Part shown: piece by piece, positions 1-64,000 of the stretch | Layout of the letters: each line of letters begins with the position of its first letter | Numbering within the stretch: the first letter of the stretch is position 1 | Assembly: GCA_965197465.1 (NCBI GenBank) | Contig: OZ240209.1 | Location: forward strand, 3,738,423-3,802,422 | DNA length: 64,000 nt | Direction of reading: 5' to 3' | From: Candidatus Poribacteria bacterium | GTDB lineage: Bacteria > Poribacteria > WGA-4E > JAJDTR01 | Translations under genes and position numbers: made by a program | Notes under the pieces: generated by a model | Databases searched by the model: none | Seen by the model: only the letters and a program-made list of their open reading frames with translations | Told to the model about the DNA's origin: nothing

Positions 1-237
1 GTCTTCCAAACGAAGCTCCGCCAGCTCTTTCCAGTTTTTGCCCGTGCCGATAAAGATTTTCGCGACGCCCATCTTCTCAGCTCCCGCGATTACGGAATCC
101 CCGATAATATCGGCGGACAAATGAAGACCCCGTGTTTCCGGGTCAGCGATAAGCTTGATTTCCTCTCCGGCGAGTTTGATGGGCACCAAACCAATACCGA
201 GAACAAGACTGATAAGGATAAAGCGTGCCGGTTTCAT
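1..237 (-). CDS. FG-GAP repeat protein, N-terminal part (partial at window edge); paralog of the 32631..34229 protein
   Basis: Reverse-strand translation from ATG(rc) at 235-237 gives MKPARFILISLVLGIGLVPIKLAGEEIKLIADPE... This is closely similar to the N-terminus (signal peptide + first repeat) of the 32631 protein. Confidence 0.55.
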   Translation of the reverse strand, partial: MKPARFILISLVLGIGLVPIKLAGEEIKLIADPETRGLHLSADIIGDSVIAGAEKMGVAKIFIGTGKNWKELAELRLED

Positions 238-436
238 GGGAATCTCCTTCCGATGTTGATTGATGTTAAGTAGATGTCGACAATGGTCTGTTTTCGACCC
301 CACGGCGCCTGCTGGTGGATAAATCTTGCGAAGGGAATGTTTATTCGGCTGCTGAGCAGATACTAACAGTAATCAAGTCGTATTGGTTGCGCCAAGGTTG
401 CCCCTTGTTCGTTATTTTACCGCTCGTGTTTATCCG

Positions 437-460
437 CTCTGCGTAAGTCCTATAATTGAT
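437..460 (+). repeat. IS-end-like motif CTGCGTAAGTCCTA (one of four same-orientation copies: 437, 4600, 6241, 7556)
   Basis: Near-identical to the right terminal inverted repeat (IR) of the IS at 6241-6256 (CAACTGCGTAACTCCT). It sits just 3' of the protease gene stop. Confidence 0.4.
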
Positions 461-461
461 A

Positions 462-3400
462 CTATTTGAGGATTACCATCCGTCTCACTTGAGCATAATC
501 CCCTGCGCGAATCTGATAGAAATACAAGCCGCTCGCCACTACCTCACCATACATATCTTCTCCATCCCAGTAGACCGCTTTACCGCGGGTGATGTATGTC
601 CCAACGTGCTGATAACCGAGATCGAACTGACGGACACGCTCACCGTTTGTATCGTAAATTGAGATAACCACCGCTGAATCGGTAGAGAGTTGATACGGAA
701 TCCACGTCTCAGGGTTAAACGGGTTGGGATAATTTTGCAGCAACATCGGTTTCTCGGGAAACAGCACTGCCATTGACACTTGCTCATTAACTACGTTCAC
801 CGGAATTGCCCTTGTCGCCGAATCCGCCAATTGTAGGTCTACAAGCCGAATGGGAAGTTGTGCCACGGGAGGACCCGTCTTTTTCACATGAAAAACAAGT
901 GTTGCCAGTGCCCCCTCTGCCGTCACACCTTCCAGCGTTCCTTGACGCGTCTGTGTCAGTTCCAGTTGTGTCCCTTGCTGGGAGACATGCCAGTAACTTT
1001 GGTGTAGTGTAGCAGCTAAAACCGGGCTTGGTAAGGCAGTAAGGAGTTCTAATACCGCTGGATCGTACTGGATCGAGAAATGGTAGCCGTAAAGATCGGC
1101 AATCGCTGTAGTGTGGATGGAGACGGTCAACTGTCGCGTAGCCGTCGCGCTTGGGGTCATCAGGAGGCGCAATTCACCTTCGGGCGATGCCGAGCGGAGT
1201 TGTCCAAAATTGACAGATGGCGCGGCGTTAATGAGTTCTTCGCCGAAATGTTGTGCGACAAGCACAAGATCAAAAATATCCACCTTGCCGTCTTGGTTGA
1301 CATCATAAGGGGGAAATCTTCGCTCAACATCTCCCTCTTCGATTGTCAGGGTCAATGTGTAGGAAAAATTCGCTTCATTTCCTCCGAACATATCTCTAAT
1401 CTCGGCATAGTAAATTCCGTCCACAGGAATTTCAAATCCTTCTAGCAATGAATCAATACCCTCTACAAATAGCGGAGCCTCGGCTAAAAGCTGTAAGTCC
1501 TTATTATAGAGCGACAAAACAAATCTAGGGAACGGGGTGTCGGGCTGCCCATCCACCGCTAACGTAATGATTTGTCCTCTTGTGGCAATAAACTGAAACG
1601 CATCGGCATCCCCGACAAAACTGATCGCTCCCTCGACAGGTTCCCCCACTGTTAACGGAGTCGGATTCCCTCTTAAGCCCTCGTGGTCATCTTCGGGAAG
1701 TTCGCCCTCGGACAACGTCAGCGTGTAGGTATAGGTGGAACCAATCGCGCCTCCTATGAAACCGGCAACATCAACACAATACTCACCATCGGTGGGGATG
1801 AGAAATCCATCCATTCGTACCTCCAAACTATTGGGAGTGCCTCGCGTAGATACCAACGTTTCACCGGACGCATCCAAAAGACTGAGTTGGGTTACGAAAA
1901 ACATTATCGTGCGTTCAGGCGGTTCTATCTCAACGCGGAGGGCAATGACAGTGCCCGCTGACGCTTCAAAGCGGAAACCATCCGAGTCATGTGGATCACG
2001 AGACGCAAGATCACCGCTAAGGGTGGTGACGCCTGTTATAGGTTCATCGAATGTCAAAGGCGTTTCTTCGCCGCTACCGCACGCGGCATGGTCATCGGTC
2101 TTTCCACCGATCGTCAATGTATAAGAGTAGTTTAGACCCCCAAAAGGGACAGTCAGATTGGGAATCGCAATGTTCCTGACAGCGAGCACGTAGGTTCCAT
2201 CGGTTGGTAGTTTTTCGCTCACGCGGGAATCAACACCTCGTGGATTTAGTTCAGGACTTAGCTCCGGACCGATGGTCGGTAAGACATCATCACTTTTGGC
2301 AAAGAGTTCACCATCTGGCGCATAGACAACGAGCAGAGAGTCAAGGTTGGAGTCCTTCGTCGTAACCGTGATCTCAATGCGCTGGCCCTTCTCACCTACA
2401 AATACGAAGAAATCAGAGTCGCCGTTGAAGTCAATGAAACTCTCTATGGTGTCGCCGATCGACACAGGTGTGGCTGTGTCGGGCGTATCGCCGTGATTGT
2501 CGATGATGAGTGCTAGTTTATAATCGTTGGTCGCACCATTAATGCCAGAAACCGTAACGAGATAATCGCCCGGGCCTAATTCTAGCGATGTGACATCCTT
2601 CGTTTCAAAGGATACAAGCTTGATACCTTCGGGCCCCGTCAATGTTAACATCAACTCCCCGTAAATGGGTTGAAAATCAATTCCCAACCCAACCTGCATT
2701 GTCTCGTCCAAATGGAATTGATAGTAATCAACATTGTCGGCTTCATGGATTGATAGTTCTTCGTTGACATACGGGAGCTCGACCGTGGCTGCGGTCTCCG
2801 CTGTATCGTTCTCCTCAAAGGCATCAAGTGCCAGATTGGGGCGCGTAAAGAATCCCCGGTTCTCCATAATCCCCAAGATGAGGTCGAAATTTGCGCCGCC
2901 ATTCAGTTCTTGGTCCGCAATGAGAATTGCCGATGCCCCATCGACAAGTTCCGCGTCGGGCGAGAGGAAGAAATGGCTCTCCACAACCATGCGGATCGAC
3001 GCATTGCGTCCGATCGCCTCAAAAATTTTCCATAGTGCTGCCGACCAAATCTGTCCATCGGCGTGTGGGTTACCCTCAATGTCTTCCGGATAGCGTTTGT
3101 TACCATTTACGGGACGAGTGGCGACCTCAGGATCTTCTGAACCAGCCCATTCAAAAACGATAGCATCACTAAAACCGTCGCTAACGGCGCTGAAAAAGCT
3201 GGCGGCGAGAAAATCACTAAACCCTTCATGTATCGCACCACCTTCCCCTTTGTTAATGCCAGGAACTTGGCGATCAAGGATGGCGTGGCCATATTCGTGG
3301 ACGATCACTTCGGCATCTTCGGCGATATCGGCACCGGCATCTCCGAAACCAATCGAGCCGTCACTATCGTCATAGAAACCGGCCCTCGTCATACCGACAT

Positions 3401-4469
3401 GCACATTCGCAGGAAGCTGCCAATCGTCTACGAAATCGAAGCCGAGTCCTTTCAAATAACGCGCGACCGTATCCACGTGATAATAGACCATCACCTCCTC
3501 AAATCGGGGGTCGTCTCGCAGGTAGTTGAATACCAGTGTCGGCTCGTTAGCACGATTTTCGGTCAATCTTGTACTTACGTAAGGACCATCAAGAAAACCA
3601 CTCCCGTCCAGTTCACGCAGAATCACATCCGTGTACGCTTCTTCCGGTATTGCGTCGGCAGCATCGTCCTGATCCATGAGCGTGAAATCTTTGAGGGCGA
3701 CAACGGGATTCGGGTTAAAGACGCGCCCCCGTCCGTCGGCGTACCTGAGCAGGTTCTGTTGGTATAATGGCTCGCCCGTGTTGGCATCAATAATACACTC
3801 CCAACTTGCCAGAGGTTGACGGGAATGTAGATTTACGCGGTACGCGAGGCGATACGCATCAACATAATCACCAAACTGTCCCACATCGCGACTCGGAAAA
3901 ATTACCAAGTTGGCACGCGGCGGCTTGCGTACTTCAAATACTCTCGCATCGGCAATAGCGATGCTGATCGCTTGATCCGGGGAGAACGATGCCGCTGTGC
4001 TAATGTTAATCTGTGGGAAGTAGTTGCTGTGGATGACTCGTATTTGACCGGAATGGTTGGTATGGATGGAGATCGCCGCACCGTAAACTTCGATACCGTT
4101 GTGGTATTGATGGAATCGAACATGTCTGCCTGTTAGGCTGCTTTGAATATTCGTGAGACGCAACTCAATGTTCAGATCGGTCATCGCAAAGAGGTCACAA
4201 TAGTCGTTAAGGCATTGACGCGCTGATGTTTCTAGCGTTCCTTCTGAGGCGTGCAGCGTCAAATTGTAAAGGCTGCGGACTGTTCCCCGGTTCGGATGCC
4301 ATCGTGCGCGGACAGGGGTTTCCGAATCAGATTTGATCCGCTGCAATGCCGCGGCTGTATTCAGTTGAATCTGTTGTCTTTCCTTCCCTTTGGCATATAC
4401 CAAAGGGGCACATATTAGGATTGCCCAGAGTGCTAACGCAAAAGGAGTCGAAAAAATCTGCTTATTCAT
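462..4469 (-). CDS. secreted multidomain zinc metalloprotease (gluzincin: HEYGHAILD...GAIHEGFSDF, thermolysin/M4-M6-like) with dockerin-like Ca-binding repeat and T9SS C-terminal sorting domain
   Basis: 1335-aa ORF. N-terminal signal peptide. HExxH plus downstream HEGFSD glutamate motif. DVNQDGKVDIFDL dockerin-type repeat. C-terminal ~90 aa (NYPNPFNPETW...YFYQ...) typical of the T9SS type-A CTD. Stop is TAG. Confidence 0.8.
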   Translation of the reverse strand: MNKQIFSTPFALALWAILICAPLVYAKGKERQQIQLNTAAALQRIKSDSETPVRARWHPNRGTVRSLYNLTLHASEGTLETSARQCLNDYCDLFAMTDLNIELRLTNIQSSLTGRHVRFHQYHNGIEVYGAAISIHTNHSGQIRVIHSNYFPQINISTAASFSPDQAISIAIADARVFEVRKPPRANLVIFPSRDVGQFGDYVDAYRLAYRVNLHSRQPLASWECIIDANTGEPLYQQNLLRYADGRGRVFNPNPVVALKDFTLMDQDDAADAIPEEAYTDVILRELDGSGFLDGPYVSTRLTENRANEPTLVFNYLRDDPRFEEVMVYYHVDTVARYLKGLGFDFVDDWQLPANVHVGMTRAGFYDDSDGSIGFGDAGADIAEDAEVIVHEYGHAILDRQVPGINKGEGGAIHEGFSDFLAASFFSAVSDGFSDAIVFEWAGSEDPEVATRPVNGNKRYPEDIEGNPHADGQIWSAALWKIFEAIGRNASIRMVVESHFFLSPDAELVDGASAILIADQELNGGANFDLILGIMENRGFFTRPNLALDAFEENDTAETAATVELPYVNEELSIHEADNVDYYQFHLDETMQVGLGIDFQPIYGELMLTLTGPEGIKLVSFETKDVTSLELGPGDYLVTVSGINGATNDYKLALIIDNHGDTPDTATPVSIGDTIESFIDFNGDSDFFVFVGEKGQRIEITVTTKDSNLDSLLVVYAPDGELFAKSDDVLPTIGPELSPELNPRGVDSRVSEKLPTDGTYVLAVRNIAIPNLTVPFGGLNYSYTLTIGGKTDDHAACGSGEETPLTFDEPITGVTTLSGDLASRDPHDSDGFRFEASAGTVIALRVEIEPPERTIMFFVTQLSLLDASGETLVSTRGTPNSLEVRMDGFLIPTDGEYCVDVAGFIGGAIGSTYTYTLTLSEGELPEDDHEGLRGNPTPLTVGEPVEGAISFVGDADAFQFIATRGQIITLAVDGQPDTPFPRFVLSLYNKDLQLLAEAPLFVEGIDSLLEGFEIPVDGIYYAEIRDMFGGNEANFSYTLTLTIEEGDVERRFPPYDVNQDGKVDIFDLVLVAQHFGEELINAAPSVNFGQLRSASPEGELRLLMTPSATATRQLTVSIHTTAIADLYGYHFSIQYDPAVLELLTALPSPVLAATLHQSYWHVSQQGTQLELTQTRQGTLEGVTAEGALATLVFHVKKTGPPVAQLPIRLVDLQLADSATRAIPVNVVNEQVSMAVLFPEKPMLLQNYPNPFNPETWIPYQLSTDSAVVISIYDTNGERVRQFDLGYQHVGTYITRGKAVYWDGEDMYGEVVASGLYFYQIRAGDYAQVRRMVILK

Positions 4470-4599
4470 AAAAAATTGTCCATTCGATTTGAAAACTGCC
4501 TTTTACCGAAACACACTTTAGGGTTAAAGCACCGTCATATACCAACTGTGTTGTGCTACAGTGCCTGGTGAGATAAATCACCGAGCTGCGAGACTTTCA

Positions 4600-4625
4600 G
4601 CGTTCAATTGCGTAAGTCCTAATAG
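4600..4625 (+). repeat. IS-end-like motif CAATTGCGTAAGTCCTAATA (copy 2)
   Basis: Similar to IS right IR CAACTGCGTAACTCCTAAAA. Located upstream of the protease start. Confidence 0.4.
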
Positions 4626-4919
4626 ATTAAGATGAGCCATGTTGGCAAAGTTTTCATCGTAACTCCGTCGCTTCCTGAATTGAGGAAGCATCACGACAGG
4701 AGGATGATAAAGTCGAGGGGAAGCTTGACAGGAACTCAGCTTTGGTAGGCAAGAATTGCTGCCATATCCACTCTATACAAGGTCTACCGCGGTATCTTCT
4801 TAGCTCCATTATTTCTGAATCGGAGACATTCTAGCACTTTCTGGCGAAATGTCAATTAGAACGTACGATTCTGTTTGTCTCCGCGAGACAAAACGCATAG
4901 CGATAATCTGTAGGTTGGG

Positions 4920-5184
4920 TTGACCCATCAACCGAGCGAATAGTGAGTAGGATTCTCTATCGCCAAATCCCCAGATAAAGTACCGAAAAGTCCGTAACGA
5001 CTTATTACGGCGGTAGCTTGTACCACAATCTGTATGAAGATTAAGTATTTAAATCGGTAATCCCAGTTTTCCCTAAACTCGGTAGGTGCGATCAAGCGAA
5101 CGGATAGTGAGTGCGATAGAGATTCCTTTCCTAACCGCACCGAGCATCGTTAGGACATTACCGAATTATTTTTTTAAACTTCAT
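4920..5184. repeat. repeat-rich spacer: GATAG-type ~37-bp units plus a GTAG-type REP hairpin (5078-5140) split by a 37-bp unit
   Basis: CGGTAGGTGC[gatcaagcgaacggatagtgagtgcgatagagattcc]TTTCCTAACCGCACCGAG. The uninterrupted hairpin CGGTAGGTGCGGTTTCTAACCGCACCGA occurs at 15541. The 3' tail ATTACCGAATTATTTTTTTAAACTTCAT recurs at 7488-7515. Confidence 0.6.
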
Positions 5185-6256
5185 AGGAGTTACGCAGTTG
5201 GCTGAAGCGTATAAAGAGGTTGTGCCAAATAAGCACGTATCGCATCTCTGACAATAGAGAGTTTTGCTTCAAACCAACTGATTCCGGTATGATAACAGTA
5301 ATGTTCTATTCTCAGAAAGGCTCTCAGCGCTAAACCGATATGATTTCTTTGAGTGCGAGCAGAGCGCACTTGTCCCCGCTCAATGCCAACAAATTGCTTA
5401 ATCCCGCGATGATATTCTTCTATTGTCCAAGACCATTCGGCATAGTTGAGACGCCTCAATTCGTCCATCTGTAAATCATTCGTTGCCCAATATTCAATGT
5501 CACCTTCTGGAGTGTCAACCTTGAATACTCGAATCAATCCATAGCCTTTAAGATGAACAATTGTACCCATGGATTCAATCGGAAGCGTACTCACCGGACG
5601 GTTACCGGAATAATCTTTACTGACAAGTCGGTTGGCAGCTAGACGAGTAAGCCACTTCCAACCATGACCTCGCACCGCTTTTAGATTCTTTAGACTGGCA
5701 TACCAACTATCAAAACACACACATTCAGGAGCAAAACCGCGTGTTTTCGCTTCTTCAAGCATCGCTCGGAAATGGTCATTTTTCGTCAAGCCGTCTGTGG
5801 CTTTGTCATAGATTCGATAATCACACGGAATATGTCTATCGCCATCCGTCCAGAGTAAAGTGACCAAGTTAATCCCATTCACCACTCGGTGGTGTTTCCC
5901 TGACCAGTGTTTTGTCACTAATTCAATCTTTTGTGATCAACCGACTGAATAGGGAGGGCGATAGAGATCCTCAAGGTTTATCCAGAGTCGAATCATCTAT
6001 AACTAAGATTCCAGATTCATTACCTGATTTTTCGATTCGTGCCACAGGTTGCCAGTGTCGGGTTCATCTCGATGCAAAAGCCTTGTTATCGAATCATGAG
6101 CGGGTGAGTCCTCCGCTTGAGGTTGAACTTTTTCTGCCTCAAGACAACTGTAACTTTTCTGGGCGCCAACTAAGAAATTGATATAGTCAATGTCAGCATA
6201 TTTGGGGGGATTCATGCTCAAATTATAACCTATTTTTACTCAACTGCGTAACTCCT
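5185..6256 (-). mobile_element. insertion sequence, 1072 bp, IS4/IS5-superfamily DDE transposase, 16-bp perfect terminal inverted repeats AGGAGTTACGCAGTTG
   Basis: Left end 5185-5200 is the exact reverse complement of right end 6241-6256. The transposase spans almost the entire element on the minus strand. Confidence 0.75.
5190..6221 (-). pseudogene. IS transposase (DDE; ...LVIDDSTLDKP / KIELVTKHWSGKHH...) disrupted by a 37-bp insertion at ~5937-5973
   Basis: Two ORFs (6003..6221 N-terminal part, 5190..5918 C-terminal part). Deleting the 37-bp GATAG unit restores one continuous frame (DKPSQKIELVTKHW). Confidence 0.7.
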
Positions 6257-6699
6257 AAAAATATCGCCGCAACCCACGCTATTCTTGGGTTTCCCTTCCC
6301 AATGGATTCTCAATTCCTCAGATTTCTCGCGTAACAGTTTCGATGCTCACAGACGAACTGCGAGAGACAACTTTCCGAAAAGACGAGAGCAGTCGATTTC
6401 TGATTATCTCCCTGAGTCGAATAATTCGCTCAGGTTCGACGAGTCTCGTAAGTCTCATGATGGGTGAGTCGCGATTGTATGTATCATACCATAGCCGCGA
6501 ACAACCTTCCAAGTCGCATATATCAACTTGAGGTCGGCTCCCTATTTTGCCCGAAATTCGTCGTGGCGTCAAGCGGAAGATGTGGTTTTGTAGGACTCCT
6601 GCAAATTCGTGTTTTGCTGTCAGCTACTCGATTGTCATATTCCCGTCGGATACGCTAAGAACTTGTTTGAAAAGTCATCTTTCCCCATGACAAGAGATA

Positions 6700-7140
6700 A
6701 AAAACGAATAGATCAAGCACGATCAAGCGAGTGGATAGCGAGTGCGATAGAGATCCCTCAAGCGAGTGGATAGCGAGTGATCAACTGACTGAATAAGGAA
6801 GGCGATAGTAAATCCCGATAGAATTCCCTTATAGCACGCGCGATAGAGATCCCAGTGCGGTAGGAAATCCCCTGCGATAGAGTTTTCATAGGAAATCCTG
6901 ATAGTCGATCCTGATAGAAAACCCATAGAGATTCCAGGCTCACAACTCTCTGCGCGGCTCCGATAACTAGCAATTATTGGATTGACAACTTTACGCATGT
7001 ATAGTATAATTTGGGGGTGAAACCGATCAAACGAGTGAATATCGAGTGATCAACTGACTGAATAAGATCAAGCGAATGGATAATGAGCGCGATAGAGCTC
7101 CTAAGGCGATAGAGCTCCCATAGAGATCCCTATTACTTGA
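6700..7140. repeat. degenerate direct-repeat array of (C/T)GATAGAGATCC-ending ~37-bp units (GATCAAGCGAGTGGATAGCGAGTG-CGATAGAGATCC and GATCAACTGACTGAATAAGGAAGG-CGATAGAGATCC types); strongly GATC-enriched
   Basis: Over 12 unit copies at irregular spacing, with about 10 GATC sites in ~450 bp. DnaA-box-like GTGGATAG/TGGATAA submotifs. Not coding. Confidence 0.65.
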
Positions 7141-7318
7141 AAACTCGGTTTCTCAAAGTCACTTTGCACCTCCTTTCGACATGAGCCGATGCATTGATGC
7201 AGAAAAAAAACGCGTACTACTACCGACGCAACCCCGTGCTCGCAACATGATGAATTGGCGCCATCGTCAAAAAACACGCGCCAAAGTGTCAAGTTTCGTC
7301 AAGTAAGGGAGGCGCGAC

Positions 7319-7426
7319 GTGCCAAGAACGAAAAAACAAAAGTTCAAATCCTCGGGCACTCAAAAAACTCGAAGAAGTTTCGATTGCTTGAGTTTTTCGA
7401 TGAAATTTAATTTTTTAAATCGCTAA
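7319..7426 (+). CDS. hypothetical small basic protein (35 aa, VPRTKKQKFKSSGTQKTRRSFDCLSFSMKFNFLNR) with GTG start
   Basis: Strong Shine-Dalgarno (SD) motif AAGGGAGG 6 nt upstream of GTG. Below the ORF-track size cutoff. Lies in an A-rich noncoding region. Confidence 0.2.
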   Translation: MPRTKKQKFKSSGTQKTRRSFDCLSFSMKFNFLNR

Positions 7427-7440
7427 TTCTAATTTTCACC

Positions 7441-7515
7441 GGGCACGGTAGGCGCGGTTTCCAACCGCGCCGAGTTTCGCCGAGCAATTACCGAATTTAT
7501 TTTTTAAACTTCATG
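7441..7515 (+). repeat. REP-like hairpin (CGGTAGGCGCGGTTTCCAACCGCGCCGAG) plus conserved tail shared with 5078-5184
   Basis: GTAG tetranucleotide plus 9-bp stem palindrome, followed by GCAATTACCGAATTTATTTTTTAAACTTCAT as at 5150-5184. Confidence 0.55.
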
Positions 7516-7555
7516 TAAAAACTCCCATAGAGTTCTTCTCCCGGTCGCGCCCCTC

Positions 7556-7580
7556 TTGCGGCTGCGTAAGTCCTACTTCG
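7556..7580 (+). repeat. IS-end-like motif GGCTGCGTAAGTCCTACTT (copy 4)
   Basis: Matches the TGCGTAA(G/C)TCCTA core of the IS terminal IR. Confidence 0.35.
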
Positions 7581-8602
7581 GTGATGAATGCCACTTCGCC
7601 AACCGCGTGACCGGAATACAAAGTGCCCGACAAGCACCACTAATAACACTTTCTCTGTTTATGCGTATGTTATGTCTACACGGCGCAAACTCGCTCCCTG
7701 AGCGACTCCATACAATCTCGAGCATAGCAGTCCGCTGTACCGGAGTATTCCCGAAAAAACTCGAAAAGGCACTCTGAAAAAACTGAAATAACCGAAATAA
7801 CTGAAAAAAACAGCCCCATGTGTTCCCGAACATTTGCAAGTTGCCGCACAATCGAAGCCGATGTCCGAGCCAGAACCGGCAGACTTACATCGACTGAAAC
7901 CGCTAAGCTAATCCGCTTCGCGGAACGCACCCCAATTATACGCGCGCACAATAGCGCACATTAACGCACGGCAACACGAAGCGCCAAACACCCCCGCAAC
8001 CCGCGCCCTGTCCCGCTTCTCTGCCTATTGGCGATGTCGGAACCGAAAGTGCGCTATAATCTCAAGAAGTCGGCATAAGAACCTGTGTGAACATACGATG
8101 AAGCCAGGCACGTGTAACCATTCACAGCTATCGCACCTTTTTCAAACAGGCTCTAAAGGCAGGATTTTTCAGTGATAGAATTGGGATGGTGTACTATATA
8201 AATGCGTGATAAAATCCAGCCGCTTGGGGTATTAGCTTCAGATGGTTGTGTGTGAAGCCCCGATAGATCCGGACAGGCTGTGAAACGTGATGCGTAATCT
8301 TCTTCACGTTTCACTTGAGGATGCAGCTATGATGGGAATTGTCACGAATATAGTGATAGTGCAGGAAAACGAACCATGTCGATTTCTGTTGTCCTAAAGC
8401 GAAAAACGGGTAAAATAACTCACGAATATTGGGAATGGTTCATATTTCGCCTGAATTTAGTACAATTTTCAAAACCGCTGAAAATCAGGCGGTTGTCTCA
8501 AATGGGACGGGTGAGTGGTAGAGTGGTGAGTGGTTGTGCCACGTCCCACCACTCACTATTCACCCGAAGAAATCAACTTCTTTAAACGCGAGGTTTTCTA
8601 TC

Positions 8603-9451
8603 ATGAACCGATTATCAACCGAAGAAATCAGCATTTTTAAACGCGAGGGATACCTCATCAAAAAAGGCGTGCTCGATCCCGACCTGATGGCGCGCGCCCG
8701 CTAGTGCAAATGGGCTGGAGCGCCGGATCGGATGAAGCCTGACGACCCGACTACCTGGATCGGCCCCTGGCGCCCAGATGAGGAAACACCCGAAGCGGAG
8801 GACAACTGCAGGGTCGGGCACTACTGGCAATACCGCGAACCGGCGCACGAGGAGTGGCTAGTACGGATGACGATGGCGAACCCCATAATCGTTGGTTGGG
8901 CTGAACAGCTTCTCGGGGAAGGCACGTTCGACGTGCGGGACTACGTTCGCGGCATCTACTGCCTGTTGCCGAATGGTGGCACTCCGGACACGCCTGGTGT
9001 GAGCCAGAAGCTAGTTTGCCACTGCGACGTCAATCCCGAAAAGTTACACTCGACGCCCTTCCAAAGGCTTCTGAAGGCCGGTGTCGGCGCCGTCGGACTG
9101 ATTGCGCCCATTCCGCCCAATGGGGGAGCATTTACGGTGTGGCCGGGAACGCATAAGATTATTTACGACCTGATGATCAGTACCGAAGGCCTCGCCCGCA
9201 ACGAGACCTACAAGCAGCGGATCATCGACTTCAACAGCGACCGCCATGTCGATGGTTGGGGTGACGCGGGCGACGTTCTCCTGTGGCACCGTCTTCTGGC
9301 TCACACCGCCGGTTCGAACCGCTCCGAAAAATTGCAATTGAGAGAAGCGGTGCTCTTCGATTACCCGCAGCCGGAGGCCGAGAAGCCGAAGGCATCCTAC
9401 GAAGACATGTGGGAGGACTGGTCGGATGAGGTGCGCGCGACAGCCGGGTGA
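8603..9451 (+). pseudogene. phytanoyl-CoA dioxygenase (PhyH) family protein interrupted by in-frame TAG (8702-8704) after codon 33
   Basis: MNRLSTEEISIFKREGYLIKKGVLDPDLMARAR-TAG. The 239-aa PhyH body (HCDVNPE, WHRLLAHTAGSNRS) continues in the same frame. The ~40-bp N-terminal coding segment is tandemly duplicated at 8565-8640. Confidence 0.6.
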
Positions 9452-11405
9452 CCGGAGAAAAGAGGAGCGAGTCTTTCGGTTAACTTTGCCAATTTTCGGG
9501 GCGGTGGACTGGCGATTGGCGTCAGAGGGCCGTGCAACTCTGAAGATAAGACATATAAAACAACCATCAGCAGTTTCATTGGGTAGTATCCTTGTTATAC
9601 TGCTCCTGTACTTGCCGTGTTGTGTTCAGGCGCGGGATTTCTATGTCAGCAATGACGGGCTTGACAAGAACGCCGGTACTCGGGAGGAACCTTTTCGCAC
9701 GCTGGCTCGTGCAGCCTTGCACGCGGAGGGTGGTGACACAGTAATCCTTCGAGGGGGCATCTACCGCGAAACTCTCACCGTTCGCCATTCTGGAACGGAC
9801 ACCAAGCCCCTGACATTCATGGCAGCGAAGGGGGAGAAGGTGGTCATCAGCGGCGCTGATCTTGTGGGAAGCTGGAAGCTCTACAAGGGCTCCATTCTGC
9901 AGACGAAGATTCCGAAAGTACTGGATGTCGGATTCAACCAGTTATTCTTGGACGGACGAATGATGAACCAGGCTCGTTTCCCCAACGAAACGAGCACCGA
10001 TCTGCACAAACCCACGTTCATCAGAATGAGTGCCGGCGACAGCCGCATCACATCGCCGCTCCTTACCCAGGACGATGGGTTCTGGAATGGAGGCTTCGTT
10101 GTCGGTCTATTTGACCATCGCTGGACCATCCAATGTGCAAAAATCAAGGATTACAGGGCTGGTACACTTAGTCTGGTCGGAAAGTCTCGACCGTGGTACA
10201 AGGGGGCCGGCCACGGCTATGTGAGCGGTGTCCTCGGCGCGCTGGATGCACCGGGGGAATGGCATATCGAAGACGGACGTCTTTATTTCTGGCCGCCCGA
10301 AGGAACAGACATGACCTCCGCCCGTGTCGAGGTCAAGCGCCGCACGCTATGCATTGATTACAACGGACAATCTCACGTGGCGGTCAAGGGAATCAATGTT
10401 ACCGCAGGAAGTGTTCGCTTGGTCGGCAACTCATGCACGCTTGAGAGCAGCCGTTTGATCTATCCGAGCCACTTTACTTACTTTACATGGGGAGGGATGG
10501 CGTCCGATGGTGGTGTCGACAACGGGCACAACGGCATCCTGGTTCAAGGAACCAACAACACGATACGCGCGTGTACGATCAAGTACTCGGCGGGCTCGGG
10601 CATCGTGATCAAGGGCGCACAGAATCTGATTACGCGTTGCCAGATCAGCGATATCGACTACTCCGGGACGTATTCCTGCCCGATCTCTGTGGCGACGGCG
10701 CCGGGGATGGTCACCGGCAAGAACCGCATCTGGTTCAACACCATACGCCGCACCGGGCGCGACTGTATTCAATTGTACGGGGCTTCGGCTGACGACATTC
10801 GGTACAACGACATCTCTGATGCCGGACTGATGTGTAAGGATCTCGGGTTGGTTTATGTGTGGGGGCGTGACGGGAAAGGCACGCGCATTGCCTACAATTG
10901 GGTTCACGACAACAAAAGCCATGGCCCAGGCATCTACCTCGACAACTACTGCCAGAACTTTGTCGTGGATCACAACGTGATATGGAATTGTGGAGCCGGG
11001 ATACGCGTGAATGGCCCCGCCAAGGGCCACAGACTGTACAACAATACGCCGTTCAACTGCCGTGATGTCGGAACCCGCCCCTACAACCAGTGGCCCAACC
11101 ATACGCCTGGTTACTGGACCGGCGGCGGTTATGGGAATATCTACCGATATACCAAAATCAACAATCTATTTCTAAGTAGGAGACCGGCTGCACAACTTGA
11201 GGATTTTGCGAACAAGAATTCCAGCCTCAAGACCGGTGCCCCAGCCATTGATTCCGGAAAGCCGGTCACCGGGATTACGGAAGGCTTCCTCGGGGAGGCA
11301 CCTGACCAGGGAGCATATGAATCTGGTGGAGCGAGGTGGCTCCCGGGCGTGCGTGGACGAGCCGAACACGGCGCTGCAGCGGACGCGGACGAACCGCCCC
11401 GCTAA
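9426..11405 (+). CDS. secreted right-handed parallel beta-helix repeat protein (pectate-lyase-fold; putative polysaccharide lyase/hydrolase)
   Basis: 659-aa ORF. Signal-peptide-like SAVSLGSILVILLLYLPCCVQA suggests the true start is near TTG 9579. Many NxIxxN/beta-helix repeats. Stop TAA. 32 bp upstream of the sulfatase gene. Confidence 0.7.
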   Translation: MRCARQPGDRRKEERVFRLTLPIFGAVDWRLASEGRATLKIRHIKQPSAVSLGSILVILLLYLPCCVQARDFYVSNDGLDKNAGTREEPFRTLARAALHAEGGDTVILRGGIYRETLTVRHSGTDTKPLTFMAAKGEKVVISGADLVGSWKLYKGSILQTKIPKVLDVGFNQLFLDGRMMNQARFPNETSTDLHKPTFIRMSAGDSRITSPLLTQDDGFWNGGFVVGLFDHRWTIQCAKIKDYRAGTLSLVGKSRPWYKGAGHGYVSGVLGALDAPGEWHIEDGRLYFWPPEGTDMTSARVEVKRRTLCIDYNGQSHVAVKGINVTAGSVRLVGNSCTLESSRLIYPSHFTYFTWGGMASDGGVDNGHNGILVQGTNNTIRACTIKYSAGSGIVIKGAQNLITRCQISDIDYSGTYSCPISVATAPGMVTGKNRIWFNTIRRTGRDCIQLYGASADDIRYNDISDAGLMCKDLGLVYVWGRDGKGTRIAYNWVHDNKSHGPGIYLDNYCQNFVVDHNVIWNCGAGIRVNGPAKGHRLYNNTPFNCRDVGTRPYNQWPNHTPGYWTGGGYGNIYRYTKINNLFLSRRPAAQLEDFANKNSSLKTGAPAIDSGKPVTGITEGFLGEAPDQGAYESGGARWLPGVRGRAEHGAAADADEPPR

Positions 11406-11436
11406 GCTTCACCGTTCGGTGCTGGAGAAGACAAAC

Positions 11437-12900
11437 ATGCAGAAGCCTAACATCATTTTCATTTTGGCTGATGACTTGGGTTATGGCGATGTTGCCTGTT
11501 ACAACCCCGAGTCCAAAGTGCCGACTCCTAATCTGGATCGACTCAGCCGGGAAGCACTGACCTTCACCGATGCTCACGCTCCAGCCACCGTATGCACGCC
11601 CAGCCGTTACAGCGTACTCACGGGGCGCATGGCTTTTCGCACAGGCATATCCGGAGTATTCTCAGGCGCCGGCGGACCGTGCATGATAGAAGAGGGTCGA
11701 TTAACGCTCCCGGGCATGCTGCGCGACAAGGGATACACAACAGCCTGCTTCGGCAAATGGCATGTTGGCCTCTCATTCCCCGACAAAAACGGAAATCCGA
11801 TCAACAAGAACGGATTTGAACCGGTGAAACGCATCGACTATTCACGCGCCATTCCTGACGCTCCCATCCACCGGGGCTTCGACCATTTCTTTGGCACGGC
11901 GTGCTGTTCTGGAACGGACTTCCTCTACTCCTTCATTGATGGTGACCGCATCCCGGTGCCACCCACCGGCGAACTGGACAAAGCACCACTCCCCAAACAT
12001 CCGTACGCCAATGACAACCGACACGGCATGATTGCACCGGGTTTCAACATTCAGGAACTTGACCAAGTCTTCCGTAGGAAAAGCATTACGTTCATTGAGG
12101 AACACGTTCGGAACAGCCCCGACAAGCCCTTTTTCTTGTATCACCCAACCAACGCAGTGCACCTGCCCTCGTTTGCGTCCAGCACGTGCCGGGGCAAAAC
12201 AGATGCTGGGCCACACGGCGACTTCATCTTTGAGTTCGATCAGGTCGTAGGCGAACTGCTCAACACCGTGGACCGGCTTGGGATTGCCGACAATACCCTC
12301 GTTATGGTCTCAAGTGATAACGGACCGGAGGTGACCAGTGTCGTGCACATGCGTAAGGACTACCGGCACGACGGGGCACGTCCCTGGCGCGGTTTGAAAC
12401 GCGATCAGTGGGAAGGCGGACACCGAATCCCCTTCATCGCGCGTTGGCCGGGACACATCTTGCCAGATACACAGACAGACCAGACGGTCTGCCTCTGCGA
12501 TATCATGGCTACCTGCGCGGCGCTTGTCGGATCCGACCTCCCGCATGACGCTGCGGAAGACAGCTACAACATTCTGCCGGTCCTATTGGGAGAACAGCCC
12601 GACGAACAGCCCATTCGCGAACATACACTGCATCAGACCATTTGCTTGGCACTCAGTGTTCGCAAGGGGCCCTGGAAGTACCTGGATCACCGGGGATCAG
12701 GCGGAAACGACTACGAGCAGGACGAAGCACTGCACCCCTACGTGCTGCCGGAAAGAGCACCGGATGCGCCCGGCCAACTCTACAATCTCGACGAGGACCC
12801 GGGCGAGACGACAAACCTGTATTTCGAGAACCCGGAAATCGTCGAAGAATTACGGACGCAACTACACGCATACCGCGACGGCGGACGCAGTCGGCCGTGA
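11437..12900 (+). CDS. sulfatase (formylglycine-dependent arylsulfatase family)
   Basis: MQKPNIIFILADDLGYGD, hallmark CTPSRYSVLTGR motif. GGAGAAG SD upstream of ATG 11437. The ORF track's upstream extension is a read-through of the preceding region. Confidence 0.9.
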   Translation: MQKPNIIFILADDLGYGDVACYNPESKVPTPNLDRLSREALTFTDAHAPATVCTPSRYSVLTGRMAFRTGISGVFSGAGGPCMIEEGRLTLPGMLRDKGYTTACFGKWHVGLSFPDKNGNPINKNGFEPVKRIDYSRAIPDAPIHRGFDHFFGTACCSGTDFLYSFIDGDRIPVPPTGELDKAPLPKHPYANDNRHGMIAPGFNIQELDQVFRRKSITFIEEHVRNSPDKPFFLYHPTNAVHLPSFASSTCRGKTDAGPHGDFIFEFDQVVGELLNTVDRLGIADNTLVMVSSDNGPEVTSVVHMRKDYRHDGARPWRGLKRDQWEGGHRIPFIARWPGHILPDTQTDQTVCLCDIMATCAALVGSDLPHDAAEDSYNILPVLLGEQPDEQPIREHTLHQTICLALSVRKGPWKYLDHRGSGGNDYEQDEALHPYVLPERAPDAPGQLYNLDEDPGETTNLYFENPEIVEELRTQLHAYRDGGRSRP

Positions 12901-13117
12901 AGACGCGTGTTCAGTGAGGATTTGAAGCCGGTGATGGTACAACATACAACCCCCGGAACTGCCGCAACATACCGTCCGTCTGCGTGCGAAATCGTGTTGG
13001 TGAATGAAATACCCGCCACCACTACTCTGAAGCGGAACCGAGGAATTAATGAAATGCGGTGATATTTTTGACCGTTTCATCAGTAAATGATTAGATTCTG
13101 CCATTGAACTCCATAGG

Positions 13118-13237
13118 AGGCGCACTGATGAAAACTATCCAACTTACCGTGCAAGTACCAGCTGACCTCGATTCAATAAATAACTTGGAACTATATGTTG
13201 ACCAACTGGGACAGAAGCTCAAGCGTGAACTGTTTTG
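13118..13237 (+). other. short ORF (MKTIQLTVQVPADLDSINNLELYVDQLGQKLKRELF) with strong SD; possible 5' remnant of a degraded mobile-element gene
   Basis: AGGAGG SD. Downstream alternate frames contain a CPSCKK zinc-ribbon-like stretch. No intact long ORF. Confidence 0.2.
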
Positions 13238-13394
13238 ATCAATGCTTTGCGAGATGAGTTCCCCCGACACGCATTCGGATTCAGCGGAATCAACATGTCC
13301 CAGCTGTAAAAAAAACGCAGTATCAGTTGGGGCAACCGACCGAGGACATTAAAGACCGTCTTTGGCGGCATTCATCTGACTATCCCACGAAAAG

Positions 13395-14258
13395 GTGGTG
13401 CGCCTGTAAACTGCGGATAATTCGAGAGCGTAGTGAAACTGGCCTTGTTACTCTCCGTATTGAATCCACCGACCTCTGAAGAGCATTCAAAAAAGTTTAA
13501 GGGCGTTAATTTGCCGTTTTAGTCTGTGTGATAGGCACTTTCCCCCGTCTGCGGAAAGACTCCCAGCAGGAGGTGGTGTCCTTGTTAACTGCGAGTAATT
13601 CGAGAGAGTACTATTTCACGGTTAAAGAAAATCGTGATTTGCGTGCTATCAGTCAGAAGCCACGTTGGGAATATAAGTAGGGGAGCATTTCAAGGAGGGA
13701 TGATTTCTGAGCCGTCGTCATATCTGGAAGGTCGGCCGCTTGAAACCTCTGATGACACAAAGTCATAAACAAGCTAAAATAGCGGCGATGAGGCCAATGA
13801 AGATCTCTATACGGCAGGATGAAAAATAATAATACCGTTACTTTTATGACTGGCAGGGCAAATTCAACGATCTGTTCGACATTCTGAATCAGAGAGTACT
13901 CATTTTCGCTTTTTCCCTCTGGGATACTCGCGCAATCGAGATAGCGTTGTAGCGCTACTCATGATAACGCAAACCCATGTCATGACTGGATTTAGGGCAT
14001 CTTCGGGGCGTCTCCGAAGGTGCCTTTTTTGTGCCAATATTTTACACGCATTCCACCCTCAAGCTTTCCCCTGAATTCCCGTTAAACTCTTAATGGTGCC
14101 GTGGCTCTTGACCGCGAATATCTGCAGCTGGGTGTTGCCCCTTTTAACTGCGGTTAATTCGAGAGACTACTGAAACTGGCGTTGTTACTCTCCTGATTGA
14201 ATCATGCGACCTCTGAAGAGCATTCGAAACAGATTGTGGGCGTCAACTTGCCGTTTTA
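13395..14258. repeat. ~200-bp tandem repeat units (GGTGGTG..TAATTCGAGAG...GCCGTTTTAGT-CTGTGTGATAGG...CTGCGGAAAGAC), 3 copies; copy 3 interrupted by IS630 insertions
   Basis: Copies at 13395-13590, 13590-13640 (partial) and 14120-14258, continuing at 15612-15660. Confidence 0.55.
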
Positions 14259-15475
14259 GTGGTCTATTCGCTAAGTAGTTATGGTATATTTATCCATGAC
14301 AGAACCATAGGCACCTAACCTGTAGCTCGGCTGCTGTTGAGGCATTTTCTTCCATCGGTAAGGGTGCTTATGGGCATTCCACCAACAAACTGCATCGTTG
14401 AGCGCATCAGTCAGTTCATCAAGCGTTTCAAACCTTCTCCCTTTCAAAGCGAGAGACTTTAACTGTTTCCACCACGGCTCTATCAAATTTAGCCAACACG
14501 CATATTTCGGAATAAACTGTACTCCAATCTCAGGCCACGCTAAAAGCGCCACCTTTACATCACGACTGTGATGAATCGAAAGATTGTCTTCGATGAGTAA
14601 CCATCTCTCAGAAGGAAACTTATCTATCACTTTCTCAATCAGCTGGATATGAGTTGCACTATCTCTACTCGGAGAAAGTACAATTTCCGCTTGACCTGTT
14701 GACGGTTCAAAGGCACCATGAACCCATAGTTTACCTCGACGACCATAATCCGGCTCAAAAGTGGCTCGATTGGCACCGGGTTGCCAAGTTTCACCTGGAT
14801 AGGTTTTAACCGCAATGGGTCCCATTTCATCAATGCAGATTATTCGTGTGTCCGCTGCAGGCGCAATGTACGCCGAAATTACAGCCCCCTTTTTTCCACA
14901 AATTGGTCGTCCTGTTTTTCTGCCTCATCAAACCAACTCTGTTGACGTTTCCAACTCAGTCCTTCGTCTGTTAACCAGTTCATATGGTCGACAGAGAGAG
15001 ATAAACCCCCTCTCTCTGTTTGAAGACGGTATGCAGGCGCTCTAGAGTCCATAACTCAAATGGATAACCCAGGCTCTTGGGTTTGTGCAGTGCTAAATCA
15101 ATCAGTTTACTGCGAACCTCTACCGAATGCGTTTTCGGTGCGCCACTTCGGGGTTTATCGGTGAGTCCTTCAATGCCTTCACCGTTGAATCGCTGAACCC
15201 ATTGCGCTCCGGAAACCCCTGTTTTGAATCCAGCCTGTATGGCGGCTTTGGAGGCTGTCAGTTGGCTGTCGTCCAACATGTCGACGATTAACTGGGCTCT
15301 CTGCACAAACCGATGAGGTTGGGTACGTGAGTTGGCTAAAGTCCTAAGTTGATGTTCTTCTGTTTCACTGACCGCACGAACGTAATGAACTCGTTTTCCC
15401 ATTATAAATTCTCCTTTCCATTTCGGTTGAATGGGCAGGAGAATTATATCATATACTCTTAGCGAGTCAACCATT
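14259..15475 (-). mobile_element. IS630-family insertion sequence inserted at TA; transposase in two ORFs (14980..15474 HTH part, 14271..14825 DDE part)
   Basis: Flanked by TA (14257-14258 and 15476-15477). Termini GTGGTCTATTCGCTAAG / CTTAGCGAGTCAACCATT. The empty site GCCGTTTTAGTCTGTGTGATAGG is present in repeat copy 1 (13517-13540). Confidence 0.8.
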
Positions 15476-15477
15476 TA

Positions 15478-15609
15478 GTGGTCTTTTCGCTAAGTATTTA
15501 ATACTTACGAGACTGGCACAAGAAACCCGTTCTGCCACGCCGGTAGGTGCGGTTTCTAACCGCACCGACACCCAACACTTAATCATATTTACTTAGCGAG
15601 AAAACCATT
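15478..15609. mobile_element. 132-bp MITE derived from the adjacent IS630 element (same termini), second tandem TA insertion; carries a GTAG-type REP hairpin
   Basis: GTGGTCTTTTCGCTAAGTA...CGGTAGGTGCGGTTTCTAACCGCACCGA...TACTTAGCGAGAAAACCATT, followed by TA. Confidence 0.6.
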
Positions 15610-15618
15610 TAGTGTGTG

Positions 15619-16148
15619 TCATAGGCATTTTCCCCGTCTGCGGAGAGACCAGCAGGGCACTCTGACATAACAGTCCCAATGCACCGAATTGGTGACCCCA
15701 GTGAAATTTTGACTGGTTGGTGTTCCGCCTGCGATACCGATGATTGCGGAAAAAGTGAAGACCGAATTAGTGTCGGCCAGTTTTAATCGCCTTTGTCTCG
15801 TCATAGACATAAACCCAATTATCGAAAGTCTGCTGGAGAACCCTCAGCAAACATTTGGCCACCGCATCAGCAGACCATTTGCTCCGAGATAGGAACTTGA
15901 CCATTGACCAATATCGAACATTAGGACGACTCGCTTGATAAATGCTTGTTACCGTCTGGGGCGAGTGACCAATTATAAGACCCTCTATAAACGCGCAGAA
16001 CAGCTCGAAACTTTGTTGGTTGAATAATGGCCGAAATTCTGTTACGATCTGGTGCAGGCAGAAGATGAGGTCCATTTTTCTCCTTTCTCAAACTATGGTA
16101 GGTTTTTGAAAGGATAACCTCTTTTCTGCCTTTTTTCAAATTGTCCAA
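15619..16148 (-). pseudogene. IS4-family transposase N-terminal remnant (frameshift, in-frame TAA, 3' part missing)
   Basis: ...RPLFNQQSFELFCAFIEGLI...WVYVYDETKAIKTGRH-TAA-FGLHFFRNH...SKFHWGHQFGALG. Confidence 0.55.
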
Positions 16149-16319
16149 ACTTTAGTAATAATTATAGTTCGGTACTTTTTGACCTCCGAAGAATGGCGAT
16201 CCAGGTTTCATGCGGGTTTGCAGCTATATAAGGTCAAAATTGGCGAATCCTCGAATCCCCGCTATGACTGGGTTTCTGAAATTCTGCCGAAGTATAGGTA
16301 ATAATAAGGAGTCAGATAA

Positions 16320-17369
16320 ATGTCGAAACACCGGTTTCTATTTACGCGACACCCCAATCTGGAAAACAAGTGGCCGTTCCTCCACGAGCGAATGGTCACG
16401 CGCCTTGATGAATTAGGCACCACAGTTGTCCTCAATACAGACACAAAGGATCCAATTCATCAACAGATTGAACTCGATGATGTCGTGGGGATTGCTTGTT
16501 TTGGCGGAAGTTTAACAGCGGACTGCATCGCCGCCGCACCCAAGCTGCGAGTGATCGGCACGAGGGGAGATAATAGCGGTAAGGGAGTACCATTTAGACC
16601 TGCTTCAGGCAAGAAATATTCCGGTCATTGAAGGGAGCCGCGCAGGGCGCAATCCGTTGCCGAATGCGCTTTCGGATTGGCCCTGGCGGCATTAAGGCGC
16701 ACTGCGCAGTGGCATTGTCGAATGGCAAATAAAGAGCCTTTGTGGGAGTATGCTTACGGGCAATTTTGCGATGCACCGGACTTCGTTAATGGCGATCTCG
16801 GCACAAAACGCATCGGCGTGATAGGGTTGGGGCAGATTGGAAGAAAGATTGCCCAGTGGTGCCGCGCCTTTGGTGCGACGGTCGATGGCTATGATCCCTT
16901 CGTGGACGAATCGCTGCTTAAGAGATGGGATGTGCGTCCAGTGGACATGGATATGCTCGTCAGTGAAGCCGACATTGTCTTCATTGCAGTGCCGCCCACA
17001 CCTTCAGCACGACATCTGCTCTCCCGTGAACGAATCAATCGGCTACACAAAGGAGCGTTGGTTGTCGCTATCACCCGCGCGCACGCCGTAGATATGGAGG
17101 CTTTGCGAGAGCGCATTCTCGCTGATGAACTTGCCGGTGCATTCGATGTTTACGATGTTGAGCCGTTGCCCATGGACGATCCGCTGCGCGGACGCGACAA
17201 TGTTGTACATACGCCGCACATCGCTGGCAGAACCAAGGATGCGAATCTTCGGGTCGCTGATATGATTGTTGCTGACTTTACCCGTGTTCTCAAGGGAGAG
17301 CAACCGCTTGGTGCCTTGACGCCCAAGGCTGTTACCGTAAGAACAGAGAGCGTCGAATTGCCATTTTAG
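16320..17369 (+). pseudogene. D-isomer-specific 2-hydroxyacid dehydrogenase with at least two frameshifts (~16570 and ~16655)
   Basis: Three consecutive frames carry PKLRVIGTRG / HLDLLQARNIPVIEGSRAG / SVAECAFGLALAALRR...GVIGLGQIGR...HIAGRT. Confidence 0.7.
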
Positions 17370-17404
17370 GGCGGAAATAAAAGAGGTATTAAGGGGCGGT
17401 ACTG

Positions 17405-18181
17405 CTATACATGTAATGCTCTGTCGAGATTATAGTGACAAATGAAGTATTTGATGGCGCTGATGTGATTGGTTTTACGGCTCTGCTTTTTGACCACCCG
17501 ATGCTGCTGTTCCGGAATGACCTCCTCATAGGCACCCCAACTATCTGTATAGAAGGTCGTACCTCCCCTGTAGATCGTTGGCACCGGCTCGCTCTCATTC
17601 TCTGTCTTCAACTGAGATAGCAAGACCTGTCCCAGCGGGGATTTGGCCAACCCCTGTTGAAGTTCCTCCTTCGATAATCCCCTCAACTTGAAAATGAGGA
17701 ACGGATCCCTATCAAATTCCAGCGCCGCCAAATAATAAACGCCCGCAATGTGTTTGCACGGGTTGTCCCAATCAGGACAAGAGCAGTCCGTCTGAAAGTC
17801 CTTTCGGCTGCGGGGGAGTAGGCTCAGAGCCAAGTCAGAGAAAGCATCTTCGATATTGTCAGGCATTTCGTTCATCAGGAGTTTGGAGACGTAGGCGGCT
17901 TTCGATGAAATGGCGGTTATCACTTTGGACCAATCGGTTTTGGGAATGGGTGTAATGCCAACCGTAGTTTGATAAAGGGGTTCTTCATACACATCAAAGT
18001 ATGGATTGATCGACCCTCTGACCAGCGCGTCTATCTTTCCTCTGGTCAGGTGAAATTCGACAATCTTTCCGTTCCGGGCGTAGGCGCGTCCACGAGCAAG
18101 CCGACCAGAGTCGGTAATCTGTTCGAGAGCGTCGATGAATCGCCTTCCCCACCAGGTTCGACTGAATTGAGCCATCATTCA
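17405..18181 (-). CDS. SWIM zinc-finger domain protein (COG4279-like), apparently truncated; C-terminal ~50 aa resemble an IS1-type transposase tail
   Basis: WWGRRFIDALE...CSCPDWDNPCKH (SWIM CxC..CxH). C-terminal FYTDSWGAYEEVIP...H..KYFICHYNL resembles the IS1 InsB C-terminus. Confidence 0.5.
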
Positions 18182-18470
18182 CCTCTTAAATATTAGGAAT
18201 ACGACCAACTCAAAATCCCAGTCCCAGTCATAGTGCGACCACATAGACGACAAACGGATTCTGTCCATCGCATTTCCTGCTATTGTGTGACTTGGTGTTC
18301 CATTATACGGGTTTGTGGTGGGGTGTCAATGCGAATCTTCGGTGGGAAATGTTCTCAGTTCTAGGAAATGGATTATTTCTAGAACTGGTGATAATAGGGG
18401 TAACGGGACTATAGCTGCGATAAGATACGACAAGGGTTCAAATCGAGATGGGACAAGGCTTTAAGCGTTG

Positions 18471-18585
18471 AAAATTTCCCGCACCAACACCAAGAGAATT
18501 TCCGACTTTGAGCAGAACCGGAAATTTTCAGCCGAAATTTCTCGATTTTGAGTGGTGAAATTTCCGTTTTTCGTAGGTATTGCCG
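18471..18585. promoter_or_regulatory. array of five GGAAATTTCC-like palindromic motifs
   Basis: tgAAAATTTCCcg, aGAATTTCCga, ccGGAAATTTTCag, ccGAAATTTCtc, tGAAATTTCCgt within 115 bp. Noncoding. Confidence 0.35.
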
Positions 18586-18588
18586 GGG

Positions 18589-18900
18589 TCAAACGCAAAA
18601 ACAGGGATCGCCTGTACCATGGTCGAAGCTGGGGAACGAGCCCTGGCCTTCCTTGCGGGCTTTGATTAAAGCACCCACAAACTTTGCGGAATTAAACGTA
18701 AACGGTGCGCCCCGCCGAGCATGGGCTTCCTCCGGATCTTCCATGGTGTCTAATTCGCTCTGATAGTAGTGGTAGCCATCCATCGGTATAATGGTGAGCA
18801 ATCTGCCCAACCGCTCCTGTAACGCTTCTGCCAACGCGATCCAGAACTGCGTATCACCAGTTAAGACGACAGTTTTGGGAGAGGCGAGTGTGTAACCACC
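18589..18900 (-). pseudogene. YggC/FrcK-like P-loop kinase remnant (PMDGYHYYQSELD...RRGAPFTF...FDHGTGDP), no Walker A, truncated
   Basis: Homologous frame begins directly after the alcohol dehydrogenase stop. Only ~100 codons remain. Confidence 0.45.
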
Positions 18901-19893
18901 TTACGGTTTGAGCAGAACCTTGATGGCTGCATCAGGTCGGTCTTGGACGGCAAATGCCTCCGGCGCTTCGGCTAGCGGAAGGGCGTGAGATATGAGCGGT
19001 TTGCGATCCACACGCCCGCTCTCTACCAGAGCAATTGCCTGACGGTAATCATCACCGGTCCATCCCCACGATCCCTCAATGGTTACGTGCTTACGCACTA
19101 CTTGGTTAAAGTCCAATTCGGGCGGGTGTTCGAAAAGAGCAACAAATACCATCCGCCCGTACATCTGCTTCAGCATCAAGAGGCCCTGGTTGGGAGAGTT
19201 CTTGGCGCCGGCGCAATCGATGACCACATCGGCATTTCCGCCTCGCACCCCAAAGTTCACGACGGGCTTGGCGCCGCCGGTCAGCTCAATGACGGCTTCG
19301 ACGGAATCGGTCTCGGTCAGGTTCACGGCGTAGTCGGCTCCCAACTGTCGCGCCATCTCCAGGCGTTTTTCAGAGGCGTCAATAGTGATAATCCGGCAGT
19401 CGACAGTAGCCTTGAGCGCCTGCACACAGCCCAGGCCGATGATACCAACCCCCAGGATGACCACAGTTTGACCAGAAACAGGTTGCGCCAGTCCTACACC
19501 GTGCAGAGATGTGGCAAATGGCTCCATCATCGCACCCTCTTCAAACCCAATGTTATCGGGTAACAGATGCGGTGCGTGTTCTTTGACGGGCAAAGTTGTG
19601 TATTCGGCAAACCCGCCTACGCCTACGCTCGTAATGCGGTCGCCAACTCTGAACCCCTCGACCTCCTGGCCGACCGCGACAACCTCGCCGCTTAATTCGT
19701 GCCCCATAATGCGACCGTTTTCGATCGGCCTCCCCAATGCATCGTCAAACAGGCCTAGGCGATACATATGCAAATCTGACCCGCAAATACCACAAGCCCG
19801 CACCCGCACCAACACTTCATTGTCAGCAATATTCGGTGTGCGGACCTCTTCGACACGAATGTCGCGTGGTCCGTGATAGACGGCTGCTTTCAT
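18901..19893 (-). CDS. zinc-dependent alcohol dehydrogenase (MDR family; threonine/sorbitol dehydrogenase-like)
   Basis: MKAAVYHGPRDIRVEEV...CGICGSDLHMY...GHELSGEV...Rossmann GVGIIGLG. Confidence 0.85.
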   Translation of the reverse strand: MKAAVYHGPRDIRVEEVRTPNIADNEVLVRVRACGICGSDLHMYRLGLFDDALGRPIENGRIMGHELSGEVVAVGQEVEGFRVGDRITSVGVGGFAEYTTLPVKEHAPHLLPDNIGFEEGAMMEPFATSLHGVGLAQPVSGQTVVILGVGIIGLGCVQALKATVDCRIITIDASEKRLEMARQLGADYAVNLTETDSVEAVIELTGGAKPVVNFGVRGGNADVVIDCAGAKNSPNQGLLMLKQMYGRMVFVALFEHPPELDFNQVVRKHVTIEGSWGWTGDDYRQAIALVESGRVDRKPLISHALPLAEAPEAFAVQDRPDAAIKVLLKP

Positions 19894-20593
19894 CGAAAAA
19901 CCTCCTGATATTCCTCAATGCAGAGGCCGTCCTGTTTCTTGGCACCCAGATACCCACCCCATTTCTATCCTCAGGGACGGAGTTAGAAAGTTTCCTTTCC
20001 ACACCCATGAATCTGGAATAGCCGGAATGATGAAGTAATTCCTTGGGTTCTTCAAGCAACCAAATTGCATGTCCTTTGGCCGGGTACTGACAAAACAGAA
20101 CCCTTAGTGTGCATGACCTATCCCCAGAATGGCCTATCCTCGAATCCCTGTAAGGGTGCGTCTGTGTTTCAGGTGATTAGCCAACACGCTTGTGATGTCG
20201 TGTCGGACGATACAATCAGAAAAGACGGAAAAATCACTCATAGCGCAATCACTAAACACTTTGAAAATACACGAACGCCATTTTACCCAGTTTTCGATTT
20301 GGGGTCAACAGAAATCGTCGAATCAAAAGCCAAACAAGCCTGGGTGTGTGGAATATTCCAAGCGCTTCTCCAGTAGCACGGTGAGCGTTATCATGTCGGC
20401 AAACTTCGCTTGTCGTTCACAGCCCTATATCGAAGCCGTATATGTGAGCCTTGGCGGATTGTGGAAGTCAGGATGAACGCGCCACCAACAGTTTTTCTGT
20501 TGTCTGATGTCTGAAAACATAGTAGAATCGCTCCTCGAAAACGTCCCAATGCATCAATTTAAAGCTGACAGACCACTAGACTGATTAAAAAAC

Positions 20594-21850
20594 GTGAATC
20601 CAATGAAAACAACGCACGCTAACCCCCTCACAACGCCCGAAGATATGTTGAAGAGCCGAGAATGGACGGGGCGTTTTCTCTCCGATCCCGCCAATCTTCC
20701 CATCTCTTTCGCCTTCGATGGGAAAGCTATAAGTGGTATTCCAAGAGACTGGGGCCCGTGTTCAAGCAGACGCCGCATCGACGCGAATATCGTCGAAACA
20801 GTTTTTGAAGGGGATGACGCTACGACCGGCTTGAACCTCCGTGTTGAGTGCACGCAGTATCAGGACTACCCGGTTGTGGAATGGGTGGCATGGTTTACCA
20901 ACAAGGGCCGTGAACCGACACCCCTCATCCGAGACATTCTGGCAATCGATGAAACGTTCAGCGGTTCTTCGCCCGCGCTGTATCATTGCAACGGTGATTT
21001 CTACAGCGAGGAAGGATACACACCTTGTGAGACGCCCTTGCCAGCAGGAGAAGCGATGGAATTCGCGCCCAACGGCGGCCGTCCATGCAACGGCGCATTC
21101 CCCTACTATCGCATCATGTTCGAGGACTGCGGGCTGTCTATGGCAATTGGCTGGCCCGGACAGTGGGCGGCGAGTTTCAAAGGGCTCGCAGATGGCGTAC
21201 ACGTTCGGGCAGGCCAGGAAAAGACAAACCTACGGCTTATGCCGGGTGAAAGCATCCGCACGCCGCGAGTGCCCCTCCTCTCCTGGTCCGGTGACGTTTC
21301 AAGAGGGGTGAACCTGTGGCGCCGGTGGTATCTTGCCCACATCCTTCCCAGACCCAACGGTCAGTCGATGAAACCGCACTTGGCGTGCGGATGCCCTGGC
21401 GAGGGTGTGGAATTTACGGGAGCCACCGAAGAAAACCAGTTACTGTATATCGAGAAGGCGAAACAGCACGGTATTCCCTTTGATGTCTGGTGGATTGATG
21501 CCGGCTGGTACCCCTGCTACGACGAAAACGGTGAAAGGCAATGGCCGCTAACTGGCACGTGGGAGCCTGATCCCGAAAGATTTCCCAATGGTCTGAAGCC
21601 AGTGTCCGACTGCGCAACTCGAAACAGTGCCGCTCTGTTGCTTTGGTTTGAGCCGGAAAGAGTACACCCCGGCACCAAACTCGATATCGAACACCCAGAA
21701 TGGCTGCTGCGAAGTGGCCACGCTCCGGCAGCAGAAGCGGAACGTGTTAGAGTACCTTTTTGCCGTCTGTCGGCTCAGATTCGAGGCGAAAAGGCCCCTT
21801 CCTTACTTCCCACCATGCCACCCGCCGGTCGACCCAGCGTAGCCCCATAG
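20594..21850 (+). CDS. glycoside hydrolase, melibiase/alpha-galactosidase (GH36)-like, C-terminally truncated
   Basis: 418 aa, versus ~700 expected for GH36. GIPFDVWWIDAGWY catalytic-barrel start. Ends shortly before the cassette inverted repeat at 21852. Confidence 0.45.
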   Translation: MNPMKTTHANPLTTPEDMLKSREWTGRFLSDPANLPISFAFDGKAISGIPRDWGPCSSRRRIDANIVETVFEGDDATTGLNLRVECTQYQDYPVVEWVAWFTNKGREPTPLIRDILAIDETFSGSSPALYHCNGDFYSEEGYTPCETPLPAGEAMEFAPNGGRPCNGAFPYYRIMFEDCGLSMAIGWPGQWAASFKGLADGVHVRAGQEKTNLRLMPGESIRTPRVPLLSWSGDVSRGVNLWRRWYLAHILPRPNGQSMKPHLACGCPGEGVEFTGATEENQLLYIEKAKQHGIPFDVWWIDAGWYPCYDENGERQWPLTGTWEPDPERFPNGLKPVSDCATRNSAALLLWFEPERVHPGTKLDIEHPEWLLRSGHAPAAEAERVRVPFCRLSAQIRGEKAPSLLPTMPPAGRPSVAP

Positions 21851-21960
21851 ACCACCTGAACGGTTACAGGAAGGAAAGGATGGAAGGGAAATAAGGTGTT
21901 CATTGGTTCATTAGCCCATTAGCTCATTTACACAATACGCATGACGTTTCATCAATTATC

Positions 21961-23895
21961 ATGACTCCAAAATCCCTCAAAACTCCCGTCCGTGCTGACG
22001 CCTGTCAAACCCGCATAAAATTTCATGTCCTGCTGATTGGGCTTATGTTGGTGGGGATTAACAGTTACTGGGTACTGATGGGCACCGAGGTCTGGGATTC
22101 GACGCGGCTTACCGTCGTGTCCCTGTTCTTTAACGCGGTTTTCACGCTGCTGATCTTGACCCTGATCAACTTTGCCGCGCACAAGTTCCTACCACGTTTG
22201 GCGATGTCGCAGGCGGATCTGATGACAATCTACGCGATGGTCGTCATGCTGACAACGATCAGCGGACACACGATGATGGGCTATCTGCTGCCGGCGATTG
22301 AGCACGCCTTTTGGTTTGCGTCGCCGGAAAACGAGTGGGAGCAATTATTCGGTGCGCATGTGCCGAATTGGATTGGGATCAAAGATCGCGAAGTATTACG
22401 GGGATTTTTTCAAGGCGAGTCCACGCTGTATACCGCTGAACACTTGCGCGCATGGATGCCACCGGTACTTGCATGGTCGTGCTTCGTCGTTGCGCTTTGG
22501 CTGGTTTTGCTCGCTTGCAGCGTGTTTCTTCGCAAGCAGTGGACGGAAAACGAGAAGCTCAGTTACCCAATTGTGCAACTCCCTATCGCTATGACGAGCG
22601 ATCCGAAAGGCTTCTTCACCAACCACTGGATGTGGATGGGATTTGCGCTTGCGGGAGGAATTGCCCTCCTGAACGGATTAAGTTATATCATTCCTTCAAT
22701 CCCTTATCTAAACGTCAAGGACCAGACGATTGGTCGATTCAGTACCAGGCCGTGGAGCGCGATGGGGCCCATTCGTGTCTCCTTCTATCCGTTCATCATC
22801 GGTCTGATGTTTTTTACGCCCCTCGATCTCTCCTTCTCCTGCTGGTTTTTCTATATCTTTGGGCGCATCCAGCGAATTGTCGGAGACGCGATCGGTATGC
22901 AAAGCATCTACTTCCACGAGCAGTCGATTGGCGCATGGATTGCTTTTGGACTTATCCCGCTCTGGATGGGACGGCGATACTATCTCCGCATCGTCCGGAG
23001 GATTTTCAGCCGGCGTTATCCACTCGACGATCTAAACGAACCGATAACCTACCGATTGGCAGCGATGACGGTGTTGGGGGGATTGGCGTTTCTCGTGCTT
23101 TTCTGCCATCAGGCGGGCATGTCGTTTTGGGCAATTGGGTTGTTCTTCCTGATCTACTTCCCAATGGTGATTGGCATTACCCGTTCTCGTGCTGAGATCG
23201 GCCCTCCGGTCCACACGCTGATCCATGTCGATCCGGGACGAACGATGGTCGCATCCCTGGGGACGCATCGACTTGGAACGGCGAACCTCACGATCCTGAC
23301 CTATCTGTATCCCTTCAACCGCTGCTTCCGCGCCAATCCGATGCCGAGTGAACTGGAAGCTCTGCGTATCGCTGAACGGACAGGGATCGGCTATCGTCAA
23401 CTGCTGATCGGGATGATCCTGGCGATTGTATTCGGGATTTTTGTCACATTCTGTCTCTATCTGCATGTGATGTACGAGATGGGCGCGGCAAACAAAGCGC
23501 GAGGCTGGATCGTCTACATGGGATGGGAAACGTTTAATCGCCTACAGAGGTGGCTCGTCCATCCACGGGATGCAAACAGCGCAGAAATGGGCGGAATCGC
23601 AGGCGGGTTTTTATTCACGATCTTTCTGATGGTTATGAAATTTCGTTTCTTGTGGTGGCCCTTCCATCCGGGGGGTTATGTGCTCACAACAGGTGAGGGG
23701 CTCGGTCGTTCGTGGTTCGCTGTGTTCATCAGTTGGGCAGCCAAAATAACCATCCTGAAAATAGGGGGCATACGTTTGTATCGAAAAGCCGTCCCTTTCT
23801 TTCTGGGGCTCATCCTGGGAGATTACACACTTGGCTGTGTGTGGAGCTTGATCGGAATCGCCTTCGAGATGCCGACATACGGGGTTAATGAGTAA
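21961..23895 (+). CDS. polytopic inner-membrane protein (~14 TM helices), unknown function
   Basis: 644-aa ORF with numerous hydrophobic segments. Stop TAA. Confidence 0.75.
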   Translation: MTPKSLKTPVRADACQTRIKFHVLLIGLMLVGINSYWVLMGTEVWDSTRLTVVSLFFNAVFTLLILTLINFAAHKFLPRLAMSQADLMTIYAMVVMLTTISGHTMMGYLLPAIEHAFWFASPENEWEQLFGAHVPNWIGIKDREVLRGFFQGESTLYTAEHLRAWMPPVLAWSCFVVALWLVLLACSVFLRKQWTENEKLSYPIVQLPIAMTSDPKGFFTNHWMWMGFALAGGIALLNGLSYIIPSIPYLNVKDQTIGRFSTRPWSAMGPIRVSFYPFIIGLMFFTPLDLSFSCWFFYIFGRIQRIVGDAIGMQSIYFHEQSIGAWIAFGLIPLWMGRRYYLRIVRRIFSRRYPLDDLNEPITYRLAAMTVLGGLAFLVLFCHQAGMSFWAIGLFFLIYFPMVIGITRSRAEIGPPVHTLIHVDPGRTMVASLGTHRLGTANLTILTYLYPFNRCFRANPMPSELEALRIAERTGIGYRQLLIGMILAIVFGIFVTFCLYLHVMYEMGAANKARGWIVYMGWETFNRLQRWLVHPRDANSAEMGGIAGGFLFTIFLMVMKFRFLWWPFHPGGYVLTTGEGLGRSWFAVFISWAAKITILKIGGIRLYRKAVPFFLGLILGDYTLGCVWSLIGIAFEMPTYGVNE

Positions 23896-23968
23896 TGTTA
23901 ACCCAAGTTGCCACTTTTTACTCAAGTTTCTGTTCTCATCGAATCGGCAACCCTTTCAACTTTTTGGC

Positions 23969-24030
23969 TGGAAGGAAAGGATGGAAGGGGAGGGAATCGG
24001 TTTCCCTCCATCCTTCCTTTTCTTCCCTTC
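23969..24030 (+). terminator. long imperfect hairpin (GGAAGGAAAGGATGGAAGGGG...CCCTCCATCCTTCCTTTTCTTCC) downstream of the membrane protein gene
   Basis: ~21-bp stem arms, 13-nt loop. Confidence 0.35.
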
Positions 24031-24381
24031 CTGAATTCTGAATCAAGATCGCTAGCCACTGGGTTAAGATTATGGTAACCGTTCAGGTGGTCATGTAGTA
24101 TGGCCAGAAGGCCCACACCACTATATGTTGGGGTGTTTCTCCCGTAGGAACACCAGCCGCTGGCTCGCACAGGTGGCGTCCTACAAGATACGGTAGGGTA
24201 ACGCACTGATACCCCTACAAATTGTGGCATACCCACCTGAACGGTTACATAAAATGAAAGGGCGGATTTTCAATTTAACTTGGAATGGAGAAGGAAATGT
24301 AGCTTCCCTATGGACGGTTCATATCCAACACTGGCACTTAAAATTCGACAGTGCCATCACATTACTTGGAGGAGGAAAAAG

Positions 24382-24684
24382 ATGAGAAGGTTTGTAGTAA
24401 TTGGATTGGTAGTTGCATGTTTATCTTTGTTATTTTTTACCATTGGAGAAACAGCAATTGAGGATAATCTGGTGTTGCATTTGCCTTTCGATGAGGGCAA
24501 AGGCGATCCGGTTGAGGATAAGTCTGGAAAGGGCAATAACGGCGCTATCCAGGGCGGAGCAAAGTGGGTAGAAGGGAAGTCAGGAAAGGCATTAGAATTC
24601 AACGGCAAAGATAGTTTCGTTGAGATTCAGGACAGCGCCAGTCTTAATCCAACTACTGGAACTTTTGCAGCTCCCCTCCTGTGA
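24382..24684 (+). pseudogene. LamG-like domain protein, N-terminal fragment only (signal peptide + ~75 aa)
   Basis: MRRFVVIGLVVACLSLLFF...LPFDEGKGDPVEDKSGKGNNGAIQGGAKWVEGKSGKALEFNG parallels the N-termini of the 41206 and 62857 LamG proteins. GGAGGAG SD. Confidence 0.5.
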
Positions 24685-25162
24685 AACGAGGGTGAAAGTC
24701 GTTGTCTGGCAAAAAAATGGATGGGGATTCTCCAAAGAGACCCGTTCCCCTAATGAGTTTTTATATGAGTTTTTATAATCGAGTTTTGTCAAAAACTTTA
24801 CACACGCCCCTCCGGCTTTGCGCTTGACACTTTTTATTGGTAATGGCATAGTACCTTGTGTTTGTTATTATATCTAGTTTTGGATATTGACTCAACCGGA
24901 TTATGCAAAAAAATCCGTATAATACCCTCGGATATGGGGTTATACGGAAAAAATTCCGTATAATCATGAGTTAAACTGCAAGCAAAACTGCTATAGGCCG
25001 GTGGGTGTCTTATTTAAAAACCTTGAAGTCAAAACAGAAAAAGCACCCCTACGCGGGCCGTCCTGGCCGCCAAGAAAATCTTTGAAACGCTTCTTTTGCC
25101 TGATGGATTTGTTCTACAGCGAATGAGCTATACGGAGTTTTTTCGACCACGACTGAGATATT

Positions 25163-25510
25163 GTGAGATCAGGAGAGGTGGAGACCGTAAAAACAGTACT
25201 CAACGAAGACGCCGATTTAGTGCATGCGATAGACCCTGATGGTTCGACGCCTTTACATCGCGCTGCATGGAAAGGTTATGTTGAAATCGTTAAATTACTG
25301 ATTGATGCGGGTGCTGATATTGACGCTCACAACAACAACACGCATTGGGGAACAACCCCACTTCATGCCGCATCACATGGGAAGCGAACGGCGGTTGCAA
25401 AACTCTTGGTTGAACGAGGAGCTCAAATCAACCTTCGTAGCCCTCTAACCAACTTGACAGCACTTGGACATACCAAGGCTCATAATGCAACGGCGGTTGC
25501 CAAATTTTGA
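25163..25510 (+). CDS. ankyrin-repeat protein (fragment; begins inside a repeat, decayed C-terminus)
   Basis: DGSTPLHRAAWKGYVEIVKLLIDAGADIDAHNN...TPLHAASHG. GTG start without SD. Confidence 0.45.
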   Translation: MRSGEVETVKTVLNEDADLVHAIDPDGSTPLHRAAWKGYVEIVKLLIDAGADIDAHNNNTHWGTTPLHAASHGKRTAVAKLLVERGAQINLRSPLTNLTALGHTKAHNATAVAKF

Positions 25511-25564
25511 CTTCAACATGGTGCAGAAGAATAGAGTTGGCTAACACTCGAAGGGGTTGCTCTA

Positions 25565-27028
25565 TTGGCGTGCCTAACTGCATATAGCAACAGCGGAAGA
25601 GAAATCGCAGCCATGATACAAGACAATGATCGCCCGACCTACCATTACTTGCCTTCGGAAGGTCTTCTTTGGGATCCATGCGCAGCCATCTACTGGAAAG
25701 GTCGCTACCATTTGTTCTACCTGCACAGCTCATGGGCAGAAGCCGGCCCCCCGCGTCGATCCGACGGATACATCTATAAAACTTGGGCCCACATCTCCTC
25801 CCCGGACCTGGTCCACTGGGAGCAACATCCCAACGCGCTCGACCGTGGGCAGACAGGCAACCTGTTCCTCTTCAACGGGACCCCGACCGTCATCTACCCG
25901 CACCCGGACGGGGGAGGTGCCAGCTGTATCGCCACCAATCCAGAAGGTGATCTCATGCGCTGGCAATTTCACCCAAACGATCCCGTCTTGCGCCATCCGG
26001 TCCAGGGGACTGGGCTGTACCCAAGGAGCAACGACGTGACCGCGTGGCAGGAAGGTGAGTGGTGCTATGCGTTAACCGGTACACGCGATACCACAGAGGG
26101 AGGGGATACGCAACACCTGTTCCGCTCCGGCGACCTCGCCGAGTGGGCGTATGTGGATCGCTTCTATAAGTCAGAACGACGATGGACAGGTGCTGAAGAC
26201 GATTGCGCCTGTCCCGACTTCTTCGAGTTAGGGGATAGGTGGATGTTGTTGCACTTTTGCCACCAGCGTCCGTCCGGTAGCAGGTACTACCTTGGCCACT
26301 ACGAGAATCAACGCTTCTATCCGGATACCTTTGACCATATTAACTGGCCAGGTGGCAACTTACACGCCCCTAGGACGATGCTCGATGAGCAGGAGCGCCG
26401 TATCCTGTTTGCCAATCTGAATGAAGGGCGCAATCAAAGTGCGTGTGAGGCGTCCGGTTGGGCGGGGGTCTTGAGCCTGCCCGTCGTCATTTCGCTCGCA
26501 CCGAATGGAAGTGCCATCCGCTATGAGCCGGCCACTGAGTTGCAAGCCTTGCGCCAGGGTCTATGGCAGCGGACCGATATGGCCATCGAGGCCGGCAACG
26601 ACGTACCGCTACCGGAAGTTCGAGGCGACTGTCTCGAACTCGAACTGGAGATGGAACCCAGGGGGGCCACTGAGTTCGGCCTGAAGGTGCGCTGTGCCCC
26701 GGACAGATCCGAAGAAACTCGCGTGTTCTTTTCGGTTGGGCCGCCGGCCATCCAGATTGACTTTAGCAAGGCCAGCCGGCGAGACGATCTGGACTATCAG
26801 ACAGATACCAAGGTCCAGGTAGCTCCTTTCGACTTCGAGCAGGGCGAACCGGTCAAACTGCGGGTCTTCCTCGACCATTCGGTCCTGGAGGTGTTTGCCG
26901 GCGATCAGCGTTATCAGTCCCAGCGCATCTACCCCATCCATCCGGACGCACTGGACGTGAAGCTCTTCAGCCGCGGCGGGTCCACCTTTGTCAAGCGTCT
27001 GAGGGCGTGGCAGATGGGTGGAGATTGA
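25565..27028 (+). CDS. glycoside hydrolase family 32-like protein (beta-fructofuranosidase/levanase-like)
   Basis: RPTYHYLP...LWDP...GRYHLFYL, FRSGDLAEW (RDP-like), DCACPDFFELGD (EC motif). Start possibly Met at 25613. Confidence 0.65.
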   Translation: MACLTAYSNSGREIAAMIQDNDRPTYHYLPSEGLLWDPCAAIYWKGRYHLFYLHSSWAEAGPPRRSDGYIYKTWAHISSPDLVHWEQHPNALDRGQTGNLFLFNGTPTVIYPHPDGGGASCIATNPEGDLMRWQFHPNDPVLRHPVQGTGLYPRSNDVTAWQEGEWCYALTGTRDTTEGGDTQHLFRSGDLAEWAYVDRFYKSERRWTGAEDDCACPDFFELGDRWMLLHFCHQRPSGSRYYLGHYENQRFYPDTFDHINWPGGNLHAPRTMLDEQERRILFANLNEGRNQSACEASGWAGVLSLPVVISLAPNGSAIRYEPATELQALRQGLWQRTDMAIEAGNDVPLPEVRGDCLELELEMEPRGATEFGLKVRCAPDRSEETRVFFSVGPPAIQIDFSKASRRDDLDYQTDTKVQVAPFDFEQGEPVKLRVFLDHSVLEVFAGDQRYQSQRIYPIHPDALDVKLFSRGGSTFVKRLRAWQMGGD

Positions 27029-27150
27029 AGGGAATTGATCAAGCCTATTGCCAAACATCCGTGCGACTGACAAGTGGGCTAAAATTGGACTCGAAGCAAA
27101 CCAGACCAGATTGTTGGATATAGCCCGCCAAGGACGGTGCTTTTTGCTAA

Positions 27151-28008
27151 ATGAGGGTGGCGATGATGATGAATAAACTGTTGGTGTTTCTGACACAAGA
27201 AAAGGTTCATAAAGGCTGGCGCTTCTGGCTGCTGTGGGTTCTGGCTACTAATCTCGGCTATTGGTTAGGTGTGGGCTTGGAGTTGTTACTGTTTGGCCGG
27301 ATCATCAATATTGTCGCTGTACCTTTGGGCGGTATCGGGCAGGCGTACGTTCTCAACCAGCATGCTCTGACCCGATGGGAATGGGCAATTGCTAGCGCTG
27401 TCGGTTGGTGGCTTGGCATGGTACCGGCTAGCTGGCTGCTCACGACATTTGCACCGAACCTGTCATTTTGGCCGTATGCGATTGCCTTCGCACTGATAGC
27501 CGGCACAGTGGTCGGTGTGACGACCCTTTGGGTGTTGCGGCGCACGAGTCTGCGGATTGATTGGTGGTGGGTGCCAGTGAGTGCAGTCGCCGGGCATGAT
27601 ATGGTGTTTCTGTCCAAGGACCAAAACCTTGATGCCTACATTTTCGGCTGTCCGGTGTACAACGAGGAAGCGAGAGGAAAGTTGGAACACATGGGTATGA
27701 AGGTCCCAGAACCATGTGCTTGTGAAAAGAAGGCGGAGTGCTGTCCAAATGCAGAAATGGGCAGAATCTACCGTGTGCCACGTGAGATGCTCTCTCAGAT
27801 TGAGTGGGATAATCCTCAGTTCAGTTACCACTTCAAGCTCGTCTATGCGTTACGCACTAAAATCGAACGCCTCATTGGCCGCATGAAATGCCGCTTCAAG
27901 ATGCGCCATCTCTACAAGCGAGGTGTCGCCAACATCCGAGGGCATATCCTTAAGTTTATGAATCTGATGCATATCCTCGCCAGTGTCACCGGAACCTATG
28001 GCGTATAG
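27151..28008 (+). CDS. chimeric ORF: 4-TM membrane protein N-terminus fused to an IS5/IS1182-like transposase C-terminal remnant
   Basis: C-terminal ...LRTKIERLIGRMKCRFKMRHLYKRGVANIRGHILKFMNLMHI is a typical DDE_Tnp_1 C-tail. Confidence 0.5.
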   Translation: MRVAMMMNKLLVFLTQEKVHKGWRFWLLWVLATNLGYWLGVGLELLLFGRIINIVAVPLGGIGQAYVLNQHALTRWEWAIASAVGWWLGMVPASWLLTTFAPNLSFWPYAIAFALIAGTVVGVTTLWVLRRTSLRIDWWWVPVSAVAGHDMVFLSKDQNLDAYIFGCPVYNEEARGKLEHMGMKVPEPCACEKKAECCPNAEMGRIYRVPREMLSQIEWDNPQFSYHFKLVYALRTKIERLIGRMKCRFKMRHLYKRGVANIRGHILKFMNLMHILASVTGTYGV

Positions 28009-28830
28009 GATGTGAAGCAGAAATCGAGAAAAAGAGAAGCAAAACGCCGGGCGGAGTGTGCCCAAAGAACAAAAAACCAAGAGATTTTTGTTGATAGCAC
28101 ACCATTATCCCTGTCGGAATAATTCTTTCAGCAAGTAACACCTATTACTACATAGAATCCAAGTTTTCGATCCAGAGGATCGGTATGTTGATAGAATGCG
28201 ATAGGTCCAAATTCCGCGCTCCAGCGGAGCGCAATGTGTATAGCGCATCATCAAATAACACTCATTTTTCGCTCTATGGCTAGCTTTGGAGAAAGTGTTA
28301 CTTGAGAGAAAAGCGAAAACTGAGTAAAATGGCCGTCGTATATTTCCCAAGCGACGCGCCGTTTTAGTTTCAACAGATCGAGTTGCGCCATTTCTGCGGT
28401 TGTTTTCATTGATTAGAAAGTCGGTCGGGCTTCCAAACCCGACGATCTCCGCAAAAAGCCAAATGTCGTGTAGCAGCGCGGACCCGACCCACTGCCGTTG
28501 GCGAAAGATGATATAAGCCTACGAAATCACAACTTGTGGGGGTTGATGTCATTGTGAGCCGAAGCCGCAGAATCGCGATCTTTCACAAAGCCTCAAGATG
28601 ACATTTCAAACGAAATCCTTGGCTAAGTGTACCCTTGAACGTAGCAAAGAATCTCAGAAATGGGAAAAAGCAAACCCAATTCCGTATAAGAACTGATTTA
28701 TGACTCGCGAGACGGATGATATCATGATTGTTTTGAGGTGAAATATGCGGTTCATCGACCTAACCATCTAACAAAATGCATCACGACCAATACGGTCTTT
28801 GTAACTCATAATTTGTACAGGAGCTTCCAC

Positions 28831-29850
28831 ATGCGCAATACGAATCGGCAGTGGCAGCTGGTGTCTTACCCAGAAGGCATGCCCACAGAAAGTAACTGGG
28901 CAATGTCTCAAAGCTCCATCCCTCAACCGGGCGATGATGAGATGCTCGTCCGTGCTATTTATCTTGATGTCGCGCCATATATGCGCGGACGCATCAGTCC
29001 GCAGCAGAATTATACAGCCGGTGTCAGCCCTGGCGATCTGATGGTCGGCGGGGCCATAGGTGAGGTCGTCCAGTCTAACGACCCAAGCTATAAACAGGGT
29101 GATATCGTGGTTAGCGGTGCCTTCGGTTGGCAGGACTTCGGGGTGGTAAAACCTGCGATGGTACGTCGGATTGACGCCGATGTTGCCCCGCTCCCCTGTT
29201 GGTTGGATTTTCTCGGCATAAACGGTGGGACTGCGTATTTCGGTTTAGTCGGTGCAGCCGAGATGAAGCCTGGCGATACTGTGGTCATCTCCGCCGCCGC
29301 GGGCTCAGTGGGTCAAATCGCTGGGCAAATCGCTAAGCTCGCAGGCTGTCGCGCCATCGCGATTACCAGTTCCGAGAAAAAGATTGCCTGGTGTCGTGAG
29401 TTAGGCTATGATGACGGCATCAACTACCGTACCGAATCAGACCTGCCAGCGGCCATTGCCAGAGTCTGTCCTGATGGCGTCGATGTGTACTTCGACAATA
29501 CCGCCGGACCTATCCTTGATGCGGTATTGCAAAATCTAGCACCCCATGCCCGCATCACGGTTTGCGGTACGGTGAGCCTCGCCGATAGATTCGATAAGCC
29601 GGATATCGGTGAACGTTTCATGCGCCGAATCTTGGTTTCTCGTGCCCGCATTCAGGGGTTTTTGGTCAGCGATTATCAGCAACATTACGAAGAGGCGTGG
29701 GCACGTCTTCTCAACTGGTATCGCACCGGCGCTCTGAAATGCGAATATGATATCATAGAGGGGTTCGAAAACACCCCCAAGGCGTTTTTACGGTTGTTGA
29801 CGAGCCAAAATCTCGGCAAGCAACTGGTCAAGGTGGATCAAGAGACATAG
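28831..29850 (+). CDS. NADP-dependent oxidoreductase (MDR; YncB/prostaglandin-reductase/2-alkenal reductase-like)
   Basis: WQLVSYPEGMPTESNW...GAIGEV...GAAGSVGQIAGQIAK. AGGAG SD before ATG 28831. Confidence 0.8.
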   Translation: MRNTNRQWQLVSYPEGMPTESNWAMSQSSIPQPGDDEMLVRAIYLDVAPYMRGRISPQQNYTAGVSPGDLMVGGAIGEVVQSNDPSYKQGDIVVSGAFGWQDFGVVKPAMVRRIDADVAPLPCWLDFLGINGGTAYFGLVGAAEMKPGDTVVISAAAGSVGQIAGQIAKLAGCRAIAITSSEKKIAWCRELGYDDGINYRTESDLPAAIARVCPDGVDVYFDNTAGPILDAVLQNLAPHARITVCGTVSLADRFDKPDIGERFMRRILVSRARIQGFLVSDYQQHYEEAWARLLNWYRTGALKCEYDIIEGFENTPKAFLRLLTSQNLGKQLVKVDQET

Positions 29851-29940
29851 AAATATCCAATCAAGCAATCGAGCCGATAGTTGCCAAGAGACAGGGTCGC
29901 CCAGACGTAAAATCATTGCGAATTTTCAAGCGAGATAAAA

Positions 29941-30288
29941 ATTTGACTTTGTCACATTGGCCCCCAGCCCCCAATTCTGGGGGAGTGAGGTGATTTTCTC
30001 CCCCAGAATTGGGGGTTTTACCTTTACCCAGATCTTTTTACTCGGCGATGAAGTCGCCGAGCTACAGAATACGGCGCCCGATGAATCGGGCTTTCGGAGA
30101 ATCTGAAAAGTCCGATTTATCGGACGCAGCCTTGTAGCCCGCTGATTCATCGGCGGATACAAATCCATGCCCACACGGCTTTACCGGAAGATGAAAACTT
30201 GTGGGTAAAGGTAAGGAATTGGGGGTTGGGGGGCAAGCCAACAGTAGCTTTACCGATTATTTCTCGTAATGTGACAAAGTCAAGTTAC
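29941..30288. repeat. ~350-bp MITE-like element bounded by 16-bp inverted repeats TTGACTTTGTCACATT, with internal CCCCCAATTCTGGGGG palindromes
   Basis: 29941-29956 is the reverse complement of 30273-30288. Two copies of CCCCCA(A/G)AATTGGGGG-type palindromes and GCCCGATGAATCGGGC. Confidence 0.5.
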
Positions 30289-30364
30289 TTTCAAGGGGGA
30301 AAAATGAAAACGTATCGCGCCGCTATTTCTAGGATAAAATGCCGGAGGTACTTGGAGGATTTGT

Positions 30365-31153
30365 ATGAAGGCATTTATCGTTTCGCCTGAGCAGAAAGCC
30401 ACGTTCGAAGAAGACGGATTTGTCGTCTTTCATAACGTGCTAGAGAAGGCGGATATACAAGAGTTGATTGACCGTATCGACGGTCTGCTAGAGGGGCGTT
30501 ACGATTCTGATGGTTTTATTGCTGGCCCTGCATCCACACAGACCGAGGAAGATGTGGGCAGGTTAATCAAACAGGTCATGCCGACGACTTGGAGAGATGG
30601 CAGACTTTATATAAAAGATCCGGTACTCAACAGAATTAGCAAGCACCCCACCCTCACATCCATCGCGGCTCAACTTTTGGGCGATGAGGAGGTGTGGCTA
30701 TTCCAACAGCAGGCGCTGCTCAAAGATCCGGGCGATCCGAACCCCACACCCTGGCATCAGGATGACCATTACTGGCAGACCGGTGGCAGAGCTATCACCG
30801 CGTGGTTTCCACTGGAACCAGTTTCTAAAGAAAACGGTACGATGTCACTTGTGCCCGGCAGCCACAAATGGGAAGTTTTGGAACATGTGCGTGCCAAGGG
30901 CGCGAGTCTGTTCAGGACGGTTAAGGAGAACCTAGACAATTCGATGTTCGTCCCGCTGGAGTTGCGACCTGGAAGCGTCAGCTTTCATCACTCCAAGACT
31001 ATCCATGGTGCGTTCGCCAATATGGGGAGTGTCAGGCGAATTGCCTTAGCCCAACATTATGTATCCCCGAGGGATCATCTTCTCCTAGTGGAGAGGCGAG
31101 CCGAAAGGCGAAAGAAGGCAGAGCTCGATAGAACGCGAAAACTATCCCAATAA
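30365..31153 (+). CDS. phytanoyl-CoA dioxygenase (PhyH) family protein
   Basis: MKAFIVSPEQKATFEEDGFVVFHNVL...WHQDDHYW...PGSHKW...HHSKTIHGAFAN. Confidence 0.85.
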   Translation: MKAFIVSPEQKATFEEDGFVVFHNVLEKADIQELIDRIDGLLEGRYDSDGFIAGPASTQTEEDVGRLIKQVMPTTWRDGRLYIKDPVLNRISKHPTLTSIAAQLLGDEEVWLFQQQALLKDPGDPNPTPWHQDDHYWQTGGRAITAWFPLEPVSKENGTMSLVPGSHKWEVLEHVRAKGASLFRTVKENLDNSMFVPLELRPGSVSFHHSKTIHGAFANMGSVRRIALAQHYVSPRDHLLLVERRAERRKKAELDRTRKLSQ

Positions 31154-31167
31154 CCATCGTCCCTCCT

Positions 31168-31210
31168 CCGGCCGCGGGGTTCAAGGCCGGAAAGGTTGCG
31201 ATTTTTGCCT
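31168..31210 (+). terminator. putative rho-independent terminator after PhyH (CCGGCC-11nt-GGCCGG then T-rich)
   Basis: Hairpin followed by AAAGGTTGCGATTTTTG. Confidence 0.3.
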
Positions 31211-31361
31211 TAATTTATTGGAATTTCAGAGGCAGATTTTCGTTGACACAGACTTGGAGATTGGTACAGAAACTCCGTCATGACGAGGCTTGAGCTGACA
31301 ATTTTTTGCTTAAGTTCATGTCATTCTACTAAGCCCAGATCTCTTATGGAAAGGAACAACG

Positions 31362-31694
31362 ATGATTAGCTTCAAATGCATAGTGCAGGAGGGCTGCGTA
31401 CCGCAGGAGATACGTCCCGACTTGACGGCAGAACTAGCTCGAATCAGCACATCTATACTCGGCGGCTCTCCCGACGATGTGGAGGTCGAGTTCGACGAGA
31501 TACCAGAGGGTTACGGTTTCAGGGGTGGTGAGCCGTCTACCACATCTTTGGTCAGAGGCCATATACCCGACGGTTGCCAACAAGAGGTGCGTATCCAGCT
31601 ATTACACGAGATTAGCGACATCTGGTGCCAGATCGCCGGCTGCTCCACTGACGAACTGGTGGTGTCAGCACGCGATCGACATTACCAGGGCTAA
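31362..31694 (+). CDS. tautomerase-superfamily-like small protein
   Basis: 110 aa. Shares a pattern with the 32059 protein (…GGSPDDVEVEF.E.PEG...GG). Confidence 0.35.
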   Translation: MISFKCIVQEGCVPQEIRPDLTAELARISTSILGGSPDDVEVEFDEIPEGYGFRGGEPSTTSLVRGHIPDGCQQEVRIQLLHEISDIWCQIAGCSTDELVVSARDRHYQG

Positions 31695-32058
31695 TACCTT
31701 GTTTTCGCCCCAATAAGGCAGGAATCGAACACTCTCCCATACCGTCGAAACTCAGCCTGTGAAAGGCTTTGAAGCCTGCAAAAGGTCTCCCTTTACAGGA
31801 TAGACCTTTTGAACCCTTGTGGTGCCTGAAAACCGTAGTTTTCACGGACATATTTCTTGACTAATGCGGTGGAAATCGGTCAAAATTGCGGATTTGTGGG
31901 TGAAAAGGTCGTGTACGACAAATCGCACCATTTGAGGGCTGTCCAAGCCAATAGGCGTAGGCGTTGAACGGTTTTTCTGAATGGCTCGATATGCCACTTA
32001 TTGGTGCGAAATTGAGGTAATAAGGTCCATCTAAAGCATAAAAAAGAAAGGAAAGAAA

Positions 32059-32457
32059 ATGCCTGTATATCGCTGCAACACTCCCGCTGGTATACTTTCC
32101 CAAGATCAGCGCAACCAGCTTGCCAAGACGTTTACCGACGTTCATTGCAATCTTACCGGTGCGCCTAGAAAATTCGTGCAAGTCCTGTTCTTCGACACAC
32201 CGCCGGGCGCCTCTTCCGGATACCCAACGCCTTACTTCATTGACGGCGGCAATCGCGCCGGACGACCGCCGGAGACGAAGCAGGCAATCATGGATGGCTT
32301 GACGCAGGCGCTCTCCGACGTTGGCGGCCTCCCTCGGGCTTCGATTGGCGTGAAGATTACAGAACGCCCCGCGTCATGGTCGATGGAAGGGGGACAGATT
32401 CTACCGGAGCCTGGCCAGGAAGGTGCAGAGTGGTACACTGAGCACACGGAAAGTTGA
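32059..32457 (+). CDS. tautomerase family protein (N-terminal Pro1: MPVYRC...)
   Basis: MP start, ~130 aa, ...KFVQVLFFDTPPG...FIDGG. Confidence 0.45.
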   Translation: MPVYRCNTPAGILSQDQRNQLAKTFTDVHCNLTGAPRKFVQVLFFDTPPGASSGYPTPYFIDGGNRAGRPPETKQAIMDGLTQALSDVGGLPRASIGVKITERPASWSMEGGQILPEPGQEGAEWYTEHTES

Positions 32458-32630
32458 TTCAGAAAATACTCACGGTATTCCCAGTAGCAGAGACTTCAAC
32501 TCGTCTCCACGCTTGACGCCCTTCTTGGAGCGAATAAATTCGCCACTACAAGAGGAAGCGCGCGGCGCGGTCGAAAACGAACCATTCTTCACGTTTTCCT
32601 AGCATGAACCCACATCGAAAGGAGAACCTC

Positions 32631-34229
32631 ATGAAAACGGTACAGTTTATCCTCATCAGTCTGGTGCTGGGTATTGGACTGGGGTCCATAAGTCACTCCG
32701 CCGCCGAGGAAGTCATGCTTATCGCCGACGAAGGCGAAGGGCAAAACCAGATGTGCGCTGATGTTTTCAGGAACTCTGTAATCGTCGGCGTACATTCGAA
32801 TGTCGGCTTGGCCAAAATCTACGTGCGCGATGGCAAAAAGTGGAAAGAGCGGGCGGAACTGACTGCCAAAATTGGCGCAGCTGCCGTAGCTGATAATTTT
32901 GGCTTTTCGGTCGCGATAAACGGTCCCCGCGTGCGGGGCGCCGCGAACATTGCTATTGTCGGGGCACCGCAGCACGATGGTGCTGGTGATGACTCCGGCG
33001 CAGCTTATGTCTTCACCCGCAGCGGAGACTCCTGGAAGCGGGCGAAACTTGTCGCTGATGACGCAGCAGCAGTAGACACTTTCGGATATGCCGTGTCCAT
33101 TGACCGAAACACTGCCATCGTTGGGTCACCAAAGCACGATGCTGCCGGCAGCAACTCGGGTGCAGCCTATATTTTCGCCGGTGATGATTCTTGGAACCAG
33201 CAGGCGAAGCTCGTCCCCAAAGATTTAGAGGGAAGAGACACCTTCGGAACGTCTGTCTTCGTTCGTGAGCGCACCGCTGTCGTCGGGGCACCGGCGCACA
33301 CACATAGTGGCATAAAATCCGCCGGCGCTGCCTACGTCTTCGTGCGCGAGGGGGAGACGTGGAGAGAACAAGCCAAACTCACGCCCGACGACGCTGCACA
33401 GAGAGACCGTTTCGGACATTCTGTCGCTATGAGTATGAGTAGCGACACCATCATCGTTGGGGCGCCATTCCATGATACTGAGCGCGGAGCGGATGCTGGT
33501 GCCGCCTATATCTTCGCGCTCGTTGGGAACACCTGGAAGCAGCAGGCGAAGCTGATGATCAAAAGCGCACGGGAAGGCGATCAGCTCGGATCTGGTGTCG
33601 CCACCACCGGGAAAATTGCCATTCTTGGGGCTAAGGGCCGCGATGAAGGCGACGTGGCTTCAGGTGCCGCCTATGCCTTTGTGCGTGTTGACGGGGTCTG
33701 GGAGGAGAGAGAACAGGTTACGCCCCTCGTTCCGATAAAGCAGGGGTTATTTGGCTTTTGGGTGGCTATGAGCGAGAATACTGTCGTTATCTCCGCTCAT
33801 ATCGAGCCCAGGCCCTTAGCGCACGAGCGGGCTGACGGCACAGCGGCGTTTGTCTATAATAGTATAGAAGATTTCGGCACGCCCCCTTTTGCCGTCGAAC
33901 CGTTTGGATTGAGACTAACGACGTTAGGGCAGGTCAAGCGCACGGCGCTTTATCAAAACTTCCCGAATCCATTTAACCCAGAGACCTGGATGCCGTATCG
34001 GTTAGTGGTTGAAGCTCCGGTGACCTTTCGCATTTACAACGTCCAGGGGCAACTGACCCGCGAGTTGAATCTCGGGACCCAAAAAGCGGGCGGTTATCTA
34101 ACACGACAAACCGCCGCCTATTGGGACGGCAGAGACGGAGTCGGAGAGACGGTTTCCAGCGGTGTCTATTTCTACACTCTCCAGGCTGGCCCATTCCAGG
34201 CAACCCGACGCATGCTCATTTTGAAATAG
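32631..34229 (+). CDS. secreted FG-GAP repeat (beta-propeller) protein with T9SS C-terminal sorting domain
   Basis: Signal peptide MKTVQFILISLVLGIGLG. Seven or more FG(F/Y)SVA...DDSGAAYVF repeats. C-terminal FPNPFNPETW...VYFYTLQAG...ILK. AAAGGAG SD before ATG 32631. Confidence 0.85.
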   Translation: MKTVQFILISLVLGIGLGSISHSAAEEVMLIADEGEGQNQMCADVFRNSVIVGVHSNVGLAKIYVRDGKKWKERAELTAKIGAAAVADNFGFSVAINGPRVRGAANIAIVGAPQHDGAGDDSGAAYVFTRSGDSWKRAKLVADDAAAVDTFGYAVSIDRNTAIVGSPKHDAAGSNSGAAYIFAGDDSWNQQAKLVPKDLEGRDTFGTSVFVRERTAVVGAPAHTHSGIKSAGAAYVFVREGETWREQAKLTPDDAAQRDRFGHSVAMSMSSDTIIVGAPFHDTERGADAGAAYIFALVGNTWKQQAKLMIKSAREGDQLGSGVATTGKIAILGAKGRDEGDVASGAAYAFVRVDGVWEEREQVTPLVPIKQGLFGFWVAMSENTVVISAHIEPRPLAHERADGTAAFVYNSIEDFGTPPFAVEPFGLRLTTLGQVKRTALYQNFPNPFNPETWMPYRLVVEAPVTFRIYNVQGQLTRELNLGTQKAGGYLTRQTAAYWDGRDGVGETVSSGVYFYTLQAGPFQATRRMLILK

Positions 34230-34257
34230 CCTGTGCGTTTCGGAGTATGTCAATGCA

Positions 34258-34288
34258 ATGTAGGTTCAATTCCTACTATGCGAGCCAC
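34258..34288 (+). other. tRNA 3'-end fragment (T-arm GTAGG-TTCAATT-CCTAC + acceptor 3' strand TATGCGA-G-CCA), no 5' half
   Basis: Canonical T-loop TTCAATT and CCA end. No matching 5' acceptor strand or anticodon arm upstream. Confidence 0.35.
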
Positions 34289-34814
34289 CTCGTATATGTC
34301 TAATCCTAACTGCAATATTGGAATCGATGTTGTGGGAAGCAAGGAGACAAGGCGCATAGCCCGATGTAGGACGGTAGACATTAAGTTGCTACGTCCGACT
34401 ACGATGATAAGGTTAGGGGAAACCCAAACAGATTGTCTGAAGCCTCGAAGGAAACCGTCTGAGACCTCAAGTTACTCCCAAGCGTTAAGCTAGGAAGCCG
34501 TCTATGAGGGAAACCACACCACATGGAGATTGTTGGGATACTATGCTATTATCTCAACAGGTGGTAGTTCAAGGCACGGCGTAAAGATCTGAACCTAAGT
34601 TATCGGTGAAGTGGATTGACAGAGAACCGAAAAGTCCCTAAGTTATCTCCATCATATTCGGCGGGTTGCTGGGAGGCCACCGCGGCCTGAAGGGTTTCGA
34701 AAGGGGCCTTGGCTTCTTCCAAGGTTAAGCCAATTTCATGGTCAAAGTCAGCCACGAGGCAGTGCCCTCAATAGATTAACTCATGTGCATCGGCAGTGAA
34801 TCTTACGGCAGAAG

Positions 34815-36191
34815 CTAAGGCAGCAACGGTTCCGGGGCTTCAATGAGCGCGCGTAAATCTCCGAGGAGGCGGGCACACGGGGCACCGTCAACCACTCGGT
34901 GATCGAAGGTGAGGACGAGCGTCGCCATGTCACGGGCCACGATCGAGTCACCGTCCACGACCGCAGCGCTACGCACTCGCCCGACGCCCAGGATGGCGCA
35001 CTGCGGTGGGTTAAGCACTGGCGTGAACCAGTCCACGCCAAGACCGCCGAGATTGGTCACCGTGAACGTGCCATGTGCAAAGTCGTCGGGTGCCAGTGTT
35101 CCCGCCTGGGCGCTGTCTGCGAGTTCTCTGACCACCTTCGCGAGCTCTACCACGCCGAGGGTGTCTGCGCCTCGAATGACCGGTACGACCAAGCCCGCCG
35201 CAATGTCAATGGCGACTCCCAAATTGATGTCACGATACTGGTGTATCGCACCGTCAATCAGCGCTGCATTGAGTTGGGGATGGGATTTTAATGCCTGGGC
35301 CGTAGCTTTCAGCACAAAATCGTTGATCGTCGGTGCGACGCCGTGGGTGTCTCGCCACGCGTCTGCATTTGACCTCCGCGCGGCCTGGAGCGTGCTGAAA
35401 TCAACCTCGATACCCTCGGTGACGTGCGGTGCCTCGGACCAGATCGCACCCAGGCGCTCGGCGGTAATCCGGCGAATACCGGCAAGCGGAGTAACCTCTA
35501 CACCAGGATCCGGAGTTTCATCGGCTGCTTCTTTCTGACTGGCTGTGCCGGCGTCCACAGCGCGCTGCACATCTTCTTTGGTCACCCGGCCACCCGGACC
35601 CGTGCCTTGCAACGTCTCGGCGTTTATGCCGTGCCGTTCTGCCAGCCGCTGCGCCACCGGTGTAACCCGTGAGCCCGCAGGACGATCGGCTGATGGCGCC
35701 CCGGGCTGTTCCACGTCACCAGGATCCGGAGTTTCATCAGCGGCTTTTTCCTGACTCACTGCACCGGCGTCAATCGCGCGCTGCACATCTTCCTTGGTGA
35801 TTCGTCCGCCCGGACCAGTACCTGGCAATGCCTCGGCGTCTATGCCGTGCCGTTGAGCCAGCCGCTGTGCCACCGGCGTAGCCCGTGACCCCGCAGGGTG
35901 TTCGACAGCCGAGGTCTTAGGTTGTTCTGCGGGGACCTCCGGTACTTCCTCCCCCTCCTCTCCGATCCAAGCCAAGGTTTCGCCAACCTCGTACTCACCA
36001 TCAACCTGACCGACGATGCGCAACAGCACGCCACTGACCGGAGACTCGACCTCGGCGACAGTCTTATCTGTCTCGATCGACACCAATAGCTGGCCTTCCT
36101 CAACTCTACTGCCTTCGGCTATGTGCCATTCGACGACACGTCCCTTTTCCATGGTGTGGCCGAAAGCTGCTAAACGGAACTGTATTGCCAT
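34815..36191 (-). CDS. dihydrolipoamide acyltransferase E2 of a 2-oxoacid (pyruvate/acetoin) dehydrogenase complex
   Basis: Lipoyl domain (ETDKTVAEVESP), two E3-binding domains (TPVAQRLAxRHGIDAE...GTGPGGR), catalytic DHRVVDGA. Confidence 0.9.
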   Translation of the reverse strand: MAIQFRLAAFGHTMEKGRVVEWHIAEGSRVEEGQLLVSIETDKTVAEVESPVSGVLLRIVGQVDGEYEVGETLAWIGEEGEEVPEVPAEQPKTSAVEHPAGSRATPVAQRLAQRHGIDAEALPGTGPGGRITKEDVQRAIDAGAVSQEKAADETPDPGDVEQPGAPSADRPAGSRVTPVAQRLAERHGINAETLQGTGPGGRVTKEDVQRAVDAGTASQKEAADETPDPGVEVTPLAGIRRITAERLGAIWSEAPHVTEGIEVDFSTLQAARRSNADAWRDTHGVAPTINDFVLKATAQALKSHPQLNAALIDGAIHQYRDINLGVAIDIAAGLVVPVIRGADTLGVVELAKVVRELADSAQAGTLAPDDFAHGTFTVTNLGGLGVDWFTPVLNPPQCAILGVGRVRSAAVVDGDSIVARDMATLVLTFDHRVVDGAPCARLLGDLRALIEAPEPLLP

Positions 36192-36235
36192 GGTTTCTCC
36201 TTTTCTGCTACGGCTGGACTTTCTGAGAAAGCGCG

Positions 36236-37209
36236 TTACGTCATCACCCGACCAACAGCCGCGGTAATATTAGAGACCTCGGGCACAACATGCTTGACGA
36301 GTTCGGAACTGAATGGCATGGGCACATGGGGGCTGCCAACTCGAATGACCGGCGCCTTGAGCGCTTCAAAACAGTTTTCACCAATCATCGCTGCTATCTC
36401 GGAGACCGCCCCGGCGAAACTGGAATCTTCTCCACAAACCACAGCGTGGCCAGTGCGCCGAACCGACTCGCAAATCGTCTCAGTATCCAGCGGTGAGAGG
36501 CTCCTCACATCAATGACCTCGACATCGTAACCATCGTCCTCTAGCAGCACAGCCGCTTCCTCTGACTTCTGCACCATCGGGCCGATAGCGACAACGGTAA
36601 CGTCCTCTCCGTCGCGAGTGATTTTGGCCTGGCCGATCGGTATGATGTGCTCACCTTCAGGCACCTCACCTCTGGAAGCATAAACCCGTTTGTACTCGAA
36701 AAATAGCACGGGTCAGAGCTGCGTACCGCACTCTTGAGCAGCCCCTTGGCGTCGCTAGGCGTCGAAGGCACGACGACCTGCAGGCCAGGAACGTGCATGA
36801 ACCACGATTCCATAATCTGTGAGTGCTGTGCAGCGAGCAACCAACCAACCCCACACGGCAGACGAAGGACCATGGGCACACTGGCTTGACCGCCCGTCAT
36901 GTAGCGCATTTTTGCCGCCTGGTTGACAACTTCGTCCATAGCGCAAGTCACGAAGTCCAGGTACATAATCTCGACCACTGGGTTCATACCCGCCATAGCG
37001 GCACCAACCCCCACGCCGACAATCCCCGCTTCTGCGATTGGTGTTTCAAGAATCCGTCCCGGGAAACGCTCCGCAATACCCTGTGTCACCTTGTAAGATC
37101 CGCCGTGCGTAATGACGTCTTCGCCAATGACGAATATCGTCTCGTCACGTTCCATCTCCTCATGCAACGCCTCGCACAAGGCTTCGGAGAAAGTCATCGT
37201 TTTTATCAT
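36236..37209 (-). pseudogene. 2-oxoacid dehydrogenase E1 beta subunit with a 1-bp-deletion frameshift near 36690
   Basis: Two ORFs (36541..37209, 36236..36709). Expected ...SSDPVLFFEYKRVY is read as SSDPCYFSS. Confidence 0.7.
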
Positions 37210-38193
37210 GCCACCTCCTGTCGGGGAGCGAGGACATCCGTGGTGACGTTCTCAGGCGTCGGGAACGGACTCTCCTCAGCAAATTTTACGGCCTTGGCGA
37301 TTTCATCCTTGACCTCGTCCTGGATCTTCGTATCCTCTTCGTCAGTCAGCCACTGACGCTCCATCATCACGGAGCGAAAGAGGTTGATCGGGTCACGGTC
37401 AGTCTTCCATTCTTCGACTTCCTCGGTGGAACGGTACTGCTCCTCGTCGCCCATGCTGTGTCCGTGGAAGCGGTAGGTCAGTGCCTCGATTAACGTTGGG
37501 CCCTCGCCTTTGCGGGCGCGCTCGACTGCCTCGCCGACGACCTCGTGGACTTCGACGATGTCTTGGCCGTTGATCGATTTGCCAGGAATCGCATAGGAAG
37601 CGGCCATATCGGCGACAGAATCGAGCACCGCCACATTCATACGCGGTACCCACTGTTGGTACTGGTTGTTCTCACAGATGTAGATAACAGGAAGTTTCCA
37701 TAGCGATCCAAGCCCGATGCCCTCGTGAAAGGTTCCGCGCGCGGCAGCGCCGTCGCCGAAGAAGCACACCGACACTTGATCGGTTCCGCGCATCTTGCTA
37801 GCGAGTGCGGCGCCGGTCGCCGGTCGCCGGTCCGATGCCGGCTCCCACGATGCCGTTGGCACCGAGCATGTTGAGAGAGAAATCGGCGATGTGCATTGAG
37901 CCACCTTTCCCGGCGCACGTCCCCGTAGACTTGCCGAAAAGTTCGGCCATCATACGGTGCGACTGTGCTCCCTTAGCCAAGCAATGGCCATGGCTGCGGT
38001 GTGTACCCAGGACGTAGTCGTCGTCGCGCAGATTGCCACAGACGCCTACGGCGACTGCTTCTTCTCCACAGTACATGTGAAGTGCGCCTACCACGGAGCC
38101 GAGACTCGTCTGGCGGTGTGCCTCTTCCTCGAAGAGCCGGATACGCCACATATCTTTGTACATCTTCTTGCTCAATTCAGGTGACAGGGTCAT
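37206..38193 (-). pseudogene. 2-oxoacid dehydrogenase E1 alpha (TPP-binding) subunit with frameshift caused by a 7-bp tandem duplication (CGGTCGC)x2 at 37814-37832
   Basis: Two ORFs (37798..38193, 37206..37904). ...GIGPATG[+7bp]AALASKMRG. Confidence 0.7.
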
Positions 38194-38463
38194 AAGTAAG
38201 TCTCCTAGAGTTGATAATATGTAGTCATCTTGGGCATATTCTATGGTATTTTCTGCAGTGCTGCTACGAACTGCCCAAACTCGCCGCCAACTTCAATATT
38301 GACCTCGTTATAACTTACTGGTCGGTCATTCCGAGCGTTTTATGGTTGTCGATTGGGGTGTTGCGATTTTCAGATTCATTGTAAGGTCAAAAATATCAGC
38401 CTCATCTTGAACCATCCCGGGAGTCATATGTTTTATTAGGTTGCCAATGATTCTTCAGTCTCC

Positions 38464-38739
38464 CTATTTTGCTTTTGCAACCATCAAGCATCCAGCCCAA
38501 GTCAACTCCTGCAGTAACAAACATCCTTTTGATAGCCATTCATCTGTCGAAAAATTTGGTGGACCATCTGAAATTCCAGGGATTTTGTTCGTCTGTTTGC
38601 AGATCTCCACAATCTGATCGATGGCAGTGAGGTGTTCAGGAGAATTAAAAGGGACACCCATAGAAGCAGCTAGATCAGATGGGCCTATCCAACATCCATC
38701 GATTCCGTCTGTTGACATAATTTCCTGCACATCCAGCAA
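38464..38739 (-). pseudogene. HpcH/HpaI aldolase family, C-terminal fragment only
   Basis: DGIDGCWIGPSDLAASMG is the family's C-terminal motif. Only 91 codons. Confidence 0.45.
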
Positions 38740-39229
38740 TATTTATGAACCAACTACCAGTTTCGAAGATTTGAGAAGCAGACAATTCTTCCACGTTCGC
38801 TTTCGAACCTAGAGCAAGCGGAGGAATTTCAGGTAAATCTATTTGGACTTCGCGGGTGGTCTGGGTACTACCATCAGGGGCAACAAAGGCCACATCAACT
38901 GTGTTCTCAGTATAGTTGTCAAAAAGAAAAGTATAACCATCCGCAAAAGCACGTTCTGGCAGCCCATCTTCCCCCGCCCAGACAGTAAGTGATTGCCCAT
39001 CTTTGTCCCTAAAGATTGCGCCTGAAATACGCTGACCTTCATCATCACTTAAAGCAACAATACTATCGCCGCTCTGATGCAGCATTATCGCTGGCATATT
39101 TAGATTATCTGTTCTTGCAAAAGAGACACCTTGATACAACGTATCAGCTAAATTTTGCTCCTCATCTGCTTCATCACTGCCACACCCAATCAATAGCGGA
39201 AGCAACACAATTAAGAGTAGCTAATCCAT
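38675..39229 (-). CDS. lipoprotein (LLLIVLLPLLIGC lipobox) whose third codon is TAG (ATG-GAT-TAG)
   Basis: A perfect lipoprotein signal peptide is in frame immediately after an in-frame TAG (39221-39223, minus strand). The ORF track's GTG 39208 is an alternative start. Confidence 0.45.
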
Positions 39230-40064
39230 AACAAACAAACCTTCTTATAAAGTCGATATCCATAATTCAACCTTGATGTGCGGATCTGATCTCCGGAGAT
39301 TATTTCTAGACTATAATATACCGGACATAGGCCACATGTGAAAAGAATAATACATTTCAAAATGACCTCTTTCCAAAATGCTGCTCGTGCGGGATATACG
39401 GGCCCCTCTCCGCATTTAGTTTATCTGAAAAGTGTCACTATAAACTGTAAGCGATATTACTCCAAAATATGACTCACTTTGGCCGATAATTAGATGGGAT
39501 ACCGTTGCATCCACGATCCAGTATTCACGCGGATTTGAGGGATTTTGTTGACATAAATTCTGCCACCCTCAAACCGCATCAATCCACACCCGGGGCGGAT
39601 CTTACCTCAAAAGGCACTTGTTTCGCGCCTCCAAAACAGTGGTTTTGGCAAATTCCCAAAAATCGGTGTTTGGAGGTGTCAACCCGGCTGCGGGTTTGAG
39701 GGGGATGTCAAGTTGGAAATCAGCCCCTGATTTTACTCAATTGTTGCCCCGCAACCCCGTGAGACTAGGAGCTGGTCTATGCAACGGTCACAAAAAACTG
39801 ATATGGGAGAGGAGAACGGTAAAGCCCGTTTAGCTTCTTGACTCTGGAGTTTTTTTTAATGTATCGTAATTGTTTAGTCTACTGATTTCTAGGGTCGAGT
39901 ACTACGAACCTGCACGGTTTTTTGCCATTTTTTAGGCGTACCCAGTGGTGAATGCCCATTTCCTTGATTTGTAGTGGGCAATTTTTTGCCCGTCTTACGG
40001 TTTTCAGGGTTTTCACTGACCACTAGCCACTAAACACTTACAATGTATCTAATCATTTCAGGGA

Positions 40065-40660
40065 GTGAATCTCTTGATGCCAAGGGTATCTTGTCAACCC
40101 AATGAAGTGGACGGCACCTTTGACGTGAGAAACACACGTCGATGTCAAAGATATGTCCGCTCGATACAAAGGAAACTAGACAGAGCGGTTGCCACCGGTG
40201 ATTGTGCCAGAATTCGCTGGTATGTTCATTTGCTTTGTAAAGTATCGAGGGCGGCTAAGGTAGTAGCGGTATGGAAAATACGAGCCTCAATTCAGGTAGA
40301 ACAACGGCAGGTGTAGATGGTGTTGCGATGCCACGGGCGACATCAGTAGCAACGCAAAACCAGATAAGGCACAATCTACTTGAAGGACTGAACGTGGAAA
40401 GCAAACCGCAACCGATAAAACGGGTGATGATTCCCAAGTCCAACGGAAAGAAACGCCCGCTCGGTATACCGACGTTAATCGATTGAATCCATCAAGAACT
40501 TATCAGAAGCGCGATTGAACCCATAGTCGAATATCACTTTCTAGCCTGTAGTTATGGATTTCGTCCGAAGCGAAGTTGTCAAGATGGGGCTGTAAAGTTT
40601 TTGGCAAAATGGGATTATGTAGTATTACATAATCGGTGATAAAGTCAGTGGGAACTGCAT
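40065..40660 (+). mobile_element. group II intron remnant: intron-encoded reverse transcriptase/maturase N-terminal region split over two frames and truncated
   Basis: ...AKVVAVWKI... / TAGVDGVAM...IKRVMIPKSNGKKRPLGIPTLIDRIHQELIRSAIEPIVEYHF..SYGFRPKRSCQDGA (RT domains 0-2). Confidence 0.65.
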
Positions 40661-41205
40661 TCGTCACCTCGTGTGAACATACTGAAAGCGGGGAGAAAGG
40701 CTGCCGGTGAACGGGGGTTCTCCCCCGCACCTCAGCTTACCTGCCGCTCTGCTTGTCAGCGCTTGGCATTTCTGGGTGCGAATCGTGTTCTCATGCGGGT
40801 TTATCGTTCATTTAGTGATAGTACGCAATGCCTCTTTTCTTAGCTCCTTGTCAAAAACTTTACAGAATGGCTTGACATTAACATGTCGGATCTGCTAAAA
40901 TTTCCAAACTTTTATCAAGAATTCCAAGACACAATGACCTGAGTTGGCGAGGTTGTTCGACAGGTATTGGATTGAGAATCTTATTCCGTTATATCTCAGC
41001 GAGTGAATCAATGAGGAATCGAGATGAAAGTAACCGGGAACGCATTTCGTGCCGACTCGGTAGAGGGTATCGCAGTTTGCCCAAAGTGGCTTTTCTTAGC
41101 CGCTTTCGAGAGTAAAGATTTTATTGGAACTATGTTAAGTGAATGTTGTAGAGTAAATCAATGATCGATGCGGTGTTTGATGACACCTAAGAGGAGGAAA
41201 ATAAG

Positions 41206-42081
41206 ATGAAGGTCAAATTTTTGCTGATTGGTGTAATTGTCACTCTTGGCATGTTGGCTGGCTCAAATTATGCTGAGATAGATCCTTCCTGGATTGTGGC
41301 CATCTGGACGTTTGATGAGGGTTCTGGTGGAACAGCCGGAGATGCTTCTGGAAATGGGCATGATGGGGCAGTTCCGGGCGATGTCAAATGGGTTGATGGG
41401 CCCTTTGGCACGGCTCTGGAGTTTGACGGGAGCCCCATTCCTGACGCGGGAGGGCAACCTTTTTTAGACGGGAGCGTGGTTGAAGTTCCGTATCATGATG
41501 ACTTGAACCTGAGAGATGTTTACAGCTTGGTCGCCTGGGTGAAAGTCGATCCGGAAAATGCTTGCTGTGATCGCAATCCTGAACCGTGGGGCGGTATTAT
41601 TGTCAAAAGAAATCATGTCCACGATCCAGCGTCTGGCGGCGAAAGAAATTGGGGGCATTGGGGATTATGGGTTGGTGCTGCGGACCAAGGTGCAGTGGCC
41701 TTGTGGGGAAATATGGCAGGGCGCGGCGAAATTAATCAGTGGTGGTTGGCAAAGCGTAACCTTGCCGATGGAGAATGGCATCACGTCGCTGCCGTGTGGG
41801 ACCGATTTGAATTAATATTTTATGTAGATGGAGTGGATGATACGAGCGAAGATGGTAACGTAAGCGGCGACGCGATGGGCGTCATCGAACAACCGCTTAC
41901 CATCGGCGGTGACCTAAATGACCATTATTTCAGCGGCGCCATTGATGAGGCGGCAATTTTCAGTGAGCCGTTGAGCGAGGGTGATATCCAGGACGTTATG
42001 GGGGGACTGGGGCGGTATGCGACCGCTGTTGATTCTTATGGGAAAGTCGCCGTCACCTGGGCAAGCATCAAAGCCCAGTGA
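41206..42081 (+). CDS. secreted LamG-like (concanavalin A-like lectin/glucanase) domain protein
   Basis: Signal peptide. ...FDEGSGGTAGDASGNGHDGAV.GDVKWVDGPFGTALEFDG. C-terminal ...KVAVTWASIKAQ. Confidence 0.75.
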   Translation: MKVKFLLIGVIVTLGMLAGSNYAEIDPSWIVAIWTFDEGSGGTAGDASGNGHDGAVPGDVKWVDGPFGTALEFDGSPIPDAGGQPFLDGSVVEVPYHDDLNLRDVYSLVAWVKVDPENACCDRNPEPWGGIIVKRNHVHDPASGGERNWGHWGLWVGAADQGAVALWGNMAGRGEINQWWLAKRNLADGEWHHVAAVWDRFELIFYVDGVDDTSEDGNVSGDAMGVIEQPLTIGGDLNDHYFSGAIDEAAIFSEPLSEGDIQDVMGGLGRYATAVDSYGKVAVTWASIKAQ

Positions 42082-42237
42082 AAATATAGATATTTAAGGA
42101 GCTGAAGCTGTTGTAATATGGTATTCGAAACAACTCAAGCGTTAGACCTAACTGAAACGACACGTTTTTGATGCGGGTTGCCAATGTCGTCGAGCCCAGT
42201 GGTGTCGGTCACATGATTTCGAACCGCCCGATTTTAA

Positions 42238-42981
42238 TCAAGCGAAAGTTGGGCTTGCTCGGTTAGCATCAGTGAATGTTTGCGCGATTGCCGCTATTTC
42301 TGGGCTTCCCGATACCTGGCACTGATGAACGAATGAGAATTTCATCTGCCCCGCTGAGTGATAATTTTGTCCTCGTCGGGGCTTTTTTCTGCCTGCCAAC
42401 AGACGACTCCCCCAGAAGTATTGGCGTTCTGTCTTCTTCGGCGGTGTATATCTGATACAGAAGTAACGGTAGCGTGCGGCGCATTCATCGAGTGTGTTCC
42501 CTATCGAAAAGAACGCCGGGTGCCACTGTGTCAGTCCATCGTCGGTCAATCGGTCGTAGGTTCCGTAATTTGAGAACGTGTAGAAAAATCCTTCTCGTAT
42601 GCCTGCCGCTTTGGGGTTGGCGTGGATATCGCGCAAGGTATTGAGCGCACGTTGCTTGTCGTCTTTGTGGAATCCTGTGCTGTGATACCGTTGTTCCCAG
42701 AAATGCCCCTTTCGGTTGAGCATGCGGTTGACGCACATCGCCGTGTACCAGTTGAGCCAGTGCATGATTTGGGGCAAATCCAAAGGGGCTTTGGGTTCAA
42801 TCAGGTAGTGGATGTGGTTACTCATGATGCAAAAAAAGCCGTACTTCTCCTGAGCCCTTTTTATCGCGTACAGCAGCACCTCTCGGCATTCTTGGGACGT
42901 CAGGTGAAATTCACGGTTGTTGCAGCGAACGGTCACATGGTAGCAGTAATCAGGTTGCAAGTCTCGCTTTGGACGTGGCAT
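42238..42981 (-). CDS. IS200/IS605-like Y1 (HUH) transposase, REP-associated tyrosine transposase (RAYT)-like
   Basis: YHVTVRCNNREFHL...HIHYLIEP (HuH) ... Confidence 0.7.
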   Translation of the reverse strand: MPRPKRDLQPDYCYHVTVRCNNREFHLTSQECREVLLYAIKRAQEKYGFFCIMSNHIHYLIEPKAPLDLPQIMHWLNWYTAMCVNRMLNRKGHFWEQRYHSTGFHKDDKQRALNTLRDIHANPKAAGIREGFFYTFSNYGTYDRLTDDGLTQWHPAFFSIGNTLDECAARYRYFCIRYTPPKKTERQYFWGSRLLAGRKKPRRGQNYHSAGQMKFSFVHQCQVSGSPEIAAIAQTFTDANRASPTFA

Positions 42982-43098
42982 CTGTTGACCTCCCTCTCTT
43001 GTGGGTCGTGGCTAGCTGAGTCCTCCATTCCTTGAAACCCCAAGGCGGTGTTGAGCGTTTGTTGCTGGCGAAATTATAACATCTGTTAAAAAATCGGG

Positions 43099-43730
43099 GT
43101 GTTTCTGCCCCGTTCCGAGTGGTCGCAGTCGCCAAAATTGGGTTTGGGTGTAACTCCTGTGACTCTCGACGCGATTGACCGAGTCGCGTCTGCGCACCCG
43201 AAGTACAAAAAGGGGGATACTTTCGGACCGGGGAATATCGTAGAACGCGATCCGGTGTTCACGGAGCTGATCGATCACCCGAGGCATGTTGGATTTGCAT
43301 ATGATCTCTTTGGCGAACTACTCAAACTGCATCAAAGTCAGTTCTTCCTGCGTCCGCCCGGCGGCATACACTATAATATCCGAGCGCTGCCCTATGGCGT
43401 ATTTTCGCCGAAACTGCCGCTCCAGATCAAAATTGGCTACTAGCTGACCGATCTGCCGCATGAAAAAATGGGCAACCTGGTGGTGTTGCCGGGGAGTCAC
43501 CGACAACAGTAGTAGATGCCTACGACACCCACGAGAGCGTCCGCGGTGAGAAGGTTGTATGCGTGGGCAAGGGGACGATGACCGTTATGCACTCCAGCAT
43601 CTGGCACCGCGTTGAGCCCAACGATCGCGATGTCACGCGCTATAATATATTCACCGCTTACTGTCCATCTTGGGTGACGCCAGCGGATCGCTTTCACACA
43701 GCATAGGCTCTTAGCGTTTCTCCAAACCAA
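43099..43730 (+). pseudogene. PhyH family protein with in-frame TAG (43441-43443) inside the conserved motif and a frameshift after PGSH
   Basis: ...IKIGY-TAG-LTDLPHEKMGNLVVLPGSH, then a +2 frame carrying GTMTVMHSSIWHRVEPNDRDVTRYNIF. Confidence 0.6.
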
Positions 43731-44448
43731 ACGACGCCAAAGTATCTGGAATGAGCGCACAGTGCTCGCCCAACCGCTCGCGGATATCCTGCGTCAAAGA
43801 GCCTGCAATTTCATATTGAGGTGCAGTGTTTGGACAACTGTATCCCATGTGGATGACACGCCTGGGCGATTTTGAATAGTTTGCACATCCTCCATGCCAG
43901 GTGTCACCGTGAAGGAAAATTCCAGTTCCAGCCGTGCAGGTCACGTAGATTTCTCCAGCAACTGCCGCTTTGGAATCGTCCAGAACATCTCGGGGCCAAG
44001 GTTTTTTATGCGAGCCCGGCACAAGGCGAGTCGCACCGTTTTCTTCTGTCATGTCATCAAGTGCCCACACCACATTGAGGTATGCAGTACAATTCTTAAA
44101 GAACGATCGATCGGCATGGATCGCCTGATGAGGACGCGGATCACCAGGCATAGGATCGTGAAAATTCATAGCCTGCCAGCGCATATCATCTCCAATCACC
44201 AGCCTGGCCATTTCCAATGCAATCGGCTCGATTGCCAGCTCTTCTAGGACGCGACCTTTGCCAATGAGATTGCACAATCTGCGAGCTCCCGGAGAGTTAG
44301 CTCCTTCTGACCCTGCCTTTTCGCCCTCCAGATCATATCTCTTTTCCAGGGTATCTCTCAACGCTGCCAATCGTTGCACAGATAGCACATGTTCAACGAT
44401 CAAATAACCGTGTTTTTGAAAAAAATCCCATTGTTGCACAGAAATCAT
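43711..44448 (-). CDS. phytanoyl-CoA dioxygenase (PhyH) family protein
   Basis: MISVQQWDFFQKHGYLIVEHVL...HADRSF...LVPGSHK...HGDTWHGGCAN. Confidence 0.85.
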   Translation of the reverse strand: MISVQQWDFFQKHGYLIVEHVLSVQRLAALRDTLEKRYDLEGEKAGSEGANSPGARRLCNLIGKGRVLEELAIEPIALEMARLVIGDDMRWQAMNFHDPMPGDPRPHQAIHADRSFFKNCTAYLNVVWALDDMTEENGATRLVPGSHKKPWPRDVLDDSKAAVAGEIYVTCTAGTGIFLHGDTWHGGCANYSKSPRRVIHMGYSCPNTAPQYEIAGSLTQDIRERLGEHCALIPDTLASFGLEKR

Positions 44449-44497
44449 AATCTGGGTTTGAGCTGTTTTTTGTGCCCAAGATGCCGAGGTTTGATGT

Positions 44498-45146
44498 TTA
44501 CTTCACCCAAAAGCGGTAGCCGGCTGTAATGATAAAGGTGGGAACAACCGACGCCGCTCCGCCTGGTGGAGCGAAAGTTACAATGACTGGTAATTCAACA
44601 CGGATGTCCAATGCACTCTTAAAAAGTTCGTCCAATTCCAAGATTGAATACAGTACCGCCAGTAGAACCTTCTTCTGATTGTATACTACCTCCACCAGGC
44701 AGGAGTGCACCTAAGCTTTCGTCAGTAGGGCTTCTTTCTTCCCACTCCACATTTATGCTGCCTAGTCCTATCCCTGCCACGAAGAATAGCCTGGGTTTGC
44801 CGGGCGAATAATTAATCAGATAGTTTGCCATCATACCAAACACGAATGTATCGGTTTTCTCCTTGTAAATGTGTATCCCTTCAGTGCTCTCTTCTTCGAA
44901 GCTGCCACTGAAGAATAGTATACCTAACTCTAGAGCATTGCTCTGCAAGTCGATTAGATAATTACCGCCAATGCCGTACGCCAGCCCCCCGCTGATGTCT
45001 GTCCCAACCCCACCGCGAATTCCGATTTTTGCAGATTCCATCGAAGGGTCCACCTGGGCGATGCTAACTGTCGAAACGCTCAAGACCATGACCAGGATTA
45101 AAGCCAATATCCAGATATGTCCTTGCTTTGTATCTCGTACTTTCAT
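44498..45146 (-). pseudogene. outer-membrane beta-barrel protein (OmpA-like barrel) with frameshift around 44620-44710
   Basis: Signal peptide, alternating beta-strand pattern. C-terminal ...TAGYRF in a second frame. Confidence 0.5.
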
Positions 45147-45321
45147 GGTTGTTGTTTTCCTTATTGGGGTGACGGAATGGTATGTGCGACCAGATAAGGG
45201 TACAAACTAAAATAGTGTAATGATACCCCCTGAGACTCAACTACTTTGATGCTTTGAGACGTTCCCCGTTTTCTTCGATGCTCGCCCCATGGAGTTGGTA
45301 GTCCCGGGAGTTCACAATTCT

Positions 45322-46554
45322 TCAATTCGCAGAGGCTGTTTCCCGAAATGCTGGATAGTAAGGCATCTCCTCAACATCTGGCCAGCGCTTACACAGTTGA
45401 CTCACAACCTGACGAGCAGTTTCGCCGACCATTTCCAGGCATTCGTACCTTTCTGTCACCTGTGCGAAAATCTCGAACCGTAGAACAATGCGTTGTCGCA
45501 CTGTAGCGATACCCCCTTCCTGATCTCGTTCCAAAATACCAGGCATCGACCAATTACAGAATGTTTCACATACCCAATAAGCACACGCTCCAACGACTGC
45601 TTGGTAGAACAAAGTATCGTCGGCAGCTTGTGGACAGCCCTTGATTAATTCTGTGCGATAGGCTGCTTCTGCTCTCAGCGCGATAGTTTCAGGGATGCGA
45701 TTGACACACCAACAGCTAGGAAAGTGAATACGCGGATAGACACCATCTTGTAATGCGTTGCCAAACCGCCCGTGCTCGAAGTCGAGCAGCCGCAAGTCAG
45801 AGCCAACCCAATGACAGTTATTAGGGCAGGGATCTGAGTGGATATAGGTGTAAAATGGACTTGACTCGGTAAGATTAGGCAAGACTGTCATGATTTCGTC
45901 TCCAAAGCCCGAAGGTAAGGAAACATTAATGGATTTCAGGCACTCGTCTATCCCGTTGAGGAATTTGGAGGCCTGTTCTGTCATTGATTCAGAGGACTCT
46001 CTTACCGCGCCGAGCGCTTGACGTAGTTCGTCATATCTTGACTTTTGACCAATAGTCTGGGCGTGCATCCGTCCAACGGTGCTAGAAAGCGCAATCAGTG
46101 TTTCTTCAGCGGGAACTGGATCATCAGCCAGCAACAGATGGTCTAAGCGCTTACCCGTTCCAAAATCCTCCATCACGATGAAACCTGCCCCTCGACTCCC
46201 GCCATAGAATTTTGGTGCAGGCAGTGTTCCCTGGCAGGCTTCTGTTAAGAGCTGTAATCCAGCCCACTCGTTAAAGAGCATTGATGCGGGACCTCTTAGC
46301 GCATCCGGCTCACACGTCTCCTGACCGGGACCGCGATTCGGTGACTGTTTTAAGATAACCGTTTGAGGTACTTCCAAGGGGCCATGGACTACATTCAGCC
46401 GGTGAACGTACGAGCGACCACTTAGACCGTCAGTCTCACCAACCTGCAGTTGGACCTCACCGCCAAATGACTCGGCGAGCATCTGCTCGGCAATGGAGAT
46501 GTCTTCTGCCAATTTCTGTTCTGGCGCCTTCAACATTGGGGGAACTCCTTTCAA
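45322..46554 (-). CDS. phosphotransferase enzyme family protein (APH/choline-kinase-like fold)
   Basis: HSDPCPNNCHWVGSDLRLLDFEHGRFGNALQDG (Brenner motif and DFE). Confidence 0.65.
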   Translation of the reverse strand: MKGVPPMLKAPEQKLAEDISIAEQMLAESFGGEVQLQVGETDGLSGRSYVHRLNVVHGPLEVPQTVILKQSPNRGPGQETCEPDALRGPASMLFNEWAGLQLLTEACQGTLPAPKFYGGSRGAGFIVMEDFGTGKRLDHLLLADDPVPAEETLIALSSTVGRMHAQTIGQKSRYDELRQALGAVRESSESMTEQASKFLNGIDECLKSINVSLPSGFGDEIMTVLPNLTESSPFYTYIHSDPCPNNCHWVGSDLRLLDFEHGRFGNALQDGVYPRIHFPSCWCVNRIPETIALRAEAAYRTELIKGCPQAADDTLFYQAVVGACAYWVCETFCNWSMPGILERDQEGGIATVRQRIVLRFEIFAQVTERYECLEMVGETARQVVSQLCKRWPDVEEMPYYPAFRETASAN

Positions 46555-46715
46555 GGAAGTCCAGTTGTTGCATTATACCATACCTGCAACGCTAGTAGAA
46601 CTAAAGATATTGGCGAACCCCCTCTCGTGGGCATCAAGACAGTACGAAATAATGCCTAGAAAGCAAAACCCCAGTGTGGCGCACACCGGGGCTGGGTGAA
46701 AAACAGGAATAGACC

Positions 46716-46914
46716 TGAGTTCTAGCTTTAATCCATTTTCTAGAACTTGTATAAATGGCCGAAACGGCCAGCAAGAGACTTTCCTGTTTATCCACCATTT
46801 TTTTCACGAAATCTAGAACTGGACGGCATGTAGGCATACCTCTCCGCCAGAAATGCTTGTGGTTATTGGGTTTGTGGGATTGTATGAGTTCTAGAAAATA
46901 GGGGTCTGTTGGAA
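46716..46914. promoter_or_regulatory. cluster of AGTTCTAGAACT-type palindromic sites, one split by 14 bp, enclosing a TGTATAAAT -10-like box; candidate recombination sites or operator array
   Basis: GAGTTCTAG-14bp-CTAGAACTT (46716-46747), ATCTAGAACT (46810-46819), GAGTTCTAGAAAATAGG...GGAACTC (46885-46914). TTGTATAAATGG at 46746-46757. Confidence 0.3.
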
Positions 46915-47159
46915 CTCGAAGCGCTTTTGATATTTTCATTTATCTTCCATCACCCACCAAGGATTTCTACCATTCGCTATACACGCCTGCCAATTTAATA
47001 AACGACGGTTTGATGGATACAAAAAACGGCTCAAACCCAGGATTTAATTGGATTCAAGCCGTTTTGAAAAATGCTTACTAAATGGGAGCTTATCGAGTGT
47101 CCTTTATTTCTTCCCGTGCTGTAGCGAGCTTATTCTGTTACCATATTCGCCACCTAACG

Positions 47160-48056
47160 TTACAGTTCACCGGCGCCCTTGGCGTCCGGTGAAACCGATG
47201 GTTGGGCGGCTTGTGTCACGGTCTCGAGCGTCTTGTCTGCTACAAAGCCGATTTCAGTCTTGATAAGGTTTATGTCGTAGACGCAGTCGTACTCGTGTCC
47301 AGGTTTTTCAAAGTGTGACAGGTTGACGTCACTGCCCCACCAGTTTCTAAGAACCTCCGCAACGGGGATTGCCACCCAGGCTTTTGGGCCCGCTGCATTC
47401 ATAATGCGAACTCCGGACTTGTAAGGGGCTTCCGCGGCCATCGTGAAGGCGCGGGCGGCGTCGCTTAGTGCCATGATTGTGATGCCGCCCAAGGCCCATT
47501 TTGTCAGTGGGGCTGACCCTTGGAGGGGCGGCATGCTCTCATCCGGGCACACGGATGACAGACGCAGGTTGATTACGTCAATCTCCGGGTTCTGGCGGTG
47601 ATGGTACTTCGACACCTCTTCCATCAGGTATTTGGAGAACCCGTACCCGTCACGGTCGAGACACGGATGTTCGTCCGGAATAGGAACCTGGCAAGGTCTG
47701 AACATCGTGCTCTGGAAGCCCACGGCCGCAATAGAACTGGCCATCACGAACTTTGTGCACCCACGATCGATCAAATACCGCATGAGACATCGTGTACCCT
47801 CGACGTTGACAAGCATTCCGTCGCGCTCCGCACAGCCGCCGGTCACGGCGGCCAGATGGATGACCACATCGACCGGTTTCTGGTCGAGCCGACGCAGATC
47901 CTCAAACGAACCAAAGTTGCCCCGAATCCAAGTAAGATTCGCCCCGGGCCTCTTGCGGCTCATGCAAAGCACCTCGTGCTTCACTGACATGGCTTTCGCA
48001 AGCGCTTGGCCAATGAAGCCACTGGCTCCAGTGATCAATACTGTGCTCATAGACAC
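47160..48056 (-). CDS. NAD-dependent epimerase/dehydratase (SDR family)
   Basis: MSMSTVLITGASGFIGQALAKA... Confidence 0.8.
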   Translation of the reverse strand: MSMSTVLITGASGFIGQALAKAMSVKHEVLCMSRKRPGANLTWIRGNFGSFEDLRRLDQKPVDVVIHLAAVTGGCAERDGMLVNVEGTRCLMRYLIDRGCTKFVMASSIAAVGFQSTMFRPCQVPIPDEHPCLDRDGYGFSKYLMEEVSKYHHRQNPEIDVINLRLSSVCPDESMPPLQGSAPLTKWALGGITIMALSDAARAFTMAAEAPYKSGVRIMNAAGPKAWVAIPVAEVLRNWWGSDVNLSHFEKPGHEYDCVYDINLIKTEIGFVADKTLETVTQAAQPSVSPDAKGAGEL

Positions 48057-48059
48057 GTT

Positions 48060-48770
48060 CCTTTCCGCCTGAAGGAAGCGACTTCAGGTCTGCCAATTGA
48101 TGACAACGCCAACAATACCCTTATCTGTTCCTTGATTGATGCGCTGAAACATCTAGGGCGCGTCCATGAAGCCGATGCGATGGCTAATGCATTGCTCCCA
48201 CTTCAGCGCGCCCATGGCCATATTCTTCACAACGGCTCGCCGACAGGGCCGCCAGCCGTCGTCGGACGGGAAGAACATCTTTAATCGCCGACCGTGCGCG
48301 GGAAGAAAATGCATGGAGACCGGGGCACTGCCATAGTTCCCCTGCCAGACAAAACTGCCATGTTCACGGCAGAGCGCAATGGCCGGATCGATGCACTCGG
48401 GAATCCCCGTGCACTCAAAGACGACATCGGCCCCTCCGGCGCGATCTTTTTCACCTCGGCTTGCACATCGCCGGACTCACCGCTGATCGAGTAATCAGCC
48501 CCCAACTGCTTGGCGACGGCCTACCGTTTCTCATTGAGATCGACGGCCAGCACGACGCAACCGCGGTGTGCGCAGGCGGCAACAACTCCCAGTCCGATCA
48601 GGCCGGTGCCGTAGACAACAACCGTCTGGCCCATCCGGGGGTTCGTCATATCCACCCCGTACAGCCCTACGGCAGGCATCACGAACATACAGGCCACGTC
48701 CATCTCCACGCCGGGGATCATGTGGTCAACACCCTCCGTCGTGTCGGGCCTCGTCACAAATCATGTCCAA
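48060..48770 (-). pseudogene. zinc-dependent alcohol dehydrogenase remnant with multiple frameshifts
   Basis: Fragments VVVYGTGLIGLGVVAACAHRGCVVLAVDLNEKR, AKQLGADYSISGESGDVQAEVKKIAP and others in different frames. Confidence 0.45.
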
Positions 48771-48774
48771 GAAT

Positions 48775-49359
48775 CTAATCCCTTTTACCTAGCTTAATAT
48801 CCTGATGTCGAAGGCAAGCATACAACGTGGATCTCGCGATCGACAGGTGCTCACAGATCTGTGTGGTCGATAATTTGCCCTCCTTGTAAAGTTTCTCCGC
48901 AATCATCGCTTTGTCTTTAGCTTGCGACGATAGTCCCTTTGGGCGTCCACCTTTACGACCTCTGGCTCTGGCGGCTTTCAATCCTGCATGAGTCCGCTCT
49001 CGAATCATATCCGCCTCAAATTCAGCTAATGCAGCAAAGATGTGAAACGTTAGCTTGCCTTGGGGGGTGGTCGTGTCGATATTATCGTGAAGGCTCTTCA
49101 GTCCAGCACCTTTTTCTTGGATTTCGTTTACGAGTTGAACCAGGTCCTTAAGCGAACGACCCAGGCGGTCGAGTCTCCAAATGATAATGACATCTTTCGG
49201 GCGAAGATAGTCCAGAAGTTTCTGAAACTCGGGTCGTTCCTTGGTTCGACCGGTAATCTTCTCCTGATAAAACTTCTTGCATTTTGCTTTATTGAGAGCA
49301 TCAAGCTGAAGTGCGAGATCTTGGTCTTCAGTTGATACCCTGGCGTAACCTATTCGCAT
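48775..49359 (-). CDS. serine recombinase (resolvase/DNA invertase family)
   Basis: MRIGYARVSTEDQDLALQLDAL... (catalytic Ser) ...C-terminal HTH. 194 aa. Confidence 0.9.
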   Translation of the reverse strand: MRIGYARVSTEDQDLALQLDALNKAKCKKFYQEKITGRTKERPEFQKLLDYLRPKDVIIIWRLDRLGRSLKDLVQLVNEIQEKGAGLKSLHDNIDTTTPQGKLTFHIFAALAEFEADMIRERTHAGLKAARARGRKGGRPKGLSSQAKDKAMIAEKLYKEGKLSTTQICEHLSIARSTLYACLRHQDIKLGKRD

Positions 49360-49593
49360 GTATAAAAGTTTAATAAAACGTTAGTGATATGCTATTTTTA
49401 TACTTTGATTCAGTATACCACTTTTTGATTCCGTTTTGGAGGGTATTTCTGCAGTTACAGCGAAAAATCAGCTAAGCAATGTGAGTTTCAAATAACGAAC
49501 GTTTTTGTGAACTTGTTGAGCTCTGGATTTGGTGGGTTGATGAGGAAGATCTGCTGGACTCGGCTAAGAGTGAACTTCCTACTAAAGGACCGG

Positions 49594-50634
49594 CTACTCC
49601 CAATCCATCGGATCAATATCCTGCCACCGTTGGTCACTCTCGATCCACTTGTTCGGTGCGGTATCGATCTCGTATTTGGCAAATACTCGGTCAATCTTTC
49701 GCTTCACATCTTCTGTCAGAGTCCAGCCCAAGGCAGGCATATTATCTTCAACTTCTGCCACCGTTCGCGTGCCTACCAGTGCCGTGCTCACCGCAGGATG
49801 TGACAACACCCAGTTCAGTGCCAGCTGTGGCAGGCTTTTGCCCAGGTCTGCGGCAATGGCTTTGATTTCATTGACCGCCTGGATATTCCGTTGAAAGACC
49901 CCTGGCACGAACAACCGCAGCGAGGTTTGAGAGCCTCCGCCTTTTCGCCAATCTCCGCCCTCAAAAACGGTGTTCTCATTAAGCACACCGCTCAGTAATC
50001 CAAAAGCCAGTGATGCATAAACCATCATGCCGATATTATGTTCCTGGGCATAGGGAAAAATCCACTTCGCCTGGCGGCGGTCAAACATATTGTAGCCGTA
50101 TTGCAGCACATCTATTCTGCGTGCAGCCATACAGCGCTCAATTTCAGCCGGCGTAAAATTCGATGCCCCCACATACCGCACCTTGCCGGCCTGCACAAGT
50201 TCGTCGATGGCACCTAACGTTTCTTCAAACGGCGTATCCCGATCCGGCCAGTGTACCAGGTAAACATCGATATAATCCGTATTCAACAGCGCCAGACTCT
50301 GGTCGATGGCTTTGTGCATCATTTGCTTGCTGCTGTCTCGACCATGCTGATATCCAGTCCCGAACTTGGTCACTAAAATCACATCTTTCCGCCGATTACC
50401 CAGGGCGCGGCCAAGCAACTGTTCGGATGCGCCCATCCCATATTGCTGAGCCGTATCAAAACAGTTGATGCCAAGATCAATAGCCCGGTTGACAGCGGCG
50501 ACCATCTCCGATTCATCAAAATCCCCATACGAGCCAGCCATTCCCCAACACCCAAAACCAATGGGGGAAACTTCGAGCTCGGTCTGTCCAAACGGACGAT
50601 ATTCCATATATTTCTCCATGTCAAACCTCCGCAA
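49594..50634 (-). CDS. aldo/keto reductase
   Basis: GFGCWGMAGSYG...GINCFDTAQQYG...LVHWPD. Confidence 0.9.
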   Translation of the reverse strand: MRRFDMEKYMEYRPFGQTELEVSPIGFGCWGMAGSYGDFDESEMVAAVNRAIDLGINCFDTAQQYGMGASEQLLGRALGNRRKDVILVTKFGTGYQHGRDSSKQMMHKAIDQSLALLNTDYIDVYLVHWPDRDTPFEETLGAIDELVQAGKVRYVGASNFTPAEIERCMAARRIDVLQYGYNMFDRRQAKWIFPYAQEHNIGMMVYASLAFGLLSGVLNENTVFEGGDWRKGGGSQTSLRLFVPGVFQRNIQAVNEIKAIAADLGKSLPQLALNWVLSHPAVSTALVGTRTVAEVEDNMPALGWTLTEDVKRKIDRVFAKYEIDTAPNKWIESDQRWQDIDPMDWE

Positions 50635-50977
50635 ATGGCTCTGTCACGCTAACAGACGTGATGAGAGCCGTTTTCTTTTTCTTTGGCCAATTCTTGATTT
50701 CGAATTCTCGTTTCAGTGCTTCTGATCGGTTTTTACATGCTTCCGAGTAGACGACTCTAACCGGTTTATGCACCCTGGTATACGCACCGCCTTTCTTAGC
50801 CAGGTGCTCCTGGAATCGCCGTTGGACATCGGTGGTGATTCCAGTGTAGTAGCTTTTGTCTTCGCATTCGAGAATGTAAACGTAGTACATGCCACAAATC
50901 ATACCAGATGCGGTTTTGTGAATCCAACTTTTCCACAGCCCTTTGTCAATTCCGTCCAGTCCTCCCTTCTTTTTCAT
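50621..50977 (-). CDS. GIY-YIG nuclease family protein (YhbQ/COG2827-like); probable start at internal Met (MYYVYILEC)
   Basis: YYVYILECEDKSYYTGITTDVQRRFQEH...GAYTR...RSEALKREFEIKNW. Confidence 0.75.
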   Translation of the reverse strand: MKKKGGLDGIDKGLWKSWIHKTASGMICGMYYVYILECEDKSYYTGITTDVQRRFQEHLAKKGGAYTRVHKPVRVVYSEACKNRSEALKREFEIKNWPKKKKTALITSVSVTEPFAEV

Positions 50978-51000
50978 TTCCGCCCAAATTTTATAATGAG

Positions 51001-51024
51001 CAACAACAACACGGTGTTGTTGTT
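51001..51024. promoter_or_regulatory. near-perfect palindrome CAACAACAACACGGTGTTGTTGTT in the divergent promoter region between the GIY-YIG and DnaD-like genes
   Basis: 11-bp arms. Confidence 0.4.
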
Positions 51025-51045
51025 AAAAATTAAAAATATAACAAC

Positions 51046-51603
51046 ATGAACAAACAACATGCTGTTGCCGTCCTCATGAGGCACAACGTCACCAACGTCA
51101 TTGCGGAAAACTTAGCTAAGCAACATTCCAGTGAGCAGATTATGGCTCAAATCAGGATGTTGTCATATCGTAACGCAACGGATAATCCTGCCGGACTCTT
51201 AGTCAAGTCCATCCGTGAAAACTGGGCAGCACCGGAAGCATACCTGGAAGTTCAGCATAAACATAATGCCATGCTTGAGGAACGGAAACGACAGGCAGTC
51301 AAGCGACAACGGCTAGCGTCACAACGTAAAGCGATTGAAAAAGTCAAAGCCAACCTTACAAAAGATGAACTCGAAAATCTCAAGCAGAAGGCGATAGATC
51401 GAGTCGCGAGGATTATGCGCAACTACTATGGTGCTGACAACTTGCCTGCCCCACTCATCAACGGCGTTATGAACCGTATCATCAAAGAGAATTATCTAGA
51501 CAACCCCCAGCAAAGAGCACCAGATCTGCTTAATGGGGGATTGACAGAAAAAACAAACTATGTTACCGTGTCGCCCGACCGTACCCTGGCGTTGGTAGTA
51601 TAG
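51046..51603 (+). CDS. hypothetical coiled-coil protein with DnaD-like (…IxxxW) replication-protein-type motif
   Basis: ...RNATDNPAGLLVKSIRENWAAPEAY..., charged coiled-coil middle. Function unassigned. Confidence 0.4.
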   Translation: MNKQHAVAVLMRHNVTNVIAENLAKQHSSEQIMAQIRMLSYRNATDNPAGLLVKSIRENWAAPEAYLEVQHKHNAMLEERKRQAVKRQRLASQRKAIEKVKANLTKDELENLKQKAIDRVARIMRNYYGADNLPAPLINGVMNRIIKENYLDNPQQRAPDLLNGGLTEKTNYVTVSPDRTLALVV

Positions 51604-51650
51604 CAAGTTATCATTATTTTGTTATAACAAGGCACGTCAAATAGAAGGTT

Positions 51651-52045
51651 GTGACCATGAACGAGCAAGTAGAATTCGCAACTATGAGTGACCGAGCGAG
51701 ATACCTGTTCGATCTCCAAGGCTTTCTCGTCGTCAAAGGTATGCTCCCTGCCACTGAAGTGAAAACCCTGAATGAAGCCCCCGAAGCTAATCTGGACAAT
51801 CGTGGAAACTTCGGGGAAGCGAACGCCATCAGTGGAAATTAGGAGGGAAGGCCTTTTGAAGGCCGTTTCAGCCCATTTCGGCACTACAAGGGCATGCTGA
51901 CATGGGAGCAGCCGTGGTGCCAGCCCTTCCGTGATATGTTGGCCCACCCAAAGGTCATTCCCTACCTCAATACGCTGCTCGGCCGAAGCTGGAAGCTAGA
52001 CCAGGGCGTTGACCTACTCAATCCTGTGGAGGGTTGTGAAGGAAG
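51651..52045 (+). pseudogene. PhyH family protein, N-terminal half, frameshifted and truncated by a MITE insertion
   Basis: YLFDLQGFLVVKGMLPATEVKTLNEA, then a shifted frame ...MLAHPKVIPYLNTLLG. Ends at the MITE terminal inverted repeat (TIR). Confidence 0.55.
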
Positions 52046-52312
52046 GGTACCAACCGAAATTGTGTAATGGTACACCCTAAGAAAAATTTGCTCAGTGTTT
52101 TTGGGGGTTCCGTCCACTTGCTGGTGTCGTGATAGTTAAGAAACTCATCGCTGATAGTGGAAACTATACTTTGTTTTCTTTACTGAGTTTCTTAACCGCA
52201 GGAACCCAGTAAACACGTGGGTTGGAAGGACAATTCAAATCGTAAAGAAAATGAGGGTTTTCTTTACTCTCATCGCTTAGGGTGTACCATTACAGTAATT
52301 CGGTTGGTACCC
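52046..52312. mobile_element. MITE, ~267 bp, with ~36-bp terminal inverted repeats GGGTACCAACCGAAATTGTGTAATGGTACACCCTAAG
   Basis: Left TIR 52046-52082. Right TIR reverse complement at 52276-52312. Internal GTTTCTTAAC/GTTAAGAAAC hairpin. Interrupts the PhyH gene. Confidence 0.65.
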
Positions 52313-52536
52313 TGAATAGGGCAAGTTTTTCACAGACTCGTGCTCGTTGCGCTATCGTCTGCAACCGCGCAGCGGGAATGACAACCCCATTTTTATGTTA
52401 GCCCAAGTTGCCACCTAAAATTGATTGAACTTTTTTAACGCGGACATCCATGGAGACTGGTAAGAATCTACGGAACCTGTATCATCTGCGTGATCTGTGT
52501 CCTACCTTTAAGTTGTGAGTTAATACGGAGGAATAC

Positions 52537-53517
52537 ATGGAAATTCCCAGAGAGAAGCTACTTGAAATCTACGAGCGGATGGCAACCATCCGCCAATTTG
52601 AAGAACGGGTGCGTGAAGAATTCGCCGCGAACCGTATCCCAGGCTTCGTCCATCTTTATGCGGGCGAGGAGGCAGTAGCGGTTGGCGTCTGCGCCCATTT
52701 GACTGACGAGGACATGATTACAAGCACCCACCGTGGTCACGGTCACTGTATTGCGAAGGGGGTTGATGTCAAGGCGATGATGGCCGAGTTGTACGGACGC
52801 GCAACTGGGGCCTGCAAAGGGAAGGGCGGCTCAATGCACATTGCTGACCTGGACCGGGGCATGCTCGGCGCTAACGGTATTGTCGGCGGGGGCATTCCGC
52901 TCGCGGCCGGCGCGGCCCTTAGTGCCCAGGTCCGTGGCACCCAAAACGTCGCTGTCAGCTTTTTCGGTGATGGCGGTTGCAACGAGGGTAGCTTCCACGA
53001 AGGTCTAAATCTAGCCGGTGTTTGGAATCTCCCTGCTATCTTCGTTGCGGAGAACAATGGATGGGCGCAGACGACCGGTAGCGACTACTCTGTGGCTGGT
53101 GCTGACATCGCTGGACGTGCGAGGGCCTACGGCATACGCGGCACTGTTGTTGATGGCCTAGACCTCTTCGACGTTTATGAAAAAGCTGGCGAGGCCATTG
53201 CTGCAGCACGTGCTGGAGAAGGCCCCGCGCTTTTGGAGTGCAAAACCTACCGCTTCTACGGCCACCACGAGGGCGATAAGCAGAGGTACAGAACGCAGGA
53301 GGAAGTCGAGGAATATCGCAAAAATCATTGTGTCATCAAAAATTTCCGCGCGCGTACGACCCAAGAACAGGTGTTGGCCGACGACGAACTGGATGCTATC
53401 GACAATAAAGTAGCAAGTGACATAGAAGCAGCTGTTGCGTACGCGGCCGATAGCCCATGGCCCGAACCTAGTGATGTGACGGACGATGTCTACGTGAACT
53501 ACAAGGAGGTTGTATAA
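52537..53517 (+). CDS. 2-oxoacid (pyruvate/acetoin) dehydrogenase E1 alpha subunit (TPP-binding)
   Basis: PGFVHLYAGEEAVAVG...GKGGSMH...GDGG.NEG. Intact 326 aa. Confidence 0.9.
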   Translation: MEIPREKLLEIYERMATIRQFEERVREEFAANRIPGFVHLYAGEEAVAVGVCAHLTDEDMITSTHRGHGHCIAKGVDVKAMMAELYGRATGACKGKGGSMHIADLDRGMLGANGIVGGGIPLAAGAALSAQVRGTQNVAVSFFGDGGCNEGSFHEGLNLAGVWNLPAIFVAENNGWAQTTGSDYSVAGADIAGRARAYGIRGTVVDGLDLFDVYEKAGEAIAAARAGEGPALLECKTYRFYGHHEGDKQRYRTQEEVEEYRKNHCVIKNFRARTTQEQVLADDELDAIDNKVASDIEAAVAYAADSPWPEPSDVTDDVYVNYKEVV

Positions 53518-54479
53518 TGAGCGAAGAACGAGAGCTTACCATGGGGGCAGCTGCTCGTGAGGCCCTGCATGATGAGATGGAGCGGGATTCCACGGTAGTC
53601 GTTATGGGCTTCGTCCATCTTTATGCGGGCCTGGTGGGCAAGTATGGGCGGAACCGTGTGCGCGATACGCCGATCAGTGAAGCAGGCTTCATCGGTGCGG
53701 CCATTGGCGCAGCAGCAACGGGACTCAGGCCTGTAGCCGCGCTTATGTGTGTCGATTTCTTTGGTATACCAATGGATCAGATTTTCAATCAGGGGGCCAA
53801 AATCCGTTACATGTTTGGTGGTAAGGCTAAAGTTCCTGTGGTTATCCGTGCAGCAATCGGGGGTGGGATTAATGCAGCCGCACAACACTCTCAGTGCCTC
53901 TACTCTATCTTCGCCCATATCCCAGGCCTGAAGGTCGTAGTCCCCTCCACGCCGTACGATGCCAAGGGTCTGTTGACTGCGGCCATACGCGATGACGATC
54001 TCGTGTTTTTCCTCGAACACAAGAGGCTGATGGGTTCGAAGGGGCACGTCCCTGAGGAATCCTATGTCGTCCCCTTCGGCGAAGCGTCCGTCCGGCGGGA
54101 GGGCAGCGATGTCACGGTTGTCGCCATCGCGAAGATGATCGATGTAGCGTTAGATGCAGCGGACGAGCTTGAAGCAGAAGGAGTAAGCGTCGAATTGATA
54201 GATCCACGCTCGTTAAGCCCGTTGGATGGGCGGACGATTCTAGATTCGGTCGAGAAAACCGGTCGCCTTGTGGTCGTGGACGAGGATACACCGAGATGTA
54301 ACCTCGCGACCGACATCACGGCGCTGGCAGCGGACGAGGCGTTCTATAGCCTTGAGGCACCGATTAAGCGCATCTGCCCGCCACACACGCCTGTGCCCTT
54401 CAGTCCTGTACTGGAGGCTGCCTATATCCCGTCGCAAGATCGGGTCGTGACGGCGATCCGGGAGGTGGTGGCTGCATGA
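53517..54479 (+). CDS. 2-oxoacid dehydrogenase E1 beta subunit (N-terminal motif atypical)
   Basis: ...RVRDTPISEAG...PSTPYDAKGLL...IDPRSLSPLD. ATGA start/stop overlap with E1 alpha. The GEDVGxYGG motif is replaced by FVHLYAGLVG. Confidence 0.8.
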   Translation: MSEERELTMGAAAREALHDEMERDSTVVVMGFVHLYAGLVGKYGRNRVRDTPISEAGFIGAAIGAAATGLRPVAALMCVDFFGIPMDQIFNQGAKIRYMFGGKAKVPVVIRAAIGGGINAAAQHSQCLYSIFAHIPGLKVVVPSTPYDAKGLLTAAIRDDDLVFFLEHKRLMGSKGHVPEESYVVPFGEASVRREGSDVTVVAIAKMIDVALDAADELEAEGVSVELIDPRSLSPLDGRTILDSVEKTGRLVVVDEDTPRCNLATDITALAADEAFYSLEAPIKRICPPHTPVPFSPVLEAAYIPSQDRVVTAIREVVAA

Positions 54480-54577
54480 AGGCTGTCGTATTTCCCAAGT
54501 CGGGCCAGACCGCTAAAGGGCAGGGCTATTCGACACCTTCGGGGTCCCAGAGCACGGCATGTCATCAAAGTCGTTAG
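54476..54577 (+). pseudogene. zinc-ADH-like N-terminal stub (MKAVVFPKSGQ..., 33 codons), ATGA-overlapped with E1 beta
   Basis: Typical MDR N-terminus, then a stop. Likely remnant of a butanediol/acetoin-operon dehydrogenase. Confidence 0.35.
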
Positions 54578-54952
54578 GTAAACGTGGGAGAACCTTACAA
54601 TTCTCCGAATTTTGAGTATTGGCTAACAAGTGTAAAAGCGAGGAAGCCAAGATGATTGTCAGGTAGTCGGATGGGTCATAGTACCGGAGAAGCGAAGTAA
54701 TGCTCGCAGAGGGAAGGACCCTGGGCAGAATGCCCCTTTTCATCGACACGTTATGAGGTCATCAGAACCTCAATAAATAACGGCAACAAACGTGAGAAGG
54801 ATAGCCTTTCGAGGCGAACCATTCTGTCTTGAGCCCATTGCCTGAATCGGGCACGATGGGTTCTAACTGGGGAGAAGCTCAGGTGACTGGGCTTCTCTAC
54901 CACCCGCACTTTCCCCCGTTTTGGGACAGACTCCCATCAGTGAGCTTTGCAT

Positions 54953-55387
54953 CTAGACTGCTAGGTTTTGGGATATAGTTTGCCGCCAAGGTGGCGCACG
55001 AAACCTGAGCAGTTGTTCCATGGTCCACAGATAGTCGGTGATGCCAGCGGCCATTGCTGGGGTGCGCTGTTGCTGGTCATAAATACCTCGCCACAAGGCA
55101 AATATTGTATCAGTGCCTCCCATCTCCTGTCCGTGCCGGAAGGCTTGTTGCACAACGCGCAGCATATCGGCAATATCATCACGATAATGACTCTCCGGAT
55201 CCTTGGTGAACCACTTAGGGGCTAAGCCATCAGATGAAAATCCATAAACAGGTTGACCATCGATCTCCACGGTCAAACGGACAAATAGACAGGGCAGCGC
55301 GGTCATCACGGCAATTCCGTAGCGAAACGGCATCCGCGTTTTCATATTAAGAATGTACAGATCAAGAACCAGAAGTGAAATAGTCAT
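54953..55387 (-). CDS. hypothetical protein
   Basis: 144-aa ORF, 4-bp overlap with the MetE-like gene. No recognisable motifs. Confidence 0.4.
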
Positions 55388-56391
55388 ATGCGCCCCAAAA
55401 ATTGATCTCGGCCTCGAACTAAGCTCTCCATTTTTTTGTCGGCAACGCTACGCGGTAACATCCAGAAGCCGCAGTCTGGGTGAACCCAACGCACCCGCTC
55501 TGCACCAAGCACCTTGACGGCCTTTTCAATGCTCTTAGCCACTTCGTCAACGGTCTCGACTTCATTATCCTTGATGTCTATAACGCCGACTCCCAGGGCA
55601 ATGTCCTGGCGTAAGTCGCAGAAAAGCTCCAACTCGTCGAAGCCTCGACGGGCAAACTCAAGAATCAGGTGATCGACGTCGAGATTATTGAGAAATGGCA
55701 GCAGATTACGCCAGAAGCCTTGCTGAATGGTTTGTCCACCGTAGTTGCCAAAGCATAAATGCAATCCCTTTTGGCCCTGGACGGCATCGAGGACATGATT
55801 GATAGGCTTATAGGCCCAGCTTGCATCTTTGGGATGCCCAGTTAAATTGGCTTCGTCAATCTGTATCACCGTAGCGTCAATTTCGGCTACTTGCCGGCGC
55901 AGCACCTCAGCAATCTCGTTTGTTAGGGTTGGCAGGTCGTGGTAATGCTGGTCGAGCAGAGTCTTGGCCAGCATATACGGTGAGGTCAGCGTAAACTTGA
56001 GGGGATGGCCGGTTAACGGTTTAACGAGTTGCCACGCGGCCGGCAAATTGAGCAACCCTTCCCCAATCCTGTCTCGTACCACGCCGGCCGGTTGTGCTCG
56101 AAAAGCCATGCCGGACTGAGTTCGAAACGTACTCAATTCCTCTCGGCTCAAATGTGTGCTGATGCCGGCCATAGGACCGATGAAATAGTCAATCATACCA
56201 TTGGTTTCGGGGTGCATAATATTAAAGCGCGATAGTTCGCCATCGGCCAGTAGATCAAGACCGGCTAATTCCTGCGTCTTGAGCACCACCAGAATAGCGT
56301 CATGAAGATTAGGCGTTGACGGCATGGCCGCCAGCCATGCCGGTATAGGATAGCTGCCAACCACGGTGGTCTTTATAATGGGTTCAGTCAC
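55384..56391 (-). CDS. cobalamin-independent methionine synthase (MetE C-terminal domain)-like protein
   Basis: [13 protein letters not shown]... UroD/MetE-like fold, 335 aa. Confidence 0.65.
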
Positions 56392-56850
56392 GGCTCTAAT
56401 TCCTCCACGATAGTCTCTATATCAACAGAAACGACTTAATGGTTAGCCGATTTGTCCAATTTCGTCAAGAACTTTAAGATAGTTTCCAGACCAGAGCCGA
56501 TGTGCTGATGAATCTGATAGACGCGATTTGCTCAAACACACACGCTAAATCTATCGCCGAACTGTCGCTGAACCCCATCTTCGGCTATCAGTACCCAAGC
56601 ATCTATGACGCCATTGACCAGTTGCGACAATTTGTGGCAATCCGTGTAATCCACAGGTTGTAAAATCCGTTTTAGTCCGGTCGAATCCGTTTTAAAAATG
56701 TCCATCAACAACCCACCACTTATAGTTCGAACTTGACCTAAAAATATAAAAAATGACACCCGACTTCTAAAAAACAGAGCTGCAGGCAAACTCCTCCTCT
56801 ACCTCTCCAGCAGAGCAGGGTTCGACACATTTTACAAGGTCAAGTTGTTC

Positions 56851-58092
56851 CTACTCCATAGATTTGTCCAAAGTCCAATATGAATAAGATACTGCGAAAA
56901 ATAGCCGTTGAGAATAGTTTTCACGGAGTGGTTTGTTTTTATGCCAAAGATTTTTCCACAAGCCATTATTTTCAACCAGTTGTTTGAATTGCGCTATTAT
57001 TTTGAGAACTATTTCGTAAACTGTGTCAAGATTTAGAATTCTGGGTTTATCAAGTTTTAGAGGGTAGCGATCGCTAAATACCTTCGCAATTTCTGCCCAT
57101 TTGATTAAGCCATGTGGATCTAAACTTAAGTCATAATGGCGACTGGGTACATCATGAATAATGTCTAATAAAGTTTGAAAAGCCTCACTACTTGACAAAA
57201 CTTGTGCTCTGAGTTCATTTTTATCGCGTTTAACTTTCGCTGCCCAAATTTGAGCGATATGTCGATTAACTTTGTCTCGAAGATATTGATTGCGTGATGC
57301 AGCATCACGCGGACGTTTATGGATAACTTCCCGTGGGACGTAGGCAATCGTGCACGCATGGCCCGCCGCCCGCCAAATCAGATCCGCCCAACGCTCGATT
57401 GTTATGATCTCCTGCGTAGCAATGTGATAGGTCTGGTTCGCCGTCTCAGGCGTATCAAGGGCGCGGATGAACGCCATCGCCGCATCAGCGGAATAGAGGG
57501 TGCGAAACAGTCCGCGGTGCTCCAGCGGAATGACAACGCCGCGACCATCCATCGCTCGCTGCACCCACCACCACATCCGCCCGGTCGGGTCGTCCCAGCC
57601 CATGACCGCGGGAATGCGGATGATTGTGTACGGAATGTCGCTATTCTCCTGAAGCCACTTTTCGCAGTGTCTTTTACCGACGCCGTATGGGTCTTCGCCT
57701 TCGGGGTAGGTATAGTCAATCGACGCCCAATCCACGACCGACTCCTGAAAGGTGCAATGCTTGGCAAAGTCCACCGCACCTTCCAGATACACCGATCCGG
57801 TGCTGACCATCAGATAACGACCGACATTCCCGCTGAAGGCTTCCACGGCTGATTCGACGTCTTCTTTCCGGTAAGCCTGGGTATCAATGACGGCGTCAAA
57901 CGACTTTTCCTTCAGCCTTGCTGTGAAGTCCGACCGATCATTGCGGTCTCCCTGGATATGTTCGACCCCATCCCACCATTCTGGGCGGGCGCCTCCCCTG
58001 GAAAATACCGTGACCTTATCCCCGCGTTCAAGCAGTCTCTGCACGACAATCCGGCCCATGTATCGTGTGCCGCCGATGATCAGAATGTCCAT
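56851..58092 (-). CDS. NAD-dependent epimerase/dehydratase (SDR) with an AT-rich ~150-aa C-terminal extension of foreign composition
   Basis: MDILIIGGTRYMGRIVVQRLL... GC drops sharply 3' of ~57330. The extension contains a GCGATCGC (HIP1-type) site at 57067-57074. Confidence 0.6.
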   Translation of the reverse strand: MDILIIGGTRYMGRIVVQRLLERGDKVTVFSRGGARPEWWDGVEHIQGDRNDRSDFTARLKEKSFDAVIDTQAYRKEDVESAVEAFSGNVGRYLMVSTGSVYLEGAVDFAKHCTFQESVVDWASIDYTYPEGEDPYGVGKRHCEKWLQENSDIPYTIIRIPAVMGWDDPTGRMWWWVQRAMDGRGVVIPLEHRGLFRTLYSADAAMAFIRALDTPETANQTYHIATQEIITIERWADLIWRAAGHACTIAYVPREVIHKRPRDAASRNQYLRDKVNRHIAQIWAAKVKRDKNELRAQVLSSSEAFQTLLDIIHDVPSRHYDLSLDPHGLIKWAEIAKVFSDRYPLKLDKPRILNLDTVYEIVLKIIAQFKQLVENNGLWKNLWHKNKPLRENYSQRLFFAVSYSYWTLDKSME

Positions 58093-58131
58093 AGCAACTC
58101 CTTTTCCCCAACGAGCCGATGATGCCTGGCG

Positions 58132-58824
58132 TCAAATCTCGGGCTCCGCCTCCGACTTATCCTGCGGGTGATAGTTGATAACGCGCCGTCCGTGTTCTAA
58201 ATCGTAAAGCGGCCAGGTACTGTCTGAAACCCCAAACACAACCTCGAACTTCACGCCGGGATGCGTGAGAGCATGCTCGAACACACGAGCCGCGTCACCG
58301 TGACTGAGTTGATGCGGGTGTGTGGGAAGGTCACGGTCGTGCTTGAAATTGCCAATCCGAACCGCCACAAATTCCATGTCGAATCGCGCGGAATACATAT
58401 ACCCCAGACTTTCCCCAAACACCTTGCTGATCGAATAGTAGCTCTCCGGTCGCGGCGTCATATCAACCGTCCGCATGACGTCTTTGGGATAGGGCGCAAG
58501 CAGCCCAGCCCGACTGGCGAAAGCGATTCGTCGCACGCCGTTTTGCCGCGCCGCTTCAAAGACATTGTATGTGCCGATGAAATTGTTCGGGAGTATCTCC
58601 TCCCAGGGCGCCCCGCTCGACGGATTGCCCGCGAGGTGAATCACTGCCTCCATGTCCTGCGTGGCTATAAGGACGCCATCGAAGTCAGTGATATCCCCAA
58701 CGACTGCGTCTTCGAGTTCGGGCGTCGGGACGCGGTCAAAACCCCGCAGAGAATACCTGTCTTTCAAACCTTTTACAACGGCCGAGCCCACCCGACCGGC
58801 CGCGCCGGTGACGAGAATTTTCAT
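58132..58824 (-). CDS. NAD(P)-dependent epimerase/dehydratase family oxidoreductase
   Basis: MKILVTGAAGRVGSAVV... Confidence 0.8.
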   Translation of the reverse strand: MKILVTGAAGRVGSAVVKGLKDRYSLRGFDRVPTPELEDAVVGDITDFDGVLIATQDMEAVIHLAGNPSSGAPWEEILPNNFIGTYNVFEAARQNGVRRIAFASRAGLLAPYPKDVMRTVDMTPRPESYYSISKVFGESLGYMYSARFDMEFVAVRIGNFKHDRDLPTHPHQLSHGDAARVFEHALTHPGVKFEVVFGVSDSTWPLYDLEHGRRVINYHPQDKSEAEPEI

Positions 58825-58838
58825 TCGCTGCTCCTTTT

Positions 58839-59732
58839 CTAGCGCAAAATTTCTCTGAGTCTTGGCAAGAAGATTTCCGTATCCCGATCATGAATCTCGC
58901 CCTGCCAGGCGTTGTTCGTTTCTACGCTGGAACGGTCGTACGATTCCTGGATAAGCTCTGGCAGATCCAGTTGGTGGAACCGCGTGACAAAATATCCGTC
59001 GTCCTGGAGTCGAATCTCCCGAAATCCCATCGGGAAACCGATTAGGCATGCCGTGTCAACGACCAGGAAATCACGGTACATCCGGATACGGTTCGTGTGC
59101 TTATGCCCCGTGAACAATGCGACAATGGCGGGACTCTCCTTCACGGTTTCCAGCAGACGGTCTGCGCCGCTGAGGACGCCGCTCTGGTCTTCGTAGCCTC
59201 GCAGCACCCATGTATGGAGTACCAGCAATATCGCGCATCGATCGGCATAGGCTTGTTCCGCTGCTTCACGGAGTCCGTTATCAAGCGCGTCGGTCCAAAC
59301 GCCGTTGCCTTCCTCGATAGGGTCGCACTGATGGTAGATGTTTGCGAGCGCGAGTCGAAGACGAGGCCCCGCATCAACGACATCGATTGTTTCCGGGATG
59401 GGGAATCTTGCCGCGAACGGTTCAAAAGATCCGCTTTGTGCATCAGAGTCGTGATTGCCCGGAACGTAATATGTTGGCGCCTCGAACCCGGAAAATACCT
59501 CTGCGACCTCCTCAATCGATTGCAGATAGGTCGTCCACGGCAGCTCAAAGGAGCTGCCGCCGCAGAGAAAGTCCCCGCCGTGAACGATGAAGTCGGGTTT
59601 GAGTGGATTGACCGCCGGCACGATTGCATCCAGAACCGTTCTACTTTGCGTCAGCATCTTCGGCGCCCCGTAGTCTTTCGGCGCACCGGGGTAGTGATGA
59701 CTGTCTGTCAAAAAAACAAAACGAACGGACAT
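58839..59732 (-). CDS. metallophosphoesterase (calcineurin-like)
   Basis: FVFLTDSHH...HGGDF...GNHD... Confidence 0.85.
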   Translation of the reverse strand: MSVRFVFLTDSHHYPGAPKDYGAPKMLTQSRTVLDAIVPAVNPLKPDFIVHGGDFLCGGSSFELPWTTYLQSIEEVAEVFSGFEAPTYYVPGNHDSDAQSGSFEPFAARFPIPETIDVVDAGPRLRLALANIYHQCDPIEEGNGVWTDALDNGLREAAEQAYADRCAILLVLHTWVLRGYEDQSGVLSGADRLLETVKESPAIVALFTGHKHTNRIRMYRDFLVVDTACLIGFPMGFREIRLQDDGYFVTRFHQLDLPELIQESYDRSSVETNNAWQGEIHDRDTEIFLPRLREILR

Positions 59733-60039
59733 AGCTGCTCCAAATAAAGACGCCCTTTGAAAAGCGGATCGGTTCTCTTTTCAAAGGGCGTTGGTGTTAG
59801 ATATGTGGCCCGCGTTCGCGGATAATTCTGAGCGCCAGATCCGGATCGATCTGGAAAATCATCTCAGGCTCGATCTTACAGTGGCCCGGCAGATCAAATC
59901 CGGCGACGGCGCTACGTGCATGCCAAAAGGAACATACTTGTAGAAGAGCGTGCGACGCTCGCCGCTCCCCGCCCACGGAATTGTACCATGTTTGAGCTTC
60001 TCAGTGAACAAAATGTCAACAGAAATCATCCAGATGATC

Positions 60040-62079
60040 CTAACCCTCATTCAACTTCCAGCCCGGCAACGAAATATCAAACTTGCGCTCTGGCGCATAA
60101 ATCCGTTCGCCGGGAGGATAGGGACGATCCTGCGTTACGATATAAACGGCCCCCTCGTGAACATAGACAATTTCATCTCGAACGTCGCCCACCACATCCT
60201 CGGTCAACCCATATGCCCACTCGAATGGCAGCCCTTCACATACCGGGCGCACCACCTTTCTGCCCTTCGCGTCATAGAAACCGAACGCCTCCCTGGAAGA
60301 ATAGAGGAACAGCAGCTCTTCGCCGTCGCCAGTCCAGTTCACTGGCGGGCCCCCCTGGCTGATTGTGTCGGGCTCGAACCGCGTCAGCGGATCTCCCTGG
60401 CCGCTCACCAGATTCAAGATCCCGTAGTTTTCCCAGCGATTCCCCATCCACATTTCCAAACCCGGCAGATCCGGCCGGAAATTCCCCGCATAGATCCCCT
60501 GCACATGACCAAACCGGTGATGCCTCAACAGCGCCCCGGTGCGCGCATCCACTAAGAAAAATCCCGGATCGCTGCCGGCAATCCCAATCTCGGGACCATT
60601 GCTTTCATCGCCGTCCAATTCCCCAAACGCGGCGTGATCGACATGCCCGGCCCCCCCTGAATCTTCGATGTATTCCGCGCCTTCCATCAGCCACAGGAGG
60701 TTCCCGTCCCCATCGTAAAGCTGATACCCCGGCAGGATCTCATCGCGGCCATCCCCGTCCACGTCATAGAACCACATGTACATCCCATACCACGACTCGT
60801 GCGCATCCTGACGCCACCGCAGATTCAAGGCCTCATCGTAGGCCCAGATGGAGTACCCGGTTCCCTCGCCGTCGCCATCCCTCAGGATCAGATCCTGCGC
60901 CTTCTCTGTCTTGCGAATTCGGCACGGCCACAAGGCCCCTAGCTTGTGCAAACACGGCCTCACGCTCTTTCCCCGATACCCGCGATACGGCCCTGTCTTT
61001 GGCAGTTCTGTCTCGGCCGTTACCTCCCCTGTCCGTCCGCTGACCATCCGCAGCAGATCCCCTTCGACCCCAATGAAGTCCTCCACACCGTCCCCATCCA
61101 GATCGTGTACTACCTTGTGTTTTTTATCTAAACCCGCCGCCGCGGCATACACCTGATCCCACTGCTTTTCTCCCTCCACATCCAGGCACACCACCCGAAG
61201 GCCCGATTCCGTCTCCTGCTGCAGCACGATCTCCTTCTTCCCGGCCCCACGGAAATCTCCCAACCGCACCTCGCAGGGCCAGTATTCGCTTACGTCGATC
61301 CGCTTCCACAGCACCGGCTTCGGGTATTTTTCCGCTGCCTCCGCTACCTCCCGGTCATAGGCACTCTGACGGCTTGCGTATGCCGCCCGGGCGGGCTCCG
61401 ACGCGGTAACCCGTACCCCATACATCCGGCTGCGCGTGTTGGTCCGGATGCCAACCTTGCCCGTCTGAAACTTCTCGTCATAGGCGACAAATATTTGCTT
61501 TCCATCCACGTAGCACGCCAACCGCTCTCCTTCGCACACCGCCCTCAGGTGGTAATACCGACTTCGGTCCACCCCATTCCGGTAATCGGCGAGCATGGTC
61601 CATGCCTCATCCTCACGGCGATACAGCACAAAGCGCTCATATCCCTCTATGGCGAAGATATAATACCGCCGCAGATCCTGATATCGCACCATCAGGCCTG
61701 AGAGGCCCACAATGGCGTGTGGTTCGTCATTGTTCGGCTGGGTAAACGCGTTCAGTTGCCGAACAAAGGCCTCCACTGTGTAATCCGCCCACAGCGGCTC
61801 CCCTGTTGTAAGGCAGCGGCCGGTTTTGTTGTGATGTTCCAGCACCGGCACCTCCCCATCCCGAACCACCCGATAGGAACTTGGCCGTTTCCCCTGCTTG
61901 GGGCCCCATTCTAGGGCATTGTTCCAGCCCTTGAAAACCTTCTCCTCCACGCGTTTATCCGGCTCGCGATAGTCCAGAATTTTGCCCGCCGCGCATTCTG
62001 ACAGATCGATCTCTGCCAGCACCACATTTGACTTGCTGTCTTGGGCCACTTCGCCCCCTTTCTGAATGGGGTAGTGCAC
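60040..62079 (-). CDS. DUF1080 (3-keto-disaccharide hydrolase-like) domain + Ca-binding FG-GAP-like beta-propeller repeat protein (putative glycan-active enzyme)
   Basis: TGKVGIRTNTRSRMYGVRV (DUF1080-like). Repeated DxDGDG motifs (DLDGDGVEDF, YDVDGDGRDEI, GELDGDESNG). Confidence 0.5.
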   Translation of the reverse strand: MHYPIQKGGEVAQDSKSNVVLAEIDLSECAAGKILDYREPDKRVEEKVFKGWNNALEWGPKQGKRPSSYRVVRDGEVPVLEHHNKTGRCLTTGEPLWADYTVEAFVRQLNAFTQPNNDEPHAIVGLSGLMVRYQDLRRYYIFAIEGYERFVLYRREDEAWTMLADYRNGVDRSRYYHLRAVCEGERLACYVDGKQIFVAYDEKFQTGKVGIRTNTRSRMYGVRVTASEPARAAYASRQSAYDREVAEAAEKYPKPVLWKRIDVSEYWPCEVRLGDFRGAGKKEIVLQQETESGLRVVCLDVEGEKQWDQVYAAAAGLDKKHKVVHDLDGDGVEDFIGVEGDLLRMVSGRTGEVTAETELPKTGPYRGYRGKSVRPCLHKLGALWPCRIRKTEKAQDLILRDGDGEGTGYSIWAYDEALNLRWRQDAHESWYGMYMWFYDVDGDGRDEILPGYQLYDGDGNLLWLMEGAEYIEDSGGAGHVDHAAFGELDGDESNGPEIGIAGSDPGFFLVDARTGALLRHHRFGHVQGIYAGNFRPDLPGLEMWMGNRWENYGILNLVSGQGDPLTRFEPDTISQGGPPVNWTGDGEELLFLYSSREAFGFYDAKGRKVVRPVCEGLPFEWAYGLTEDVVGDVRDEIVYVHEGAVYIVTQDRPYPPGERIYAPERKFDISLPGWKLNEG

Positions 62080-62119
62080 TACATGTAATGCTATGAAATG
62101 TAGTGCACTACCGGATTCT

Positions 62120-62857
62120 TTATTGGGTTTTGATTAAGCCCCAAGTTTGGGCGAGCTTATATTGGGGATTCACGGCGGTGGCTTGATTGAACGCCTGCGC
62201 TATCTCGTCTGCTGTCCGTACGATATTCGAAATACGGAGATTGTCCAAAACACCCACATAGAACCCTTTAGTCCCATTCTCCGCACCGATGAAAAGGTCA
62301 CTTTCAACGCCAAGGTCCCCACTCTGTTCCGTTTCCTTAAGGAACTGACCATCCAGATAATATATTAGCTTATTACCGTCATAGGTAGCGGCATGGTATT
62401 GCCACGTACCAAGAGGCGCGGGCTCGTCTTGCAAAAGAAGAGCTTTCACTTCGGGCGGGGTGACAAAATGGGGTCCAAAAGCGTCGTTAATCTGGACAAA
62501 CTCATATCCCAACCGCGGACCACCCGCCCTCTTATCGAAGACAAATTGCTCCTCGGCCCCCGCCTCGAGTTTCAGCGTCCATGCCTCAACGGTGATGTTT
62601 TGCGTGATATCCAGCGTCCCGGATTTTGGAACCTGGATCATTGATGCCCCATCGAATTCGTAACCGTTACCGAACTTCCCTGGGACCAGATTGATCTGGC
62701 CGTTAATCGTTCCATCGTTGCCTGCCCCTGAAAGGTCTTGGACAGTATCGCCTTGGATGCCATCACACGGAAAGTACAATACTGTCTGTGAGAACCCAAC
62801 AACGGGAGCAACCCCTAAAAGCAATGCGACTGCAAGAAGAAAAGCTAATCTCTTCAT
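62120..62857 (-). CDS. secreted LamG-like domain protein (paralog of 41206 and 63564 genes)
   Basis: MKRLAFLLAVALLLG signal peptide. AAGGAGG SD. C-terminal ...QYKLAQTWGLIKTQ. Confidence 0.75.
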   Translation of the reverse strand: MKRLAFLLAVALLLGVAPVVGFSQTVLYFPCDGIQGDTVQDLSGAGNDGTINGQINLVPGKFGNGYEFDGASMIQVPKSGTLDITQNITVEAWTLKLEAGAEEQFVFDKRAGGPRLGYEFVQINDAFGPHFVTPPEVKALLLQDEPAPLGTWQYHAATYDGNKLIYYLDGQFLKETEQSGDLGVESDLFIGAENGTKGFYVGVLDNLRISNIVRTADEIAQAFNQATAVNPQYKLAQTWGLIKTQ

Positions 62858-63289
62858 CACGAAACCCTCCTTTAATATGACTACGCGATGGTTTTTAATT
62901 GTGTAGAGCATTATGAACTAGGTAACAACGGTAATTATTGACCGTTCCTTTCTACATGGAAATAGATGCAATTTATATGGAAATATAAATGCACAATCCA
63001 TGCGATTCCTTACGCATAGTTCCCGATGTTCTTGCTCCATATGGATAACAAGTCCCATCTCGAAAGTTTTCGGGACAGCCATCGAGATTATAACGTAATT
63101 TCTCCTTGCGGAGATATACTCTAACGGAACAGCCAATCAGAGATAATTTCCGCCATATAGACAGAAATTTTAGTTTTCCGATTACGCACAAGGTTTTACG
63201 CCATACAGGTATTGCACATGGCAACCTCGTACCTTGTCAAAGATCGAAAAGTTTTTATGAGTATAGCGGAGCTAAGTCATTTAGTCAAG

Positions 63290-63511
63290 TACTTTCCACT
63301 GATGGCAGGCGGAGATGTTCAAGTCGGCCAAGCAATCGGAGAAACCGATGACATCGCCTCGGCACCTGTCGGCGAAGGCTTCACGCCGGATGACCTGGCG
63401 GCGTCCTTCTTCCGGAACATCGGCATCGACCCGCAAACAAAGTATCAAACCAATGTGGGACGTCCTGTGACGCTCGTGCGAGATGGGAGGCCAATTCAAC
63501 AGTTGTTCTGA
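63290..63511 (+). pseudogene. DUF1501 family protein, C-terminal fragment only
   Basis: AGGDVQVGQAIGETDD...DLAASFFRNIGIDPQTKY...GRPVTLVRDGRPIQQL matches the DUF1501 C-terminus. Confidence 0.45.
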
Positions 63512-63563
63512 GTCTTCTCCGCGCACTACCCATCCTTACATCTTAAGGACTACCCCGGATTCT

Positions 63564-64000
63564 TTATTGGGTTTTGATTAAGCCCCAAGTTTGGGCGAGC
63601 TTCAATTCGGGATTCACGGCGGCGATTCGTGATACTTTATTGTACGCCGCCTTTATCTCGTCTGCTGTCCGTGCGATCTTCGAAATACGGATATTGTCCA
63701 AAACACCCGTATAGGGGTGTCTAGTCCCAGCCGGGAAACCTTCCGTACCGATGAAAAGGTCACTTTCAACGCCAAGGTCCCCAATCTGATCCGTTTCCTT
63801 AAGGAACTCACCATCCAGATAATATTTCATCGTCTTACCGTCATAGGTAGCGGCATGGTATTGCCACGTACCAATAGGCGCGGGCTCGTCTTGGTTAAGA
63901 ACAGCTTTCTTTCCGGGGGTCGCCATCATGAATCCAAAAACGTTGTCAACCTGGAAAAGCTCATATCCCAACCGCGGATTACCCGCCCTCTTATCGAGGA
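63564..64000 (-). CDS. LamG-like domain protein, recent tandem paralog of 62120..62857 (partial, runs off window end)
   Basis: ...PAPIGTWQYHAATYDGKTMKYYLDGEFLKET...VNPELKLAQTWGLIKTQ. The downstream DNA is also near-identical to the region at 62100. Confidence 0.7.
   Translation of the reverse strand, partial: LDKRAGNPRLGYELFQVDNVFGFMMATPGKKAVLNQDEPAPIGTWQYHAATYDGKTMKYYLDGEFLKETDQIGDLGVESDLFIGTEGFPAGTRHPYTGVLDNIRISKIARTADEIKAAYNKVSRIAAVNPELKLAQTWGLIKTQ

Follow-up and report, generated by a model that had tools for sequence, protein, structure and literature searches.

Near the left end of the window, a 64-kb stretch of Candidatus Poribacteria DNA analysed over its full length, there are two copies of a MITE-like element, an insertion sequence (IS) with a broken transposase gene and a cluster of very short units of the form GATCAA-N17-GCGATAGAGATCC, which measure 34–37 nt and have no coding content. 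The initial annotation had treated them as one family whose members look like insertions in mobile DNA of unrelated kinds. This observation is confirmed, with corrections, by empty sites for the IS and for the REP hairpin and by about 60 further filled/empty pairs, one of them an orthologous locus in two species; the interpretation attached to it is partly supported. The features concerned are the following:

4926–4964, plus strand: fragmentary copy with a head piece (4926–4948) and an inverted tail piece (4949–4964), adjoining a GTAGGTTGGGT-type repeat
5033–5185, no strand: host MITE-like element, copy 1, with ~28-nt terminal inverted repeats and a central REP hairpin, unit-occupied (from inverted repeats, and direct repeats against copy 2)
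5090–5126, plus strand: full unit inside the central, GTAG-headed REP hairpin of MITE-like copy 1, in its 5′ arm (model R1, 59.7 bits)
5184–6257, minus strand: host IS with perfect 17-bp terminal inverted repeats, its DDE_Tnp_1/DDE_5 transposase broken by a unit and a 4-nt deletion
5935–5971, plus strand: full unit in the IS transposase pseudogene (R1, 59.3 bits; alignment with IS copies L110 and L111)
6711–6720, plus strand: head fragment GATCAAGCAC of a degenerate outer unit (tentative parse)
6721–6757, plus strand: full unit, abutted head-to-tail by the next (R1, 61.7 bits)
6758–6828, plus strand: outer unit split into head (6758–6778) and tail (6816–6828) by a nested full unit (6779–6815), from model hits and empty-site comparison
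6829–6935, plus strand: run of about nine tail pieces, YGATAGARATCC- and CAGTGCGGTAG-type remnants, to the right of the nested insertions
7025–7130, plus strand: triple nest of an outer unit (7025–7047 and 7119–7130), a middle unit (7048–7065 and 7102–7118) and an inner full unit (7066 to about 7102)
7390–7524, no strand: copy 2 of the host MITE-like element, an empty site whose REP hairpin (7447–7471) is intact
15542–15566, plus strand: empty REP hairpin of the kind occupied at 5090
28217–28245, plus strand: empty hairpin CGCTCCAGCGGAG|CGC, whose equivalent in locus L064 holds a clean 34-nt unit

A scan of the window for GCGATAGAGATCC with up to two mismatches returned 8 occurrences where 1.3 were expected, all within 4951–7129. 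The covariance model, run over the whole 64 kb with filters off, found five full units, all on the plus strand, and fragments at 4926, 6762, 6833 and 7025; units and fragments are confined to 4926–7130, the rest of the 64 kb is empty, and the other REPs in the window are without units. In the IS, DNA alignment with the copies L110 (88%) and L111 (86%) places a net gain of 34 nt precisely at the 5935 unit, where the window has 37 nt and these copies have 3, and homologous transposases of 331 aa are uninterrupted across the site. Only the unit piece of this IS matches other Poribacteria loci, and the 4-nt deletion, near 6020, is unrelated to the unit. The claim that removal of 37 nt restores the transposase frame holds, but one codon is lost with them, since the homologues read LDKPYSQKIELV. 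In the REP hairpin at 5090, 36 nt (ATCAAG..GATTCC) stand in place of one G, a net gain of 35 nt over the intact REPs at 7447 and 15542, the second of which had been rightly cited, from 15541, as an uninterrupted hairpin; this kind of REP is also occupied in loci L090, L014, L105 and L030. Both units had been placed 2 nt off (at 5937–5973 instead of 5935–5971, and at 5088–5124 instead of 5090–5126), and their insertions, described as precisely 37 bp, amount to net gains of 34 nt in the IS and 35 nt in the REP, with a few host bases replaced.

The region 6700–7140 had been taken for a degenerate array. Units do lie there, but they form nested and head-to-tail insertions of units into units and not a plain tandem array, a reading that follows from the empty-site comparisons; Tandem Repeats Finder and plain repeat finding detected a weak 11-nt periodicity only. 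The nested copy at 6779–6815 interrupts its outer unit at G24|C25, the step most often hit when units insert into units, and the middle unit of the triple nest has an uninterrupted equivalent in L029 and L075. The signatures CCATAG, CTGATAG and CAGYGCGATAG, which mark the run at 6829–6935, also trail nested units in other loci. The numbers of head and tail pieces in this run are unbalanced.

A search of genomes for the unit, suggested with the initial annotation, proved productive: at least 108 further stretches came out of a pattern scan, every one of them in a Candidatus Poribacteria MAG (13 MAGs in total), and the family comprises 234 model hits in 100 loci, or 310 copies under a relaxed rule. 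No unit was found in the viral contigs scanned, and the JGI metagenome scan gave chance matches only (one unrelated AT-rich locus was seen four times, and its stem pairs are not kept). Among the matches listed, the unit appears restricted to this phylum of sponge symbionts. An Rfam scan of 4400–8800 returned no family at threshold and one sub-threshold chance match.

The comparison of occupied with empty sites, also suggested at the outset, showed gains of whole units and no target-site duplication. In 61 filled/empty pairs the net gain was 34, 35 or 36 nt, and the gaps do not slide, which means that no target sequence was duplicated; 51 more pairs have 70-nt flanks, some of them 94–99% identical within one genome. 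At an orthologous locus of two species (L046/L038, ~95% identical), the sequences differ by a 34-nt unit and a CG>CC change. The left junction is exact, host G|ATCAA, with G as the left base in 46 of 49 cases, while at the right junction the unit ends in GATCC(C/T), one to three host bases are replaced and the right base is C in 31 of 49. Microhomology at the junctions is essentially absent, being limited to the left G. Tail pieces are seldom found alone, which leaves no series of truncated copies, and one host site can hold units of different stem subtypes. Units thus enter DNA as complete pieces, without target duplication. Since copies are dispersed and empty sites exist, they cannot stem from the decay of a single ancestral tandem array, the contrary scenario put forward earlier.

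The constant parts of the unit are ATCAA, the loop G-R-A-T-A, GCGATAG and the GATCC end. Between them lies a 17-nt hairpin, in which two 2-bp stems flank a tandem G·A/A·G, with both G·A steps in a Y-GA-R context, and enclose the 5-nt loop GRATA. Four base pairs of the hairpin vary freely yet remain paired, a very strong covariation: 96.1% of cells are paired, compared with 65.5% in shuffles and 23–59% in slid controls, and there are 250 double-change cells as against 41 in shuffles. G·T and T·G wobbles (39 and 50) are common and A·C/C·A mismatches (2–3) are rare, so that it is one specific strand that folds. The z-scores from nearest-neighbour models are insignificant (−0.7 to −1.3 as RNA, about 0 as DNA), so that the structure is supported by sequence covariation and not by folding energy. 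The four bases 5′ of the hairpin are TCAA in at least 300 of 310 copies, and the sole terminal inverted match is the 5 bp of GGATC/GATCC.

The preferred sites of insertion are G|C(R) steps inside hairpin-forming repeats, mostly GTAG-headed REPs and similar hairpins, hits in IS genes being occasional collateral. Folding is more stable at empty sites than at control G|C sites (−10.7 versus −7.6 kcal/mol, p = 3e-5), and GTAG occurs no more than 14 nt upstream of 78 of the 305 units, compared with 2 for CTAC; where present, it is part of the upstream host repeat. A CAGCAA subfamily sits in CCACTAG/CCACTGA-type repeats. Units also insert into one another at the G24|C25 step, and insertion at G|C steps of their own copies produces the nests and the head-to-tail runs. 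Three Y1_Tnp genes (PF01797), of the L041 5565–6137, L090 3848–4354 and L011 1519–1980 types, were found in unit loci, each flanked by one of the three main kinds of target hairpin, i.e., by hairpins other than units. The window itself yielded no Y1 gene, and in 870 kb examined none of 27 inverted unit pairs encloses a transposase-like gene, the enclosed genes being ordinary ones. Neighbouring protein families showed no enrichment beyond those common in Poribacteria (LRR, PhyH and similar).

Taken as a whole, the unit is best explained as a non-autonomous, hairpin-targeting mini-insertion element that would be mobilised in trans as a single strand, possibly by a Y1/HUH enzyme, an explanation to which we assign a probability of roughly 55%. 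The unit would travel as a folded single strand, the one written GATCAA.., and the likeliest enzyme would be a resident Y1/HUH protein, which may cut before ATCAA and pass the 5′ end to a host 3′-OH in a single-stranded REP hairpin, whereas the other end would be resolved less precisely through replication or repair. Y1 REP transposases are known to cut single-stranded DNA next to REPs, at a dinucleotide, and, in vitro, to join any 3′-OH to the cut 5′ end (PMC8266576). Several observations count against this explanation. Neighbourhood searches linked no enzyme to the unit, and its hairpin is thermodynamically weak in nearest-neighbour models. IS200/IS605 elements show a replichore pattern of orientation, whereas along the complete chromosomes OZ244829.1 and OZ246960.1 the unit orientations are interspersed with no such pattern (the origin being unmapped and the sample incomplete). 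Two-ended HUH chemistry does not give an imprecise right junction such as that of the units, and the cuts of known RAYTs fall at C|T or C|A steps beyond the hairpin (PMC8266576), whereas units enter at G|C inside it.

A narrower version of the proposal, which we hold only tentatively, makes the unit a hyperparasite of REPtrons, i.e., a geneless single-strand element of ~36 nt mobilised by the REP-processing Y1/HUH protein via one-ended strand transfer. The enzyme-bound 5′ end, ATCAA.., would be joined to a host 3′-OH inside the REP hairpin, leaving the other end imprecise. If this is true, the unit would be the smallest mobile DNA for which structure, ends and target rule are all defined, as well as a natural counterpart of the cleavage and strand-transfer reaction performed in vitro. 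Since both the candidate enzymes and their single-stranded substrates can be made synthetically, the question of movement is open to direct test.

A route through RNA is unlikely. A transcribed master would give a small structured RNA that is reverse-transcribed and integrated at hairpin nicks, and integration via RNA is reportedly the route proposed for the cyanobacterial SDR elements. Such a route would put the exact junction at the 3′ end if reverse transcription were target-primed, whereas the exact junction of the units corresponds to the 5′ end of the folding strand; moreover, a series of 5′-truncated copies was not seen, no reverse transcriptase was seen near the units, and the Rfam scan gave no match. 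It would nonetheless agree with wobbles of the G·U type being tolerated on one strand only, with stems that covary like those of functional RNAs, with a fold that is somewhat better than shuffles as RNA and not as DNA, and with the lack of target duplication together with one imprecise junction.

It is less probable that the unit is not a transposable element at all, and that stalled or broken hairpins receive copies from nearby units by template switching or gene conversion in the course of replication or repair. The copies in the window do lie within 2.2 kb on one strand, with its other REPs empty, the target hairpins can stall replication forks, and the loss of a few host bases at one junction would fit as well. 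Yet the ends remain constant in ~60 events essentially without microhomology (only the left G is shared, and the gaps do not slide), the units are always copied whole, different stem subtypes occur at the same host site, and copies are dispersed over entire chromosomes, hundreds on each.

Slightly lower still stands the notion of a host-selected cis element, namely a protein-binding or regulatory hairpin, or a REP-like structural signal in mRNA or DNA, for which spread would be secondary. Unpaired positions are 90–99% conserved while the stems covary, and 93% of the units are intergenic in DNA that is ~74% coding. Units are also kept at orthologous sites between species, an observation consistent with selection by the host, which at the same time indicates that activity is not high. 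Against such a role, orientation relative to flanking genes is unbiased (66 same versus 67 opposite), copies nest and break an IS gene and other repeats, and no known family was recognised in the Rfam scan.

A replication origin or a Dam/SeqA-type cluster, a reading built on DnaA-box-like TGGATAA and pairs of GATC and linked to the DnaA/SeqA hint of the initial annotation, is very improbable and is refuted as the main explanation. Some units do contain GTGGATAAC, an 8/9 match to the DnaA box, and each unit has two GATC 31 nt apart; however, a match of at least 8/9 to the 9-mer box is reached by just 8 of 305 units, the box positions are the very ones that vary and covary, no turn of GC skew was found at the locus, and the copies are scattered chromosome-wide, so that the reading fails on boxes, skew turn and single locus alike. 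The 10-fold enrichment of GATC that had been reported comes to about 6-fold in 6700–7140 (10 sites versus 1.7 expected), with 13 versus 8.7 in 4920–7140 and 260 versus 250, i.e., the expectation, in the whole window. The local GATC sites all belong to unit ends, and the enrichment is not an independent signal. An assembly artefact, conceivable in that the window is a single assembly, can be set aside, as the unit occurs in 13 MAGs that differ in assembler and read type, and two species have it at orthologous sites.

Judged from descriptions and not from sequences, the closest analogue is the cyanobacterial SDR family, SDR1–8 of Nostocaceae (Elhai et al. 2008, Genome Res 18:1484; see also PMC5861425 and PMC3116915), whose members are said to measure 21–27 nt, compared with 34–37 nt for the units. 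Both are very short, non-coding and dispersed, are inserted in otherwise conserved sequence, nest in their own copies and lie inside minitransposons and other short repeats, as the unit-holding MITE at 5033–5185 illustrates in the window; both appear to have a hairpin supported by compensatory changes (the SDR folds being compared by description only), and neither has a known enzyme. The units differ in their defined junction rule, with G|ATCAA on the left and GATCCY replacing 1–3 nt on the right, and in that their targets are REPs linked to Y1 transposase genes. To our knowledge, the cyanobacterial SDRs described in 2008 are essentially the only precedent for elements of such small size, and the unit ranks among the smallest mobile DNAs known. 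The hosts belong to unrelated phyla, and SDR-like repeats were not found outside Nostocaceae (PMC5861425); a second, unrelated lineage means that very small elements are no cyanobacterial oddity, and the Poribacteria units give more to work on: their ends are sharp, the hairpin covaries, the target rule is simple, empty sites are plentiful, and there is a link to REPs that flank identifiable Y1 genes. In practical terms, the units disrupt genes and repeats and start local pile-ups, and they cause short-read assemblies of this uncultivated phylum of sponge symbionts to fragment; their annotation would aid the interpretation of its MAGs.

With REPs and REPINs the units share short length, intergenic position, hairpin formation, high copy number, strand-specific single-strand substrates and the lack of a protein of their own (PMC3116915, PMC6006769, PMC8266576), and Y1 (RAYT-type) genes flanked by their REPs are present in unit-bearing genomes. 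However, REPs carry GTAG/GTGG 0–2 nt 5′ of the hairpin foot, with a basal stem of 7–20 fully paired nucleotides and a loop of 2–5 nt (PMC6006769), whereas units have TCAA in place of this head and, in place of a perfect 7–20-bp stem, 2 bp, the tandem G·A/A·G and 2 bp. In a REPtron, inverted copies flank the Y1 gene, which units were not found to do in the 870 kb; they insert into REPs and are not REPs. IS200/IS605 elements and PATEs resemble the units in the absence of target duplication, in a hairpin-dependent single-strand logic and in exact joining 3′ of a fixed host base. Nevertheless, IS200/IS605 elements have two subterminal hairpins and a target signal of 4–5 bases, whereas units have one hairpin and one base (G in 46/49), an imprecise right junction and no replichore bias, and are many times smaller.

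Other candidates were rejected on their form: a CRISPR repeat, as the copies are solitary, nested or abutting with irregular spacing; a transposon-excision footprint, because the unit halves are not inverted copies of each other; and group II intron domain V (34 nt) or other ribozyme fragments, whose folds are dissimilar. DDE-type MITEs have terminal inverted repeats and target duplication, in contrast to the 5-bp GGATC/GATCC ends and lost host bases of the units. REP hairpins are also the preferred insertion sites of certain insertion sequences, e.g., IS1397 (Tobes & Pareja 2006, as listed in PMC3116915), but these are full ISs with their own transposase and target duplications, whereas the unit is a 36-nt passenger with neither.

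The window contains a set of short elements, 34–37 nt long (units, numbered from the G of GATCAA). They belong to a family of structured mini-insertions, each about 36 nt, that is confined to one lineage and colonises REP hairpins as well as its own copies. With filters off, a covariance model of the family (R1) picked out, across the entire window, five full units and several fragments, with no match above noise in the remaining 60 kb.

Units and fragments found by R1 in the window
5090-5126, plus strand, full unit
5935-5971, plus strand, full unit
6721-6757, plus strand, full unit
6779-6815, plus strand, full unit
7066-7102, plus strand, full unit
starting at 4926, 6762, 6833 and 7025, unit fragments

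In a motif scan of the window, GCGATAGAGATCC occurred 8 times at up to two mismatches, always within 4951-7129 (1.3 expected). The initial annotation had claimed 37-bp insertions of this kind in an IS and a REP hairpin; the finding is real and wider in reach than was visible to it, the family being restricted to a lineage and its mobility well supported. A GATC enrichment, also listed there, is not a signal of its own: the whole window has 260 sites against 250 expected, and the 10 sites in 6700-7140 (1.7 expected) are all unit ends, so that the local excess is a by-product of the units.

The units lie in a 4.2-kb gap without genes (4470-8730), which contains three kinds of mobile DNA.

The gene-free gap, its borders and other mobile elements
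462-4469, minus strand, secreted M36-type peptidase gene, one border
5033-5185, MITE-like element copy 1, ~28-nt terminal inverted repeats, central GTAG-headed hairpin GGTAGGCGCGGTTTCCAACCGCGCC
5184-6257, IS bounded by perfect 17-bp terminal inverted repeats (5184-5200 and 6241-6257, TAGGAGTTACGCAGTTG), minus-strand transposase
7390-7524, MITE-like element copy 2, ~28-nt terminal inverted repeats, same central hairpin GGTAGGCGCGGTTTCCAACCGCGCC
8732-9451, PhyH-family gene, other border

The IS adjoins the right end of MITE copy 1 and encodes a DDE_Tnp_1/DDE_5 transposase of the 331-aa type; once rebuilt, the protein has thousands of homologues, typically of 331 aa and with both domains. The MITE-like element (~115-150 nt) has terminal inverted repeats ATGAAG..TAAATCGGTAAT around its GTAG-headed REP hairpin and a relative at 150-263 of L003 (handles of this form stand for the loci fetched for comparison); no parent transposon was identified for it. 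The same gap holds an unassigned stretch of 440 nt (6258-6693) between the IS and the pile of units at 6700-6935, and a 9-nt tandem repeat (CTGAAAAAA x4) at 7774-7809. When 8732-11405 was compared with L001 (ENA contig ctg167625), which encodes an identical PhyH protein, a synteny break was seen directly after the PhyH gene, where L001 continues with tRNA_anti-like, HATPase_c_3 and two DNA methyltransferase genes and the window instead has a beta-helix protein.

Mobility of the units is well supported by the comparison of filled with empty sites. Two IS relatives from other samples, L110 (88% DNA identity) and L111 (86%), both lack the unit, and in alignment with them the window copy has a net gain of 34 nt, reading TTGTGA-[TCAACC..GATCCTCA]-AGG versus TTGTGA-ATA-AGG; among the parts of the IS, only the unit matches other Poribacteria loci. 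Removal of 37 nt, as first proposed, does restore the frame, but at the cost of the tyrosine of LDKPYSQKIELV, the true net gain being 34 nt. A separate 4-nt deletion near 6020, relative to both L110 and L111, implies that the window IS was, or became, a pseudogene independently of the unit. L111 has a 1-nt frameshift of its own, yielding the same 242-aa truncated ORF. The unit at 5090 interrupts the 5′ arm of a REP hairpin, of which 7447 and 15542 are intact copies; 36 nt have taken the place of one G, and the same kind of hairpin is also occupied in L090, L014, L105 and L030.

The flanks of each unit were then joined and uninterrupted versions sought across all loci, which gave 61 single-gap filled/empty pairs, with net gains of 34 nt in 18 of them, 35 nt in 14 and 36 nt in 18; 51 more comparisons, using 70-nt flanks, showed 1, 2, 3 or 5 nt (most commonly 3) in place of the 37-nt span of the unit. 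Some pairs are paralogous repeats inside one genome (OZ244829.1) with flanks 94-99% identical. L046 and L038 represent one locus in two species, with unique flanks of more than 300 nt that agree at ~95%; the outer units are common to both, and a further nested unit, seen as a 34-nt gap and CG>CC, is present in L046 alone. In the orthologous pairs L052/L105 and L018/L104, units are common to both members, which together with the former case shows that the element has moved after these species diverged, but infrequently.

Outside the window, the pattern GATCAANNGANNGNATANNGANNGCGATAG was searched in a database of one genome per prokaryotic species and found in at least 108 stretches; the matches listed were all from Candidatus Poribacteria, in 13 MAGs produced with different assemblers. 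Viral contigs gave no match to this pattern, and 241 million JGI metagenome records gave a single AT-rich locus, seen four times, which was discarded as a chance match since its pairing is lost. With R1, 100 of the 8-kb loci yielded 234 copies; a relaxed rule gave 310 in all loci and the window. A second subfamily ends in CAGCAA..GCGGTAG in place of GATCAA..GCGATAG and is hosted by CCACTAG/CCACTGA heptamer-like repeats.

Copies of the CAGCAA..GCGGTAG sister subfamily
L083, 1799-1835
L085
L108, 1423-1459
L041, 3420-3456

Within the unit, positions 7-8 pair with 22-23 and 11-12 with 18-19 around a G-R-A-T-A loop, and between the two stems G9 A10 stands opposite G20 A21 as tandem G.A/A.G. Because the search pattern left the four stem pairs free, it could not bias how they behave: in 96.1% of stem cells the bases pair (65.5% in shuffles; 23-59% when the partners are slid by 1-3 columns), both sides have changed in 250 cells (41 in shuffles), and three or four Watson-Crick types occur at each pair. 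Counts of wobble pairs are 39 for G.T (7-23) and 50 for T.G (12-18), those of A.C and C.A just 2-3, which indicates that the folding strand is the one written GATCAA.., as RNA or single-stranded DNA. Both G.A steps have a pyrimidine-GA-purine context, in which sheared tandem G.A pairs are favoured. Conservation at the unpaired positions is 90-99%, also in copies found without the exact pattern. Nearest-neighbour folding failed to single out the hairpin (z -0.7 to -1.3 as RNA, ~0 as DNA), and a scan of 4400-8800 matched no Rfam family. A single-strand intermediate is supported by the strand-specific pairing.

The left junction is exact, the host base before ATCAA being G in 46 of 49 normalised events; the first host base past the junction is C in 31 of the 49 (dinucleotides CG 21, AG 9, CA 7). 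As the gap cannot be slid, there is neither target duplication nor microhomology. On the right, C or T comes after the unit end GATCC and the host has lost 1-3 bases, with recurrent signatures (CGATAG>CCATAG or CTGATAG, CGC>CTC, CGA>CCA, CAC>CCC). Two events, in L064 (versus an empty site in the window, 28217-28245) and L054, resemble a clean insertion of 34 nt at a G|C step, and also fit the replacement rule. Solitary tail pieces are rare, so units arrive whole. Folding is more stable at empty targets outside units than at control G|C sites in intergenic DNA (-10.7 vs -7.6 kcal/mol, p = 3e-5), the junction usually falling within a stem, and the 14 nt upstream contain GTAG for 78 of 305 units, CTAC for 2. 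The units are mostly intergenic (287/310), about 74% of the sampled DNA being in ORFs of at least 150 aa; 58 lie between divergent and 17 between convergent gene pairs. Relative to co-directional flanking genes, 66 have the same and 67 the opposite orientation, which argues against a cis function at the transcript level.

The apparent arrays in the window arise because units insert at G| steps of other units, the self-target steps being G24|C25 (in both orientations), G18|C19 and G1|A2.

Nested units in the window
6758-6828, unit nested in unit
6829-6935, run of tail remnants
7025-7130, triple nest

Use of G1|A2 gives head-to-tail runs with a period of 34, as in L070. Such arrays of near-identical units (L070 5796-5968; L106 about 1712-1834, also of 34-nt period) could come either from tandem amplification or from repeated insertion at the G1 step. 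One host site can carry differing stem subtypes, even inside one genome. Co-divergence with compensatory change is a possible source of these differences; the differing subtypes point to repeated targeting of the same sites. In the 6700-6935 pile, tail remnants (6816-6935) outnumber head pieces, and 1.8 kb upstream, ahead of the MITE, the IS and 6258-6693, there is a solitary head piece (4926-4964); later insertions may have divided what was one pile.

A tblastn search with Y1 transposase sequences, serving as a lead only, pointed to three genes in unit-centred loci, all confirmed by Pfam as Y1_Tnp (PF01797); they have REPtron-like layouts, each with its own hairpin family.

Y1_Tnp genes in unit-centred loci
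L041 5565-6137, flanked by GTAGGGTG(C/G)GCAC(C/T)GC(G/C)CACC hairpins
L090 3848-4354, minus strand, flanked by GTAGGAGCGATCTCC(G/A)AATCGCGAC doublet arrays, one doublet unit-occupied
L011 1519-1980, flanked by inverted CGCTCCAGNGGAGCG hairpins

In L041 the 3′ end of the Y1_Tnp gene is partly duplicated at 6286-6555. The hairpin kinds around the three genes are precisely those into which units insert most often, so the usual targets of the unit are REPs, processed by Y1 enzymes as single-stranded hairpins. Y1 REP enzymes cut single-stranded DNA at a dinucleotide beside the REP and keep the 5′ phosphate bound, any 3′-OH resolving the link, which leaves one exact junction (PMC8266576). This chemistry matches the exact left and loose right junctions and is the basis of the proposed mechanism, in which a Y1-type enzyme would handle REPs as single-stranded hairpins and the unit would be joined exactly on the left and loosely on the right; the enzyme and the right-junction chemistry are inferred. 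Against this mechanism count that cleavage by the known enzymes falls at C|T or C|A beyond the hairpin (PMC8266576), that no Y1 gene in the unit-centred loci is flanked by units themselves, that no protein family is enriched beside units, and that unit orientation follows no replichore pattern on complete chromosomes.

The patterns of an IS200/IS605 miniature, a CRISPR repeat or a replication origin do not describe the unit, nor is it a MITE, there being no target duplication. It resembles the small dispersed repeats (SDR) reported from cyanobacteria in being very small, nesting, occurring in minitransposons and short repeats and having a compensated hairpin, but it is larger and belongs to an unrelated phylum. 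We know of no earlier description of its junction rule and target class. It lacks the GTAG head and 7-20-bp stem that define a REP (PMC6006769). PMC5861425 reports that SDR-like repeats were not found outside the Nostocaceae, and full-text searches gave no description of such repeats in Poribacteria.

Elsewhere in the window, the dispersed repeats at 15469-15613, 17781-17974, 28084-28309 and 39862-39978 have counterparts, 76-94% identical, in Candidatus Poribacteria MAG loci, which places the window in a Poribacteria genome other than those of the fetched loci. The first of these repeats, also present in L107, L085, L015 and L025, lies near an IS630-like transposase (14271-15474, minus strand) split into HTH_32 and DDE_3 ORFs, beside which a direct repeat, TTAGCGAG..AACCATTTAGTG, lies on either side of the REP hairpin at 15542 (region 15460-15614). 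The other three are multi-hairpin modules of GCRCTCC-AGN-GGAGYGC hairpins with spacer AATGTCAATAGAAT.., common to many Poribacteria loci; all examples in the window are without units. A 216-nt tandem repeat (35501-35897, 1.8 copies, 83% matches) lies within the ORF 34815-36191.

Follow-up and report, generated by a model that had tools for sequence, protein, structure and literature searches.

The pyruvate dehydrogenase (PDH) of Geobacillus stearothermophilus (PDB 1W85, 3DUF) combines an alpha2beta2 E1 with an E2 that bears an E3-binding domain (PSBD), and its catalytic glutamate is E59beta (PMC2663715). Operons with a like Pfam architecture are found intact in other Candidatus Poribacteria in two forms, which we call locus 1-type (L013; L014 = GCA_003635265.1; E1alpha 326 aa, E1beta 323 aa, E2 458/519 aa) and locus 2-type (L007, L011, L020; E1beta 340 aa, E2 382 aa). 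Both E2 types, which share only ~35% identity, are present in many other Poribacteria on contigs of equal length, often apparently on the same chromosome. The intact ancestral architecture is observed directly in these relatives, and Poribacteria ancestrally carried two paralogous E1alpha-E1beta-E2 operons for PDH-like 2-oxoacid dehydrogenase complexes.

We compared these operons with two loci in a window of 64,000 nucleotides from a Candidatus Poribacteria bacterium (Table 1; all positions refer to the window). Gene order, overlaps and protein lengths are those of the intact operons, although flanking synteny differs. Compared with L013, the locus 1 E2 of the window is 83% identical, and E1alpha and E1beta align throughout once repaired. 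The best solved-structure match of the locus 2-type E1beta is to the E1 of a G. stearothermophilus-type PDH/BCKDH (E = 2e-79). Unlike the intact operons of relatives, neither operon in the window has uninterrupted frames for every subunit: locus 1 carries two frameshifts, and in locus 2 an internal stretch of E1beta is replaced and E2 is gone. Many independent lesions are directly observed across near-identical strains. We conclude that in this mobile-element-rich sponge-symbiont genome both operons have very probably begun, recently and under relaxed selection, to turn into pseudogenes, and that the relaxation may have its cause outside the operons.

Table 1. Features of the two operons and their surroundings in the window.
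Feature	Position	Strand	Basis
Locus 1 E2, dihydrolipoyl acyltransferase, intact ORF in window strain	34815..36191	minus	ORF and Pfam
Locus 1 E1beta pseudogene, one G lost at 36709/36710	36236..37209	minus	split ORFs, Pfam, repair
Locus 1 E1alpha pseudogene, TPP-binding subunit, +7 frameshift	37206..38193	minus	split ORFs and Pfam E1_dh in two frames
7-bp tract CCGGCGA, 3 units in window	37810..37830	minus	array read at 37830-37810
Locus 2 E1alpha, full-length ORF, 326 aa	52537..53517	plus	Pfam E1_dh 1-299/300; orthologues equally long
Source of 24-nt copy, codes GFVHLYAG in E1alpha, then GGGCGAGGA	52642..52665	plus	repeat family D2
Locus 2 E1beta, open frame, internal in-frame replacement (-81 nt, +21 nt)	53517..54479	plus	alignment
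Putative templated filler within locus 2 E1beta, exact 24-nt copy of 52642-52665	53607..53630	plus	repeat comparison
Locus 2 E2 remnant, first 10 codons MKAVVFPKSG	54476..54505	plus	orthologous 382-aa E2 starts at same ATGA overlap
Group II intron fragment lacking its 5' end, running on from the 3' part of domain 1, joined to E2 remnant	54505..54904	plus	
Chimeric ORF	54953..55387	minus	last 40 codons (54953-55073) are an IS1-like DDE transposase C-terminus

The locus 1 E1alpha is split into two ORFs on the minus strand (38193-37798 and 37904-37206) that match positions 2-106 and 110-300 of the Pfam E1_dh model, respectively. The frameshift is caused by the third copy of CCGGCGA, two units being in frame. 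The preliminary description had given the duplication as CGGTCGCCGGTCGCCGGTC at 37814-37832, which is exact, and once 7 bp are taken out the frame encodes 326 aa, alignable over the full length of the intact orthologues in L013/L014. The ThDP motif GDG...NN is present as FFGDGAAARG...ENNQY, and Pfam PF00676 is matched. Sister strains have one unit, compared with three in the window; the +7 allele gives a 131-aa product on at least 8 contigs, the -7 allele gives a 180-aa product on 3 contigs, and an in-frame allele of 326 aa occurs in P0278. Sequence comparison with other Poribacteria found no repeat at this tract, which reads CCAGCCACCGGCGCC. Synonymous changes may have produced a CCGGCGA-CCGGCG direct repeat, which would then have slipped to three units in the window strain and to one unit in others.

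The locus 1 E1beta likewise consists of two minus-strand ORFs (37209-36541 and 36709-36236). The 1-bp deletion proposed earlier for this gene is the loss of a single G (GACCCGGTG to GACCCGTG), and putting the G back restores 324 aa. Both Pfam domains are matched (PF02779 Transket_pyr and PF02780 Transketolase_C), the catalytic Glu in TPIAE is kept, and the repaired protein scores 375 bits against a cut-off of 321 in the PDH E1beta subfamily model NCBIfam NF006667. Identical copies of the 222-aa frameshift product are found on other contigs. Some sister strains are free of this -1 lesion but carry other lesions in the same gene. Besides the intact allele, there are at least four lesion types across strains: the -1 deletion, two further frameshifts, one of them C-terminal, and an in-frame loss of 6 aa.

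The E2 of locus 1, encoded with its own E1, is intact in the window, as had been described: 36191-34815 is one open frame of 458 aa whose full domain set is recognized by Pfam (a lipoyl domain, two PSBDs and a catalytic domain), with the motifs ETDKT and, in the catalytic domain, DHRVVDG (consensus DHRxxDG). Sister strains show the nonsense mutation W22* (G>A at 36127) and a 1-bp deletion at 35248, and further frameshifts occur in P0288 and P0292, so that the strains hold at least three independent frameshifts plus W22*. Intraspecific SNPs in this gene comprise 7 nonsynonymous and 6 synonymous changes, versus a nonsynonymous/synonymous ratio of ~0.3 on the long branch to L013/L014, which indicates that inactivation of locus 1 is recent. 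Since lesions in both operons vary across near-identical strains, the intact E2 appears incidental in the window strain, where it would simply have escaped mutation so far. Some sister strains keep an intact locus 1 E1beta or E1alpha, suggesting that a fraction of the population may retain a working operon.

At locus 2, the preliminary description took both E1 genes to be intact. This holds for E1alpha, which is full length and contains the ThDP motif (FFGDGGCNEG...ENNGW; Pfam PF00676), but not for E1beta, which has 320 aa compared with 340 aa in its closest orthologues. Alignment shows that 27 residues (EDVVGGAGSKLPDAEDCWGGPFGITGG) are swapped for seven (FVHLYAG), and five invariant positions are gone (E32, D33, G50, G51 and T56). 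The altered protein is 84-90% identical to P0003, matches both PF02779 and PF02780, and retains the QHS histidine, the stacking Phe and, in TPISE, the catalytic glutamate corresponding to E59beta. AlphaFold2 gave it a pLDDT of 49 and a pTM of 0.40, against 79 and 0.82 for an intact orthologue, a weak comparison given that both alignments were shallow. We infer that its function is lost. The inserted segment is flanked by microhomologies, GGC on the left (3 nt) and GGGCGAGGA on the right (9 nt). Together with the apparent copying of the patch from E1alpha, these indicate a template switch, by which a deletion in E1beta would have been filled with 21-24 nt from 965 bp upstream. Additional frameshifts or truncations of locus 2 E1alpha/E1beta occur in other strains (P0134, P0149, P0129, P0133, P0148), E1alpha being broken in P0148 and P0149.

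No E2 follows the locus 2 E1beta, as the preliminary description had stated, and comparison with homologues found no locus 2-type E2 on the species' contigs. The 33-codon ORF at 54476-54577 had been called an alcohol-dehydrogenase stub. It instead starts with ten codons of the operon's own E2, the only ones that remain, and continues into foreign sequence; its start overlaps the E1beta stop in an ATGA, as is usual for locus 2-type operons. The adjoining intron fragment aligns with positions 4689-5095 of L016, in which the upstream part of the copy matches Rfam RF02005 (129 bits). Judged from this alignment, the fragment begins near position 180 of the RF02005 model, while the window's own match is a weak one to RF01998 at 54647-54719. 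It is an internal D1-D4 piece rather than a complete group II intron (domains 1-6, 5' GUGYG): at the gathering threshold, Rfam gave zero matches anywhere in the window, hence no D5/D6, and the window's ORF list contains no RT ORF for a group II intron. In the chimeric ORF farther along, the transposase C-terminus is joined to 104 initial codons of an unrelated gene. The Pfam DDE_Tnp_IS1 match is weak (E = 0.004), and a longer piece of the same IS1-like transposase occurs in L010 and L016. The locus 2 E2 would have been deleted beyond codon 10, with a breakpoint abutting the group II intron and IS1-like fragments.

NCBIfam equivalog models for E1alpha and E2 all scored under their cut-offs. TIGR03182 (PDH_E1_alph_y) is the best-matching model for both E1alpha proteins, yet it reached only 361.6 bits for the repaired locus 1 protein and 364.4 bits for that of locus 2, versus a cut-off of 393.85, and we therefore assign no substrate. 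Identity as an acetoin dehydrogenase (AcoABC) was rejected, the acetoin E2 model NF011457 scoring 84-89 bits against a curated cut-off of 307 and covering the lipoyl/PSBD part only. No E3 (dihydrolipoyl dehydrogenase) adjoins either locus in the window or in the relatives' loci. Some JGI names read 'acetoin:DCPIP oxidoreductase'; these are automatic labels.

Several other explanations were weighed. Sequencing or assembly error had been raised at the outset as grounds for dismissing the frameshifts, and there is next to no chance that they are consensus errors in truly intact genes. The lesions and their presence in independent assemblies are directly observed: identical frameshift products recur in several ENA samples, on contigs covered 12-29x, in independent long-read assemblies. 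These are nearly identical elsewhere: across 12,963 bp, the window is separated from L001 by 3 mismatches without any gap, and other strains show few indels. Both gain or loss of a 7-bp unit and loss of a G from a GG dinucleotide are atypical of long-read homopolymer errors. The occurrence of one, two or three CCGGCGA units among strains would fit a phase-variation (contingency) switch, and the frameshifts might conceivably be bypassed by programmed ribosomal frameshifting. Either is hardly credible, as the tract is merely 1-3 units long and inspection of the locus 1 E1beta lesion found the canonical slippery heptamer missing. The strains read with one or three units also have a broken E1beta and/or E2, so no ON state could restore function, and we rejected an ON/OFF toggle at this locus. 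The copy-number change is best explained by neutral slippage in a gene that is dead.

The preliminary description proposed a functional complex with the E1 of locus 2 and the E2 of locus 1; its E1alpha/E1beta would dock on the PSBDs of the locus 1 E2, with E3 encoded elsewhere. The window strain indeed has its sole intact E2 ORF at locus 1 and open E1 ORFs only at locus 2, and a second strain (P0289) also has an intact locus 1 E2. Nevertheless, such a hybrid is very improbable. Conserved residues, 27 in all, are missing from the locus 2 E1beta, each operon comes with a native E2 quite unlike the other's, the W22* and frameshift alleles of the locus 1 E2 occur in strains with the same locus 2 state, the 7:6 ratio in that gene also speaks against the hybrid, and the locus 2 E1 genes are themselves broken in some strains. 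Also very improbable is that the 27-to-7 change is adaptive remodelling in a cross-operon complex of the three frames still open in this strain or, in a milder version, that loss of a shared partner discards both operons. Candidates for the lost partner would be E3, the attachment of lipoate and the metabolic need as such, and its loss would mean that the whole lineage of this sponge symbiont has shifted its metabolism. It is unlikely, if somewhat easier to imagine, that locus 2 E1alpha and the altered E1beta form a working thiamine-diphosphate enzyme, without E2 or with another, in which the variant is tolerated. Most sampled strains, and most of the species' Mb-scale contigs, have both ORFs open, the catalytic residues are kept, and the altered protein barely reaches the NF006667 cut-off (322.3 vs 321 bits). 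As modelled by AlphaFold2 in the intact orthologue, the segment lost here consists mostly of loop, making some activity conceivable. Against this stand the removal of five invariant residues, the absence of a cognate E2 in the species and the frameshifts and truncations in other strains, while the low dN/dS between the W and P alleles reflects divergence of functional orthologues from different lineages and is thus uninformative on selection after the E1beta lesion. The two loci are most likely a case of ordinary gene decay rather than of a complex divided between them. The earlier suggestion of one complex in mid-decay was correct in kind and understated, both operons being in decay.

Compared with G. 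stearothermophilus PDH, the locus 1 E2 differs in having two PSBDs, and the loop after strand 1, the region deleted here, is longer by 11 residues in the locus 2 family. Templated insertions (filler DNA) arise at deletion junctions via template switching or microhomology-mediated repair. The E1beta patch resembles them in its identity to same-strand sequence upstream and in its flanking microhomologies, although its mechanism is read from sequence only and the event would have kept the reading frame by chance. Contingency loci that vary by slipped-strand mispairing likewise shift frame with 1, 2 or 3 copies of a repeat unit, but the CCGGCGA tract is very short, and none of the strains examined offers a functional ON state. 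Host-associated bacteria, e.g., Mycobacterium leprae and Sodalis, accumulate pseudogenes and IS expansions. Our loci share with them recent independent inactivations in dispensable operons and mobile-element fragments at deletion breakpoints, but lie in an extracellular sponge-symbiont genome of ~6.6 Mb, in which decay is a polymorphism segregating among co-existing strains rather than a fixed loss.

At least ten independent lesions, in varied combinations, affect both paralogous PDH-like operons in co-existing strains of one Poribacteria species, and we consider it likely that the two 2-oxoacid dehydrogenase operons have undergone parallel recent pseudogenisation in a mobile-element-rich symbiont genome. 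Both operons, locus 1 on the minus strand and locus 2 on the plus strand, have the native order E1alpha-E1beta-E2. The closest named proteins and two matching GTDB records belong to Candidatus Poribacteria MAGs. For the operon proteins, the nearest NCBIfam models are those for pyruvate dehydrogenase; E1alpha and E2 fall under all NCBIfam equivalog cut-offs, and scores for the acetoin-specific E2 model stay well short of its threshold.

Coordinates and domain content of the operon genes and of the chimeric ORF in the window
Feature	Position	Strand	Content
Locus-1 E1alpha, upstream piece	38193-37798	minus	Pfam E1_dh model positions 2-106
Locus-1 E1alpha, downstream piece	37904-37206	minus	Pfam E1_dh model positions 110-300
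Locus-1 E1beta, upstream piece	37209-36541	minus	Pfam Transket_pyr
Locus-1 E1beta, downstream piece	36709-36236	minus	Pfam Transketolase_C
Locus-1 E2	36191-34815	minus	Pfam lipoyl domain, two E3-binding domains, acyltransferase catalytic domain
Locus-2 E1alpha	52537-53517	plus	326 aa, full length
Locus-2 E1beta	53517-54479	plus	open frame, 320 aa
Chimeric 144-aa ORF	54953-55387	opposite strand	3' end (40 codons) of an IS1-like transposase gene joined to the start (104 codons) of an unrelated gene

Locus 1 is read as five ORFs in three frames on the minus strand (38193-34815). The E1alpha frame breaks within the tract CCGGCGA-CCGGCGA-CCGGCG (37830-37810), and without one 7-bp unit the gene encodes 326 aa in gap-free alignment with intact E1alpha proteins from two other genomes. 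In E1beta, one G has been lost from GACCCGGTG at 36709/36710, where the window reads GACCCGTG; with the G restored, the product is 324 aa long and collinear with intact orthologues. Given these repaired alignments, together with the ORFs and Pfam matches, the preliminary description of locus 1 as carrying a 7-bp duplication in E1alpha, a 1-bp deletion in E1beta and an intact E2 was exact. Within E2, a 211-nt direct repeat (80-84% identical, window 35501-35927) corresponds to two consecutive peripheral-subunit-binding domains (PSBDs) with their linkers. Tandem PSBD architecture is uncommon among E2 proteins; locus-1-type E2 of relatives comes in 458-aa or 519-540-aa forms, which suggests two or three PSBD copies. 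The 3 kb upstream of locus 1 (38200-41200) has no ORF above 177 aa and zero Pfam matches, differs among strains by several small indels and by a block of wholly different sequence (38353-38500), and is possibly further decayed DNA.

Frameshifts of this kind could be assembly or sequencing artefacts, a reading to which we attach hardly any weight. Long-read metagenome assemblies made independently from several ENA samples contain near-identical DNA, with 3 mismatches and no gap over 12,963 bp between the window and its nearest counterpart (L001), and 99.4-99.7% identity with few indels for the remaining strains. The same lesion products recur there: the 222-aa E1beta frameshift product on several contigs, the 131-aa E1alpha product on at least eight, and the 320-aa locus-2 E1beta on contigs of 6.63, 6.46, 6.37 and 1.42 Mb. 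Identical lesions in independent assemblies make assembly error very unlikely. Phase variation through the 7-bp repeat is just as hard to credit. The repeat has three units in the window and several other contigs, and one unit in L004, L005 and L006, where E1alpha is out of frame too since one unit means 14 bp fewer; two units and an in-frame 326-aa E1alpha (P0278) were found on one short contig. The corresponding tract is CCAGCCACCGGCGCC in other Poribacteria, so the slippage-prone repeat was made by synonymous changes in the window's lineage.

Across strains, the locus-1 operon is broken in differing ways. Strains closest to the window share the -1 lesion in E1beta, and others, with an E1beta protein more than 97% identical, have either an intact gene or one of three other lesions: a frameshift in the C-terminal part, another distinct frameshift, or an in-frame loss of 6 residues. 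The 1-bp deletion was thus ruled out as a common founding lesion, as sister strains in the cluster that lack it have other lesions or none. The window and one other contig have an unbroken E2 gene; among the rest, the gene shows W22* (G>A at 36127), loss of 1 bp at 35248 or at least two further frameshifts. Its intraspecific SNPs number 7 nonsynonymous (the nonsense mutation included) and 6 synonymous, and on the long branch between the window and the intact locus-1-type relatives L013 and L014 the nonsynonymous/synonymous codon ratio is ~0.25-0.32, with a similar value on the L013 branch. Taken together with the strain-varied lesions, these values indicate that constraint on locus 1 was normal until recently. 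The operon is now gathering lesions across all three genes without any single founding hit, and the unbroken E2 of the window reflects chance rather than selective retention.

The preliminary description had taken both locus-2 E1 genes as intact, which holds for the full-length E1alpha but fails for E1beta. Its closest relatives are 340 aa long, and in the alignment FVHLYAG stands in place of 27 residues (EDVVGGAGSKLPDAEDCWGGPFGITGG) after the first beta-strand. The replacing DNA (53607-53630) is an exact 24-nt copy of E1alpha 52642-52665, which there encodes the conserved GFVHLYAG motif. In E1alpha the source tract is followed by GGGCGAGGA; intact orthologues have an identical 9-mer after the left breakpoint, and the other edge shares GGC. 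Judging from these junctions, a template switch or microhomology-mediated repair may have filled a deletion in E1beta with nearby E1alpha DNA. The lost segment corresponds to residues 28-42 of G. stearothermophilus E1beta and holds five invariant columns in a 13-sequence alignment; the catalytic glutamate (E59beta in the G. stearothermophilus protein; PMC2663715) is kept. AlphaFold2 gives the 320-aa protein a pLDDT of 49 and a pTM of 0.40 against 79 and 0.82 for an intact orthologue, and, both alignments being shallow, this low predicted confidence lends weak support to E1beta damage.

Downstream, all relatives with an intact operon have a 382-aa E2 that begins at an ATGA overlapping the E1beta stop, with the N-terminus MKAVVFPKSGLITEQGTLLQW. 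The window ORF at 54476, earlier labelled a 33-codon alcohol dehydrogenase stub, opens with MKAVVFPKSG and diverges thereafter; the shared start and ATGA position identify it as what is left of the 5' end of the operon's native E2 gene. No further piece of locus-2-type E2 occurs within the window, in agreement with the earlier statement that locus 2 lacks an E2. Sequence beyond the remnant (54505-54904) aligns with a second copy in L016, whose upstream continuation matches the Rfam group II intron RF02005 (129 bits); the window fragment itself has a weak RF01998 match only, and the Rfam (gathering threshold) and tRNA scans of the window gave zero matches. Relative to RF02005, the window copy begins near model position 180; the E2 remnant is thus joined to the interior of an intron, and the junction is a deletion breakpoint, not an insertion site. 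A site-specific element inserted twice at one E2 site had been suggested by the finding that the window and L010 are nearly 100% identical over 54505-55073, beside E1 genes that are only ~82% identical. We ruled this out because the sequence is a 5'-truncated internal intron piece and the locus is also a two-allele recombination mosaic. Poribacteria genomes have group II intron fragments lacking a reverse-transcriptase ORF at two places (window 54509-54904 and L016 4496-5095; 75% identity), and the two copies share one end point (TCTCTACCACC). The transposase remnant in the chimeric ORF has a weak Pfam IS1 match, and NCBIfam assigned it no IS family.

The replacement is present in every sampled locus-2 E1beta allele of the cluster that covers the N-terminus, and in some strains long contigs show additional frameshifts or truncations in E1beta or E1alpha (P0134 with P0149, P0129, P0133, P0148). 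Loci with the window's synteny (L017-L019) switch between the window's allele (W) and a ~18% divergent one (P), which forms an intact operon in another lineage (L020/L007). Comparison of window 52516-54495 with L017-L019, L010 and L020 reveals sharp allele switch points with 100% identical flanks in a single syntenic background, a sequence pattern which indicates that co-resident Poribacteria lineages often exchange DNA by homologous recombination. Near the replacement and across the E2/intron junction, only W-type sequence occurs, which fits recombination tracts halting at heterologies. A dN/dS of ~0.04 between the window and L010 was rejected as a measure of selection on the altered E1beta: the P-type operon is intact in L020, which is 98-99% identical to L008/L010, so W-P dN/dS measures pre-lesion divergence and is uninformative on later selection. 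L008 and L009, which combine an altered E1beta with an intact E2, were dropped as a guide to the order of events, since they match L020 everywhere but in the replaced tract and are possibly chimeric short-read assemblies.

Repeats and mobile elements also occur elsewhere in the window. Upstream of locus 2, a pair of 38-nt inverted repeats (52044-52313) is 92% complementary and 194 nt apart. In L015, from the same species, a 213-bp MITE-like element (L015 1087-1299) lies inside this pair at window ~52138, with terminal inverted repeats GAACCTGTTTGAA / TTCAAACAGGCTC and TTA/TAA flanks. Between the two loci are mobile or selfish-element genes (42238-42981, 48775-49359 and 50621-50977) for a REP-associated tyrosine (IS200-like Y1) transposase, a serine resolvase and a GIY-YIG nuclease; the sister contigs L003 and L006 have additional ISAzo13-type and IS110-type transposases. 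A 413-aa epimerase/DUF8371 gene (56851-58092), unbroken in the window, is split into 294 and 125 aa by a 1-bp indel (window 57826) in a 6.52-Mb sister contig (L002 9335-10577), one more strain-specific gene disruption. Two pairs of dispersed direct repeats, 83-84% identical, lie at 62111-62541 / 63555-64000 (449 nt) and 13394-13523 / 14131-14260 (130 nt); the former overlaps ORFs 62120-62911 and 63564-63971, probably tandem paralogues.

The locus-1 type is intact in L013 (6.35-Mb contig) and L014 (GCA_003635265.1), with E1alpha of 326, E1beta of 323 and E2 of 458/519 aa, and the locus-2 type is intact in L007, L011 and L020. The match lists of both E2 types share many Mb-scale Poribacteria contigs of equal size (e.g. 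6807964, 6345663, 6660635, 6957337), and contigs of the window's species are absent from the best 120 locus-2-type E2 matches. Given the intact relatives and shared contigs, the ancestor therefore had both operons complete, each including an E2 of its own, with no E3 gene next to either; both are damaged in the window's species. A tblastn search with genes flanking the relatives' operons showed no conserved synteny in the window, exact look-ups of E2 and of the FG-GAP and Laminin_G_3 neighbours gave no match, and we found no directly relevant literature on Poribacteria pseudogenes or Poribacteria PDH.

The initially proposed functional complex of locus-2 E1 and locus-1 E2 finds no support: it would combine a damaged E1beta with an E2 that sister strains can do without, and would join distantly paralogous systems whose E2s are ~35% identical. 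It is doubtful, too, that the locus-2 E1 keeps a residual E2-independent activity. The alternative offered earlier, one complex in mid-decay, was right about decay but too narrow, as both operons are pseudogenising. As the lesions of this parallel decay are spread over all genes of both operons, we suspect a cause of relaxation outside them, for example E3, lipoylation, an alternative pyruvate-oxidising enzyme or host-supplied metabolites.

This spread points to relaxation on both complexes at once, a hint about the metabolism of the symbiont lineage, and the locus captures operon loss in progress; other Poribacteria retain both PDH-like operons whole. For annotation, five apparent genes are pseudogenes or remnants: locus-1 E1alpha and E1beta, the altered locus-2 E1beta, the E2 stub and the chimeric 144-aa ORF. 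The altered E1beta illustrates that a gene can be damaged although its reading frame is open and close to normal length, and its in-frame templated patch is a clean natural case of filler DNA copied from an adjoining gene. What is gained is a corrected annotation, together with a population snapshot at good resolution. Operon decay, repeat slippage, filler DNA at deletions and mobile-element debris are all well known, and the locus is a fresh instance of them with nothing mechanistically new.

Follow-up and report, generated by a model that had tools for sequence, protein, structure and literature searches.

A C-terminal peptide on predicted exported proteins of Candidatus Poribacteria is homologous to a segment preceding a type IX C-terminal domain

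Introduction

The type A C-terminal domain (CTD) of the secretion system called type IX (T9SS; TIGR04183/PF18962) acts as a signal at the C-terminus of Sec-exported proteins from many unrelated families. This seven-stranded sandwich of 67–108 residues binds the translocon in folded form. The folded CTD buries approximately 1850 Å2 in SprA/PorV (PMC10994853). Within the attachment complex PorU/PorV/PorZ/PorQ, PorU is a sortase-like transpeptidase working at the CTD's N-terminal boundary; the signal is removed and the cargo becomes attached to a glycolipid of the surface. PorU cleaves 67–88 residues from the C-terminus and functions as a sortase (PMC11285876).

The LPXTG, PEP-CTERM, GlyGly-CTERM and PGF-CTERM signals likewise place a short, strongly conserved motif near the C-terminus of many exported families. 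They are lineage-specific, occur in many copies per genome and are tripartite, the motif, which is kept, being followed by a discarded piece with a transmembrane helix and a basic cluster. The amphipathic anchors of E. coli PBP5 and PBP6 are short C-terminal appendages on Sec-exported proteins that lack a transmembrane segment, and encapsulin and microcompartment peptides are modular terminal peptides of about 10–20 residues through which unrelated cargo shares a common receptor. To our knowledge, no conserved motif upstream of the T9SS CTD has been described in Bacteroidota; we likewise know of no strong P-side sequence motif for PorU of P. gingivalis, and a sortase analogy of the kind discussed below therefore has no precedent within T9SS.

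The DNA analysed here (the window) is a stretch of 64,000 nucleotides that is itself poribacterial, positions 54874–64000 being 98% identical to one Poribacteria MAG. An earlier note had proposed that a C-terminal dodecapeptide on three of its LamG-domain proteins is a candidate sorting or processing tag. No such tag is described in Pfam, NCBIfam or the literature that was searched.

Three LamG proteins with a common C-terminus

Translation confirmed that the three LamG-fold proteins end in the dodecapeptide, with the consensus K[LV]A[QV]TW[GA][LS]IK[TA]Q (Table 1). The strands, absent from the note, are plus for the 41206 gene and minus for the other two. All three exceed the Laminin_G_3 cutoff of 27.6 bits, Pfam and NCBIfam gave no match in them besides LamG, and a six-frame scan of the window found no further ORF with such a C-terminus. 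The 41206 protein shares just 29% identity with the other pair, which makes it a distant paralog; its tag, while a weak match to the tail HMM, is in a fitting position. The open frame of the 62120 gene reaches 62911, although the likely start is the MKRLAF start at 62857, which is common to homologs P0001–P0012. Its neighbour at 63564 is complete in a 98%-identical MAG contig, where it encodes 279 aa. These two tandem copies are 87% identical at the DNA level, and the reportedly near-identical 3' flanks amount to only about 10 nt past the stop. The LamG fragment at 24382 is as previously described and carries no tag; after its stop the domain resumes in no frame.

Table 1. Positions of LamG proteins, tags and type IX CTDs in the window
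Feature	Position	Strand	Basis or remark
T9SS type A CTD of M36 metalloprotease 462..4469	462..743	-	Pfam FlgD_ig/Por_Secre_tail; TIGR04183 31.2 bits, cutoff 23
Truncated LamG gene fragment, signal peptide and first ~75 domain residues	24382..24684	+	ORF
Tag motif in long-form context, AVEPFGLRLTTLGQVKR	33891..33941	+	Inside FG-GAP protein 32604..34229, right before the CTD
T9SS type A CTD (beta-sandwich) of FG-GAP protein	33942..34229	+	Pfam FlgD_ig; AlphaFold pLDDT >90
LamG (Laminin_G_3) protein, 291 aa, predicted exported	41206..42081	+	ORF; Pfam PF13385
Predicted signal peptide of 41206 protein	~41206-41277	+	Class by hydrophobicity heuristic
LamG profile match in 41206 protein	41479-41991	+	PF13385 71.9 bits, residues 92-262
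C-terminal tag, divergent variant, AVDSYGKVAVTWASIKAQ	42025..42078	+	Translation; stop codon 42079-42081
LamG protein, 245 aa from MKRLAF, predicted exported	62120..62857	-	ORF; PF13385 70.2 bits
C-terminal tag of 62120 protein, AVNPQYKLAQTWGLIKTQ	62123..62176	-	Translation
LamG protein, tandem paralog of 62120 gene, N-terminus beyond window edge	63564..>64000	-	PF13385 52.2 bits
C-terminal tag of 63564 protein, AVNPELKLAQTWGLIKTQ	63567..63620	-	Translation

The tail lies outside the LamG fold. In the window proteins the Pfam LamG profile stops 25–29 residues ahead of the C-terminus, and in the AlphaFold model of the 62120 protein the sandwich is complete without the tail, residues 23–226 having a pLDDT above 90; Foldseek matches this model to ConA-like or lectin-like jelly rolls (E ~1e-11). 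Residues 227–245, the tail, have a pLDDT below 50 and stand outside the sandwich, residues 231–244 being drawn as a low-confidence helix. The earlier note had named two scenarios that would refute its proposal, in which the tail is no more than the closing strand of this fold or is peculiar to a single recent duplication. Nothing beyond the three window genes speaks for them, and they are refuted by these observations together with the occurrence of the tail throughout the phylum, about half of its carriers not being LamG proteins.

Carriers of the tail among Poribacteria

The distribution of the motif was assessed by a DNA-pattern scan for KLAxTWGxIK over species-representative genomes, and the following figures refer to the matches listed. 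At least 114 loci were listed, about 101 in named Poribacteria and nine in MAGs; at least 112 of them, almost all from Candidatus Poribacteria, have the pattern 1–12 codons ahead of a stop, and only two matches, both from Flavobacteria, are internal. More than 110 genes of other genomes carry the same decapeptide at the extreme C-terminus, so that its recurrence is far beyond chance and not peculiar to the recently duplicated genes of the window. Searching 1.84e9 cluster representatives with the tail profile gave 149 clusters, in which the match lies nearly always at the extreme C-terminus.

Within 0.93 Mb of sampled poribacterial DNA, 164 tail-bearing proteins were found, which fall into 28 BLAST-unrelated clusters. 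LamG accounts for only about half of the carriers, at least 27 further unrelated families being represented, so that the tag is not bound to LamG. Carrier families include LamG, DUF1080, CBM4_9, F5/8C, PD40, FGE-sulfatase and a dockerin-protease, the Pfam matches being PF13385, PF06439, PF02018, PF00754, PF07676, PF03781, PF07081 and dockerin with peptidase, while Pfam finds no domain in at least ten of the 28 clusters. An N-terminal hydrophobic signal-like segment, called by a hydrophobicity heuristic only, is present in 159 of the 164 carriers, and their export is predicted. This also separates the tail from encapsulin and microcompartment peptides, whose cargo is cytoplasmic and lacks a signal peptide. 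Cohesin and dockerin domains occur in Poribacteria too.

Single lectin- or CBM-like domains make up the majority of the carriers, which would suit a self-association or docking element, in principle foldon-like, in which a Trp-containing beta-hairpin multimerises such domains for avidity or plugs into a scaffold. The beta-branched residues and central Gly of the tail suit a hairpin, and the cohesin and dockerin domains of the same phylum are compatible with scaffolding. However, the tail is found on enzymes and propellers too, single-chain AlphaFold models give no confident tail structure and strand amphipathicity is not above that of shuffled sequence, and we judge this role to be improbable.

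Motif, position and conservation

The aligned tails extend the dodecapeptide to [AP]-V-[ED]-P-x-[GD]-K-L-A-T-T-W-G-x-I-K, after which come 1–7 further residues. Val at −5 (106 of 109 tails) and Pro at −3 (80 of 109) are conserved despite lying outside the search pattern KLAxTWGxIK. The number of residues after IK is never zero, most often three (96 of 164) or two (36 of 164), and this extension is mostly basic or polar with a net charge of mostly +1, the last residue being mostly R, Q or K. In composition the tail has many beta-branched residues (T/V), plus G and P.

Position and sequence are both under constraint. Among poribacterial ORFs the tail HMM gave 183 C-terminal matches against no internal ones. 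Tails are 66% identical where the domains of LamG paralogs share 26%, and 62% identical between unrelated families. The residues K, L, A, T, W, G, I and K hardly ever vary, and those that are fixed are encoded by all synonymous codons, codon choice varying freely, as is the case under selection at the protein level. The earlier proposal of a sorting or processing tag therefore stands in that the peptide is modular, exclusively C-terminal, carried by proteins with signal peptides and better conserved than the domains ahead of it; its function we infer.

Two alternative functions can be weighed against these data. The first is a signal for processing or turnover at the C-terminus, removed for example by a Prc/Ctp-type tail-specific protease, the tail then being a propeptide or degron that governs how active exported proteins are or how long they last. 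Its strict place near a free C-terminus and the obligatory short extension would fit. Tail-specific proteases, however, recognise the final few residues of a protein, which are usually non-polar, whereas those of the tail are variable and mostly R, Q or K, with the conserved block lying upstream; moreover, in the long form described below the motif lies within the protein, 96 residues short of its C-terminus. We therefore see only a slight chance that this reading is correct.

The second is an autonomous, T9SS-independent retention peptide that would hold small periplasmic proteins by non-covalent, PBP5-like binding to peptidoglycan, LPS or the membrane surface. The low-confidence helix in the AlphaFold model and the mostly net +1 extension are compatible with it, as are the carriers lacking a CTD, among which PD40, FGE-sulfatase and DUF1080 proteins are plausibly periplasmic. 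Nevertheless, the helical hydrophobic moment (muH 0.26) does not exceed that of shuffled tails (0.29 +/- 0.14), the mean hydrophobicity is −0.09, and the motif abounds in beta-branched residues and contains G and P. Lipid-binding helices conserve a pattern and not residues, whereas conservation of the tag is residue-specific, and the fixed fusion to a CTD would be left unexplained. Such a retention peptide is thus unlikely, if less so than a turnover signal, and the tail shows no amphipathic signal of the PBP5 kind.

As the earlier note had stated, the tail holds no transmembrane helix: a TM-like segment was sought in the last 30 aa of the 164 tails and none was found, the best 15-aa Kyte-Doolittle window averaging 0.40, with 1.82 as the highest single value. 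A tripartite sortase or exosortase signal is excluded since just 1–7 residues come after the motif and none of this sequence has the hydrophobicity of a membrane-spanning segment. An outer-membrane beta-signal, with its terminal aromatic residue and the alternating hydrophobic pattern of a barrel's last strand, was also discarded, as the tails end mostly in R, Q or K and the carriers are soluble domains.

A homologous peptide ahead of the type IX CTD

The window contains two T9SS type A CTDs (Table 1), that of the FG-GAP protein being borderline against TIGR04183 (22.8 bits, cutoff 23). In the FG-GAP protein, in L088 and in approximately 108 of 120 homologs, the tag motif precedes the CTD, the spacer between motif and CTD being fixed at six residues (RTALLQ). 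The homologs have the form [AS]VEPxG..TT[LWF]GxIKRTALLQ, directly followed by NFPNPFNPETW. Alignment of this long-form motif with the short-tail profile by hhalign (prob 95.3%, E 2e-8) places the homology of the tail in the segment immediately before the CTD and not in the CTD sandwich itself. Contrary to the earlier note, which called the tail unlike the T9SS CTD, sequence comparison thus connects it with T9SS sorting. On its own, the short tail is no CTD, as it comprises some 18 aa with no HMM match and no predicted fold, in contrast to a seven-stranded sandwich of ~70–100 residues, and unlike T9SS cargo most of its carriers lack a CTD. The motif of the FG-GAP protein is similarly modelled without secondary structure (pLDDT ~45–53).

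The sequence ahead of the M36 metalloprotease CTD has no tag motif and this protein is therefore of a CTD-only architecture, which is common (74/77). Motif alone, motif with CTD and CTD alone thus all exist, and with the motif missing from the majority of the sampled long CTDs, T9SS-type sorting does not depend on it.

Homology with the pre-CTD segment would be compatible with the tails being non-functional remnants of T9SS CTDs lost by nonsense mutation. However, the short tails are conserved more strictly than the long form, with W invariant where the long forms have L in 85 of 108, their stop position is tightly constrained, and residues are fixed while synonymous sites vary. In addition, hundreds of independent carriers are spread over 28 families, and no CTD-coding remains were found downstream of the stops of tail genes. 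This explanation is effectively refuted and we accord it very little credence.

A possible role in late envelope sorting

The explanation that we favour, and to which we give about an even chance, is that the tail serves a late envelope sorting or attachment step as a linear recognition peptide at the C-terminus, read by a common protein partner. Taken jointly with it, and at the same level of confidence, the dodecapeptide would be the core of a linear tag of about 18 residues (phi-[AP]-V-[ED]-P-x-[GD]-K-L-A-T-T-W-G-x-I-K), the tag would be a phylum-wide label on many unrelated, predicted exported proteins of these sponge symbionts, and the three LamG proteins of the window would be ordinary cargo. 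Poribacteria would append the tag to small, Sec-exported, single-domain proteins of unrelated families. Because the known T9SS needs a folded CTD for crossing, the tag would not be a translocation signal and would not itself move a protein across the outer membrane. It would instead be a residue-specific recognition element, and the partner reading it, for instance a PorU-type sortase or peptidase, a PorV/PorQ-type barrel or another receptor, would retain or attach the tagged protein at the cell envelope. A hydrophobic moment that does not exceed that of shuffled sequence favours such a protein partner over a lipid anchor, while the position of the tail peptide directly before a type IX signal points to an undescribed envelope-sorting step.

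In its most specific, sortase-like version, the conserved motif would be the retained P-side, and the leaving group would be the obligatory extension of 1–7 residues or, in long forms, RTALLQ plus the CTD, in the manner in which sortase and exosortase signals keep the motif and shed what follows. The pre-CTD placement would leave the peptide on the mature protein once the CTD is removed: PorU cuts 67–88 residues from the C-terminus and the motif ends at 96, and therefore it would be retained. It is possible, though doubtful, that the tail is a self-sufficient sorting signal not recognised before, with a sortase-like enzyme, perhaps the PorU counterpart of Poribacteria, cutting after ...TTWGxIK, discarding the stub or CTD and joining dozens of different exported proteins in each genome to an acceptor at the envelope. 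If so, it would represent the first type IX-style attachment step with its own sequence motif and working without a CTD, and would place such attachment in a phylum that does not belong to the Bacteroidota/FCB group. Counting against the proposed recognition step are the many long CTDs without the motif, the gene neighbourhoods described below, and the lack of a CTD in the short-tail proteins, which leaves them no evident route to a reader enzyme if that is at the surface.

Gene neighbourhoods

Across 114 tail-gene neighbourhoods, no non-tail gene family consistently adjoins the tail genes and no candidate cognate sorting enzyme was seen, and the window contains no T9SS machinery genes such as those for SprA/Sov, PorU, PorZ or GldKLMN. 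A PorV/PorQ family protein is nonetheless present in Poribacteria, being encoded in one MAG (216 bits, cutoff 90). A single orthologous context (L021/L106) has PorV-like genes beside a tail gene, and these score below the family cutoff. Within the window, the 62120 gene is situated 40 nt upstream of a gene on the same strand (60040..62079) that encodes a 679-aa FG-GAP/RGL11-like protein.

Results and Discussion

Three LamG proteins of the window share a C-terminal tail

The three LamG C-termini described in the earlier note are present as reported (see the table below). All three proteins match Pfam Laminin_G_3 well above threshold, with the profile ending 25–29 residues short of the C-terminus in each, and no other ORF with such an end was found in the whole window. 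The ORF at 24382, previously grouped with these paralogs as an N-terminal fragment, is indeed a truncated LamG N-terminus and carries no tail. The protein encoded at 41206 is just 29% identical to the other two, while the tandem genes at 62120 and 63564 share 87% DNA identity and identical tail codons. The 3′ flanks, described in the earlier note as near-identical, share only approximately 10 identical nucleotides.

Features of the window discussed in the text (window positions)
Feature	Position	Strand	Remarks
LamG ORF, 291 aa	41206..42081	+	C-terminus ...AVDSYGKVAVTWASIKAQ
LamG ORF	62120..62911	-	C-terminus ...AVNPQYKLAQTWGLIKTQ; homologs begin at the MKRLAF codon, 62857
LamG ORF, N-terminus beyond the window	63564..>64000	-	C-terminus ...AVNPELKLAQTWGLIKTQ
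M36 metalloprotease	462..4469	-	PPC, cohesin domain, T9SS type A CTD
FG-GAP protein	32604..34229		FlgD_ig match, long T9SS type A CTD
679-aa protein	60040-62079	-	weak RGL11 C-terminal, FG-GAP and DUF1080-like matches
Mobile-element-type gene	42238-42981	-	
Mobile-element-type gene	48775-49359	-	
Mobile-element-type gene	50621-50977	-	
2-oxo-acid dehydrogenase E1 alpha/beta pair	36236-38193	-	seemingly split into four overlapping ORFs
2-oxo-acid dehydrogenase E1 alpha/beta pair	52537-54479	+	intact
Indel, 1.58 kb	56449-58028		missing from contig L089
Epimerase-like ORF	56851..58092		NAD-dependent epimerase-like N-terminus, odd C-terminal half

When the 62120 protein was modelled with AlphaFold (14-sequence alignment), residues 23–226 formed a confident sandwich (pLDDT >90) similar to generic lectin-like jelly rolls, and the tail, residues 227–245, had a pLDDT below 50. 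As the Laminin_G_3 profile ends 25–29 residues early and the sandwich is complete at residue 226, the tail is not a final strand of the LamG fold. No model of Pfam-A or NCBIfam 20.0 covers it; NCBIfam TafC matches were set aside as weak partial alignments of the LamG domain (30 bits against a cutoff of 410), and a PDB profile search with the tail returned spurious matches to designed repeat proteins only.

The tail is widespread and conserved as a peptide

Close homologs retain KLAQTWG[LS]IKTQ, and relatives at 31–53% identity retain KLAATWG, KLTALWGAIK or KLATMWCSIK plus a few further residues. When one genome per GTDB species was scanned with a degenerate DNA pattern for KLAxTWGxIK, at least 114 loci were obtained, those listed comprising approximately 101 from named Poribacteria, nine from unnamed MAGs, one from a MAG labelled Deltaproteobacteria and two from Flavobacteria. 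In 115 of the 117 matches listed the motif lies 1–12 codons (nearly always 1–7) ahead of a stop, in ORFs of approximately 210–340 aa; the two flavobacterial matches, both internal, seem to be due to chance. Among 1.84 billion cluster representatives, a profile built on the final ~33 residues matched 149 clusters (E ≤ 1e-3), almost always at the very end of proteins of about 250–270 aa or of fragments. The tail is thus not confined to recent duplicates and is far more widespread than first reported. At least four strict-motif genes occur in one assembly, a lower bound to which relaxed variants add, and of the 106 loci that contain tail genes, 45 have between two and four, with unrelated families mixed in 23. 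In the Deltaproteobacteria-labelled MAG (L031:2639-3717, minus strand), behind the stop of an esterase-like ORF (343 aa) lies a frame of 28 codons with the end ...VHPRGKLATTWGEIKGSR, representing either a frameshifted esterase gene with a tag or a mis-binned poribacterial contig.

The consensus of 109 unique tails is [LFT]-[APDS]-V-[EDSQ]-P-x-[GD]-K-L-A-[TVA]-T-W-G-x-I-K, in which conservation extends to two positions outside the search pattern, Val at −5 (106/109) and Pro at −3 (80/109). All synonymous codons are in use at the fixed residues, which indicates selection on the peptide and rules out a DNA-level repeat or gene-conversion artefact. Applied to every ORF of the window and of the loci, a tail HMM added approximately 70 C-terminal variants, among them KVATTWG, KLTTTWG, KLSATWG, TTWAxLK and KLPxTWG; its matches in the poribacterial ORFs of this set were C-terminal in 183 cases and internal in none. 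The IK is followed by one to seven residues and never by none (three in 96 and two in 36 of 164 carriers); R, Y/F, K or Q mostly comes last, and this extension usually carries a net charge of +1. An amphipathic anchor was rejected, the helix moment being 0.26 against 0.29 for shuffled tails.

The tag is modular and its carriers bear putative export signals

With the tail removed, the 164 carriers fall into 28 clusters without mutual BLAST similarity (83 LamG, 22, 12, 6, 4, 4 and so on), so that the tag is not specific to LamG proteins. Pfam matches among the clusters include 3-keto-disaccharide hydrolase/DUF1080, CBM_4_9, F5/8 type C, PD40 propeller, FGE-sulfatase, DUF1349 and a metallopeptidase with dockerin, while at least ten clusters have no Pfam match. 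Over 15 aa, tails are 66% identical among LamG paralogs, compared with 26% for their domains, and 62% identical between unrelated families. An N-terminal signal-like hydrophobic segment is found in 159 of the 164 carriers, the other five being truncated or mis-started ORFs; three carriers are lipoprotein-like. No tail holds a stretch able to span a membrane, in agreement with the earlier note. Modularity, signal-like segments and a tail conserved above the domains are typical of tags for sorting or targeting, and support in kind the role first suggested; neither of the two refuting scenarios of the earlier note holds.

The tag motif also precedes some T9SS type A CTDs

Two window proteins carry long T9SS type A CTDs, the M36 protease (TIGR04183, 31.2 bits against a cutoff of 23) and the FG-GAP protein (22.8, borderline). 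Directly before the CTD of the latter stands the tag motif, in the stretch AVEPFGLRLTTLGQVKR|TALYQNFPNPFNPETW. A search with this 116-aa region of motif and CTD gave 1061 clusters, some named by NCBI as T9SS type A sorting domain-containing proteins of Candidatus Poribacteria. Of 120 listed, approximately 108 show [AS]VEPxG..T[LWF]GxIKR, exactly six residues (RTALLQ) and then NFPNPFNPETW; the W is present in several of these long forms, for example VEPAGKQMVTWGEVKK and LSTWGRIKE. The short-tail and pre-CTD profiles match with a probability of 95.3% (E 2e-8, 24 columns), and the tag is not independent of the T9SS signal. AlphaFold modelling of the extended CTD (121-sequence alignment) gave a confident sandwich and a motif without secondary structure (pLDDT approximately 45–53), which makes the motif a linear peptide ahead of the fold.

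When the CTD of the M36 protease alone served as query, the motif was absent upstream of the CTD in 74 of the 77 proteins with enough upstream sequence. The motif hence occurs alone, with the CTD, or not at all beside a CTD, three architectures that define it as a separable module. A CTD hidden 3′ of the tail stops was ruled out, as none of the four NPFNP-type CTDs in 0.93 Mb lies behind a tail.

The poribacterial long CTDs comprise two sequence classes (homologs P0164-P0283 and P0284-P0403): NFPNPFNPETW[LM]PY usually has the tag motif upstream, and NYPNPFNPETWIPY usually lacks it and has ..P.ETALL[QP] instead. The M36 protease bears a cohesin domain and a tag-bearing poribacterial protein (L111:5319-6242) a type I dockerin, domain matches that hint at cell-surface cohesin-dockerin assemblies.

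Search for a partner and proposed mechanism

Clustering of 800 ORFs from 114 loci revealed no gene family accompanying tail genes across contexts; frequent neighbours were general poribacterial expansions (PD40, PhyH, Gfo/Idh/MocA, sulfatases and ECF-sigma fusions). A genuine member of the PorV/PorQ family is encoded in Poribacteria (L112), with a score of 216 bits where the cutoff is 90. Divergent PorV/PorQ-like outer-membrane barrel genes (L021:4311-5288 and L106:6756-7601; 61–63 bits, under that cutoff) divergently adjoin a LamG-tag gene, in one orthologous context only. The ECF sigma factors recurrent near tag genes are fused to a TM segment and an extracytoplasmic propeller of about 800 aa (cluster C7, at L064, L110, L018, L060 and L026), and P0122, a single ORF, carries the tag as well as ECF sigma, TM and a DUF1080-like domain.

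As a folded sandwich of seven strands, the type A CTD binds to the SprA/PorV translocon and buries ~1850 Å2 (PMC10994853), and PorU cuts it off 67–88 residues from the C-terminus and can serve as a sortase that couples the new end to anionic LPS (PMC11285876). In contrast, the poribacterial tag is an 18-residue peptide, disordered in the models, and by this comparison could not substitute for the CTD at the translocon. In long-form cargo 96 residues follow the motif up to the C-terminus, and the motif would thus remain on the mature protein. Taken together, these two points make it most likely that the tag acts at some step besides outer-membrane translocation. It may be recognised by a common protein partner that would retain, attach or process the tagged protein. 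Residue-specific conservation, lack of amphipathicity and the obligatory short extension after IK suggest a sortase-like scheme, with the conserved motif as the retained P-side and the variable extension as leaving group; non-covalent docking of the tag to a receptor is nearly as compatible with the data. What is firm is that exported proteins carry a modular tag at the C-terminus and that this tag is homologous to the pre-CTD peptide; beyond this we infer, and we class the tag as a kind of C-terminal protein-sorting signal.

The C-terminal sorting signals LPXTG, PEP-CTERM and the T9SS CTD each led to a dedicated envelope-assembly machine. Poribacteria are a dominant, uncultivated phylum of sponge symbionts, the surface biology of which is, to our knowledge, essentially unknown. 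A large number of exported poribacterial proteins of lectin-like, carbohydrate-binding and enzymatic types bear the tag, which, if it directs attachment, would define a surface or periplasmic ‘tagged proteome’ as a candidate host- and glycan-interaction set, for which the tail HMM provides an in silico handle. That the tag occurs fused to the type A CTD suggests that the signal for translocation and that for attachment can be distinct modules, a testable idea that bears on T9SS-type sorting outside Bacteroidota. The tag is of relevance to research on protein sorting in the envelope and to that on sponge symbionts. In the library searched, the strings KLATTWG, TTWGxIK and TWGxIK were found in no paper and nothing relevant was found on Poribacteria with LamG or T9SS, and none of its papers discusses T9SS-type sorting in this phylum.

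Genomic surroundings of the LamG genes

The window gene content (PhyH dioxygenases, an ankyrin ORF, GH32 and proteins with T9SS-type CTDs) is in keeping with Poribacteria, and positions 54874-64000 are 97.8–98.8% identical to contig L089 of Candidatus Poribacteria bacterium RHO2_bin_20. Several homologs of the tandem LamG proteins (P0002-P0009) look mosaic, joining the N-half of one paralog to the C-half of the other, an alignment pattern that suggests recombination or gene conversion between tandem copies in the population. The 679-aa protein has no obvious signal peptide or tag; its gene shares the strand of the LamG gene 62120..62857 and begins 40 nt downstream of it, and the two are therefore probably co-transcribed. 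The mobile-element-type genes between the LamG genes comprise an IS200-like Y1 transposase (Pfam), which lies directly 3′ of the LamG gene at 41206, a serine-recombinase-like ORF and a GIY-YIG-like ORF. The split E1 alpha/beta pair, 15 kb from the intact one, appears to reflect frameshifts or a pseudogene. The 1.58-kb segment, an indel between otherwise 98%-identical close relatives, spans most of the epimerase-like ORF.
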